A DNA stretch of 64,000 nt. Source: Mytilus californianus (lineage: Eukaryota). The stretch lies in NCBI RefSeq assembly GCF_021869535.1, contig NW_026262712.1:76198001-76262000 (forward strand), written 5' to 3'. Position 1 is the stretch's first letter, and each line of letters starts with the position of its first letter. The notes beneath the pieces were generated by a model. It saw nothing but the letters and a program-made list of their open reading frames with translations, was not told where the DNA came from and did no database searches. The translations under genes were made by a program, and so were the position numbers. Below are positions 1 through 64,000 of this stretch, one piece after another.

Positions 1-408
1 GTCATAAGCTGACAAGTAGATTTTAACCTTCATCTGTATTGAACTGGCAAACATAATCTTCATCATATTTCTATATTCTTTATTCGCACTTGTACTTTAT
101 TCGCACTTGTACTTGTATATCACAGATACATGTTTGACCCCTGTACCGAGAGATCAACGAGATATTTCCACTGGAGACCACTGAATTTTCAAATAGTTAA
201 AATTTTTATTCAAATTACATTTTTTTAATAGCTTTATTTTTCCTTTTTTAAGATGAAGAAAACCAATTGCTCAAATTTTGATATATAAAAAAAGAAGATT
301 GTGTATGATTGACAACTATATACTAGAGACCATATGACGTAGAAGTAAGCAATTATATGACACCGTACGGCCTTCAACAATGAGAAAACCCTAAGCCTTG
401 ATTTGTAG

Positions 409-668
409 TTCCTGAGAAAAATGCGACCAAAATCTTATACACGGCCATTTTGTGTAAGGACATATAAGTATTCGGTAAACAGAAAGTTGACGTGCGTTGA
501 ATCTGAAGAAAACATCACACAGTATAGCAATGCTCACATGAAACTTGATACAAAATTCAATAAAGCTTTGATTTGTAGTATGACGACCGGACGGACAAAC
601 GAATAACGGACATACGAAAACCAGTATACACCTTTCCTTTCGGAGCGATAGCTAGCGGGGTATATTAA
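409..668. mobile_element. Helentron/HINE-like element nested in a family A copy
   Basis: Repeated ttgatttgtagt core, (GGAC)n-like tract, terminal hairpin-like GC-rich stretch; family A resumes afterwards. Class assigned by structure only. Confidence 0.5.
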
Positions 669-1168
669 TAAAAATAAAACCAAGTCATACAGACAGCAAC
701 AATCACCAACCATTAAATTACAGTCTCTTGACTTGGAACGGACACAAAAGATGTGACAGGGTTAAGTAAACCCTCCCTTAACCTGGGACAGTGGTGTAAC
801 AGCACAATTAAAACAACCCGTAAACATCGGTTGGAAAAGGCTTGAGTCATCATATTGGCACGAAGCATAAAAAACAACTAGCAAAAGAAAACCATAGAGT
901 ACAGATCTAAGCTAAGAGTAAGCACTGTTACTGAAAGCTAGAACAAACCAATTACCATTAACAAATAAATCGTCTTCTTTCAGACTAGTTGTTTCCTTTA
1001 TCTACTTTTTATTTTAGAACTAAATGGTTGACATTTATTTACATTGTTGTATGCAATGCTGAATATAAAAAGATTTTTGTTTATTATTGTACACCATCAA
1101 ATGGTTATTCAACTATATATATATATATATGACAATAGTTTGATAAAAGAATAAAAATATGTACTCAC

Positions 1169-1282
1169 TGTAAACATCATATCGCCTTTAACTTCCCGAG
1201 TAACTGTGAATGGCTTATAACCCATCATTTCATTTTTCTCAACGACCACACATTTGCTGTCTGATTCAAATGTTACCATAAG
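1169..1282 (-). CDS. FABP: FABP copy D exon 3 (38 codons)
   Basis: ttgaag|CTTATGGTA...TTTACA|gtgagt; LMVTFESDSKCVVVEKNEMMGYKPFTVTREVKGDMMFT. Confidence 0.88.
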
Positions 1283-4200
1283 CTTCAAGACAATATTTTT
1301 AATTGATTGTTGGTTGCTTAATGTCCAGTGTCAAATAGTTCATGCAGGCCAGGACGAACAAGAAATTTGATTAAAAGTATCTTAAAGTATTTCGACTTAA
1401 TTATTATAACTTGTTTCTTTTATTATGCGTATAATTTATAGTACGTTGTTCTTATTTAACTGGCTATTAAATATTGTTTATCCTTAAACATGTAAAGAGA
1501 GATATGCATTTTCTCTATCACTAAATTTTTCCCTCTCATCATAAAGTCATTCAACATTTAAACATGTCATTTTCTTTTCATACCTTCAGCACATCGTCAA
1601 AGTAACCTGTCGTCTCCAGTTCTTTCCCAGGTTGGAATTTGAATGTTTTCGTTGGTAAACCACTGTATGACATCTTTAAGATCCAGTAATCTCCGTCTTG
1701 TTCATATTCCAAAACTGATGTTGCGTCCCTGTGTTTGTCTTTCATATCATCAGGTATACCTATATGTAGAAGATTTTTTTTTATTTCGTTATTTATTTCA
1801 TGTTCTGCATGTCATCTTAATGGGTGTACAGAGTACGTGTAGAACTTAAAACGTTTCAACTTACATATTTTTTTTAACTTTAATACGTCATTTTCCGTGT
1901 ATTCAAATGATAATAAAAGTAGTCATTTAAAACAAGGCACTTTGATATTCCGCTCGCTACACTGGTGTAATATAGTAATACCTTAAAGGATAATAGAAAT
2001 CCCCAAAAGACAGTACAACAGAAAACATCCACTACAGAAAAAAACCAGACGAGCAAACAAGACAAACAGGAACGTACTGAACTTGGTCCAGGAAGACTGA
2101 CTTAGTACAGGCACAAACTGTGGTTAATTTAAACCAGTTTTTCGTCCGAACAAACCTCCCGCTTCCCCTATCTTTAGCGTATGTTGTAAAACTATACCTA
2201 TAACACACAATAAGAAAAAAAATAACAGTACAGCTACCAACAGGATGGGCACTAACTTGAACGGGAAATAAATATATATCATATTGTGGAATGAAATGTT
2301 AACTGTTTGCAATGGATACTGCCACGCAAAGAACTCAAAAACAGCATTCCTATAACAGGTTTCATGAATTCTCATGACAGAGTTTAATTGAAATCGGCAG
2401 CATTTGTGAGAGGCAAGTAATTATTCCAAATCGTCAGATCATCGGAAGAAAAGACCATTGTTACATATCTCGCCTTTGACACTTGCTTTTTGAATATGTC
2501 AGAATTTTCCTCGAGTGATATTTATAAACTTGGAGTGAGAAATACTGTCATATATATGTTTTATTTTTTTACGAGAAACATTTTATTTAAAGATATTACT
2601 ATGCTGTTAAAGACGTCAAAGTTTTTTTCAAACTAAAATGGGTTTCCTGTAAAAGTAACTTTTGTGTTAATGCAAGGTTACGTTCATTAACGTCCGCTTT
2701 CTTAAAACATTTCGAAATGTACACGCCATAGGGTGCAAGAAGATGAATATCCGGGTCCAAAAAAAAAGGAAGTTACAGATGGCAAAGTTCAAATTATCCC
2801 TTTGGTCGTATATTTTAGTTTCAATTTTTCCTCTTTGTAAAAATATATATATCTGAAAATTGAAAATATTGACTGTTATAATTATTTTGGCTGTATCAAG
2901 CTAGATTAGTCTAAGAGTTCTTTTGGATACATGCATTAACATTCAGCATGTTGAATAAACTTCAGAGTATCAGCGATATAAGAACATCATCAAGATAAAC
3001 TGCCGAAGCAAAGTCGTCGGCTCTCCAAACCTACCTGAAGTCCTGCGTTTTTATGAATTTATGAGCTCCGGTCCTTGCTTGGAAGTTGCATTTAGATATC
3101 TGCTATCATTGTTAAATGTCGATTATATAAAATAAGGAGGTGTGGTGTGATTGCTAACGAGACAACTATCGACCAGAGGCCATATATCGATAATGTAAAC
3201 TACTATTTGATACTGTTTGGCCTTCAACAATGAGCAAAACCCATACCATATAGTAAGCTATAAAAGGTCCATGCATGACAAAATGTTAAAAATTCTAAAG
3301 AGAAAACCAATGTCCTAAATTACTTTGTCATAGTTTTTAATTTTCCCTGCCTGAAGTTTTTCTTGAAAGAAGAATCATAATATTAAAAGAATAAACGTCA
3401 ACAACAAGAGGTGCATTAATAGATGTGCAGGAAGTACCAATAGGAATTCCATTAATTCGACTGGATATAAACTCTTGCCATAAAGAAAATATTATTAGTA
3501 AGACATTTTGAGACTTAATCCTGCCTGCGTTTGTCCAGGAAAATGCTTTTTATACAGTATCTTCTATAGCTAAGGAAAGACCGTTAATTAGTACAAAAGA
3601 TGAATTAAAGACCTGATTGATCAAAACCCTTTTCAATTATTTAACCAAGTTTATTTTAATCAGATTATGTGGATTAATTCCGAAGACAAGTGTGTATAAA
3701 ATCATAGCTTTCAAAAGAACGAACTACACGATCCATAGAATTTAGTCTATCAAAGACTGCAACGGAAATTCTAACTTCAAAAATAAATGACGACTGTGTT
3801 TTACTTGATTTTATTGCATTTATTATAAGTCGAAGATAAACTGACATCACCATATGGCATAAAACGAAAGACAAATAATATAAATAACAAGTCCTTAAAA
3901 CATTACATAGAAAACTAAATAATGAGCAACACGAACCCAACAAAGATAAGATTTGTAATGGTCGTGTGTACACTTGTCAGAAACTAATACAAATTAACAT
4001 TAATTCACCTGCTAGAAGCTGATAAAAAATGGGATGCATATGGTGTTGTGTGTATCTTAGCCAGTAGTTAGGAAGAACACTTTTGAATTTGACTTGACGC
4101 TTGAAGTTGGAACTATATTTTTAGTAAGCGGTTTTCTATAACTTTTTTTGATAAATAAATCAGAATAAAAAATCTTCACGTAAGATATCGATGTATAATT

Positions 4201-4832
4201 ACTTACAGACAATAATAATAACATGTGAGGTCATATATCAGAAACAATAACAAACTACGCTAAGGCGTAAGTTATTATATACCAATTAAATAACAAAAAA
4301 TCTTTGTCAAATTAAAGTAAAAAGGACTCTGGTTCATACAAGCTAGGTTACCTCTAGATTAACGAATAAGGACTTCAGATGATCATTGTGGTCTATTCAA
4401 CACACCGACTTACGGTGTACATCTATGTCATAAATGATATAATTTCCCATTCAAAATATAAGACAGTTCTTCCTCGAACATATTAACTTACAAAAACAAT
4501 TAAAAACCAAAACGCACGCTACTTTGTGCTAAGCATAATCCTTATTCGTAATTCAACGTATCGGAAAGGTAGGTGTCTGACAGATCCAAAAACACTCACG
4601 CGTTATACAACCTGTTGCCAAATATAAAGTCATTCTGTTCAGTAGTACAGATTGGAAGACTACCAGATTCACTGACTAGCGTAAACAATAGAAGATGTTA
4701 ACGGCCGAACAATAGGTGCAAATAATCTAGCTGATCAATATATATGAAATTCTTACCCGCTGCTCTACAAAATTCATCATAATTTTTTATTGAATTTCCA
4801 TCTTCTATCCATTTTCCTAAAAATTGAGCCAT
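1169..4832 (-). CDS. FABP: FABP/iLBP-like gene, copy D (3'-partial): join(4832..4757,1759..1584,1282..1169); exon 4 not found in window
   Basis: Manual splicing gives MAQFLGKWIEDGNSIKNYDEFCRAAG-IPDDMKDKHRDATSVLEYEQDGDYWILKMSYSGLPTKTFKFQPGKELETTGYFDDVLK-LMVTFESDSKCVVVEKNEMMGYKPFTVTREVKGDMMFT. All junctions are GT-AG. Exon sizes 76/176/114 match the paralogs. N-terminal F-x-G-K-W calycin/FABP motif present. Confidence 0.86.
1584..1759 (-). CDS. FABP: FABP copy D exon 2 (176 nt, phase 1 to 0)
   Basis: catatag|GTATACCT...CTGAAG|gtatga; open frame homologous to exon 2 of A/B/C. Confidence 0.9.
4757..4832 (-). CDS. FABP: FABP copy D exon 1 (76 nt)
   Basis: ATGGCTCAATTTTTAGGAAAATGG...GCAGCGG|gtaaga; MAQFLGKWIEDGNSIKNYDEFCRAA. 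Confidence 0.9.
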
Positions 4833-4895
4833 ATTTGAATTTTTTTTTTACTGTCCTAAATACACACTAACACTGCAAATTCTACAACAGTCAGC

Positions 4896-4923
4896 AATAA
4901 AACGTATTATTTAATGTAAATAT
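4896..4923 (-). promoter_or_regulatory. Conserved promoter-proximal block of FABP D
   Basis: 28 bp identical to 14500-14527 upstream of E; variants at 28943-28960 (A), 40052-40070 (B), 49195-49213 (C). Confidence 0.5.
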
Positions 4924-5130
4924 CGAGTGTTAACGAACTCTATGTGTATATAAATCTACCTATCTTGTCTGGTTAAAATTACCTATTGCCTCGATTTCAG
5001 TACACACAGTCATGCAGTTGTTATATGTAAACCTTTAAATGATTAAGAATTTTACTTGTTAATATATATCTGAGAAATATCTAAAGATGTGTAAAATACT
5101 GACAAATAGTATGTCTGCTATTTTAAACGA

Positions 5131-5309
5131 AGCATTTCGGATGACATGAAAAAATTTCGATGACAGAAGACAAATACGCAGTCATTCTTGATCGAAGCTG
5201 ACCTGAGACACATCGAATAAATGGAGCATTTCGGATGACATGAAACAATTTCGATGGCAGAAAACAAATAAGCAGTCATTCTTGATCGAAGCTGACCGGA
5301 GACACATCT
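5131..5309. repeat. 94-bp tandem duplication ~300 bp upstream of FABP D
   Basis: agcatttcggatgacatgaa...gagacacatc starts at 5131 and 5225. Confidence 0.9.
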
Positions 5310-6858
5310 AAAATACAGCTATTCTTATGTTATGAAATCAAAATTTTCGAAAAATAAACAAGTATATCCTGATTTAAAGTTATAATCATTTCATCACCCA
5401 CAGAAATTGTCCGTTTTGAACTCAAATTTCAACTGACTTCGCTAATTCAAAAGTGACGTTAAGCGCGTGTCTATAAAAGATCCGCATATTAAGAAGATGT
5501 GGTATGATTGCCATTGAGACAACTCTGCATCAGACATCAAATGACGTAGAAAAATTATAGGTCACCGTACAACCTTCAACAACGAGCAAAACCCATGCCG
5601 CATTGTAAGCTATAAAAGGCCCCGAAATGAAAAAAAATGTAAAACAATTCAAGCAAGAAAACTAATGACCGGATTTATGTACAAAACAATAAACTAAACG
5701 AAAAGCAGATATGATATACAACAACAAACGACAACAACTGACTTGTGACAGGCACTGCCACATACAGAATGTGGCGAAGTTACAAAAAAATGGAAGCGCG
5801 TGTCTAGTTCGGTTTTTTAGAACAGTCAAATTAGGAATTCATTTTAGACTACGTGACGAAAGACTAAAATCATCAACCTGTCCTGATTGCCGGAAATTGA
5901 TATTATTTAACGTGAGCAAAAGGGTAACAGCAATAATTTTACTGAAACAAAGAGTTCAAAGTTACTAAAGCGACGATCAAAATCCATAAGTCAAAGAGAA
6001 ACCGACACCACTAAGGAAAAAAGTCGAAAACGATGAAAAGACAAAATCAGTCAACAAAACACTTCACGAAGAACAGTAGACTGGGTAACAAGAACCCCAC
6101 AAAAACAGGGATGATCTCTTGTGCTCCGGATAGGTACGCATATCCTGTTCCATATGTGGCACCAAGTTTACCTTTATACAATACATTTAATAATCTTAAA
6201 ATATATAAATTTCGAAGATAACAAGTGAACAAGTATGATTTTGACCAAAAGATTGTTCTAAAAAGTATTATTTCAAACCTAGCTTTTTACCTGTCTGTAG
6301 TAATATATTAAATGTCTTTTAGGTGTTCATTGTATATCTTAAATGGTTTACACACTGTATTTCTAACGATTTAGAGCTTGACATATTGCACAGATATTTT
6401 TTAATTGTAAAAGACCGTTTGTTGACCTTCTTGGCTTTCTATGTCTTGTGTGGGGAGTTTGTCGTTTCTTTCGGTTGCTATCTAATACTTAATATAATAT
6501 CCTTTTATTCATTTTAAAAAAAAGTTAGAAAGACAGCCAACACAATTACTGATAAAAGATCGAAAAGACAAATAGAGACATCGCATACCTTAATTCTTAT
6601 ATATAGAAAAGAATCACAAAGATACTTTTATATCTTTTTGAATTCAACAAAACATTTTTGAATTTGCAAATCTATATCGTTATATCTATATCCATACTCC
6701 AACAATCGGGACAACTCCAACAACCGGGACATACACCTAGAAAAGGAATTAAAGATAAAGGTGTTAGTTTTATGACAAAAAAAAAATCCTCACGTAATCA
6801 CCTAACTCCAAAAAAGAAATTTTTTCCAATACAATAAAACTAAAATTCCACTGCCATT

Positions 6859-6915
6859 TCAACCTCTTTTAAACTCTAGAGTCATTTTCACACCACCACC
6901 TTCAAGTTCAACAGT
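6859..6915 (-). pseudogene. FABP: FABP copy E exon 4 (intact 57 nt)
   Basis: ttttttgtag|ACTGTTGAACTTGAAGGTGGTGGTGTGAAAATGACTCTAGAGTTTAAAAGAGGTTGA. Confidence 0.8.
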
Positions 6916-8288
6916 CTACAAAAAAATACAGACGTCACAATAACATCTCTAACAATGCTCTTTACATAAAGTAACATCTAGTTTTACCAGCTCTACAAAA
7001 AAACAAACTCAGCTGAGATGTTCGTCAATATAATATAAACATATTCCTATACTAGTAACGTCGACTAAAAAGTAAACATCTCCATTTTATCTTTTAAAAA
7101 ATTAATACAAAATTATGGATGATTTGGTTTATTTATATGGATGTGTATTTAAAAATATGCTTTGATGTTTTAAACATGTGTTTTATAGTTTTTGAGATAT
7201 CAACACTTTGTACCTGTCTAGACAGTTCCTATCAAAAAGCAATATTCATACAATATCAGCTACGAGTTATAAATTGAATCTTAATTAAGCGAGTAGCCCA
7301 AAACCCTTTATATTGCATCCAGCTGTTTGTATCTTCTATTTTTTGAAAATTGTATCATCGATTTATCGGTGTGTATTACTTTTTATGTTGTTTTCATGTT
7401 CGAATGAAAGGTTTTCCTTTGTTTAAAGCTATAACAGCACAATGACGTGAAGATTAAGTTAACCTTGAGTAACAGCATGTTTATGCATGATTTTAGAATT
7501 GGTTGAAGTTCTTAAGGCTGAGTCAAATCAATATCACGCTTACAAGTCGTGATATGGGACTTAAGCATATGAGCCAGGTTATACAGGTGCAGGAAAGATC
7601 GATAAAAATCTAATAATTATTTTACCAATTTTGAAAGTACTATTTCAACTATTTTTATATTTCGAAAATGTTTATTATGGGTAATCACTAAGTCTTGTAG
7701 TCCGGATTGGTTTTCTCCACATCCATTGTGCTTTCAAAGGCATTACTATGTAGTTCAATGATTGATTACTATTTGTACTAGCCGTTCAACTGATTACATT
7801 TTTAATGAGTATTTCAGAGTTTGTCCTTCTTTGTGATAGTTGGAACCCATGGGTTTGTTTAAAGATATTATTTTTCATTTGTTGTGTTGTCTTTTGTTGG
7901 CTGCTATTATGTTGCTATAAATTAAAATTAAAATGTCTATCAAACAAGAAGAAAACCGTTTTTTGTCATTTAATTCCTCTCTGGCATTGATATTTTAATC
8001 AATGAAGACTTAGTGTTCCGTAAACGAAAGTAACGAGGAGAGATTAAATTTTGTAAGTCGAAGCATGAATGATAATAAAAATCTTTATTACAGAGATATA
8101 CATACATATAGCGATGAAAACAAACTTATTTACAATAACACCATACACACGAACATACACACAAGCATACAACAATTATCAACATACACATATATCATTA
8201 GGTACAATAAATACAAAATGGGGGTTGTGTTATTGCCTAGAGAAGACATAAGTTATTTAGTTTGCGTATAAATCTACTGTAACAGTTT

Positions 8289-8585
8289 TTATAATTTAAA
8301 CTTGTTTGTAAAATTCATAATTTCTTTGAATTTCAAAATATTTGGTCTTTGCCACACATTTTCATCTATTAGGTTTTTCCTGTCAATTTCAAATGTTTTA
8401 CATTCCAGAATATAATGATATTCATCACCAATACCGTTATTATTACATTTCAAACATATTTTATTTTCCCTTTCTATACCATTCCACCGTCCTGTTTCTT
8501 TAGGTAGTCTATGATTTGTGGTTCTGAACTTACAAAGCGTATAAATTTTGGTGAATTTAACATCAATGAATGCAATTCCTGTCAA
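8289..8585 (-). mobile_element. 5'-truncated non-LTR retrotransposon (CR1/L2-like) ORF2 C-terminal fragment
   Basis: FRTTNHRLPKETGRW...ICLKC...IGDEYHYILEC: post-RT Cys/His domain typical of CR1/L2-clade LINEs. Confidence 0.8.
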
Positions 8586-8859
8586 AATTGATCATGTGGG
8601 CGCATCTTTATCGAAGAAATAAGCCAATCTGAGCTAGGATTTTTTGTTATTTTTTGTTTTGATAATTTGTTTTTATTTATTTATATTTTTTTGGGGCGGG
8701 GGGTAAACCCTCAAGTAATATATTAATAACTGATAAATGACTTTTAAAAAAGTCTCTTTTTATAATAATTGAAATGATGTTTCTCCATGCCTTCATTTCC
8801 TGTTTCGACTGTTACATTGTATCATAAACTCATCATAGATACCAGGATTAAAATTTTGT

Positions 8860-8903
8860 ACGCCAGACGCGCGTTTCGTCTACAAAAGACTCATCAGTGA
8901 CGC
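8860..8903 (-). ncRNA. Minimal type I hammerhead ribozyme motif (in a retrozyme/Penelope-like repeat, ~8826-8970)
   Basis: GCGUCA-CUGAUGA-GUCU(uuugu)AGAC-GAAA-C(gcgc)GUC-UGGCGU: full catalytic core, helix I, 4-bp helix II, 2-bp helix III with palindromic tetraloop, GUC cleavage triplet. Confidence 0.85.
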
Positions 8904-11060
8904 TCGAATAAAAAAAGTTAAAAAGGCCAATGAAGTTGAAGAGCATTGAGGACCCAAAATTCGAAAGGTTTTGACGTCATTAATGGAATTTAAGTAAATA
9001 AGACTTAAATTCAGTTATCGCTGGGGCCACTGACGGATTGTGTTTCATGTTTTAGATTTACCTAACATGAGTGACGTTATATTCTGTGACGTAATTTAGT
9101 CCTTTACAGAATTTCATCGCATCAAGCAAGCTGTTTAAATTTCGTTAGCGGTAAAATTGAAAAAATTGAAAAGTAATATCTTGTAATGGTAAAGTAGTGT
9201 TAGTATTGTATGGTTATAACCTGTCTCATGCTTCTAATGTTTATTAGAAGTAATCATAGAAAGAATTCATTTTATCGATCGTCATTTTTTAACCATTCCA
9301 TCAGGAATTTCATCGCCACGTGGAGAGCACATGCAAAGACTGAAAGAGATTGGTCCCATTATTCGTTTTCATTTTTAAAATAAATATTTAATTTTTACAA
9401 ATATGAGTAATTAGATGCAATATTGTCCTAAGATTTGCAGATTATAATAATGATTTCGTCATTGTATTCTAGATCAAATTAGATGCATGTATAGTCTGCC
9501 TGATACCGATAGGTACTCATATATATATATATATGACGACGAGTTTAATTATTATTTTTTTTTTAATATTACTTTTTGTCCATATATTATTACTATTGAA
9601 ATTGAGTATTGACAGATCGTCTAGTGCCTATGGTTTAGCTTAACAAATTGTATTTATGCTGTAACACTAACAGATCATCCAGGTTAATATATCCCGAATT
9701 ATAATTAAATTTTCCTTATAAGGGTATACATCGGGAATGTGTACCTAGATCTTTCATAGCACATATTGATATACAGCAAATATTCCATGAAAGGATATGA
9801 ACGTACAAAGGTGCAAAGGGACGTACCCTTTGGGGCGAAAGGTCCAAGGTTCGTAACCGGAAGTTCAACTTTCGATACAAATAAACAAAAATCTTGGAAA
9901 TCTTGCACAGAGACCCTGCACGGAGTTACAAGCAGAAGCCAACAATCGTCATGTCTAAATGTTAGCTTGCTGGTGGAGTTTAGCATACATATATCATTAT
10001 ATGTATATATCCGAGTTTTCCGTGAAATAAATAGCAAATTAAGACGTATTTTTTATTGACTGCCTTCATTTTTTTATACGAAAATAACAAAATCGGCCGC
10101 CATATTGTTGATCGTATTTACATCTTCTACGTACTGTTTATTATCCTCCAAAGAAGGAGCACACCCAAATAAAGAAAGATTACTCAATCTTATTTTTTCC
10201 TAGCATTGAGTAACCTACTAAGATATTATAAAATATGTCTTCATACTTCTGGCTTTAGAATTTATATGTTTAGGTGTTTTGAGTTATGGGAAAAGTTAAA
10301 GAGGGTTTTAGTAGCAGGGTTGGTAGGGTGCCTTGGTCATCTTTTTCTGTATTTTTTATTTCAATCCAAATTTTCACTGTTCACTACTAACATTGTGCAT
10401 TTACAGCTGGTTTGTGTTGTATTGCCATTAAGCACAGAAAAGGTAGAAAGGTGAAACTTGTAAAGTGTGTCAGACCATAGAAACAGAATGAAGCAGGACA
10501 TTTTTCAAAAAATACTGCATATAAAGCTTAACTGTGCCAAGCAATGATTTAAAACTTGTGTGACAAGCTGCTTGACAAGTTTTCAGCCTAAAAAGTAGAA
10601 AGATAGTTTTTCTCTGGGCTAATGATGTTGTTCTTGTATATATATAACCAGTGATTCAATGAACAAACAATGTTTGATTATAATCTTTATTAAAACACGC
10701 CCTTTTCATATTATCATATCACGCGTTAAATGCCCTTTTTCAGGATTGGCACCCTGCCCTTTTGAAATCCTAGCTGGAACACTGTATAATCCTGCTATAA
10801 ATTTTGCATGTACCTACACACTTGTTACTGAAAACTGTCAGTGTCGAGTCTGTCAACATCAGTCATCACAGTGACATGTATAGTTGCTACTACTCTCTAG
10901 CCTAGACTAGGTCGATATGGTATGAGTAGTTCAGATAAATCACAAATTTAGACATAATGTCATCAACAGGCCACAGCTTGAATTATTGTAATAACATAAT
11001 TATATACAAATATTACACTATGTCACTATCAACTGACTGTGGATTTAAGAATTAATAAAT

Positions 11061-11230
11061 AAAAGAGGGACGAAAGATACCAGAGGGACAGTCAAACTCA
11101 TAGATCGAAAACAAACTGACAACGCCATGGCCAAAAATAAAAAGACAAACAGACAAATAATAGTACAGATGACACAACATAGAAAACCAAAGACTAAGCA
11201 ACACGAACCCCACAAAAAACTGGGGGTGAT
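11061..11230 (-). mobile_element. Family B PLE 3'-terminal fragment (other short copies ~3830-3950, ~5960-6170, ~12498-12725, ~42420-42570; opposite strand ~17900-18020, ~26805-26995)
   Basis: aaagagggacgaaagataccagagggacagtcaaactcatagatcgaaaacaaactgacaacgccatggc shared among copies. Confidence 0.75.
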
Positions 11231-12186
11231 ACTAATTTTAAATTATTTTTTTTTAAATTATTGTAACTATCATAAGACACAACTATGAGTATACATAATA
11301 TTTTTATTGTTATTGTTTCTTTGTACAGTCATTTGATTTTGTTATGTCAATGCTATGTAGCATGGTGGAACTAATATTTACCTTTTGTTGAGTTGTAGCA
11401 CATGTTGGGAAGATCAGTTATAAAGCGAAAAGTGCGACCTTGCTTGGCTACAGAACACCACAAGGTTTATAACAATTGGACCAGAGACATAGACAACAAT
11501 CAGACAATGACGTGCACAGTTTTTACAGATGGGTCACCAGACTGGACTGGATTCACGACTCATCACGCCACTAACTCAACTCCTTTAGGTCACATATACA
11601 TTTGTACATCGGATCATCATCAGACGTCATTTATGCAAACCCCCAGAGCTCTGCATCAGTATGTTCCATTTGATAATTTACCAGGTAATCGTCAGATTTA
11701 CAAAAACAGTATATTACTTTTAAGTTAAACCCCTACGTGTACATGTGATTCTAACAAATAACAAACATATGTATAAAGATATAAGGCAACTTTTTTCCAA
11801 TCTTATGGTTTAGATGTAGATTTGTGTAATGATTATTTCTCAGTTTCTAAACTTAAATCCACAAAATATTGCTGAATGTGTTATTTTTATATGGGATGCC
11901 GCATCATTCGTTAGAAATAAGAAACAATTCTTAATTATAAGGTTACATTTTCATATATATCTATCTATCTATCTGCAAGGTTGCCATATTATCTTCGGGT
12001 AACCAACCATATATCTATCTACATATACATATACATCTATCTGTCTATATATATATATATATATATCATATGAATCTATATTATGAATAAAAGCTGTGGC
12101 CAGATATCGCCAAACCATATATGTATTTTGTTTTAATGGCACCATCTGAGATAACAATTGAAACATGTACTTTTTCATTTTGATAT

Positions 12187-12363
12187 CTTGATCTTATCAT
12201 CAAATAAGCCTGTTGTCTCTAGTTCTATTCCAGGCTGTAATTTAAAAGACTCTTTTGGTAAACCAGTGGTGGATATCTGCGTGATCTAGCTATCCCCATC
12301 CTGTTTGTAATTCAGAAACTGTTGTTGCGTCTTTATATTTTTCCGTCAAATCCTCCTGTATTT
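12187..12363 (-). pseudogene. FABP: FABP copy E exon 2 remnant
   Basis: EDLTEKYKDATTV/(fs)/YKQDGDS*ITQISTTGLPKESFKLQPGIELETTGLFDDKIK; closest to copy D exon 2. Confidence 0.85.
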
Positions 12364-12862
12364 AGTTTGACTGTTCTTGGTTATTTTCCTTCATTCAATT
12401 TACTTTAATTTCCCAAATCTAAACTTTAAAATGCACACAGAGTCAATTGTCCTCCTTTTCGGCACATAATGACAATACTATTTCTAAATTAAATGATAAA
12501 AGGGAAGCGAAAGATACGAAAGGGACATTCAACTCATAAGTCGAAAACAAACTGAGAACGCCATGACAAAACACGAAAAACGACCAAAAGACAAACAACA
12601 GTTTACAAAACACAACACAGAAAAATAAAGCTTGAACCAAACGAACCCCACCAAATTCAGGGGGTAATCTCAAGCACATGTGCTCCGAAAGGGTAAGCAG
12701 ATCCTGTCCCTTATGCGGCATTTTTAAAAGTACTTTATTTTCTACTACAGAAATGCATTGTAATGTAGTGCCATTAAAGTTATTGAAAATGCCAAAATAG
12801 AGAATTTCTCTCATTAAGAAGATTGTATGTATTTGTTGAATTGATGAACAAATATAATAATA

Positions 12863-13170
12863 GAGGGTCGTAATGGGGGTACCTTCATGACGAATCACGG
12901 TAAAAAATATTGCCAAATGACGGTTTACGGTAATTTTTGGTGCATGACGATAAAATGTTCATTTTCTTTAAGACGATAAAAAATCGACTGATTTTGACGA
13001 ATCACGTTAATTTTTTTCCAAATATAACGGTAACAATAACTGTTTGAGACCTCTGACGAATCACGATAAGGATATTTTGACGAATCACGGTAAAATTTTA
13101 ACCAATTTGACGCTAGCTGTAGCCGAAAATGACCGTTTGACGCTTGACGGTAAAGGGCATTCCTACCCTC
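12863..13170. mobile_element. MITE with GAGGGT...ACCCTC ends and 6-bp TSD
   Basis: TSD ATAATA on both sides; internal gacgaatcacg repeats. Confidence 0.75.
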
Positions 13171-14013
13171 ATAATATGCATTAGATTATATATTCAGGCG
13201 AACCTATGTCATTATAGTCGTAGACAAGTATATATGTTTAAATATATACTTTGAATGCATACCGTCCTTATTATTTCATTACATTTCAACGGAATGGATT
13301 ATCATCTGACTATAACAGATGATTGGTTTTGACTATAGTGGAGAAAAAAAAAACTTATAATTTACTCGAGGCAGAACAATTTTACCCTTCTAGAATCATC
13401 ATTTTTAGGAGAGGAATTTGTAAAAGTGAAAATTCACCTGTTTTCCAATCCTAATGAAACTGTCCTATTGTAATGTTAAGGTTATTATTTTCACAATAAA
13501 ATATTGTTTACACTTAATACCAAGAAATGCATGAATATGAAGTTTAACAACGGTTTCTTTTTCTTTCTTTTTTTTTTTTTTTTTTTTTTATCTCATATGA
13601 ATGCAAGGAGAAGTTGGGTCTTTAGTCGCAAACCAATTGGTTTTCGACAATAGATAAGTAGTTGCAAGTGTTATTTTTCTAGCTTTTAGTGTTAAATTTT
13701 GTAGTTTTTATCTCGTCTCGACAAAGTAAAAAAAGGCGAGACTTAGGCGTGCTGTTTCCGGCGGCGTTAACAATGTATTAGTTTGTGATTAGGTCAGCTT
13801 ATGGGGAACCACTAGTGGTAGTTCAATGATATTTGGTATGCAGTTGTATTGTAGTTTTTCGTACGGAAGATGCATTCAAAAAGTAATGAAATTAACACCA
13901 CACCATACATTGCAATATAACTCCTATCATTCTACAACATGTTACCACAGACGAGTATACAATTGAAAATGTCTACGACAGTATTAACATGTTTTTGATG
14001 TATCTGTACAAAG

Positions 14014-14239
14014 CATATGAACTTGGGGACAGGACAATTTTTTTAGCCCTCCCCCTTTTTATCTATATAATATATGAGTGACCTCTGTGGATAGTTAACT
14101 TGGAATTGATAGTAAATAGCAAATACAAGTTATTTGTAGTATATTTATGTTCATATGATACATAAAAACACGAAAATAATTGAAATTAATAGAAAACAAA
14201 AAATAACGGATTTTAGAAAAAAAAAGGGGGGGTGGGGGT

Positions 14240-14274
<35 letters not shown>

Positions 14275-14307
14275 CTAAAACAATTGTCCTGTCCGCAAGT
14301 ACCTATG
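14014..14307. mobile_element. hAT-type MITE
   Basis: Imperfect ~35-bp TIRs (cata.g.acttg.ggacaggacaatt.ttttagccc), CA...TG ends, perfect 8-bp TSD GTACAAAG at 14006-14013 and 14308-14315. Confidence 0.85.
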
Positions 14308-14329
14308 GTACAAAGGAATGAATTCTCAC

Positions 14330-14404
14330 CCCATCCTTTACAAAATTCTTCATAATTAGTGTACGATTTTTTATCTTCAATCCATTTCCTATAAATTGGG
14401 TCAT
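14330..14404 (-). pseudogene. FABP: FABP copy E exon 1 (frameshifted)
   Basis: ATGACCCAATTTATAGGAAATGG...GGATGGG|gtgaga; restoring one A gives MTQFIGKWIEDKKSYTNYEEFCKGWG. Confidence 0.85.
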
Positions 14405-14499
14405 TATTTGATATACTTAATACGTTGAACCAGAATAATGATTATTTGATATAACTACCCTAGATACACTCTTACACACGCTGATTTACAGTACTCGAT

Positions 14500-14527
14500 A
14501 ATAAAACGTATTATTTAATGTAAATAT
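14500..14527 (-). promoter_or_regulatory. Conserved promoter-proximal block upstream of FABP pseudogene E
   Basis: aataaaacgtattatttaatgtaaatat, identical to 4896-4923. Confidence 0.5.
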
Positions 14528-14871
14528 TGATTGCTGACGCGTTCAATGTGTGTAGATTTATCTTTCTTCTCTGATTGTTATCATGTTTTAATCATCAATT
14601 TGCTTCGCCTCATATTGCACTTATTTTGTTTTACATGTAAATAAAACAAACTTTACTTTCATTCATTTTAGACTACATTTATCTACCTGATTCAGGATTT
14701 ATTGTTGGATGTTTATCAAATAAGTATTATGCACATACATATAATTAATAAACTGACATTTATCTAACAAATAATTAATCTAAAGTCAATGACATTAGAA
14801 AACAACTTCAGACAAGGGGCTATGTTCGTTCCCATCGTACCCGATAGCAAGCTTGTGAAATTCGTTGTAGG

Positions 14872-15072
14872 GTGCATCCCCATCTCGTTGTCAGCAAACC
14901 ATCAATGTCCCAAAGATATAGAAACCACTCAAATGTGTTAAACAATGTAAAATTATGTTGGTATTGTGGTGAGCAAAATCATACCTTATCTGTGTGTCGT
15001 CATGGGGCTCCTGCCATTTACCCCAAGTGTAAAGGCGACGGCTACAAAGCCACATCATGTCAGATGTATTAG
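14872..15072 (+). mobile_element. Decayed retroelement ORF1/gag remnant with tandem zinc knuckles
   Basis: CWYCGEQNHTLSVC is a perfect CX2CX4HX4C; the second knuckle YPKCKGDGYKATSC has C to Y and H to Y changes. Confidence 0.7.
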
Positions 15073-16514
15073 GGCCTCGGCTAAGGAGTGGGTGCCGTAA
15101 CTGGCGATAACTCGTGCGAAGCAAAGGTCGGTAAGAAAAGAAACCGTAAGCATAAACGTGATTGTAAAGGTAAGTCCAAACCTACGCCAGTTTCTAAACT
15201 AGACTTTCCAACATCCGAGGTGTAACTAGCAAAATTCCAATCTTACTAAGGATAATGTAAATATTTTTGGCATGGTTGAAACATTTTTAAAAAAACTAAT
15301 GACAGAGGAAAAGTCCGTTATTGATGCTGCTGAATATTCTATCGGAAAACATGCAAATAAAAGCGCTATTGTAAGTTTTAGGACAAAGAGCTTGACATTT
15401 TAGTTAAACGCAGAAGAGAAAATAACCGTCCAAAAAATATTCACGCCAAACCCGTGAGTGTAATAGCGAGACGGGCAAGATTTTGTTTAATACTCATCAG
15501 CTCAGAATTGAAACGATTTCATGATAAATGTGTTAATTACTCCAATAAAGTTTAAGGCTTCTGGGAATTTTTAAAAGGAAAAAAATAAGTACTGTCCTCC
15601 AGCAGATTATAAATCCAAAGAATAAATGCGAACTTTTTACGGCCGAAAAAGACATAAGTGTTGTTTTAACTTACATTTTACGAGTTGCATCATTATTTTA
15701 CCTGCATGTATATATGCCACCTCCATCTTCTAAGGCTTTGTTCTACTTTAAATAATGCCTACTCAAAAAATGGTAAATTCAAATAATGTGAATGGAATTA
15801 GTGTATAATACTGTGTGGTATGAGTGACACGCTTAATCATCTCAAATTGAAACACTCCACAGAATTTATTGAGTCACCAGAGAAATTGAAACAATCACCG
15901 GTTATAGACATTGTCAATTCACCGAGATAAAGAAGATTTTAATCTTCTCAATCTAAAGTTATTACAAATGCCATAGTAGATATGGTAGTATTGGATTATT
16001 AAAGATATTCACAGGACTACCTTGCCTGTAAGTGCCCCCGTTGTAAAGAGGTAGTTTCTTAATAAATATATATATGAGTATATACGCATATGGTCATGGT
16101 AATACGCGTATGGTCCAAATACTCGTATGGTCCGGAACATAAACATAATTTTTATCGTCTTTGTTTCAATACACAAGTGTCTATACCAACAACATGGCAA
16201 GATCAAATCGGTCTGAGTCTATAATAGTTGGGAACAATCAAAGATCTGCCATCAACGTCAAAGGTTCCAAATAACAAAAACATTCAAATTTAACATACAA
16301 CAACCACTGACGAAATTCCTGAGCCTTTGCATGTTTTTGAAGTGTTATTGAGTTAAGATATTGTGTTGAAAAATTATAATATCTGTCAATTGTCATTTAT
16401 AAACCTTTTATGTTTCGTCTAATGTATCCCAGTAAGTTATCATGTATGTAGGACATATACGTACCTGTACGACTGAATTTATCTAACGGATTACGATGGT
16501 GGACGGACAGATGG

Positions 16515-16830
16515 CTGTTTAATGTATAGTGGCAAATTAAATGCATATTCAGAACGAGAACTTGTTAATGTGATATAAAGACCCTTCTTTGTAGTAGAAT
16601 TACACACTGAGTCAGATTTTCACCGTACTTGGTTACAAGGTCACAGTTCGCAGGAAGCCATGTCCTCATATCCAGACACATAATTCTGACTCCGAGACGA
16701 CCAGTCTGTTCTTACTCCCAAATTCCGCATGCTTATCAGAGAACTAGCAACTTTTGGTCTTTTGTTTGACTCGCAAAATGTTATGATGAGATGCCTGTTT
16801 AGCTTTAGATCCACGGATTTTTTGATTTTT
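16515..16830 (-). mobile_element. Degenerate tRNA-derived SINE (tail fragment also ~1305-1350)
   Basis: Resembles a recalled mussel SINE (gtggcaaat...catgcatattcaggacgagaac; ggacacatt..ctgattccgag..accagtct..tcttactcc); not verified by search. Confidence 0.4.
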
Positions 16831-19800
16831 TGAATTCGCAGTCGCATCTGGTCGTGGTGAAGATTTTACATCGAAATCCGTGCTTTGGGAGATTTAATGT
16901 GATCTTAATCTTATTTATACGATTCTAACAATATCATTAGTAAATAAACTCTTTACTAAAATAATAGGCGAGTGACAATTTTCAAAAAGACGCTTAGTTA
17001 ACGACTTTAATGCACCCACCTAACATAGGCTATATCATACATCATTCGAAAGCTTATTATCTGTACTTTCATTTTTTCCCGGTCGTCAATAATTCGTACG
17101 GTGCAATTTTCGTTAAATCAAGGTCAAAGGTCCAAACTGAGCATTCCAAATGTTTGCTATAATTACACAAAATGCCATTTTCAGGTAATTCTATGGCATT
17201 TTATTCCCTAAAATTGATCTAATCCTTATAAAACAAATTACCATGATTTCAAATCAAGTGCAAACTTAAATGTTGATTGCGCTATAGTAACAAAAAATTG
17301 CATTTCTTGAAAAAACTTCCAAAAATTATAAAATTGCAATAAAATCTAAATGTTTTCTGAAATTTGAATATGTGTATGTCAAAAATAGAATAGATTTATT
17401 GTTTATGGACCGAGGGAATTTTTTTTATCATTTTAAACTGCAATTAATATGATGTAGGTCCAGATGCAGCCTTCTAATGAAGCTTTTGTAGTTGCCCCAA
17501 AAAACACCATCTGCAAATGGGGATCATTTATTTTAGCTTTTTTTGCTAGATAATATTGCTAATATCGGCAGGTAATGATCAACCATATTTAAAAAAGGTT
17601 ATGGAAGAACTTTAAGGAACAAAAGAAGTATATTTGGTAAAAATTAGTTTCCCGATGTGGAAAGACATGTTACGAAGATTATGCTCGTTCAATGTTCGAA
17701 AGAAAACTGTCTGTACCATGCGATTTTCAATGTCAAATCCGGCGAATTCCTTTTAATGTTAACCCATTATAATATACTTTGTTAGTTGTTTTATTAAATA
17801 TGACTGAAAATTAATAATTCAGATTAATTAAGATTGAATAACCTTCATGAACAACTGTAATCACCATACTGGTTTATGTATTGTTCACACAATTCGGTAT
17901 AGTGTTTTAAGAAGATTTGTTTGTCTGTCTACTTTTTCGCCATGGTCACGTTGTCGTCTGTTTTTCTTCGACCATGGTTTGAGACTGCCTCCATATTATT
18001 GTATCCCTTCTTTCAATCAAAGAAAAGAAAACCATAAATTTCAAAGCTGAGCGAAAAAAGACAACAGAATTTAAAACTCAGATATTGATGCAAAAAATTA
18101 GTTAGTAAAACAACATAAATTACCGAACTCCAAGTGAAATTTCAAAACAGAAAGTCTCTTATCACATATCAAAACCAAAAGCTGAAACACATCAAACGAT
18201 TGGAAAACAGTTGTGATAGTTCTCTCTCCATCTCTATCTATCTTTATATGATATAGCGGAAATGTAGGAATCATCTTGTCCTTACGTCCTTTTTTCTTTT
18301 GTTCTTTCCATTCACATATCCATATGTTATTCTCAAAGATGTAATGAGCAATATTCCTTCGACATTGCTTGGCAGAATTATGGAAGTTCAAAGTGCACAT
18401 ATGGAGGTTATACGTGAAGGGATTTGTTTCATTATAGACATATTCAAATAGCGCTAAAAACAGTAATCGCTTTAAATTTACCAGAACATACCTGCTTTCA
18501 AGCTATCTCATTAAGTTAACCCTAATCTTATTAAAATTTAGTTCTTTAATTTCGTTATTATCATGCGATATATGAGCAGGCGAGTCGTTTTTTATCTAAA
18601 TTTTAGTCAGATTGTTTTAACCCATGTTTTTAATACTTATACATAACATTTTGTACGGTTTTTTTTTTTCATGTCAACTTATATCACTTATTATTGTTGT
18701 GAGATCTTCGCACCATTAGAAACTTGAACCGATAAATATGAAAATAAAGTGAGAAAATCGCAAAAAGTCGCTGTCAGATCAATAACAGAGGGCTCAGTGC
18801 ACAATAAATATCCACGAACATAATTTAAGATCAGATTACATAAACCGATTAAAAAATCTGGATAAATTCAACCACAATTTTTTCATTTCTCACAATTGTA
18901 TAGATATTTTAGAATAAAATAACTTCATTTTAATCATATGTATTCTTAATATACACGTACTATCTTTAATATGCCAATGATCAACCAATGCTTAATAGAT
19001 GATCTACTAAAATAGTAGATCGTGCTCTTTTTTTTTTAAATGCCTAAAATGAAAATATTATGTGGCAAACCTACATTGAAATTTTAATGCAAAATCATGG
19101 CCAATTAAATTTGAAATAAAAGTGGTTCAAATGCATTTATATTTTTGTTTCTATTTGGAAACTTTATTTGTAACATTTAGCTGAAGTAAACATCAACATT
19201 AACACTGCTGCGTTTGGTTAGAGGTTGCCTACTTTTACAAAAGGTGATCAATGCTGATTGGTGTATTTTTGTTGTGACACCTACACAGTAACTATGTCCT
19301 TGATACTGTTGTTGATGGGGATTGCCAGTTTTCCTTTCGAAGGTCGGTGGTTCCTTGGGCATTCCATGGGCCTAAACCATTTAAAACTGATCGCCGCAAA
19401 ATACTTTAGAAGCCAAAAGTTCTAAACCGAAAACTGCGTTTAACACCAACAATCAATCAATCATCTTTATATTAAAATGTATTTATATGTAATCTATTCA
19501 GGGAGTAAATTTGATAAATGGAAATGTATGTATTGTTATTGCGAATTGCTAGATTTCCCAATTCAAAAATTAATGTAAGTAAATATAATTGCGAGGGTCC
19601 CAATCTATTTACAAGAAATTACGTAGTTGGATAGGATTAAATATATTGGCCAGGCATGAAGAACATTTCAGTGGCTAGCTTATAATAGTTTTCACTTCCT
19701 CATTCAATGCAAGATGCAGTATAAGCAACTAAGAAAACATACAAATATTGAAATATTGAATTATCAAAGTTTCGCTCCCAAACTTTTCCCTTAATGCACG

Positions 19801-20482
19801 AACTTTCTGTGTATTCTATCTTTTAACATTTTTGCACTTTTAAAATTTGTGTTTTTCAACATAATATCGACTACATACAAATTGTTTTAACAAAGAACAG
19901 CTAAAAAAGCTATTTTCTTGCAGATGGCGATATTTTGGGCAACTGCATGGTTGTTATAATTGGCTGTTTAATTAACAAGAAGCGTAATTGCAGTAATTTA
20001 ATGATGTCAAAAACATCCTTAGCACTAAATAAAATATGTTATTTAGTTTTATGGTAAATAACAGTTGAATCACAGACATAAAATTTGATTTTCATGCATT
20101 TTTGTCATTTTCAATGGAATTTCTAGAAAACAGCGCTATATATTAAAAATCCGACATTAATATTTCAAAGTGCTTTTGATAAGTTACTATTAACATCTGT
20201 TCTAACAGATTTCCATATGTCCATACAAAATATCATTATTCAGAAGACAGAATATGCAAAACTTGCTGACTTCTTGTAAAATTAGAAGTTGTACGTCCTT
20301 GACCTTTCGTTGTGATTTGACAGAAACTGCACCATACGAATTTTTGACGACCGGGCAAAATAGGTAGTGCAGATGATGTGCTTTCGAATGGTATATGATT
20401 TAGCCGTATATTAGGTGGGTGCATTAAAAATAAAATTTTATGGTTAATGTCACTCGTCTATATATCAGGATTACAATTGTGT

Positions 20483-20526
20483 ACGCCAGACGCGCGTTTC
20501 GTCTACAAAATACTCATCAGTGACGC
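20483..20526 (-). ncRNA. Minimal type I hammerhead ribozyme motif (one helix II mismatch), repeat ~20464-20567
   Basis: GCGUCA-CUGAUGA-GUAU(uuugu)AGAC-GAAA-CGCGCGUC-UGGCGU. Confidence 0.75.
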
Positions 20527-21464
20527 TCGATAAAAAAGTTAAAAAGGCCAAATACAGTACGAAGTAATTTAGAGCTGTCTATTCTTTTGTGGAAAATAAG
20601 AATAGAGGAACAGCACGTATAAACTACTGTTATTGTAAGATCGTATGAATAGAAACACGAATACATCAATTAAGGGAAAACAAGAAGAATTAAAAAAAAA
20701 TCCAAACATCGTTGGAAAAAAAAAGAAAAACATGTGCATGCCCCAAACGCCTGTGGTTTCACTTGCGGACGAAAAATTCGACAGGATGTAGGCACTTTAA
20801 ATTGAATCTAGGGATTGCAAGATAACATATACACCAATATTCAGACAATATGTCATATATAAAGAATTTCAGTTAGTAATTTGTGCCAAGTTTAGTTAGA
20901 GTTCTTGCGAGTGTTTTAAAAATCAATATATTATGGTATAAATAATCATATGGTCCGGTGTATTAGTAATCAAACCTGTATATATTCATATTGTCCGCCT
21001 ATGGTCTACCTAGTATGATCGGATCATTATGATTATACGCATATGGTCACATATGAGTATACGCATATGGTCATGGCCATACGTGTATGGTCTAAATACT
21101 CATATGGTCCGGAACATTGCCATCTAAGTGTCTTTTATTATTTTTGTCATTGTCTTGCCGTCTCGTTGACGTTTACTCCACAAAACCTTTAATTCATAAC
21201 TGTAGCAAAATACAAATTTTTTGATTTTGATTATAACATAAATAATTTTCTGAGCATTTTAACACTATCTCAAGACATGTAACTTAAGGATTTTACTTAA
21301 GATTAATATCAGGATGTACCGTAACATGGAACTTTTTTCAAAACAACGAAAACCTGCTGGGCTCAGTTTTTTTCAATTGTTTGATTTTTCTAATGATGTA
21401 ACATAACACTTTAAATAAATGTAATCCAAACAAAGAGGAATTATTCACACACAAAAATGTCATC

Positions 21465-21518
21465 TTAACATCTCGTCATCTCAGCTGTCATCTGTATACC
21501 ATTCTCAAGTTCCATAGT
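21465..21518 (-). CDS. FABP: FABP copy A exon 4
   Basis: ttcttatag|ACTATGGAACTT...AGATGTTAA; TMELENGIQMTAEMTRC*. Confidence 0.9.
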   Translation of the reverse strand, partial: TMELENGIQMTAEMTRC

Positions 21519-24500
21519 CTATAAGAAATAAACACTTGAATATAAAAATCAATTACGTGTATTTGTCAATGAATACCAAAAAATCATCATTCCCCTTAAG
21601 GATAATGACTACTTTCTTTATATATTCAAGAAATGATACTGGCACATTTTTAGTATAACGTTTTTGAGTTCACTAACATTTTCCAAGATTAAAGAGTTAA
21701 AAATAAGAAAAAGGCAGATCCCTTATTCTAATCAGATCTATGAATAGAATAATGGTTCACTCTTAATTCAATTCATTTTAAGAAAACTGTTTTAAAGATT
21801 ATTTTGCACATACATCAAGCCGTTAGTTTTCTCGTTTGAATTTTTTACATTTGTCATATTGGTGTCTTTAATAGCTTTCTATGCCGTATGGATTTTGCTC
21901 ATCATTGAAGGCCATATTATGACCTAATACTTGTTAACTTCTACATTTGGTCTCTGGCGGAGAGTTGTCTCATAGGCAATCATACCATATCGTCATATTT
22001 ACCTGGTTATATATAAAATACTTAATAAAACAGAGTGCAACACACCTTTAAGTGACAGAAATATTAACCTTGAATACACTGTATAATAAAAAATAATACT
22101 TACAGTAATCAGTTTATCTCCCTTTATTTCCCTCATAACTTTGACTGTTTTCCATCCCATCAGTTCACTTTGTTCTTTCATTGTCATTTTACTGTCCGAA
22201 TCAATGGTTATTGTAAACTAAACAATATAAACAATATAAACATTTTAAAAATTTTAGTTCTCAGTTTGTAAGGTTTATATGATCACTATTAAACAACGTA
22301 ACAGTTTGTTGGATGCTGACAAGTAGCTTTTGGTTTTGCTTCTCGTACAATTTACATATGCATGGATTTTGTTAACATATTTAAAGGTTAAAGTTTTGAT
22401 AGATTTTGCATGCGTCATGTGGATTTTTTAGAATTAAAAATAATACAAATATAATTTATTTAGCTATTTCATAAAATTTTGCTTATACTTAATTAAAAGA
22501 ATCTTAAAATACATATAGATTTGTATAGAGTGTAGGTAAACTTTGTTTTTCATCTTTAAATCGTTCGGAGTCTATAAAAGTCGGAAATGCATTTAAAAGA
22601 AACATTCAGATATCTGCCATCAACACCCAATTCTCCAAATAATAAAAACTAAATTAAATACGACATCTACTGACACGGTTGCTGACTCGAGACATGCACA
22701 CTGACAAGGTTACTGATTTGGGACATGCACATTGACAATCGAGACATGAACATTGACAAGGTTACTGATTTGGGACATGCACATTGACAAGGTTGCTAAC
22801 TTGGGACATGCACATTGACAAGGTTGCTAACTTGGGACATGCACATTGACAAGGTTGCTAACTTGGGACATGCACATTGACAAGGTTACTGATTTGGGAC
22901 ATGCATATTGACGAGGTTACTGATTTGGGACATGCACATTGACAAGGTTGCTAACTTGAGACATGCACATTGATAAGGTTGCTGACTTGGGACATGCACA
23001 TTGACAAGGTTACTGATTTGGGACAAGCACATTGACAAGGTTGCTGATTTGGGACATGCACATTGACAAGGTTGTTGACTTGGGACATGCACATGAAAAA
23101 AGTGGCAGAGTATATCAAGGTTAATTATTCAATGACAAAGCGTGTACTGTACAAACACACGCTAACACCCGTTTCCTTAAGATTATTTTTACTCAATGTA
23201 GAATATGTTTGACCATACAGGTAGTGCATTTCATAAAACAACATATAGGGGAACAAACACTAGAGTGTTGGACTACTGATACACAACCTTTTAATATAGA
23301 CCGTTATTCAATTTTAAAACTTCTAATATCTTTGATATAGAAGGGGATACTACACATCTTTGGAATATTTTTTTTTTTCACAGGTATACAATAGACAAGT
23401 CGCATTTAATAGGTATTTTGAATAACAAGAATATATTGTTCCAATTTATGCAACAGGTTTTAAAAATAAAACATTACCCACAATCTCACGACGACGATAC
23501 ATCCATATCATGAATTTATGAGTATAATTTACCTTAAGGCCTTTCCCAAAAGGTCCTGTAGTAGTTACTTCTTCACCAGACTTAAATTTATAACATTTGC
23601 TTGGTGTTACATCACTAGATGCATCACACATCCAATACTCTCCATCTTGTTTAAACTCCAGTGTACTCTTTGCATTTCTGAATTTCTCAATCAGGTCTTC
23701 AGAGACACCTACAATGATGATGTAAAATGGTTATAATGTCATAGAATCACTTTATACCTTATATAATATTTTTGTGATATAATTTAGTTTTCAGCACAAA
23801 ATAAGTTTAATTCATTTTCTTTATTTAAAGTCTATTTCGAAGCTGAAATTGTGGTTATTAGTATTTTTGATTTATATTCGTTCATTATTGTTGAAGAAAA
23901 TCATTTTAATATTCCCGATCAATTTAAAATAAGAAGTACATTTTAAGCAGATATTTATTTGTCTTTTAGTGTTTCTTTCATTATTTATTCAAATGAATCG
24001 TGAAAACTTCATAAAATTTCGTTTAACTTTTATTCAGTAAAGTTGGATTTAAATATATATGAGTTCTGCACGTAAAGAATTTCAGATCAAATTGATGTTT
24101 CTCTAAAAGTGTAAATAGATGTAAATATGTGTTTTAAAAAAGGTTCGTTTATTCTTCACAAATTTTCTGTACTCAAGGGTATTTTTAAACGCGTAATAGA
24201 ATTTTGTTTTACGCTCGCATGTGGAAATGATAATTTAACTTATCGCTTGTTCATACTTAATAAGAATTAAGGTCAGTTCCGCAAGGGTAAGATGTAAATT
24301 ATTTTAAGAAACGCTTTATGTGTAATTTCCATATGTGCAGGTTAATTTAAGAAGTACTTATTTATCGTAGACTAGTCTTGTCGTTTAGCCCTATATCATC
24401 ATAACGAGTCATGAATTTTTGATAAAAGCAAGCATGTGGTATGATTGCCACTGAGACAACTCTCCACATTGATTATTTTTGGGTTAATAGGTTTTATATA

Positions 24501-27500
24501 GTTTTAAGTTTTTACAAGCGCAACATTTGCTCTACCATGTTTCATGTTTATCATTCAAAAGATAAAAGAATTCAACATGTTTATACATGTTCATTGTTCT
24601 GATATAATGTATTCAATACTTTATGCTGTTCAGCACATGCTTTATGCTCTCATAGGTTCAAATACTAGGTCACGCATTAAGGTCAAACGTTTAAGGTTTA
24701 GTCCGCATCTTGCTCATATATTTGAATGCTAATTAAGCTTTTATTTATTAGAAATATCATAAGCATACGTGTTCGTCATTTAATATGCATATGTTCATGC
24801 ATTTACGTAAAGTTTGTTTAGTTCAATACTCAAAATATTAATTGATCATTTATGCTGGAAAATTATATGAATTATATGTTTCGTATTAGCGCCACACGTG
24901 TTTTTTTTTTTTATATTTCTTCCTATGTTTGCGTTTAACGCAAACCTTTTGCGTTATAACGCAAACCTTTGCGAAATAACGCAAACCTTTGCGATATAAC
25001 GCAAACCTTTGCGAAATAACGCAAACATTTGTTTTATTTTATTTCTTATTTAAGTTTCAAAGGAAGCAGTAAATGGAGGAGGCTGCATATATTAAAATTT
25101 ATCACCCTTTGTACTCATTGCAATGTAAAATGCTTGAGTGTTTAGCACACATCATGGGATAATGATGAGCCGGATAATACATGTATATATATTACAAAGA
25201 AAATTGAGTAAATTGAAGTTATACCGAAGAAAAGGTTGGTTAGATTCAAACAAGCTACCCTTTTTCCATAAATGTTTAAGATGAAGAGGTTATTTTATTA
25301 TAATTATGTTCTCTACATTCAAATTGCTACCCAAGCATCTTAATAAGCTACCTCACTAGATTGAAATTAAAATTCAATGACTTTTTTTAAAGAATCTTTA
25401 TCATATTCTGAGATTTCAACAAACGATTTCTTACATCAAAATTTAAAAAGAATGTTTTTTTCTGAATAATAAATTTTAAAGCAGAAAGATCATTTTGTCT
25501 ATTTGACTTATAGTTTCACAATTGTATGACATTATGTTTGCTCTTATCTAGTTTACCACTTTCCGTTATTCAAAATTTTCAAAATCTTGGCCTTTCAATT
25601 AAAATTTGCCTATACAATATCTATTTACTTGTTAAATTTATATAATCTTCTGATGCATAAACCATTTATTAATTTGTGTATAATTGCACTTCAAGTATTC
25701 CTTTATTTCTATGCATATTTATTATAATGATTTGGCCTTGTGTTCATGGTTCTTCTCTTAACTAAATCACAACCTAAATTTGATGATAGACGGATATGCA
25801 AATGCCGACATTTACAAAACACTGCTTTCAAATTATATAATAAACATAAAATGTAAATTTAATATTATATATAGTTTTTTATTATTAAATATTCAAAACT
25901 TAATGAATAATTAAAATCAGAATGTTTGCGTTATTTCGCAAAGGTTTGCGTTATAACGCAAAAGGTTTGCGTTACAACGCAAATGTTTGCGTTATAACCC
26001 AAACATAGGAAGAAATATAAATAAAAAAAAACGTGTGGCGCTAATACGCTTCCGTTTGTTTCTATTATTTCCCTTATATACTTTTATATTGTTATTAATT
26101 GTATATGACTTTCATAATTATGCGCTTTTGAAGAAAGAAGATCGTAAAAACCATTTCACTGTGTTTGTTATAACTGTTTCAGGCCCTTGCTCATCCCCCT
26201 TTGTCCGCAAGGTGGGCTTTAAATTTGGTTAAGTCCAATCATAGCAGTCAAACGACAGTTCATCTAACACTGCAAATCAACTCTGATAATAAGCCGACAA
26301 TAAACTCATTCCGGATCTACCGTGTCATTAAATAAATGTAAGCTGGAAAATATAAAGTTTTTCTGCGTCATTAGTATAAGTCTGAAAAGCACCTGTAACA
26401 GTTGTAACAATATTGTGAAAAGCAAAAAAAAAAAAGTGATTTCCGCTTCGATTCTTTAATAAAAATATTACTACTCTATCTAAACCGCAAACATCTTGAA
26501 TAATCAATTTTTGTGATGCCGACAGCCTAAAGTTTGAAAATGTAAGCTATCCAGTCCTATTGATATACATATAAAGATATGTGGTATGATTGCAAACTAT
26601 TTACTAAATACCTAATGACCAGGATATAAACAAATACAGATCACAGTAAGACCTTCAAAAATGCGCAAAACACATACCGTCTGGAAAACTCGAAAATAAA
26701 TTGTTCAATAAAACATAAGACTGTTTCATAATCCTTTTACATGTTTTAATATGAAACTCGTGATCATGATGTAGAACTTTTACTTCCAGAGCAATGATCA
26801 ATTATACATTTCGGATCTGCTTACCCTTCCGGAGCACCTCAGATCATCCCCGGTTTTTGGTGGGTTCGTGTTGCTTAGTCTTTAGTTTTCTATGTTGTGT
26901 TTTGTATGCTGTTTTTCATTTTTGCCATTACATTGTCGTTCTTTTTTCGACTTATGATTTTGATTATCCCTTGGTATCTTTCGCCTCTATTTTGAAAAAA
27001 TATATATATATAAATAACACATACTTACAGTAGGATAGAGAATGAAAACGGGGAATGTGTCAAAGAGACAACAACCCGACCAAAGGCCAAAAAAAATAGC
27101 CCAAAGCCACCAATGGGTCTTCAACGCAGCGAGAAAATCCAGCACCCGGAGGCGGGCTTCAGATGCCCCCTTAACAATAATGAATACTTGTTCAGCGAAA
27201 TGGACGCCACGCTAAACAGACATGTTTTTCATTTAAAATTGCGATTAGTCCAGAAACATGAGGTCAAAATGTTAATCATTTGAAATTTCTTGTTCACCAG
27301 ATTCATTTTTCTACAAGAAATCAGTTAACTTTGGTATGTACGGTAAAAAGGTCACGATGACAAAATAAAAGGATCGCCGTGAATACTAATATACTATGCA
27401 AGCAGTACAAATAATTTTGTATATGCTAAAATAAGAAGATATGGTATGATTGCCAATGAGACAACTCTCCAACAGAGACCAAATGACGTAGAAGTTAACA

Positions 27501-28823
27501 ACTATAGGTTACCGTGTGGCCTTCAACAATGAGCAAAACCCATACCGCATAGTACTATAAACGGACCCATGAAAGTTTCATCCTACCATTCGTTGCCTGA
27601 CGATGGACACACTTGTCATTAGCGTGGCATTCCGACACTGGACATATATGTCCTTAGCGCGGACAAACAAAGGGGTTAATTAAACAATGCTTTGGTTTTT
27701 TTTAAATCTTGATGTATACATGGGATCAACGAAAAAAAAGAGCGCCCGGTTGTACGCTGTTAATTTCAAATGACGTTATACATTCCGATTCAAATTAAAA
27801 CAGTCAACAATGTTTTGTGGAATTTTGATTTGAGATACGTAAAGCATTAAAATGCAATTATCTCCATTCAATCAAGACGTTGAAACATTTCTCTGATTGC
27901 AATTTTTCGTTATATTTATAACTGTTTGGCTGTTTGGTTCGTTAACTTTTCTTACCAGCCAAAATATAACAGAAAGGTTCACATTATAATCCGCGGCTGA
28001 TATTTGATGACATATTTGATGACATATTTGATGACATATTTGATGACATATTTGATGACATATTTGATGACATATTTGATGACAGCAATGTGCTATTATA
28101 TATACGTTTTTAATCTCAATTAAAGACTTTAATTGTATAATATCCAGTGTCCATTTGAAAAGTTTGAAATAAAATGTCGAAGATGGATTGATAATTCCGT
28201 ATTCAACAATCATGCGGAAGACACTACTATTCAATAAAAAAACCTTATAATATAAAGATAAAGAGATGTGGTATGAATACCAATGAGACAACTATCCATC
28301 AAAGTCAAAATGATGTGGATGTTAGCAACTATAGGTTAATGTACGGCCTTCAACAATGAGCATAACCCATACTGTATAGTTGTCTATAAAAGGCCACGAT
28401 ATGACACAATGTGATACAATTCAAACGAGAAAACCAACGGCCTGATTTATGAAACACAACAAAACGAAACATTAATGACAGAAAATAATCAACAACAACC
28501 ATTCAATTACATGCTCCTGACTTATGATAGATATAAGAAGATGTGGTATGAGTGCCAATGAGACAACTCTCCATCCAAGTCAAAATTTATAAAAGTAAAC
28601 CATTATAGGTCAAAGTACGGTCTTCAACACGGAGACTTGGACAGGCCCATAAATAGTACTTGTATAAGCCTATAAATTATACAATTGAATATAAATTGTT
28701 CTATATGCAAAGTCTACCAAATATATAAAACTAAATGACAGTCTTACCTGATGCTTTGGCAAATTCCTCATAATTTGTGTACGAATCTCCGTCTCCGGTC
28801 CATTTTCCTATGAACTGAGTCAT
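21465..28823 (-). CDS. FABP: FABP/iLBP-like gene, copy A, 139 aa: join(28823..28748,23708..23533,22217..22104,21518..21465)
   Basis: MTQFIGKWTGDGDSYTNYEEFAKASGVSEDLIEKFRNAKSTLEFKQDGEYWMCDASSDVTPSKCYKFKSGEEVTTTGPFGKGLKFTITIDSDSKMTMKEQSELMGWKTVKVMREIKGDKLITTMELENGIQMTAEMTRC*. All introns GT-AG; FABP-typical length and intron positions. Confidence 0.92.
22104..22217 (-). CDS. FABP: FABP copy A exon 3
   Basis: gtttag|TTTACAATA...ATTACT|gtaagt; overlaps listed ORF 21999..22187. Confidence 0.93.
22671..23094. repeat. 31-bp minisatellite (~14 units) in intron 2 of FABP A
   Basis: ttgggacatgcacattgacaaggttgctaac. Confidence 0.95.
23533..23708 (-). CDS. FABP: FABP copy A exon 2
   Basis: cattgtag|GTGTCTCT...CTTAAG|gtaaat; overlaps listed ORF 23446..23631. 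Confidence 0.93.
24882..26055. mobile_element. Foldback-type non-autonomous DNA element in intron 1 of FABP A
   Basis: Inverted arms ~24882-25030 and ~25922-26055 with 20-bp palindromic subrepeats (tttgcgttataacgcaaacc); right end ctaatacgcttccgt, left tip missing. Confidence 0.8.
27187..27560. repeat. Chimeric segment also present at 43007-43390
   Basis: cttgttcagcgaaatggacgccacgctaaacagacatg...gcaagcagtacaa...aaaataagaagat; high identity at offset 15820. Confidence 0.9.
28001..28084. repeat. Perfect 12-bp tandem repeat x7 in intron 1 of FABP A
   Basis: (tatttgatgaca)7. Confidence 0.95.
28748..28823 (-). CDS. FABP: FABP copy A exon 1
   Basis: ATGACTCAGTTCATAGGAAAATGG...GCATCAG|gtaaga. Confidence 0.93.
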
Positions 28824-28959
28824 AATTCGATCAAACGAAAAGGTAGGAGATTGCGATTTATAAATTAATGATATTAAAACCAGTATTCTCTTTGTTATAT
28901 GCACTGCAACCAATATGCTTGAAGCGAATAGAAATGTAACTCATTATTGAATGTAAATA

Positions 28960-28967
28960 TTTATATA
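28960..28967 (-). promoter_or_regulatory. Candidate TATA box (TATATAAA) of FABP A
   Basis: Consensus on the coding strand next to the conserved block; a second candidate TATAAA lies at 28857-28862. Confidence 0.35.
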
Positions 28968-29219
28968 GCTGATTGGATGTTATAATATTCCATAGTTATT
29001 GATCTTGTCTGCTACTTATATTATTTTCTTCCTTTTCTCTGTTATTAATTAACTTCTTTTTCTTTCAAAAGGTTGAATATTACATTTTAATTAAACAAAC
29101 ACATTATTATTGTCTTGTTACTTTCTTGAAGTTAATATTTTAATAGTGGTTTTTGCCTTAAGTATCTTAAAGTTTGATTTACGTGATTATCCCTTTGAAG
29201 AAGGTAAAAATGTTATAAG

Positions 29220-29221
<2 letters not shown>

Positions 29222-29265
<44 letters not shown>
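29222..29265. repeat. (TC)n microsatellite, ~22 units, ~400 bp upstream of FABP A
   Basis: Directly visible. Confidence 0.95.
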
Positions 29266-29268
<3 letters not shown>

Positions 29269-29520
29269 CTGTTCATATCCTCCTACTTACTTTCTTGTTG
29301 TAGATTTTTAGCTTAACTTCATGTTAAAACTGTGCATGGTAACAAAAGTTTTTTATTATTATTTATTGTTTCCAAGTTAGACGTTTCAAACAAAGTAAAA
29401 ACCGTCCCACGTTTAAACATCACAATTTACATACTTAATGAACGAATGAGATACCGACTTAATGTTGAATAAATGCAGGTCAAAAACAAGGTTGAATAAC
29501 GGAGTTATATTTGCAGCACC

Positions 29521-30938
29521 TTACGGAAGCGTATTAGGGCCATCCTTTTTCACTTTTTTTTTCAAATTGTCGACTTTAATCTTGGAATTATCAACTTTAA
29601 TCTTGGAATTTCCAACTTTAATCTTGGGATTATAAACTTTAATCTTGGAAAATTCCAACTTTAATCTTGGAAATTCCAACTTTAATCTTGGAATTATCAA
29701 CTTTAATCTTGGAAATTCCAACTTTAATCTTGGAATTATCAACTTTAATCTTGGAAATGACTGATATTTTACTTCTAGCCAATAGTTTATTGTGTTTCTA
29801 AATATATACTTAATCTACTTATAATTATTTTCGCGGCTAAAATTTTTTGTAAAATGTAAAAGAAAAAAAAGACGTGTATCTAAAGTCTTGTATAGCTCAA
29901 CGTAGCCTAATATCCATGAAACTTCTTATTAATGTGTATACGTGGTATGCCAAAAATATGGGTCATGTTTTTGCGAGATTTTATATTACGTCACTTTTTA
30001 ATGACATTCTATATTGATATGCATTGTTTTTTCATAACTTTATATAGATTTGGGGTATGTTCTACATATCTTATATAAATATGTTATTGGAAATCTTATT
30101 TATGGCTAATTGTGTTATTTGAATCAATCAGGGACTTTACATAAATATAAAGTCCCCGAATCTATGCATTTAAAAAATAAAATATTGTATATAAGTAAAG
30201 GTCATTCTTTGTATATTTATGTATAAATGTATGTACCAAATATAAGTGAATGTTATATAAAAATGGATACATTTTTTTAAGTCAAAATAAGCACACCCTT
30301 ACCAAAAAAAATCGAAGTTACCCTCTCCCCCACCCCCTTTTCCCTGTGTTAATGTCAAAATTTAAATATCCATTTGTAATTATGTATGCAGTACATGCAG
30401 TTATTATATCATATTGATGAATAGGCGGATGTGCATCGATATTTACAATCGCAATCACCAACAAAAAGTAAAGTAAAGCACATCAAACTGAAGTGCACTG
30501 TTTGGCCGAGGCGAGAGTCCAGCGAGCCAGAAGTCACGATGTTCTCAATTCAGAGTGTCACTAGGTTAATGAAAGTCAAAACAAATCAGTGTCGCACTAA
30601 TGAGGGTCGGAAGATTAAAGTTGGAATTTTCAAGTTTAATGTTGATAATTCCAAGATCAATGTTGATAATTCCAAGATTAAAGTTGGATTTTCCAAAATT
30701 AAAGTTGGAAATTCCAAAATTAAAGTTGGAATTTCCAAGATTAAAATTGATAATTTCAAGATTAAAGTTGATAATTCCAAGATTAAAGTTGATAATTCCA
30801 AGATTAAAGTTGATAATTCCAGATTAATGTTGATAAATCCAAGATTAAAGTTGATAATTCCAAGATTAAAGTTGATAATTCCAATATTAAAGTCGACAAT
30901 TTGAAAAAAAAAAGGATGGCCCTAATACGCTTCCGTAA
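29521..30938. mobile_element. Foldback-type non-autonomous DNA element ~700 bp upstream of FABP A
   Basis: Termini ttacggaagcgtattagggccatcc / ggatggccctaatacgcttccgtaa; arms contain ~9 and ~14 copies of the 21-mer aactttaatcttggaattatc. Confidence 0.88.
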
Positions 30939-32185
30939 TACCTAATGTGTTAGGGATTATCATATAATCTTGAGTTATAAATGGTTTATTTAGTTCTTAT
31001 GGTGGGTTAGTGGGTAAAAAACAATATGTTTTGTTTTTTCTAATGTCTCTACACGAAATTTTTATTCAGCAAAAACTAATTTGAAACTCTTAGTGAAGAA
31101 TGAGTGGCATTTGCCAATTTACTAACATTGGAAAAAAACACTGACATTTTCGAATATTTTATATTTGATGAAATACGTTTCCTCTTTCTACCACATAATT
31201 TCTATAGATTTCAGAAGGAATAAACAATAAAAGACTCCTACGTTGTATTCAGACATCTCTTAAATTGATGTGAGCCAGTGCATTATTTAAACGATCATAA
31301 CGATACGTCAAAGCTATTTTCGAGCCGATCAATAACTTCAATTAGTGAAAGATATATTTGAATATACGATGACGAATGACATTTTATAATATTCTGTTGT
31401 AACGTTATAGTATATGAATGATAATAGGACGACGTACTAAGTAATCCTAGTTCAACAGACAATTAACCCCGCTCAATTCGAACTGCTTTTAAAAGGATTT
31501 TTTAATAGTAAAGAAGCTTCAGAAACATAGATGATGTATACCAATTTTATTAACGATAAGTAGAAGTCTATGGTAGGAGATGCTTCCGCTATCAATGATA
31601 CTGAACTCCTTCCATTTCGCTTCCGATTATTACAAATGTCTTTTATCATGTTTGTCTTGTTTTCCCTCAATTTATGATGCTTAAACAGAAACTGAAAGTC
31701 GTTTATACCAAATTCATATTAAGAAATAGCATGTGTCTTATTTTTATCTATTTGTTACATTATAGGATCTAAGAATTCACCATTAAGTCTATTTCCTACC
31801 AACAGAAGCAATTGACAGTTGAATGCGCACGTGGAACACAAACAGGTACATGTTTGTTTAGTAACATCAACAAGAAAATAAAATATGTCCCTTTTCATTT
31901 TCTTATATTAATTTTCTCTTGGTGGATTGGTGGATTATTATTTTTTTAATTTGGAAAATCTATAATTATCTAGTAAATGAGATATTATTATTAGTAATAT
32001 TGATTTGATACAACAATGCTGAAGTATTGAAATGGTTTTATAGATCGGTGATATTTTCACGTTTCCATACGGATTTCTAGCTGTCAGTCGGCCTTATGTT
32101 CATTCTATTATGGAAAAGGCGGATCGTTTCATTACAATTCTTTTTGCAAAAAGAATGTAATATATCTTAAAAGTTTCAATCATTA

Positions 32186-32202
32186 GGGAGCTACCATTTG
32201 AT

Positions 32203-32243
<41 letters not shown>

Positions 32244-32455
32244 CTAGGATGAAATTTGAAAATAGGCAGCACAGGAGTTTTGAGTAAAGAAAAAAGGCAG
32301 GATGAGCAACTTGGCAAAAAAAAAGGCAGGATGACAAATTATGTAAAAAAAGTAAGGATCAACTAATAAAAAAAAAAAAAGCAGGGCCGAATAAAGTGAA
32401 AAATAAAAAGGCAGGACCGAGATTACAACTACATAAAATTCAAATGGTAGCTCCC
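32186..32455. mobile_element. MITE, PIF/Harbinger- or Zator-like
   Basis: Perfect 16-bp TIR gggagctaccatttga, TTA TSD on both sides, internal poly-G and aaaggcaggat repeats. Confidence 0.85.
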
Positions 32456-32801
32456 TTAGTCCTTTCATTCCTTCATTCTATCTCATTTCTTCACTGCTCT
32501 CTGGTTTAATTTCACTGCTCTCTGGTTTAATTTCACTGCATGGTACGTGGATAGGAGCAAATATTTTGCAACAGGTCTCCTACAAACCTTTCAGAGAGGG
32601 CAAGGGTTCTTAACGTACGACACATAAATGAAGCATCGAATTTAACACCGTTCAGACCGCTGTGTACTTATACATCCCGCACAGCAAACGTTAACAGAAT
32701 TCCAACTTTAGCATGCACATGTTTTTATCGACATGATTGTTGCAAGAAGTAAACAATCTCAATTCAAATAGTTATCAAAGGTACCAGGCTTATAATTTAA
32801 T

Positions 32802-32845
32802 ACGCCAGACGCACGTTTCGTCTACGTAAGACTCATCAGTGACGC
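32802..32845 (-). ncRNA. Minimal type I hammerhead ribozyme motif, repeat ~32757-32897
   Basis: GCGUCA-CUGAUGA-GUCU(uacgu)AGAC-GAAA-C(gugc)GUC-UGGCGU. Confidence 0.85.
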
Positions 32846-32938
32846 TCAGATCAAAATAGTTAGAAAGCCAAACAAGTACAAAGTTGAAGAGCATTGAACG
32901 AGTAATAGAATGGTAACACTGTTTTTTAGATTCATTTG

Positions 32939-32944
32939 TTTATT
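32939..32944 (-). terminator. Poly(A) signal AATAAA of FABP copy B
   Basis: About 185 nt after the stop; same position in the alignable 3' UTR of copy C. Confidence 0.65.
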
Positions 32945-33129
32945 CAATTACTACATATTTGATCGAAGTTTGCATTTCTTATCGTACAAATGCATAGATT
33001 ACGATGGTTATAAACAACTACATTGGAAATATAGTGACATTTAACAGGACTGAAATAAACATTTATCAGAGGAAAAGTCACAACTACAGACAACGAAGAT
33101 CAGATAAGCTCATAAACATAGCTATTATC

Positions 33130-33183
33130 TCAACATTTTGTCATCTCAGCTGTCATTTCAGTTCCATTGTCAAGAACCATTGT
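33130..33183 (-). CDS. FABP: FABP copy B exon 4
   Basis: tttttcag|ACAATGGTT...AAATGTTGA; TMVLDNGTEMTAEMTKC*. Confidence 0.9.
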   Translation of the reverse strand, partial: TMVLDNGTEMTAEMTKC

Positions 33184-36100
33184 CTGAAAAAGAAAAAAAA
33201 AGAATTATTATCTAAGTATTTATCTATTGTTAGTAATATCACGAAAAAACACAATTTAGCTTAATATATCAACACACAACTGTTAGAAAATTATAATGTT
33301 GGTACATGCATATTTTTTCTACATAAACTATTATTATAAAAATGTTATAGGTCGTGACAATAGACTGAATGCCTTTGAACAATGTTTGGCCACTGAATTT
33401 TTCTTGTTTTTATATAAATATTACACCTTTCACAGGAGCGTGTGAGATATCAACTTACCTTCGGCTGTTTTCTGCTCTTTAGTCGGGTTGTTGTCTCTTT
33501 GACACATTCCTCATTTCCTTTCTCAATTTTATTAATAGCTCAACCCCTCTAATGGTCATTATTTTATACTGTTGTTGGGTTGCTTTCTAATTGACGTTTA
33601 CGCCAGTGCCCACATTCATTTTTTTTACATTATATCATTTATTAAAAGTATAATATAAGATACTGTACATTGATTAAAAAGCTCAGTGGAAAAGTTATAA
33701 TTATAGTAAAAAATGTGTATTATTATTATTGCGGAAGTTTACAGATTCGTGCATTACTACTGAAATGATATCACATGATATAACTGAGCAATATGAAAAT
33801 AAGAAGATGTGGTATGATTGCCAATGAGACAACTCTCCACCAGAGATAAAATGAAGTAGAAGGTTAGCAAATATAGGTCACCGTACGGACTTCAACAATC
33901 AGCAAAACCCACACCGCATAGCAAGCGACAAAAGGCCCGAAATTACAAAATTAACGTAAAACAATTCAAACGAGAAAACTAGCGGCCTAATTTACGTACA
34001 AATCAATAAACAAAAACAAAAAATGGTATAGCAACACACGACTCCACTGAATTACAGGCTCCTGACTTGGGACAGGCACATACAGAACATGGTGAGGGTG
34101 TTAAACATGTTTTCGGGCGCCCAACCTGGGACAGTGGTACAACAACACCAGAATAAACTTCAAAATAATAAACGAAAATAAAGTATGAAAACCAGTAACG
34201 TTACAAACGACAACTACTCAATTACAGGCTCCTGATTTGGGACAAGCACATATATGATATGGCCAGGTTAAACATGTTATGGGTGCACCAACCCACCTCC
34301 TACTCTGAGATAGTGGTTTAACAGTACAACATAAGAACAAACTATATTAATCAGTTAAAAATGGCCTAACTGATCAGATCGATACAAAGGACAAAAACAA
34401 CTAACAAAAACACAACAGACACATAGTACAGATCTGATAGTACTCACAGTTACTGAAGGATAGTTCAAAAACAACTAATAAACAATCATGTATCTTAGTA
34501 TAACATATCAGTACATTTAGTGTAAAGACGTCATTAACCGTCAAAGAAAAACATGACCTTGTGCAATGCCAAAACATGGGTATCTCTTTAAAAGATTAAC
34601 ATTCCATGTTATTCGACCCTCCAAGTTGCTGTTGATTTTAAAAAAAATCAAACTTGACATGTTTTGTCCTTTTCCGTTACAGAGTGCGTTACGATATACC
34701 AAGTCCTAAATTAATCATTTGCTTCTTAAAGAAAATACATGTGCTGTACTTTCGATATAATTTTTTTTAAAGTTGGAATGCGTTTGATTTTGATAAGTAA
34801 GCTTCTAATCCTATAAAAGCTATCAAAAACGGAGTTTTAACAAATATCAGCACAGTAACTTCACTTTTGAGCCATTAAAACATGTATGTGATCTCGGGTT
34901 TCTGTTCAATTGACGTATGGCGTACATTTTATTTCATTCATCTGATTTTATAGATGACGTAACAAAATAATGGTTTCGGTACCTCAAAGAATAAATTTAT
35001 ACTTAAGATATTGTAAATTTAGCTAAGATTCCCTTATTTCTTTTTAGATTATCTTGCTGTCAAATAAAATCATGTATATACATCGAAGATTTTCCTGTCT
35101 TTGTTTTATAGTAAAACGTGCAATATTTTAAAGTCAAGTTCGAACATATGCCTCATTTGTGTGCTCATAGATACTATGACGACAGTGGCGACCCACCGTC
35201 TTTGATTTGAAATGTTAATAAAAAAAAACTTATTTACGCAGTTCAGTAGAAAGTCCACAATTGATATCTATAAAGCTATGTTTTACATAACTCATGTTTT
35301 TTAGGATGTAGAAAAAGTACTATGAATTCCATTTTATAATTCAACGAAGTGATTCTCATAGTTACTTATGCATTGATGCTGAAAGGGAGCAAGATATCCA
35401 TACCTTATTTAAAAAAGAAGTAAAAAAGTTTTTTTAAGTCATCTGTTTTCCGAATATTATATTCAAACACTTTGTTTCTTCAGTGACTTACATTTACTAG
35501 AACACACCCGCGAAATCGCTGGCATTAAGAGCGTGGTTGAAAGTAAGTAAACTGTTGTAGGATGATTTTTTGTAAAAGATTTTATGACTGGAGAATTTCA
35601 GGAAAGGTATCAAAATTATCTTAAACATGAACTGATGTCAATATAACATTTTGAATTTTTCACCAGTTCAAAATATTGGATGTAAATCTAAAGAATGTCA
35701 ACGCAAAGGTCAACTATTTGTAGTAACATGAACGCACAATTTTTAGGGGGCGAGTTGCCTTGTAACCATGCTTTTTGTTTCGTTGTGCAGAAGACAGAAT
35801 AAGCGATATGTGAACCTTTTCAATTTCATTCACTCGAAACGGATTCCACTAATGAAATCAGATTATTATGTGATATTTACAAATACGATTGGAATTTTGA
35901 ATAGAGCAATAATAAGATACTCAATAAACAATGCGATTTGTGCACAAAACTTTCATATTTTTACTGAAATCTGGAAATGGCGTCAGACTTAATAAGGTGT
36001 TGACTTTTAATAAAGCAAATTAATTATAATATGGGGAGCTTATTACGTCATATGAATAGAGCCATAATAAAATACTCAATAAACCACAACCACTGTAAAT

Positions 36101-39100
36101 CGACGACGTCACAATGCGATTTGTGCAAAAAAACGCCATATTTTACTGAAATGGCGTCAGAGTTTTCAGTGGGAAACTTTATGCTCGGGATAAAATTCCA
36201 ATATAACGACCCAGGCCATGTGAAAATTTTCAACAAACCTATGGCTTGCATGAATTATTTCTTAAACATGATTATATACCGGTTCCAGGGGTCCCATGAA
36301 ATCGGATTTTTATCGCTTCCAAGGACCGAAGGAATGTTTGATACCGGTTCTTTTAGCTCAGGTACCCAAAACATTGTATTTAATCAAGATAGGAATTAAG
36401 GGTTGTTTGTAAATTTACCAAAATTCTGTGTAATTTTAAATAGTCCTAAAAGGAAGTCTTGTCTTTGATTAATAGTCCGTCCGATGACGGAAATAATATC
36501 CGATTGCCTTTATTTTGGTTTTCCTCCCAAAATAACCCAAACGGAATGATCATAAGCGAAGATGACAAATGCGACTATGCATGGTACCTATAGGACACAG
36601 AGGCATGATGGTTAATTTATTGTGGAAGGAAGTGGGGTCTTCTCATTTAATAGTATAGATACTGCTTTGTTTTACATTGTTTTATCGTATGGCATTATTT
36701 TCTCAAATATGTAATACTGGAATATACTTACAGTCATCATTTTATCTCCCTTTATTTCCCTCACAACTGTGACTGTTTTCCATCCCATCAGTTCACTTTG
36801 TTCTTTCATTGTCATTTTACTGTCAGAATCAATGGTTACTGTAAACTAATAGAAAAGATAAAATTTATAAATAAGAAGAACATTTGTCAATCTTAAATGC
36901 GCATTTGATGCAAACAAACTTGAATATATCAAAATAGTCATTGTCGTAATATTTTTTTTTTGTTCACACAACAGTCATGGTCGATTACATTTTTTGTTTA
37001 TATATACAACAGTCAAGGTTAAATATGTTGTTTGTTTAATTTATTAAAATTAGTTGTGTTCTGCTTGAGTAAGGTTAAATCTGATCAACTTGACAACTTT
37101 TACAATAAAACAGTTTTTGATCTATTCTAGAAATGTATTAAGTAAATTTAGATTTATTGCAATAGCAAATCCATTGTCTCATTCTATCGTCTCGTTTTTG
37201 AATCATTAATGTATGTTTTGTTACTGCCCCTGATTGAAAAAAAATATACAATATTCGTACATTGCATTAAAAATTTAAGAATGTATTTGAACGAGCGTTA
37301 GAAAAAGAAGAATAGGGAAACTAGTCGAGATTTTCTCCTGTTTCCGCAGAGATTAGACATATTTTTTCAAATTCTCCTACAATGTATGCAACTTGCTTAA
37401 TCCTGCATTTCGAAACTTACATTTGCATTTTTTTACCTTCCAATCGTTGAATTTGATTGTTCATCAAATCGACATGATTTAAACGCGGACATCGAAGAGG
37501 AACCGAAAGTAAACTGTGTTATTAATATTAATTTAAATAATTATAATTGTTCACTGATAACGTATATCACTTTGGTTTATTTGTACACCTGCATTTGTAG
37601 AGTGAAATGGTCGATTACAGGATACTATTTCATTTTTGTAAACACAACAGTCATTGTCGTATACATGGACATTGTTTGTTGTAAACACAACAGTCATTGT
37701 CGTATACATGGACGTTGTTTTTTGTAATCAGAACAGTCATTGTATACATGGGCATTGTTTGTTGTAAACACAACAGTCATTGTATACATGGACTTTGTTT
37801 GATGAACAAACAATAGTCATTGTCGGATATATGGACGTTGTTTGTTGTACACACAACAGGCTTCGTATACATATAGACAATGTTTGGTGTACACACAACA
37901 GTCATTGTCGTATACATGAACATTTTTTGTTGTACACGCAACAGTCATTGACGTATACATGGACATTGTTGTACACACAACTGTCGTTGTCGAATACATT
38001 GGCGTTTTATGTTGTACTCACAACAATCATTGTCGTATACATTGACATTTTTTGTTGAACACACAATAGATAACGTCGAAAGTATAGTTCATTTGTTCTA
38101 TATTTTAAAAACAAAAGCCTAGCTAAAAAGAAAGCCAATTTCAGTGTTATAATGCCGAATCAAAATTTTAACAAAGCGAAATACACGAACAGCACAATTA
38201 TTAAAATTCCCATAATATTGAGTAATCTATTCAAGCGGCAAAGCACTAGATCGACTATATTTGTATAGCTATATGTGTATCTTTATACCTTTAGGCCTTT
38301 TCCCATAGGACCGGTCGTGACAACTTCCTCTGAAGGTTTAAATTTATAACATTTGCTTGGTATAACATCACTACTTGTATCGCAAATCCAATATTCTCCA
38401 TCTCGCTTGAATTCAACAGTATTCTTTGCATTTCTAAACTTTTCGATCAGTTCATCAGGAATACCTAAAATTGTATTAAACACACATTAAGACTAATATA
38501 ATTCTTTAAACAGACTTGAATGGCATATGTTTATTTTATATCAATTAAACAACCAATCGTTTGGGATGTTCTAATTATTAAAAAAAAAAAAACTTTTGAG
38601 ACAGTTGTAAAAATCCCTAATTATAGAAATATTAATGGGTGTAATCTTAAAGGAAGACGAAAGCATTTAGGAAATCAACACAACTTGTTTTAAACCAGGC
38701 ATTGAATTTCTCTTTTAAGAACTAATACATTTCTTAAAATGATTTTATCAAATGAAAAAAGGTACATTAAAACGCATAAGTTGAAAATAAACTGGCATCA
38801 CCATGGCCAAAAACGAATAAGACCAAAAGACAAACAACAGTACAAAAAAAACAACATAGAAAACTAAAGACTGAGCAACACGAAACCCACTAAAATCTTG
38901 GGCGATCTCAGGTGCTCCGGGAGGGTAAGCAGTTCTAGGTCAACATGTGGCACCCGTCGTGTTGCTTGTGTAAGTACAAACCCGGTTATAAGTCTATTAC
39001 GGTAGGTCACATTCGGGGGAAAAAAGACGGGATTGTGGTTACAAAAATTGGAATATATCCGTCATTATCTGCGAAACAGATATTCCATAACGGTCAACCA

Positions 39101-40036
39101 ACTCTTGATGGCGTCCTTTAAATTTATGAAGGGATGATTTCAACTTCACCACTTGGAACTCTTGGTTTGATAGCTTCCTTGTGAGCAGCAACCCTCTATC
39201 ATGGAAATCTTGATAGGAAATGCAAGCCCTAGAATATCGTATCAAAAGAGATATATACACCGTATGCGTTTGCTGTTTGAATGATGCCATATAAAAATGG
39301 AAAGTTCACAATAGGGAAGCTGAAATTGTCTCATTTGTCGTAAAGTTTTGTTTTTAACCGACCTTAATCATGTTCATTGTCAATTCCTAGATGTATGTCA
39401 AGATATGAGGCAGAAAATGTTCTTTCAAATCCTTCGAATGATTTATAAAGCTCGAATCATTGTATAGAAAGACAAGTTTCCCGTAATTCTACGGGTACAC
39501 ATTCCAATGTGATTTACAATAAATAGATTTTTGATATTAAAACTTAATTGTTTTCATAATTTTTACATATACCTTGAAGTGATTATTTTTCGGAAAATAT
39601 GTAACACAATTATATACTGGATATGATCGATATTACTTAAATGTTACATCCATGTTGATACATCAAACAGAAAAAAGACCTGACTATAGGCAAATACAGA
39701 GTGCTACTGCAACGAAGCAAACAATTACAAATAGACTTTCATTGATTGACATTTGTATACAAATATAAGACAACGTGTTGTTGTTTTAATATAGTTTCAG
39801 TCAAATTGTGATTTGTACCAAATTTGCAACGCTTGTTAAGCAGTTTTTGATATTTGTTAGATTATGTTATGAATGATATGCTATATTTATTTTTATTTTT
39901 GAATGTGCATTGAAAATTCAAATTATTTATTTTTCTGTTAATGTTATAAAAGTAACTTGCCCGATTCCTTAGCGAACTGGTCATAATTTGTGTATGTGCT
40001 ACAGTCATCTTTCCATTTCCCAATGAATTGAGCCAT
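33130..40036 (-). CDS. FABP: FABP/iLBP-like gene, copy B, 139 aa: join(40036..39961,38464..38289,36845..36732,33183..33130); intron 1 is GC-AG
   Basis: MAQFIGKWKDDCSTYTNYDQFAKESGIPDELIEKFRNAKNTVEFKRDGEYWICDTSSDVIPSKCYKFKPSEEVVTTGPMGKGLKFTVTIDSDSKMTMKEQSELMGWKTVTVVREIKGDKMMTTMVLDNGTEMTAEMTKC*. No stops or frameshifts. Confidence 0.88.
33804..34575. mobile_element. Family A interspersed repeat, near full length, in intron 3 of FABP B (other copies ~291-408 plus 680-960, 3131-3320, 5490-5950, 21815-21995 reversed, 27430-27570, 28260-28650, 43248-44350, 56820-57275)
   Basis: aataagaagatgtggtatgattgccaatgagacaactctccac...ctcctgacttgggacaggcacat seen repeatedly within the window. Confidence 0.85.
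35497..36660. mobile_element. Probable Helentron-like non-autonomous element in intron 3 of FABP B
   Basis: Starts actagaacacacccgcgaaatcgc, ends taatagtatagat; absent from the homologous intron of C. Class from recalled bivalve repeat ends. Confidence 0.4.
36732..36845 (-). CDS. FABP: FABP copy B exon 3
   Basis: ctattag|TTTACAGTA...ATGACT|gtaagt. Confidence 0.92.
37638..38060. repeat. ~43-bp degenerate minisatellite (~10 units) in intron 2 of FABP B
   Basis: gtaaacacaacagtcattgtcgtatacatggacattgtttgtt. Confidence 0.9.
38289..38464 (-). CDS. FABP: FABP copy B exon 2
   Basis: ttttag|GTATTCCT...CTAAAG|gtataa; overlaps listed ORF 38283..38483. Confidence 0.92.
38775..39413 (-). mobile_element. 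Penelope-like element 3' fragment (family B) in intron 1 of FABP B
   Basis: Listed ORF 39039..39290 (LIRYSRACISYQDFHDRGLLLTRKL...DRYGISVSQ); colinear with 59421-60080. Confidence 0.8.
39961..40036 (-). CDS. FABP: FABP copy B exon 1 (GC donor)
   Basis: ATGGCTCAATTCATTGGGAAATGG...GAATCGG|gcaagt; same 76-nt length as paralogs. Confidence 0.88.
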
Positions 40037-41224
40037 CTTTAAATTTAAAAAAATAAACGTGTTATTAAATCAAACTCCAAAAATCGAATGTATCTCTGTT
40101 CAAATAAAGTTCAAGCTTTTCTCTAATACAACGCTTACAGTTTAAACAAATAATGTAACCAAACAATGAAACATCGTCCAAATTATTGACAAAATTTTAA
40201 CAAAGCTCTAATTTTTCACATTTTAGTATGATCAATAGTTTTGTGTTTTTCATGTTGAACTTTTCTGACTAATCGGAAAAAAGAGCAGATGTCTACAAAA
40301 TTGAATCATCGTCACGTTTATTGACACGAGCTTGTATTGAGCATTTGAAAGATTTAGTTTGCAATTGACCATATTTGATTTTTTACTTCTTCTATGTTTA
40401 GTCTTTCAACTGGCATGTGGTGTTATATATCTGACTAATAACACAGCTAAAGAAGTTGACAAATATGTCAATAATTCCCAATTATTTTTTTACGATCAAC
40501 CTAAAAGTTCATGTTGAAAAATTTATAATACAACAGGGTGAAAAATATAAATTTAAAAAAGTAAGCTTAAACATGTGTGTCTTTTTAATATGTAAAAATA
40601 ATTTTAACACGACCTTCAAAACAGTTCATTTTAAGACTTTGGCTGTGTTTTTCAGAGAGAACATTTTTACAGTTGAAATGTTTGTCTCAAAGTTACCCAA
40701 GATGTACGTGTGTAGTGTTCACTAAAGTATTTATCATTTAATTGATAAACGGTTTTCTCATTCTCTCTTCTTTTACTTTCTGAAAATGAATGAATATCGA
40801 TAATTTTAATGGGTACGTATTTCTTTGTTTCTCCTTTTCAATGAACGTTGTTCAAATATTAGTATTTTATCATCCATATGTTACTCGTATGTATAACAAT
40901 AGATTAATTTACTTGAAACTTTACTGAAAAAAACTAGTCTGTTTTTAAATACATTAATGTAATTTATCAACGTTACTATTAAATCGGAAAGAAGGAAAAC
41001 GTTGGTGTTTTTTTACCTCAACATAGCAACTTTAACAAATATTTTCCTTATGTTTTTTTCTGTACGAAAAATAATAAGCAGACGTGGTAATTGCCAATGA
41101 TTATTTAACTGTTCATTATACACTTTAATATGTCAAAGATACGAACAATTACAGTTGTATGTCTGTTTGAATATCAAATTCAATGTTATCTCGTTTGCGA
41201 TATGCTTCGTTATTGTCATGATTC

Positions 41225-41810
41225 AAATTATAGGGGGACAATAATAACTCATAAAACTCATAAGTCGAAGAAAAACAAACACAGTCGTGGCCAAAAAGGA
41301 AATGACGAAAAAATAAAAAGCTGTCTGCAATATTACACAGAAAATTTAAAACTTAGCAACACGAACCTTAAAAAAATCCGGGAGTGGTTTCATGTGTCTA
41401 GGAGGGATAAGCATGTCTCATTACAATTACAGATTCGGTGATAAGTCTCATTCATAGTCATACTCGAGACAAAAACAGGATTGAGGATACGATAATTGAA
41501 ACATGTCCGTAGTTATATGTTACACTGATATTCCATTAGGGTCAAGCTAATAATTATGACGTCTGTTAAATTTTCGAAGGAATTACTTCAGGTTTACCTA
41601 TGAAACCCTTGCTTTAATAGCTTCCTAGTAGTAGCAACCCTATATCATGGAAATTATGAAAGCTAAAGCAAGATCTAGAATTTCGTATTAAATGGAAGAT
41701 ACATATTCGATATGCAGGTGGTTTAGTAGTGTTGCTATAAAGAAGTTGGAAATTTAAAATCGGAAAGCTGAAATCGTTTCTTTTTTCGTAAGGTTAAGTT
41801 TTCAAAGGCA
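41225..41810 (-). mobile_element. Old, degenerate family B PLE fragment upstream of FABP B
   Basis: Colinear with family B; a counterpart lies at the homologous position upstream of C (50565-50940). Confidence 0.6.
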
Positions 41811-43719
41811 GCCAACGTTGCAATTCCATAAGGCAATGTTTTCTTTAGACTTAGATTTTGGCTGTTCTATTTGATTCTAAAACTCTCGAATGTTTTAAAA
41901 AAAAATAATTATGCTTTACAAACTTTTCTGGTGCATACCTGATTAAGGTTATTCCCAAAACACATGTAATGTACGCCTGGTAACCATATAAAACGTGTTT
42001 TAAACAGGTCAATGGGAATTCTCATTTATTTCACATTGCCAATCATTGAATTAGAAATATCAATTCGAATAAAATCTTTCTGTGAGGGTGGTAATTAATA
42101 AATCATGATTACTATAGTTTTTATTTTGCATTTAAGTAGGAAATAAGCATCATATGAAGTTCCTTCCTCACGCAATTGTTTCTAAAATAACTTTTCATCA
42201 GGTATGCACGAGATTATAATTATTGAGAGCTAACAATATAAAACTTTTGACAGCATAAAAACTATAACAAAGTGAACAAACTTACTTATAATATGTTGCC
42301 ATATACAAGATCATGCTTTTTTCAGATTGTTTATGAAATATTTAATCTAAATCCGGTGGATGTATACTGGTTGACTTTTTTGTCTGGGAAAACATAGTTT
42401 ATTTATTAGTTTAAAAAGAGGCGAGAATTACCAGGGGGACATTCAAAACTCAGGTCGAAGAGAAACTGACAACGCAATGGCAAAATACGAAAAAAGACAA
42501 AAAGACAAACAAAACCCCAAAACACTAAATAAAAAACTAAAAGCTAATAACAACCCCACCAAAAACCGAGGGGGCCTTAAGCCTAAATTGTGTTTGAACT
42601 AGCTTTTAGTTACAATGAATACTGTACGATCGTTACCTTTGGTTTTATTTTGTCTTTTTGCTAGGTTTTATATGATTTGTGCACAATGGATAGGTCAAGC
42701 GCTATAAAACTGATTTGTTTTCAGTTGTTTTAATGTTGTGCCTTTTTATCTTTCTGTCATATTTGTTTTCGTTGAATGGTTTTTAGTATAAACAAGGCCT
42801 TTGCAATTCATATTCTCGTATAAATTGGTTCACATTTTATCACGCCGGGCATTTTATAGCTTATCATACGGCATGTGATTTGTTCATGGCTGAATGTCTT
42901 ATGATGACTTATAGTTGTTTACATCCTCATCCTTTGATTTTTAGTGGATATTTTTATTTGCAATCATACCACATTTCCTTACATATATATAAATAAATAA
43001 TTTATCCTTGTTCAGCGAAATGGACGCCACGCTAAACAGACATGTTTTTCATTTAAAATTGCGATTAGTCGAACAAAATGAGGTAAGAATGTTAATCTTT
43101 TGAATTTTCTTGTTCACCAGATTCAATTTTCTACAAGAAATCAGTTAACCTTGGTATGTAGGGTAAAAAGGTCAAGATGACAAAATAAAAGGATCGCCGT
43201 AAATACTAATATACTATGCAAGCAGTACAACTAATTTTGTATATGCAAAAATAAGAAGATGTGGTATGATTGCCAATGAGACGACTCTCCACAAGACACC
43301 AAATGACACAGAAATAAACAACTATAGGTCATCGTACGGCCTTTAACAATGAGCAAAACCCATACCGCATATTCAGCTATAAAAGGCTCAGAAATGACAA
43401 ATGTAAAATAATTCAAACGAGAAAACTAACGGTCTAATTTATGAACAAAATAATGAACGCAAAACAAATATGATACACAGAAACAAACGACAACTACTAA
43501 ATTACAGGCTCCTGACTTGGGACAGGCACATACAGAATATGGCGGGGTTAAACATGTTAGCGGGCGCCCAACCCTCCACCTAACTTGGGACAGTGGTGTA
43601 ACAGTACAACAAAAGAACTAACCATCAGTCGAAAAAGGCTTCACTCATCAGATGGATACAAATAGAAATACATCTAACAAAAACACAGAGTGGACATGGA
43701 CGGGTACTTATACATTCTA

Positions 43720-44210
43720 TATAAGGGTACTTATATATTCCATTGTGGTGTACTTGTGTACTGTCGTAAATTAATGGGAGGTGTCCTTTGTTATTCTGTG
43801 GTTTACATGTTGTTATATACTATTACATTATTTATTTATGTATTTCTCTCTCCTGAGTATTCTTGCGTTTATTTGTACTGTATTCCTGTCACGTAATGTT
43901 GTCATTTTAGCGGTATTTTTAACATTATTTGCCATATAAGCGGGATGTTTGGCTAGCCATAAACCAGGTTCAACCCACCTGTTTTTTTTAAAATGTCTTG
44001 TACCAAGTCAGGAATATGGCAGTTGTTATCAAATAGTCCGTTTCTGTGTATATTGGCGTTTGTTTTTGTAGCAGTTCAGTGTTTCTGTTGTTCTGTTGTT
44101 TTTCTCTTATAGTTGACGTGTTTCCCTCGGTTTTAGGTTGTGACCCGGATTTGTTTTCGCTTAATCGATTAATGACTAATCAACAGCAGTATCCTACTGT
44201 TGCCTTTATT
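43720..44210 (+). mobile_element. Family C repeat inserted in opposite orientation into a family A copy
   Basis: Family A stops at ~43710 and resumes at ~44211 (tacacatcccgacaac). Confidence 0.65.
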
Positions 44211-44853
44211 TACACATCCCGACAACAAAAAGAAAGTGACTTTAAGTACAGATCTGAGAGTACTCGCAGTTACTGACAGCTAGTTCAAAGCCAATAACAA
44301 CTGATAACATAAATCATACATCTAAGACTAAAATATCAATCAGTACACATATGTATATTTAGAACAGCCAAAACCATTAAAGATAAACAAAAAACAAAAC
44401 ACAAAACACAAAAACAGTAAATCAGGTAATTGTAACAACTTTAGACTAATTAACAAATTATCATTGTCAACAAAATTAAGAAAAAAAAGAAGATACAAGT
44501 AAGATAAAAAAAAAATAGAAAATAATAGTAAGATAATCCACCAGCAATGGTACCGACACAGTGGGTATGACAAACGAATAATGTGATTAACCGTAGGCCG
44601 ATGTATTTCTTGAATATTCAAAATGACGTTCTTTTTTCGATTTGGAAGCAAAGCCATGTTTTGATTCCAATAGAACATTGGCTGAACGTGATTGACGTCA
44701 GAATTGCAATTGCAACGTCAGTTGTATTTTCAACAATGCCGGATATGAAAATGGACATTAGTATTGGTGTTGATCGCTTAGATATTAAACAAAATCATTC
44801 TAAAAGTAAGCTAACATGTATAAAAAAATTACATAAGCTATTTGAGTTCATTT

Positions 44854-44859
44854 TTTATT
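44854..44859 (-). terminator. Poly(A) signal AATAAA of FABP copy C
   Basis: About 190 nt after the stop; homologous to the signal in copy B. Confidence 0.65.
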
Positions 44860-45046
44860 CATTTACTATCTATCTTATTGATGTTTGCATATCATACAGT
44901 ACAAATGCATAGATTACAATATTGTAAGCGACTATATATTGGTAATATAGAGACATTTAACTAGATTGAAGAACACAGTCATCACAGGAACAGTCACGTC
45001 TATAATTATACGAAGATCAGAGATATGCATAGACATTGATGTTATG

Positions 45047-45100
45047 TCAACATCTTGTCATCTCAGCTGTCATTTCAGTTCCACTGTCAAGAATCATTGT
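45047..45100 (-). CDS. FABP: FABP copy C exon 4
   Basis: ttttgcag|ACAATGATT...AGATGTTGA; TMILDSGTEMTAEMTRC*. Confidence 0.9.
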   Translation of the reverse strand, partial: TMILDSGTEMTAEMTRC

Positions 45101-48100
45101 CTGCAAAAAATGAAAATTACATACTTTGTTATGTTTAGTAATTTCACAGAAAAGCAGAACTCTGGCATAATACTCCAACACATATCTAATAGAAATTTGT
45201 AATTTTGGTATTTGTACACTTTTTTCTGTATAAATGTTTTTGCAATACTGTTCGAATGCGACACTGGACTAAAAGCCTTCAAACAATTTTTGACTATTAC
45301 ACTTTTACTTTCACTGATACAAATGGGTAAGTATTAATGGGGGTGTGCGAATTAAATCTTAAAAAACTTTCATACCCCGCCACATTTATATATATATATG
45401 TTTGTCAAGTTTTTGTCTTCCAATATCTCGCTGTTGTTTATTCTAATTATTCTTTTAATTGTGTGTTGATGGCAGATCTTTAAAATCTCTGTTATATTTT
45501 GAAGGGAATTGAAATAGAGCTTGACGTGTTGTATAGACATGTATCTTTATTTTTAAATTGTGTATTGTGCATAGTGAAACATTAAAACATTAATTTATTA
45601 AATAATATGCCCTATTGTTGCTGATTAAGTTTACAGATTCGTGAATTTCTACGATAATAATATGTCCCTTAAGATAACTGACAAAGGCGTATAGACAGTT
45701 TTTCTCTGTTTTTGTTTAGCTTTTTACCATTGTTGTCGGGTTCTGTTAATACACCCGTCCGGAAAATCTTCCCTAGAAATTTCATAACAGTTCGTAGCGG
45801 GAAATGGCTTCATTTATTTTATTACAAAACGAATCGAGCTTTGTATAGAGCCGTTTCGGAGTGACAAAAAAAATGAATTCGATGAAAGTCAACCCTTTGG
45901 AATTCCATTGATTTTTCTTCGTTTATCAGATTTTCCTTCCATTTTTTGTTTTGTCATTTACTCACCAAAAGCAATCACATTAAATTCCATTCCAAGAAGC
46001 CATCAAATTACCATGGACACAATTTTATTTTACTTGATAGACCTGTTAATTTGGGTTATATTTTTTTTCCCAAATAAACATTTCCCTGTTGAAATATCCA
46101 AAGAAACTGGTTTACAAAAGTAAAAGATACGTTTTGACGGATCACCGGACATGGTTGTATCCAATAAAACATAGTTAGCCTACTTGTTTTGTGAACCTCT
46201 TGATAATTTTTTATCAAAATATTACGATTTTCATCGAATTGAACTACAAATATCCACTTGGTGCAAATATGTTCGAAACGTATTGAAAACAATACAAATC
46301 TATACAGATATGTTTAAATAAACCGTTTTATTTTTTTTATGATGCAGAATAAGTACTCTAGATGCCTATTATATTTCAACAACATGCTTCTCATAGCCAC
46401 TAATGCCAGAATGTTGCATTGGGAGCAGGCTATCCAAACTTCATGCAAGAAATAATTAAAATCATTTCAAGCGACCTTTTTTCCGGATATTATATTTCAA
46501 AACTATATTTTGTGATTTTTCATTTGTATTTTGTTTTATATTGTTTTAGCGAACAGCAATACTATCTCAAATAATTCATGCTGGAATATACTTACAGCCA
46601 TCATTTTATCTCCCTTTATTTCCCTCACAACTGTAATTGATTTCCATCCCATCAATTCACTCTGTTCTTTCATTGTCATTTTACTGTCAGAATCAATGGT
46701 TACTGTAAACTGATAGAAAAAAAATCTGTTTAAATCCATTTGTCAATTTCACATTGTGCATTTAATGCAAATAAGTTTGAATAAACTAAAATACTGGTTC
46801 CCTTGACCTGTTTGTTTATATATTGGTCGTATATGCTGTTTGTTTATACACACACACAGTCATAGTCGAACACATTTTTTTATATAATAGCGAAATAAGT
46901 TATTTTCTACTGGAGTGAAACAATATTTTAATACATACAAGATATTTAATGATTATAAGTATATTTTAATAGCAAAAACATGTTGTCATTGTATCGTCTT
47001 AAATAAATAATTTCGGTGCTGGAACTGCCCCATGAGTGTCCTGATTAGGAAATAAACGTATGTTCTTTTATAAACAACAATCATTGTCGTATTCATGGAC
47101 ATTATTTACTTTCTACACACAACAGTCATGATCGAAATTTTTACTTTTTTTAAAAGCCTAGTTCATTTAGAACAATCTATTTTAGTGTTATACACGTACA
47201 GCCGAAAACAGAGCAAAGTACGCAAACAGTATGATTATTTTTTAAATTACCATACAATTGTAAGAGTAATATATACAAGCAGCAAAGAACTTAAAGAGAG
47301 GCGAAAGATATCAAAGGGACATTCTAACTCATAAGTCGAAAATAAACGGACAAGGTCATGGCAAAAAAAGAAAATATCAAAACAAACAGCAGTACACAAA
47401 AACATAACATAAAAAAAAGACTATGTAACACATACTCCAAAAAAACTGGGGGATGGTTGGGGTCGGGTGGGGTCTCAGGTGCTCCAGATGGGTAAGCAGA
47501 TCCTGCTCCACATGTGATATCCATCGTGTTACTCCTATGAATTACGTTGATAAGATATATCAAGTGATTAGACATCACGCAATATCGAATTAGTAATTGA
47601 CCCTTATATATCTAACCCTAAGACATTAACAAATTCTTAGCCTTCGGTCATGTAAAATATTCTAACCCTGAAAATTGACCGAATGTGAAATTTTGAAATT
47701 GAAACACATTTTTCATGACACTGTTACCGGTATAAACAACGTTAACACACACATTGAAAAAATAAAAAGCACAAAGAACAACACGTGTAACCATGATAAC
47801 TAAAGCAAGAACGTCAGGAATCCTTTTAAAACAAAACTAGGGATGATCTCAGGTACTCCAGAAGGGTAAGCAGATCCTGCACTACATGTGACACCCGTCG
47901 TTTTGCTTATGTAAGAACAAACCCGGTGATAAGTCTAATTCGGTAGGTCAAATTCGTGGAAAAGAGGATGGAATTGTGGTAACGGACAATTGGAATATAT
48001 CCGTCGTGATGTGTGAAACGGTTATATTATAACAATCAACTATCTCGTGATTGCGTCCTTAAAATTTACGAATGCATTATTTCAACTTCATCACTTAGAA

Positions 48101-49180
48101 CTCTTGGTTTGAATTATTTTAAATAGACTAAATCTTCTATATTTGTACAGATGGGTGTGTAAATTTTATACCTTAACACCTTTTCCCATTGGACCGGTTG
48201 TAACAACCTCCTCTAAAGGCTTAAATTTATAACATTTGCTTGGTGTAACATCGCTCCATGTATCGCAAATCCAATGCTCTCCTTCATGCTTGAATTCAAC
48301 AGTATTCTTTGCATTTCTAAACTTCTCGATCAGTTCATCAGTAAGACCTAAAATGTTATTTAACACTGATCCGCAAACTCATAAAATGTACATGTATCTA
48401 ACTTGCATGTCAAATTCTTGTTATTACATAGCAAATAAACTACAAATAGTTTGTTTGTATTGTTTGTTTGTATTGTTTTTTGTTTTGTTTTTTTTTTTTG
48501 GGGGGGGGGGGGGGGGGTACTTAATAGGTACAAATTAGTGTTGCGGCAATTGTAAAATTCCCTGTTTAAAGAAACCAAGAAATGTTATTTTAAAAAAGGA
48601 AAAGCATAGATTGAGAAAATCAGTAGACCTTATTTTAGAGTAGGCATTGCGTTTCATTTTTTTTTCTTTTAGTAACAGTTGTCTTTCTGAAAGATTTGAT
48701 TTAAATGAATAAAGACAGATGTTCAGATAAAGACTTGGAATGATTGATACACTTATGTATTGTTGATAACTGTAAATGGGTCCTTTGATTATCTTTTGTT
48801 TTCGTATCGTTGACTTGATGTGTCATTCTCGAAAAATCCCAGAGAACATTAAACTTATATTTCTAAAAAGCCACATTTTTCACCATTTTGATATAAATAT
48901 GACAGGAAAAACACGCATACTTTTTAAAGTGTTTGAACCAAATATTGAATTGTATTTGTCGCTTTCATATAAAGAATATTTGAATTTAACTATATCATTT
49001 CCGAGCATCAAATATATTACTTCAATGATATGTTAGATTTATTTTTTGTGACATAAGATGGAATTAAAATATTTAATTTGCTACTAGTTATAACATCCAC
49101 TAACCTGATTCCTTAGCGAACTTATCATAATTTGTGTATGTGCTACCGTCACCTTTCCATTTCCCAATGAATTGAGCCAT
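45047..49180 (-). CDS. FABP: FABP/iLBP-like gene, copy C, 139 aa: join(49180..49105,48347..48172,46709..46596,45100..45047)
   Basis: MAQFIGKWKGDGSTYTNYDKFAKESGLTDELIEKFRNAKNTVEFKHEGEHWICDTWSDVTPSKCYKFKPLEEVVTTGPMGKGVKFTVTIDSDSKMTMKEQSELMGWKSITVVREIKGDKMMATMILDSGTEMTAEMTRC*. All introns GT-AG. Confidence 0.92.
46596..46709 (-). CDS. FABP: FABP copy C exon 3
   Basis: ctatcag|TTTACAGTA...ATGGCT|gtaagt; overlaps listed ORF 46536..46739. Confidence 0.93.
47293..48110 (-). mobile_element. Two adjacent family B PLE 3' fragments (~47293-47575 and ~47760-48110) in intron 2 of FABP C
   Basis: Share gcgaaagata..aagggacat..aactcataagtcgaa and aagggtaagcagatcctgc motifs with other copies. Confidence 0.75.
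48172..48347 (-). CDS. FABP: FABP copy C exon 2
   Basis: ttttag|GTCTTACT...GTTAAG|gtataa; overlaps listed ORF 48166..48366. Confidence 0.93.
49105..49180 (-). CDS. FABP: FABP copy C exon 1
   Basis: ATGGCTCAATTCATTGGGAAATGG...GAATCAG|gttagt. Confidence 0.93.
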
Positions 49181-50564
49181 CTTAAATTTGAAAAAATAAA
49201 CGTGCTCTTAAATCAAACTCCAAAAATCGAATATATCTCTGTAAAAATAGTTCAAGTTTTTCTATAAAATAACGCCCACAGTTTAAACAAATAATGTAAC
49301 CAAACAGTGAATCATCGTCCCAATTATTGACAAAGTTTAAAGTTTAAATTTTTCATAATTTCCTTTTTTTCCCTTTTTTTTTATATTAAAACGGAAGGAG
49401 TCGACAAAAATGAATCATCGTCGCATTTATTGACACGACAACAAATCCAGTATTTATGAGTTTTTAATTAGCCAAGTTTTAATATTTCTTCTCCTATGTA
49501 CAGTTTTTCAACTTTCATCCAGAGATAAATATCTGACTAATAAAACAAATTTGTCTTATAATCAAAAGCTTGAAGAAGACAACCGAAGATGTTGTGTAGA
49601 GCCATTTGTTATTCGGCAGGGGAAAACACTGCAATAACCATGTTTGTTTAAAAAATCGTAAGCTTACATAGCTGTGTCTTTTAAATATGTAAAGATTTTT
49701 TAAACAGTTCTTAAAATAGTACATTCTCAGACTTTGATTGTGCTTCACATACCAATTTACATATTTTTAGTTATATCAACATTGTTGTGTTTTTGTTTTA
49801 TGAACTTTTCTGTTATGATAATTTCTGACTAAACAGATAACGACATATGTCGACAAGACTGTTTATTGACAAGACATTGTATCGATTATTTTTCGGACTA
49901 TTATTATCAAGGCCCCCCAACACGTTTTTTCTCTCAAGGTTACTCAAGATACACACGTATCTATCATTTAACGTATAAAAGGTTCTGTCATTTTGCTCTA
50001 TTTTACTATGAAAACTGAATTAGTATCCATGGTTTTAATGGGGATTAATGAGTTTGGTTTTCCTTTTAAGCTAATTACATTGATCAAATATTAGTAAGTT
50101 ACTCTCACGACTCAGTTATATATATCAAGCCTTGCTATTAATTATTTATGTAATAATAGATTGAATGCACTTGATAATAAACTAACGTGTCTAACATTAC
50201 AGCTATTTATCAACGTTAAGATAAAATCAGTACGTAGCATTATTTTCAAATATTTCACTAAACATGTGTTCCGGTCTATATTTTAACTTCATTGCAAAAA
50301 GTAAAACCCTGACGGGTTAAAAATGCAAACATAACAGACATGTACACAAGACAAATCAAGTTAATATTAATGATATATATATAAGTTTAAAGATAATTGA
50401 CCAATACGAAGGATTGGTACAGTTGCCAATGGACAATTATCTATTAAGATCAAACGAGGTCAAAAATTGTGAACAATATGTCTATTTAATGATATCAAAT
50501 ACAACAGATGTTTTCTTGTTTGCGATATGCTTCGATATACAATGTAAACATGATTCAAATGATA

Positions 50565-50940
50565 AAGGATAATCAAAAATCGTACGTCGATGAAAAACTG
50601 ACAAAACTGTTGTTACAAAGAAAAATGAGGATAATTTTATCAGCAGTCTACAAAACATTTCAATGAAAACTAAAGCCTGAGCAACAATAGACCCACCAAA
50701 TTTTTAAAAGGATGACTTCAGCTTTACCAAAAGGAACCAATTGGTTCAATGGCTTCCTTGTAAGAAGGAACCCTCTATCATGGAAATCATGTTATAAAAA
50801 AACAAGCTCTAGAATATCTTATCAACTGGGAGATATTTACTTCATGTACATTCGCTGTAGTAATGTTGATACAAAGAAATTGAAGGTTCACAATAAGAAA
50901 GATTAAATCATATCTTTTGTCGTAAAGTTTAGTTCCCAAC
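50565..50940 (-). mobile_element. Old, degenerate family B PLE fragment upstream of FABP C
   Basis: Same flanks as 41225-41810. Confidence 0.55.
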
Positions 50941-51613
50941 CTCAGAAAATTTTGGCTTCTTGTTCGCCTTTTTGGTTTGTTAAGCTTTACGCTGTTTCAT
51001 ACATGGCTTTCTAAACTTTTAGTTTTTAGCGTACCTCGTGAATGTTACTTCTAAAACACGTGTTATGTTCGCACGGTAATTACATTGCACGTTTTTAAAC
51101 AAGCTCTTAATGTAAAGTTTCTTTTTATTTTACATAGCTAACCATTCAATTAAAAACATAACTTTTAGAATAAAATATTTCTTTGAAGGTTAACGTTAAT
51201 TTTTAAGTGGATGCTTTCCCCGAAATTATTTAATTAAGATTATCCCGTTTTCTCTTTGCAATTGAAGTAGGAGATTAACATCGAAAACAATATAATAGCT
51301 ATGAATTTTTGAAGCAAACAAGTATTTCGTGAATATTAATCTTTATTGGGCGTGCTCTGTATCCATTATCCTCGATTCATGAATTCTCATTTTAAACAAT
51401 TGTTGATCAAATCAATCAATAATATCATGAACAAAACCGGTGCGATAAAACGGATCTAAAATTTTTTCCGACTTTTACAATCTAATCTAAAATCCATAGT
51501 CTTGTTTCATTCATGCAATTAAGACGTTTTGAATTTTAGTCCGCTTTACATTTCAAATTGTTAGAAATGTTTGACTGCATGTTGTATCATGTGCATTGAA
51601 GCATTTTCCATAT

Positions 51614-51803
51614 GAGGGGCTTGATGGGGTGGGGGGTCTCATCACGATTCACGAGTTGATTTTTTTGTCAATCACGATTCACAGAAAATAAATTTCCATG
51701 ATCACGGATCACGAAAATATAAAAAAAAAATCTGCAGAAAAACGGATCACGATAGCGAAAATGCGCCGATCACGAAGAACAAAAATAACCCTTTAGGCCC
51801 CTC
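51614..51803. mobile_element. MITE with GAGGGG...CCCCTC ends and 6-bp TSD
   Basis: TSD CCATAT at 51608-51613 and 51804-51809; internal atcacg repeats. Confidence 0.85.
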
Positions 51804-52750
51804 CCATATGGCAATCTCTGGGGACATCTGCATATTCATTCTACATTGTATTCGTCGAGCCAATCAATCTACACTAAAATCGTAATGTTAATATTAAGAG
51901 GTTTTAATCTGAATGAATAAAGATATTTATTTAATAACATAAGGATACGTCTAGACTATCTTGATTTCGAGAGTTTCCCACTTGAAGGTCTTTTTAAAAT
52001 ACTAGAAATACTAGTCTTGACAAAATCGTTTATCGGATGAATTTTTACTGATCAGTATTTATGGCAATGAGATTAGGAAATAATCACTTATTTTATATTT
52101 GATTTGTAAGATATCATTTACTCTTCTAGTTAAGTCGTTTGTTTATGTTATAAATTTGTTTACTTTCGTTGTTATTTTGAGGTCAATAGTGCAAGAGAAT
52201 AACCTTATAAGGGAAAAATTAAAATTTTCCATTCAAAAACTTAATTTTGGAAATTTTTATTGAATTGACCTGATGAACTGAGTACAGCTTAATATATTTT
52301 TAGACCTGGCTATGTGTAAACGATAGCAAAATATGTTGTCTCGTGTAAGGCAAATGCTAATATAAAATGAAAATTTTAGTTTTTTGCGAGTACATATTTT
52401 GTTTAAAACGCATCTATATTCATCTTTAATTGGTTTCAATGCACGGAGAATCCAATAAAATATAATTCAGCAGCTTCTGCAGTCAATGAACCATATTTGA
52501 AAATTACAACTAGTACAGGGAAGATTGAACAAAACAAGATAAATGAGATTTACTATAAAAATTCTTGCCATAGTTTTTTTTAAGTTTTTATTTTCTTGTA
52601 GGTTATGGGGGCTGAAGCATAATTGCTTCAATGCATATGAAATTCAAAAATTATCTTTATGTGTAAAAGACGAAATGATTCCCTAATCTATCATATTTTG
52701 TTTCTCTTCAACATTTCTATTAGATTTTGGTTTCATAATATTTTGGCCTT

Positions 52751-52798
52751 GAGCATCACTGATGATACATTGATAGATAATTAATGCGCATCTGGTGC
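52751..52798 (+). mobile_element. Degenerate hammerhead-bearing repeat, related subfamily
   Basis: gagcatca-CTGATGA...atgcgcatc-tggtgc; GAAA core lost. Confidence 0.45.
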
Positions 52799-53794
52799 AG
52801 TAAAATTGGTACCTTTAATCTGAATATCAAAATAATGTTCAAAAATCAATGTATGCAAAATGGAAGTAGGCATGTCTTTTACGGACGAAAAGCAGTTTGG
52901 AGAATGATACTAAATCCTTCTTATCTTCCAAAGATTTCCCAGTAAACCTGTTGTAGATAACACCAGAAATAAAATTTACAGTTTTTCTCCATTCCAATGA
53001 TCTTCCAAAATATGTTTATATATTTCAAAAGAAAGAAAGGAGGAAACTGATGTAGACTTCCTGAATTATCCATTGTTAAACTTGTTCCCTATCTGTTCTG
53101 TGAAAGGCAAATCAAAATGACATTTCGATTGCACATGTATACTTTAATAACACAGTCTAGTTACAAAGCATTACTTTATCTATATTTAAGTATATAAAAA
53201 CTCATTTTAGGATTAGTTTCATAAGTGTAATAACTGTTTAATATCATAGACTTATAATAATATCTTATCGAAATATTGTGAAAAAAAGCGACATTTACAG
53301 AAACAAATTTGAAGGATGAAAAAATGATAATTAGAACAAATCAAAAGGTCTTTCTACGGAAGGTGGAAAGATATTATTATCACTATCTCCTCATATAGAT
53401 TATTAAATACATTTGTAAGCGTAACCAATGCATAATGCAAACTTTCAAGCAGCTGGAAAAATGTAAATAAATCAAATGTTCCTATCTCCTGGTTTCTCTG
53501 TCTTATTACACCTACCTTACATCTTTTCTACCCACTTAATTACTTTACCAGAGTTTAAACAACATTATTATCGGTCCAAGAATAAAAATCAAGATGCGTT
53601 GATACTCATTTGTAGAAATTAGATACATAGAATCATGATGCAATGGTAGGTAAATAATTTTTTTTTCAAGCATGGTGCAGGAAGTTTAATAATCCAATCA
53701 ACCGATTGAATTAGTTACAGAACAAAGAAATATAATAAATGAGCAACAAACCCTCCCCCCCAACCCCCCAAAAAGTTTATTTGATATTTTCAGA

Positions 53795-55780
53795 AGCATG
53801 CGACAAAAAAAAAATCAAAAATTATATTTATCGATTACTTCCTTTAAAAGATTCTACCAAACAACGCTTGATAGATATATGATACCAAACAAAGCTTGAT
53901 AGATATTTGATACCAAAATACACTTGATAGATATTTGATACCAAACAACGCTTGGTAGATATTTGATACCAAACAACACTTGATAGATATTTGATACCAA
54001 ACAAAGCTTGGTAGATATTTGATACCAAACAAAGTTTGGTAGATAGTTGATACCAAAATACACTTGATAGATATTTGATACCAAACAACGCTTGGTAGAT
54101 ATTTGATACCAAACAACACTTGATAGATATTTGATACCAAAAAACACTTGATAGATATTTGATACCAAACAAAGCTTGGTAGATATTTGATACCAAACAA
54201 CACTTGATAGATATTTGATACCAAACAATACTTTGTAGATAGTTGATACCAAACAACACTTGATAGGTATTTGATACCAAATAACGTTTGGTAGATATTT
54301 GAAACCAAACAACACTTGATAGATATTTGATATCAAACAACACTTGGTAGATATTTGTTACCAAACAACACTTGATAGATATTTGATACCAAACAACACT
54401 TGATATATATTTGATACCAATCAACGCTTGATAAATATTTGATACCAAACAACGCTTGATAAATATTTGATCAGATATTTAGAACATGAATTGCCTTAAA
54501 ATCTTGATTTTGTAAACATGCCAAAGAAATTTAGTAGCATGCGACAAAAAAAAAATCAAAAATTATATTTATCGATTACTTCCTTTAAAAGACTCTACCA
54601 AACAACGCTTGATAGATATATGATACCAAACAAAGCTTGATAGATATTTGATACCAAAAAACACTTGATAGATATTTGATACCAAACAACGCTTGGTAGA
54701 TATTTGATACCAAACAACACTTGATAGATATTTGATACCAAACAAAGCTTGGTAGATATTTGAAACCAAACAAAGTTTGGTAGATAGTTGATACCAAAAT
54801 ACACTTGATAGATATTTGATACCAAACAACGCTTGGTAGATAGTTGATACCAAACAACACTTGATAGATATTTGATACCAAATAACACTTGATAGATATT
54901 TGATACCAAACAAAGCTTGGTAGATATTTGATACCAAACAACACTTGATAGATATTTGATACCAAACAACACTTGGTAGATAGTTGATACCAAACAACAC
55001 TTGATAGTTATTTGATACCAAATAACGTTTGGTAGATATTTGAAACCAAACAACACTTGATAGATATTTGATACCAAACAACACTTGGTAGATATTTGTT
55101 ACCAAACAACACTTGATATATATTTGATACCAAACAACACTTGATAGATATTTGATATCAAACAACGTTTGGTAGATATTTGATACAAATCAACGCTTGA
55201 TAGATATTTGATACCAAACAACGCTTGATAGATAGTTGTTTGGTAGATAGTTGATACCAAACAACACTTGATAGGTATTTGATACCAAATAACGTTTGGT
55301 AGATATTTGAAACCAAACAACACTTGATAGATATTTGATACCAAACAACACTTGGTAGATATTTGATACCAAACAACACTTGCTATATATTTGATACCAA
55401 ACAACACTTGATAGATATTTGATATCAAACAACGCTTGGTAGATAGTTGTTTGGTAGATAGTTGATACCAAACAACACTTGATAGGTATTTGATACCAAA
55501 TAACGTTTGGTAGATATTTGAAACCAAACAACACTTGATAGATATTTGATACCAAACAACACTTGGTAGATATTTGATACCAAACAACACTTGCTATATA
55601 TTTGATACCAAACAACACTTGATAGATATTTGATATCAAACAACGCTTGGTAGATATTTGATACCAATCAACGCTTGATAGATATTTGATACCAAACAAC
55701 GCTTGATAAATATTTGATCAGATATTTAGAACATGAATTGCCTTAAAATCTTGATTTTGTAAACATGCCAAAGAAATTTA
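53795..55780. repeat. 28-bp satellite array inside a tandemly duplicated flanked unit (53795-54535 and 54536-55780)
   Basis: Monomer gatagatatttgataccaaacaacactt; both units share a ~60-bp left flank and a ~65-bp right flank. Confidence 0.95.
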
Positions 55781-56147
55781 TCACAAAAATATAGAAGTTA
55801 AAGTCATATGAAACGAGTTCCTTGTAATTTTAATGTTATTGGAATTATTGAACCAATGCATGCATATATACTTAACTAAATCATTTATGCACGTTTTTTT
55901 ATATTTATTGTGAATCTATAACGTATTATCGACAAATAAAACGATCTTGAACAATAGATAACCTACAAGTGTTTTTGCCAGGCTATAAATGAACCCAACT
56001 CTAGAAGATTAATATAATCTTATTGACTCATTGAAAGACCTGACATTATCAACAATAAAAAAATATTAAAGTCGATGACAATAACTTTAGTCTTAAATTG
56101 TTTTCGCAGCAAAGTCAATTACAGATGCGATCAGATCCGCAAGGTAT

Positions 56148-56391
56148 GAGGGTTTGAATGGGGAAGGGGGGGGGGGGGGGTCCTTCATTTCTGTATTCTT
56201 TAATTTTTTATGCAATTTTTCTCTACTCTTTATAAATTTTGCCTGTTATTTTCTATTCTTTATATTTTAACACCCCATTATTCTGTAGTCTTTATTTTTG
56301 TGCCTATTTTTCTCTATTCTTTATTTTTTTAGCCTTTATTCTGCACATTTTGCCCATCATTCTCTATTCTGTAGACCCCATCCAGCTCCTC
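56148..56391. mobile_element. Older MITE of the GAGGG-terminal type
   Basis: gagggtttgaatgggg ... ccccatccagctcctc; degenerate 6-bp flanks aggtat/tgttat; internal ctctattct repeats. Confidence 0.55.
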
Positions 56392-59210
56392 TGTTATAAA
56401 CAATGTATCTTACAATTACGTATTCTTGCTGATCTACAGATCGATATTTGTAAACAACATTTTTATTTGGAATTTTATAAATTTTCCTTCCCTCCCCTTT
56501 CAAGACCTTAAACTTTTTCTTATGATGTTTGTTAGATGTTTATGTATATTTTTGGTCCATTACTAATGTAGTATACAAACTGGACTTAAATGTGGGGACT
56601 TGGTCAAATTTAAATCATATGAGTGATGTTGACTAGTTATCCTCCATACGTCTTGGTTCATTTATATTATATTAATTTAGTACGTCTTAATGAAAATTGA
56701 ACGAACATATTAGTCATTTTATAATATCATTGCTTGTGATTATTACGCTTTTGTTTGTTTGTTTTTATGGTAATGCATGTATATATAATATATATGCACT
56801 TTTAGATTGATAAATTAAAAACATAAGATGTCGTATGATTGACAATGAGACAACTATCCACCAGAGTTCAAATGATGTAAATGTAAACAATCATAGGTCA
56901 CCGCAAGGTCTTCAACAATGAGAAAACTCCATACCGTAAAGAAGCTATAAAAGACCCCGACATGAAAAATGTGTAACAATTGAAACGAAAAAACTAACGG
57001 CCCTACTTACAACAATTAAATTTACGGAAAAATTATATATGACAGACATGAACAAACGACAATCACTGAATAACAGGCTCCTGGGTGCTTTCGGTGATAA
57101 AGCTTTACTCAGTACTCGGAAGTACAAGATTGTGCTCGACACACCAAATCCAGTATTTTGATTGGTTGGTTTTTTATTCTGAGGACGATAATCGTGCTCA
57201 ACATTTTTATGACCGCAAGGCCTGACTTGGGACAGGCACATTAAGAATGTGACGTGGTTAAATATGTTTGTGAGCGCTAACCTATAGCTAGGACACCGGT
57301 ACTTTCTTTTCCACTCCCGCCCAACCGCAAGGCGATTTCATTATATATACATTTTTTTAAATTAGACCGTTTTGTTTTGTGTGTAACTCGTCCAAAAGTT
57401 CTGACATCTATTTAACCCCCTGTAGTTAAAAGCTGAGTCGCAATTGACTTTGAAAACACAAAAAAAATATACTAGGTATAAATACTATTCTCAAATACTG
57501 TTTATTTTTAGTAATTATTTTTCTATAGATGTTTTATTAATTAACTAGTAATTAGATTATTGCCAGTTTACATAATTAGTACATGCAGTAAAGGAGCTAT
57601 CAATTATGGTATAGAATTCCTGTGAGTATTATCTAGTCCTAGGTAATAATGTTGAGGGTTGTAATCCATAAGACAACGACCCACAATACGTAGTAAAATT
57701 GGTTAAATTTTGTGTTTCCATTTTGTAGATGAGTTGACATCCCTTATAAATAGCTTTAATTCACAAGAGTGGTTAAAGGGATTTGTTTTAATCATCCCCG
57801 GCTCCTTTTTCTCTGCTTCCCTTCTATCCGCCTTCAAGATTCATTTCCTGTCTGCAAACCCTTGTCCCTATAAGTGTTCCAAATGAAAAAGAAATATTAT
57901 GGAATGTATAAATGTTTATTCCTCATGAAATAAATGCTATTGGATATTCTTTCCATAAGGAATAATGATATGCGTAATTAAACTGTCTATGATTATGTTT
58001 CCAAAGAGACATCTTTTATATGGAACAACTATACGTTGACACTTCATTGATACACAGTTGAATTTAAATCTTTTTATCACTTTTGTATTTTGATACGAAA
58101 CCCACATTTAAAGTCTAATTTGTCAACCTCAGCGTCGAGTATATATCATCTCGTAACAGCTCTATATTATTAGCCGGACTTGCACTTCGAGAACCGTCAC
58201 AAAAAGTATAGGCCATTAGAAAAAAAAGTATTTCGTTTCACCAAAAAAAGATATGACCAACGTTTAAAATAATGCCTACTTTTGGCATTGGCAAATGAAC
58301 AATCAACACTGAAATAGAACCGTGGAGATGCTTGATTTGTTTGTTTGTTTGCTTCACCAATTGTTTGGTGTTTATTGTGGGCATTTCCTTCAATTTTAGT
58401 TAGTATTCCAGTCAGTATTCCTTGGGGGAGGGGATGGGGGTTAGAAGGTGGTGTCACCTGGGAAAATAAACGCTGAATCCCGAATATCCCCCAAAAAAGC
58501 ATTCTTTCCCAGATCCCCAAAAATCAATCATTAACTCCCGAGTCCCATAAGTGTAGATTCCATATTAAATCAACGGTTTTTGACGATAACACTTTTTTTG
58601 TGGCATTATGTTTCTCAATCTTTCGTTTCCTGTAGAGTTGTGTGGACTGTTGCATGTTTTTTTTTCTTTCTATCTCTCTCTCTTTCTTTTTTTTTTTTTG
58701 GGGGGGGGGGGGTGTTGTCGGTAATTATTTGTATCTACTTATCTCTACTGAAACGTTAAGCAATCATAAAGTATTGCTGTGATGTTGTTTTCTTCCATTT
58801 TTCCAATTACTTTAACATTTTTCTCTTTTTCAAACAAAATTTTTAAAAAATACAATTCACACGGGAACATGTGTGCCTTCATTAAAAATCAAAATGTCAT
58901 ATCATAATTCAACGTTTATATATGTTTATGTTTGACTAAATATTGACTTATCTTCCAAACTATTGACTTGTTTTGTATCGTGTCTATAATCTGTGTATCC
59001 AACGTGTAAACGTCTTGATCAACGATTTATACTGAACAACGACAATAAACAATGTGTTGAGGAAACTTTTGCTTTAACTATAATATGTCGACCCATATAA
59101 ACATAGCTTTCATTACCCAAATATAACGTGGACAACCTGACATTTTGTTTTTAAAATTTAATAACACTCATTCTAAAAACCTCTTATTTGATTTCCTTAA
59201 AATTTGATTC

Positions 59211-59263
59211 GAGCGCTACTGACGAGTCTTATGTAGATGAAAATGAAAAGCGCATTTGGCGTA
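59211..59263 (+). mobile_element. Degenerate hammerhead-bearing repeat copy
   Basis: gagcgcta-CTGACGA-gtcttatgtagat-GAAA...tggcgtac; helix III and cleavage site disrupted. Confidence 0.6.
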
Positions 59264-59420
59264 CCAAATTATCAGCCTTTATTATTTACACAAAGTATGG
59301 TTAACAGTTTCTGATCTATTCATGAGACTTCCTAGTATTGTAAAAATTACATGGATAACATACTTATTTTGTAAGAAGATGTACGTTCCTCAAGTCAGCG
59401 TTATTAATCACGTTATTGTT

Positions 59421-60080
59421 AAAAGAGAGGCGAAAGATTCCAAAGGGATATTCAAACTCATAAGTCAATTATTAACTGACAACGCCATGGCAAAAAAAAG
59501 ACAAATACCAAAAGACAAACAACTGTATTCAAAACACAACATCAAAAACTAAAGACTGAGCAACACGAACCCCCCTAAAGACCGGGTGTGTTCTGAGGTG
59601 CTCCGAAAGGGTAAGCAGATCCTGCTCCACATGTGGAACCCGTCGTGTTGCTCATGTAAGTACAAATCCGGTGATAATTCTAATGCGGTAGGTCACATTT
59701 GGGGAAAAGGAGGACAAGATTGTGGAACATATCCGTCGTCATCTGTGATACTGATATTCCATAACGGTCAACGAACTCGTGATGTCGTCGGTAAAATTTC
59801 GAGGGATGATTTCAACTTCACCACTTGGAACTCTTGGTTTAATAGCTTCCTTGTGAGCAGCAACCCTCTATCAAGGAAATCATTATAGGAAACGGAAGGC
59901 CTGGAATATTGTATCAACTGGGAGATATCTACTTCATATGCAGGCGCTGCTGGAATATGTTGCTACATAGAAATGGAAAGTTCACAATTGGAAGCTGAAA
60001 TCATTTCTTTTGTTGTAAAGTTTTGTTTTCAACCGACCCTCATTGTCAATATTAAGATGTAAGTCAAGATATGAGGCAGA
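59421..60080 (-). mobile_element. Penelope-like element 3' fragment (family B, longest copy)
   Basis: Frameshifted SASYLDLHL...TKLYNKRNDFSF...VNFPFLCSN..PAAPAY...DRGLLLTRKLLNQEF: PLE RT C-terminal region, followed by the family 3' UTR. Confidence 0.8.
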
Positions 60081-60095
60081 ATTAACTATATCTGT

Positions 60096-60455
60096 CTAAA
60101 TCGTCTAACATCTTTATATAACACAAAAAGGCCTATACAGACCAGACTAAATCGTCTAACTTATTTATATAACACAAAAAGGCCTATACAGACCAGACTA
60201 AATCGTCTAACATCTTTATATAACCCTAACGGGCTTATACAGACCAGACTAAATCTTCTAACATCACTATATAATCCAAAAGGGTCTATACGGACCAGAC
60301 TAAATCTTCTAACATCACCATATAATCCGAAATGGCCTATACAGACCAGACTATATCTTCTAACATCACTACATAACCAAGGAGGGCATACATACAGACC
60401 AGTCTGAGAGTATAAAACCAAATAGCATATACAGACCAGCCCTAACCGTCCAACA
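60096..60455. repeat. 51-bp minisatellite (~7 units)
   Basis: gcctatacagaccagactaaatcgtctaacatctttatataacacaaaaag. Confidence 0.9.
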
Positions 60456-61715
60456 TCAATTTTGTCTGAGAGTATAAAGCTGAGGCATTTGCAACCCTAC
60501 TTTTAGTTCAGTTCAAGATTTATTAACAGGAAATTTACAATTACAAACTTTCATTATATAAAGTTGATATTGACACTCTATGGTACAGGCTTTAAGTCAC
60601 TCTTATATGACATACACTGTTAACCTGCATATGAATGTTCAGAGATTATTATGTAAGATATTGTGAAATTGAAAATCCCGCGAAAAGTTGAAAACAAAAG
60701 TGGTTACAACATGCCAGCGCAGGTGTATAAAGAATAAGCAACAACCGATAGATGTAAACAAAAATAAAGGATGAGGAGGGGGTGTATTTCGACTGTCAAT
60801 GAAAAATGAGGTTATATTGAATAGAGACAAAATTTTGACTTACAACAGGCCATCTACCGACTTCAGGGATGACCATATTGTATACCTCAGTCAGCACATG
60901 AGGATTGTGAAGAATGTACAAACTAAAAATAACGATCTGGAATGATATTGGGAGCATCTAGTGGTTGGCATATCTTGCTTAATAATTAAGTTTAAAATAC
61001 GTCACATCCGATTAAAAAATTGTAATTACTAGTATGCCACTCACCTTGTATTTATACATATCGCACAGCAAAACGGATGTAACTCTTTAGAAAAGTTTCT
61101 GTGTCAGTCAGTAATCGTGCTCTCACAAAGAAGTCATAATTTAATTTATGCAAGCCATTTATTTCAGAATCAACTCTGGAACCTTAACAATATTGAATAT
61201 TTGACGCAGGTACGAGACCACTAAGGAAGGGAAATTCACTATTAGGAAATTGGAATCAATTCAAAAATAAAAACTGACTTTGATGTGTTTGTAGATGACG
61301 AGCTTAATATTTTGTAATTTTGTATAACACTACTATTTAAAGACCGTTTATATCGTGAGCTAAGAATTAAAGACTGGGCTTATTTCTTAAAAGTTTCTTA
61401 AGCTGCATTATATCTCAGCTTTCGGTATACACTTCAGACACTATATAAATAGTGTGCCACTATTAATCCATCATTCTGTCTCTGAGAAGGTCCTTCAAGG
61501 GCCGAAATCGTGTATACCGTATGAAACCAATCGCTTCGCATAGCATTGCAATTACACTTGATTAAATAAGCTCCAAAGTAATGTGCCCGGTTTGTTCGTA
61601 CTAGAAAATTGACAAATAAAAATACATCAAAGATAGAGGTACATGTGACTCGAAACACTTGTCATTGACATTAGTTCACCATTCAAATAAATCTGTTTTA
61701 TTTTTTGAAAAGAAG

Positions 61716-61921
61716 TTAACTGTTTGCGCTGCATCCCTTACTCTGAATATGGTTCCAGTAACCCAATGTATTAGTATGTTTGCACCCAGCTGGTCCTCCA
61801 TTGTGCATCCGTGCATAACTCTCACAGTTATGTTGGCATCCATAATGATTGATGTACCTGGACATATAGTGTTGGACACACTGAGAAGCACAATGTTTAT
61901 CTTTGGAGCATGCTTCTAAAC
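61716..61921 (-). CDS. ilys: Invertebrate (i-type) lysozyme / destabilase family, last coding exon; upstream exons not found in window
   Basis: ttattccaaacag|GT-TTA...; translation LEACSKDKHCASQCVQHYMSRYINHYGCQHNCESYARMHNGGPAGCKHTNTLGYWNHIQSKGCSANS* contains the i-type HNGGP-x-GC motif and bivalve lysozyme Cys spacing. This frame is not in the ORF track. Confidence 0.93.
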
Positions 61922-61994
61922 CTGTTTGGAATAAAAAATCAGTTTAGTATACATGTTCGTCTTGGTATTCATGATAAACAACTTCTTGTTACGT

Positions 61995-62160
61995 TTTATA
62001 ACCCCACCTCGGCGGAGGGGTATTAAGTGTTACGCTTGTCCGTCCGTATGTCAGTACGTACGTCCCAAATTTAGTTTCCGTTTTCTAACTTGAGTTTGTC
62101 TCAACCAAATGTTATGACACTTATACAAAATGCATATTACCATAAAACACAGAGCAAGGG
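61995..62160. mobile_element. Helentron/HINE-like end fragment (similar at ~13707-13860)
   Basis: ttttata-accccacctcggcggagggg hairpin followed by a gtccgtccgt microsatellite. Confidence 0.5.
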
Positions 62161-62214
62161 CCATTTGTAGAAGAAACTAAAATGTAAAGAAGGTGTTATT
62201 CTGTAATTAGAAAA

Positions 62215-64000
62215 AAAAAATAGAGTGCACACGAGAAATGTCTCAACTGCTTTACTTATCATGATTAAATGTATGTTGAAAGTATGTAATATGAAGGTTT
62301 TACTACATTAAGTATCACACAAACTTATCATAATCAAAAATTAATGTAAATGAGGTGATGGTCAGATCCTGAAAGACAAACAGACATGTACACTTTACAA
62401 TCATACTGTACACGAAATATAGTTTGCCTATTAGCCTTTTGCTAATAATATCTGAGAAACAGACCTACTTACAAAAATTGAACATTGACCAAGGAACTAT
62501 GAAAATGAGGTCAAGGTCAGACAATATGTACAACATGCAAACATTCAATAAACCAAATGTAGTGACATATTGGTCATAGTATCTGAGAAACATATCAAGT
62601 TCAGATGAACCCTGCCAGACAGACATGTATACCTTACAATCATTCCATACACTTGACCTATTGCTTAAAATATATAATAAACAAACAAAACAATGAAACC
62701 CTTGACCAATGAACCATGAAAATGAGGTCAGGGTCAGATTAACCCTGACAGACAAACATGAACAACTTACAAAAATTCCATTGATGATCAAAGGGTATGT
62801 CAAAGAACGTCTATTTCTTTTTCTAAAATAAAAAGTTCATCGGAAGATTCCAAGACCTTGTTGATAAATATTCCGTATCAACTTCACAAATAATACATGA
62901 TGGTCTTGAAATGTAAATTATATCAAATGACGTTGTTTATCGTCTAAATTACGTGTTATAGTGTTCTTTTTTATTTGTCTTTGTATATTTTTAACCTTTA
63001 TTGTTTGGTCCATTTTGGTAATATCCTTTTGGCGTGGCTCGGTATTTATACATCCCGCCATTGTGTTATTATGTTATGGTAATTTTTTGTATTCTTGTCT
63101 TTCCTTTTTACTTATGTGCTTTGTCTATAGAGTGTCTTTATGCCTTTTGATCTTCTTTGTTGACATAGTTGTTTGTTTTATAGTCTTTAAGATTATAACA
63201 CAATGTTGACTGCTGTACCCCAATTCTTTTTTACATACAATGTCTGTTAGTTTTGCTCACACATTGTTGTCAATATAATGGAGTTTTATGTGACTGTAAT
63301 ACAAGTGAGAGGTTTAGCTAGCTATAAAACCAGGTTTAATCCACCATTTTCTACATAAGGAAATGCCTGTACCAAGTCAGGAATATGACAGTTGTTTTCA
63401 AATCGTTTGACGTGGTTGAGATTTAAATTTTACCATTTAATAAGGGACTTTCCGTTTTGAATTTTCATTGGAGTTCGCTATTTTTTTATTTTTTTTTCAT
63501 TTTACTTCATTTTCAATACACCAAATTTAGTTTATATATTGCTTACAATGTCTGATGAACGGACAAAGAAATGAAAACTTAACATTGACCAATGAACCAC
63601 GAAAATGAGGTCAAAATCAGATGAAACCTGCCAGACATACATGTACACTTTACAATCATTCCAAACATCAAATATAGTTGTCCTATTGCATATAATATCT
63701 GGGAAATAGACCAAACTTGAAAAAAAAAACGTAACATTGTCCATTCAACCATGAAAACGAGGTCAAGGTCAGATGAAACCTGCTATTCGGACATGTACTC
63801 CTTACACTTATTTTATACACCAAATATAGTTGACCTATTGGGTATAGAATCTGAGATGTGGACCTGACCATGAAAACTTAACCTAGGTCAATGATCCATG
63901 AAATGAAGTCGATGTCAGGTGAACTTTTTCTGACGAACATGTTGACCTTTCAAGGATCTCATATACCAAATATAGCTATTCTTTTACTCATAACAAGTGA
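62215..64000. repeat. Element with ~150-bp tandem core repeats (HINE/pearl-like), interrupted by the family C insertion
   Basis: catgaaaatgaggtcaaggtcagatgaa...gacatgtaca...caaatatagttg units at ~62345, 62502, 62719, 63602, 63754, 63901. Confidence 0.7.
62776..63480 (+). mobile_element. Penelope-like 3' fragment (family C) nested in a tandem-core element
   Basis: KFIGRFQDLVDKYSVSTSQII resembles the family B RT terminus; 3' part matches 43720-44210 and the reverse of 18030-18230. Confidence 0.65.

Follow-up and report, generated by a model that had tools for sequence, protein, structure and literature searches.

The FABP-like proteins encoded by a tandem gene array in the mussel Mytilus californianus lack the Arg-x-Tyr carboxylate clamp. 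Only the FABP3/4-type proteins and CRABPs have this clamp as their hallmark, and a missing pair is normal outside those types; the main result of our analysis is thus the correction of an over-reading. From the missing pair, the first-pass annotation had suggested that the paralogs possibly form a non-fatty-acid ligand family. The missing pair itself was borne out, but the step from it to the ligand was not, because the liver, ileal and intestinal FABPs also lack the pair and because the deeper arginine, Arg113, is kept. A ligand other than a fatty acid is possible, although it is not indicated by the sequences, and the conserved arginine is as much an argument for as against a head group that is acidic or polar. 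We favor, at a probability of roughly 0.5, the reading that the mussel proteins are cytosolic chaperones of lipids, in which a single arginine is the anchor and the cavity walls have diversified.

Gene models and expression

The window, by which we mean the whole 64,000-nucleotide stretch of M. californianus DNA that was analysed, contains three intact FABP-like genes, A, B and C, each encoding 139 aa in four exons on the minus strand. It also contains most of a fourth intact gene, D, and a pseudogene, E.

45047..49180, minus strand: gene A; exons 49180-49105, 48347-48172, 46709-46596 and 45100-45047; 139 aa
33130..40036, minus strand: gene B; exons 40036-39961, 38464-38289, 36845-36732 and 33183-33130; 139 aa
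21465..28823, minus strand: gene C; exons 28823-28748, 23708-23533, 22217-22104 and 21518-21465; 139 aa
6862..14404, minus strand: pseudogene E; exon 1 at about 14404-14328, exon 2 remnant at 12361-12181, exon 4 remnant at about 6915-6862
1169..4832, minus strand: gene D, exons 1-3; exons 4832-4757, 1759-1584 and 1282-1169

The translations of A, B and C are identical to P0003 (M. californianus LOC127704827), P0002 and P0001, respectively, the last two being named 'gastrotropin-like'. Exon 4 of gene D lies at L002:9171-9121, 830 bp beyond the window edge, and the complete protein of 138 aa is identical to P0013. The exons of A, B and C measure 76, 176, 114 and 54 nt, with an AG acceptor at each last exon and a frame of 420 nt. 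Gene A has GT..AG splice sites and intron phases 1/0/0; the intron positions and phases of A-C (1, 0, 0) are presumably the conserved positions of vertebrate FABP genes. Intron 1 of gene B has a GC donor. In pseudogene E, exon 1 has lost one base and the exon 2 remnant contains a frameshift and an in-frame TAG and lacks a GT donor, while MTLEFKRG is still readable in the exon 4 remnant, followed by a stop. When D was used as the tblastn query for exon 3 of E, the sole match was a doubtful one of 20 residues at 7339-7280, and this exon was treated as absent. No Rfam family was matched within the window at the gathering threshold.

RNA reads confirmed all three introns of A at the modelled borders (joints 45100/46596, 46709/48172 and 48345(+2)/49103(+2)), one 722-nt RNA contig covered all four of its exons, and stranded reads fit a minus-strand transcript. 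At gene B, eight RNA reads passed from exon 3 into the exact sequence of 38291-38320, the terminal part of exon 2; B is thus expressed and is spliced at the exon 2-3 junction. The dN/dS ratios among A, B and C were 0.15-0.26. Genes A-D are working genes, with purifying selection among A, B and C.

A diverged mollusc branch of the FABP family

The only Pfam model passed by these proteins was PF14651, Lipocalin_7 (FABP1/FABP6-like), which scored 35.9, 31.4 and 26.0 bits for P0001, P0002 and P0003, respectively, against a gathering cut-off of 25.4 bits and with a match spanning only profile positions 3-89 of 128. Searches of single exons against Pfam gave only weak PF14651 matches for exon 2 of C and D, and exon 3 alone matched nothing in either Pfam or the PDB. 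PF00061 did not match the proteins at E ≤ 1, and a six-frame genome search with this model did not pick up the genes of the window because they are too diverged for it. The best sequence match in the PDB was liver FABP (1lfo, E 4.5e-5), followed by human L-FABP, gastrotropin and Lb-FABP.

Structure prediction, which the first-pass annotation had proposed, gave a confident FABP barrel: the AF2 model of A (pLDDT 96.6, pTM 0.87) has 10 strands and two helices. With high confidence, A-D are predicted to adopt the iLBP/FABP fold, a ten-strand antiparallel barrel with a helix-turn-helix lid. Foldseek returned at least 310 FABP-type matches at E ≤ 0.001, with query-normalised TM scores of 0.76-0.87 and from several FABP subfamilies. 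Each protein is small, cytosolic and without a signal peptide.

The array comprises approximately 17 gene copies (A-E and 12 further loci beyond the window) on a single chromosome, contig C132 at 75.87-76.58 Mb, all on the minus strand and arranged head-to-tail. Since a word-based search with the full protein reached only close Mytilus relatives, an exhaustive HMM search was used. Relatives were found in M. galloprovincialis, M. edulis, M. trossulus, Crassostrea and Aplysia; those in the other Mytilus species, oyster and Aplysia also lack Arg126 and Tyr128, and nearly all array members and relatives keep Arg106. The view of the paralogs as a distinct clade was upheld: A-D belong to a mollusc-specific, strongly diverged iLBP/FABP branch, which has grown to a ~17-gene array in Mytilus. 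A canonical FABP gene of the type with the Arg106-Arg126-Tyr128 triad, its last strand reading C-T-R-K-Y, is present elsewhere in the M. californianus genome.

The array genes are already in NCBI under the automatic names 'gastrotropin-like', 'liver-like', 'Fh15-like' and 'type 2-like'. Full-text literature searches for FABP expansion in Mytilus or bivalves, Mytilus gastrotropin, and FABP with okadaic acid found no paper on the array or the clade.

The last strand and the retained arginine

The last-strand peptides reported in the first-pass annotation can all be read on the minus strand, and each of them runs up to the stop codon of the true last exon. Their positions, together with those of the residues discussed below, are as follows.

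45050-45073 (A) and 21468-21491 (C), minus strand: MTAEMTRC, end of last exon
33133-33156 (B), minus strand: MTAEMTKC, end of last exon
6862-6885 (E), minus strand: MTLEFKRG, outside the 21465-45100 range to which the annotation referred
45059..45067, minus strand: Ala134-Glu135-Met136 codons of A, in the place of Arg126-x-Tyr128
46608-46628 (A) and 36744-36764 (B), minus strand: VREIKGD, exact string
46623..46625, minus strand: Arg113 codon of A, equivalent of FABP4 and I-FABP Arg106 (MAFFT, HMMER and hhalign concordant)

Since E is a pseudogene, its last strand is not evidence on a working protein; the last strand of D reads MTSEFKRG (L002:9121-9171). The hand alignment that had placed Ala/Leu at Arg126 and Met/Phe at Tyr128 was reproduced in the same register by MAFFT, by hhalign with canonical invertebrate FABPs and by an HMMER profile run on PDB chains of FABP4. 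In four independent alignments, Ala134 and Met136 of A fall on FABP4 Arg126 and Tyr128, Arg113 on Arg106 and Arg138 on Arg130; the equivalents of Arg126/Tyr128 are thus Ala/Met in A-C and Ser/Phe in D. The last strand of A comprises residues 131-138 in the AF2 model. By homology and strand alternation, Arg113, Ala134 and Met136 would face inward.

No recovered last exon of the array encodes Arg126 or Tyr128: position 126 is Ala, Ser, Thr, Gln, Met or Tyr and position 128 is Met, Phe or Leu among the recovered members. The copies at 76.42 and 76.58 Mb are outside this tally because their exon 4 was not found by a regular-expression scan. In the wider family alignment, Arg126 and Tyr128 occur together in only 7 of 41 sequences and Arg106 in 35 of 41.

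The arginine of the VREIKGD motif, described earlier as kept in A-D, is present in all four proteins, but the exact string occurs only in A and B, the motif being MREIKGD in C and TREVKGD in D. All recovered exon 3 sequences of the array encode Arg at this site except two with Lys. Among eight clade sequences the Arg113 site holds seven Arg and one Lys, which ranks it first in conservation among 21 cavity-homologous positions. Taken together, these 21 sites, a list drawn from FABP4 homology and general knowledge of the family rather than from a measured cavity, vary more than the remaining positions of the protein do (1.73 vs 1.32 bits, permutation P = 0.006). Methionine makes up 6.5-7.2% of residues in A-D, compared to 2.9-5.3% in canonical relatives. 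A possible neutralising partner of the arginine is Glu99, which is conserved and corresponds to FABP4 Gln95. A cysteine at the C-terminus is conserved from Mytilus to Aplysia. We make no claim for a Cys53-Cys64 disulfide, as the pair is inconsistent across relatives (P0011 has only Cys53).

Possible ligands

In the reading that we favor, the acidic or polar head of an amphiphilic lipid would be held by a single arginine, Arg113, as in intestinal FABP, and the ligands would most simply be fatty acids or similar carboxylic lipids. Methionine-rich walls that differ between paralogs may then determine which hydrophobic moieties of a ligand are preferred. The Arg106 equivalent could instead be conserved for the sake of an internal network of water or charges, since Arg106 is also kept in FABP3/4, where it contacts the carboxylate only via water. 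If the paralogs differ in ligand preference, they would form a natural series for the retuning of an iLBP cavity around one fixed anchor residue, and they could be relevant to how a filter feeder of ecological and commercial importance handles lipids and xenobiotics.

A more tentative alternative is that carboxylate lipids are no longer the ligands of the clade and that it has turned to other hydrophobic molecules, such as algal toxins, xenobiotics, sterols, heme-like compounds or products of retinoids or carotenoids, with the loss of Arg126/Tyr128 as the signature of this change. All recovered members do have small or hydrophobic residues at positions 126 and 128, the nearest solved relatives by sequence (FABP1, FABP6 and Lb-FABP) are promiscuous and bile-acid-binding types, the cavity-homologous sites are hypervariable between the paralogs, A-D are Met-rich, and the canonical FABP of the same genome could cover fatty-acid traffic. 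However, Arg113 is retained as the best-conserved cavity site, and the iLBPs known to bind non-acids replace the Arg106 equivalent (Gln108 in CRBP), which counts against this alternative. The absence of Arg126 and Tyr128 is, moreover, common among fatty-acid-binding iLBPs. One lead on the side of such ligands, and only a lead, comes from a scallop fed a toxic diatom, whose most strongly induced genes included FABP genes of a different type (PMC6410316).

It appears unlikely that the proteins carry no small-molecule cargo and use the FABP fold for stress protection, like the tardigrade SAHS proteins, or for protein or membrane interactions. SAHS proteins are among the structural matches (TM 0.84-0.85), the tandem expansion is large and lineage-specific, and the C-terminal Cys is shared from Mytilus to Aplysia, all of which would suit such a role. 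In contrast to the secreted SAHS proteins, the mussel proteins lack a signal peptide; they also conserve the arginine of the cavity as well as the helix-turn-helix lid, and the Foldseek matches to ligand-bound FABPs are equal or better.

Still less probable, in our estimate, is that the array represents an adaptive radiation of cytosolic binders whose methionine-lined cavities evolve fast around a single conserved arginine. Such binders would be specialised in the sequestration of lipophilic acids that come from the diet but are not ordinary fatty acids, such as polyether carboxylic phycotoxins (okadaic acid, azaspiracids) or other algal metabolites. If true, the array would help mussels to tolerate these compounds and would contribute to their retention in the tissues.

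That the missing clamp is an alignment artefact, with a register shift that would place the penultimate Arg/Lys or another residue at 126/128, is highly improbable and was rejected on the concordance of MAFFT, HMMER and hhalign: single-sequence phmmer alignments to PDB chains do end at about residue 126-131, short of the last strand, and there is one extra loop residue at the last strand relative to FABP4, but three automatic methods and the hand alignment agree on the register, the last strand contains no Tyr, and the penultimate Arg/Lys, which the first-pass annotation had named as a residue that might occupy 126/128, aligns instead with Arg130, a position at which 40 of 41 family members, those with Arg126 among them, have a basic residue.

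Comparison with known iLBPs

The FABP3/4/5/7/8/9-type proteins and CRABPs share their fold with the mussel proteins (TM 0.82-0.85), and the equivalents of their Arg106 and Arg130 are kept in mussel, whereas their Arg126 and Tyr128 are absent from every recovered copy of the array. CRBP1/2 resemble the mussel proteins in having the iLBP fold and no arginine at 126. In CRBPs, Gln108 and Gln128 replace both arginines; the mussel proteins do not have this Gln pair, and their position 113 stays Arg.

FABP1, FABP6 and FABP10 share fold, size and four-exon structure with the mussel proteins, and the Arg-x-Tyr pair is absent in both, but the identity is only ~25% and phmmer alignments stop short of the last strand. 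We take FABP1 Arg122 to be the equivalent of FABP4 Arg126, and Thr102 to be that of Arg106. FABP1 thus has Thr102 where the mussel proteins keep Arg113. Its carboxylate site is formed by Ser39, Arg122 and Ser124 (preprint 10.1101/2024.07.25.605175). This site does not recur in mussel, where the Arg122 equivalent is Ala134 and the Ser124 equivalent is Met136.

FABP2 still has Arg126, which the mussel proteins lack, and its chains gave no significant sequence match in the single-protein PDB search; in structure, FABP2 entries 1icn, 1dc9 and 3akn match the model of A at TM 0.81-0.82. The FABP2 motif V-R-E-I-x-G-D/N resembles the mussel motif around Arg113. By hand alignment with the rat I-FABP sequence, the helper residues Trp82 and Gln115 appear not to be conserved in mussel, where they would correspond to Val87 and to Ala/Thr at 122. 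The oleate carboxylate in FABP2 is bound by Arg106 (107 in that paper), Trp82 and Gln115, and not by residues 126/128 (10.1101/2024.07.25.605175). FABP2 uses a single deep arginine as its direct carboxylate anchor, and the mussel proteins keep the equivalent Arg.

Gene models and their surroundings

The last-strand peptides quoted in the first-pass annotation were all located on the minus strand of the window (composition 32% G+C, zero N), with a stop codon directly after each:

45050-45073 and 21468-21491, minus strand: MTAEMTRC (A and C), then stop codon
33133-33156, minus strand: MTAEMTKC (B), then stop codon
6862-6885, minus strand: MTLEFKRG (E), then stop codon

Gene models were built by self-comparison and splice-site inspection. 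A, B and C each consist of four exons of 76, 176, 114 and 54 nt encoding a protein of 139 aa, with intron phases of 1, 0 and 0 and GT..AG borders, the sole exception being intron 1 of B, which begins with a GC donor (G|GCAAGT, window 39953-39960, minus strand), at a junction that is used by the annotated protein P0002. Three exons of D lie inside the window (4832-1169), and its last exon, encoding the protein end MTSEFKRG, was found outside the window, 830 bp beyond its start (L002:9171-9121). The database proteins P0003, P0002, P0001 and P0013 matched the models of A, B, C and D, respectively, letter for letter and were used as the full-length sequences in later analyses; exons were used singly as search queries, and joined models only for translation and dN/dS. 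E is a pseudogene: its exon 1 has lost one base, its exon 2 remnant carries a frameshift and an in-frame TAG and lacks the GT donor, no exon 3 was detectable, and its exon 4 remnant is still readable.

Two candidate hammerhead ribozymes noticed in the first pass, at 32802-32845 and 8860-8903 on the minus strand, both matched the full Rfam model RF00163 (Hammerhead_1) with 30.6 bits (E 8e-6) and 32.5 bits (E 1e-6), respectively, compared to a gathering score of 34 bits, these E values holding for the short stretches searched. Rfam at its gathering threshold gave zero matches in the window. Upstream of gene A, a satellite-like tandem array (53855-55718) contains approximately 66 copies of the 28-bp unit TACCAAACAACACTTGATAGATATTTGA, with 77-88% matches.

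Expression and selection

RNA data came from four runs, one of stranded RNA-seq and three of assembled contigs, the latter labelled only 'RNA?', which is a guess. For A, read and contig joints from these four runs coincided exactly with all three modelled introns, and a single 722-nt contig spanned all four exons. Eight reads exiting exon 3 of B ran into a 30-nt sequence identical to the end of B exon 2, and thus B is spliced and expressed. This read support covers the exon 2-3 junction of B; the GC junction between exons 1 and 2 rests on the annotated P0002. Pairwise dN/dS values of 0.26 (A-B), 0.15 (A-C) and 0.15 (B-C) indicate that A, B and C are under purifying selection.

At window position 48287, in exon 2 of A, 4/4 runs had C on the plus strand where the assembly has T, so that codon 46 on the coding strand becomes CGT (Arg) instead of CAT (His); Arg is also the residue of P0005, a relative from M. 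galloprovincialis. The difference probably reflects an allele carried by the reference individual. Within intron 2 of A, the summed depth of the contig runs reached approximately 2000 at 47272-47555, as compared to 25-80 on the exons. Loose ends are numerous in this stretch, and sequences resembling it occur at 59422-59653, at 38758-38966 and at further places in the window; it probably represents an interspersed repeat that is abundantly transcribed.

Register of the last strand and spread of its signature

The hand alignment of the last strand was reproduced by MAFFT, by a HMMER profile against PDB FABP4 chains and by hhalign against seven canonical invertebrate FABPs, with the following equivalences:

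A Arg113 = FABP4 Arg106
A Ala134 = FABP4 Arg126
A Met136 = FABP4 Tyr128
A Arg138 = FABP4 Arg130

The Arg106 equivalent is therefore kept, as the first-pass annotation had stated. The penultimate Arg/Lys was considered as a displaced clamp residue and ruled out, since it aligns with Arg130, a position that is basic in 40/41 family members, including those that bear Arg126. Side-chain orientation is a prediction from homology and strand alternation.

Exons 2 and 3 recur as approximately 17 copies at 75.87-76.58 Mb of contig C132 (loci L001 and L003-L018), on which the window spans 76198001-76262000; these exon 2/exon 3 units all lie on the minus strand and are scattered through a region of roughly 0.7 Mb that surrounds the window. 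An in-frame stop interrupts at least one additional array copy, whose exon 3 at ~76108861 reads GW*NVK. No description of such an expansion was found in the literature searched. In the recovered last exons of the array, position 126 is occupied by Ala, Ser, Leu (E), Gln, Met, Cys, Thr or Tyr and position 128 by Met, Phe or Leu, with Arg never found at 126 nor Tyr at 128. All recovered exon-3 sequences have Arg at the Arg106 equivalent except for two copies with Lys. In the family alignment, Arg106 is kept in 35/41 sequences, and Arg126 and Tyr128 occur together in 7/41, only the FABP3/4-like ones. The Aplysia protein P0043 ends in MTAYFVRC, and thus the signature is older than Mytilus. A C-terminal [RK]-Cys recurs in many members of the clade, in Aplysia as well as Mytilus (P0003, P0002, P0001, P0005, P0012, P0016 and P0043), P0014 ends in R-C-T, and the canonical FABPs in the alignment lack this ending.

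A canonical FABP gene, of FABP3/4 type, is likewise present in M. californianus, on the minus strand of contig C154 (L019, 23903001-23913000), with L-I-S-R-E in exon 3 and a last exon reading E-V-T-C-T-R-K-Y:

L019:9473-9285, minus strand: canonical FABP exon 2

Possible ligands of the clade

In the FABP3/4-type binding mode, the Arg126-Tyr128 pair acts with an Arg106 contact via water. FABP2 holds the oleate carboxylate by Arg106 (107 in the paper's numbering), Trp82 and Gln115, and FABP1 holds the carboxylate by Ser39, Arg122 and Ser124 (preprint 10.1101/2024.07.25.605175). Thus, proteins outside subfamily IV ordinarily lack the pair, and its absence says little about ligand class. The first-pass annotation was right about the peptides and their register, and its interpretation is partly supported; the step from the missing clamp to a non-fatty-acid ligand is weak.

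In eight diverged clade members, 21 putative cavity positions, a list transferred from FABP4 by homology, varied more than the remaining positions of the protein (1.73 vs 1.32 bits, permutation P = 0.006). Arg113 was the most conserved of these positions, and position 134 was among the most variable. A-D are also somewhat Met-rich (6.5-7.2%). Since Arg113 is so conserved, the cavity sites are variable and the proteins are Met-rich, the clade may combine one fixed polar anchor at this residue with diversified hydrophobic cavity walls. The most economical reading of these sequence patterns would be a cargo of fatty acids or related acidic lipids, to which we assign a probability of about 0.5. 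A switch of the clade to non-acid ligands is a possible but less likely alternative, and a cargo-free role is less likely still. The FABP2 helper residues are presumably not kept, judging by hand alignment to an I-FABP sequence, and Glu99, which is conserved, could pair with Arg113.

Family and fold

PF14651 (Lipocalin_7) was the sole Pfam model passed by the full proteins (26-36 bits, cut-off 25.4); the Pfam search gave no PF00061 match for the full-length proteins. The closest solved structure by sequence was liver FABP 1lfo (E 4.5e-5), followed by other FABP1, gastrotropin and liver-basic FABP chains at approximately 25% identity. When 1.84 billion representatives were searched exhaustively by HMM, just 78 proteins reached E <= 0.001 and 17 reached E <= 1e-10; the named close matches were from M. 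galloprovincialis, M. edulis, M. trossulus and M. californianus, and remoter ones from Crassostrea virginica and Aplysia californica. ESM Atlas neighbours were FABP-like clusters of molluscs. Although A-D are new and uncharacterised, the kind of protein is known: they belong to an iLBP clade that is specific to molluscs and is arranged here as a large tandem array. The AlphaFold2 model, built from the 41-sequence alignment (pLDDT 96.6, pTM 0.87), has ten strands and two helices, with residues 131-138 forming the last strand. Foldseek matched it to FABPs of several subfamilies with TM-scores of 0.76-0.87 (normalised to the query), including Sm14, Blo t 13, squid ReP1-NCXSQ, I-FABP, L-FABP and FABP3/4/7.
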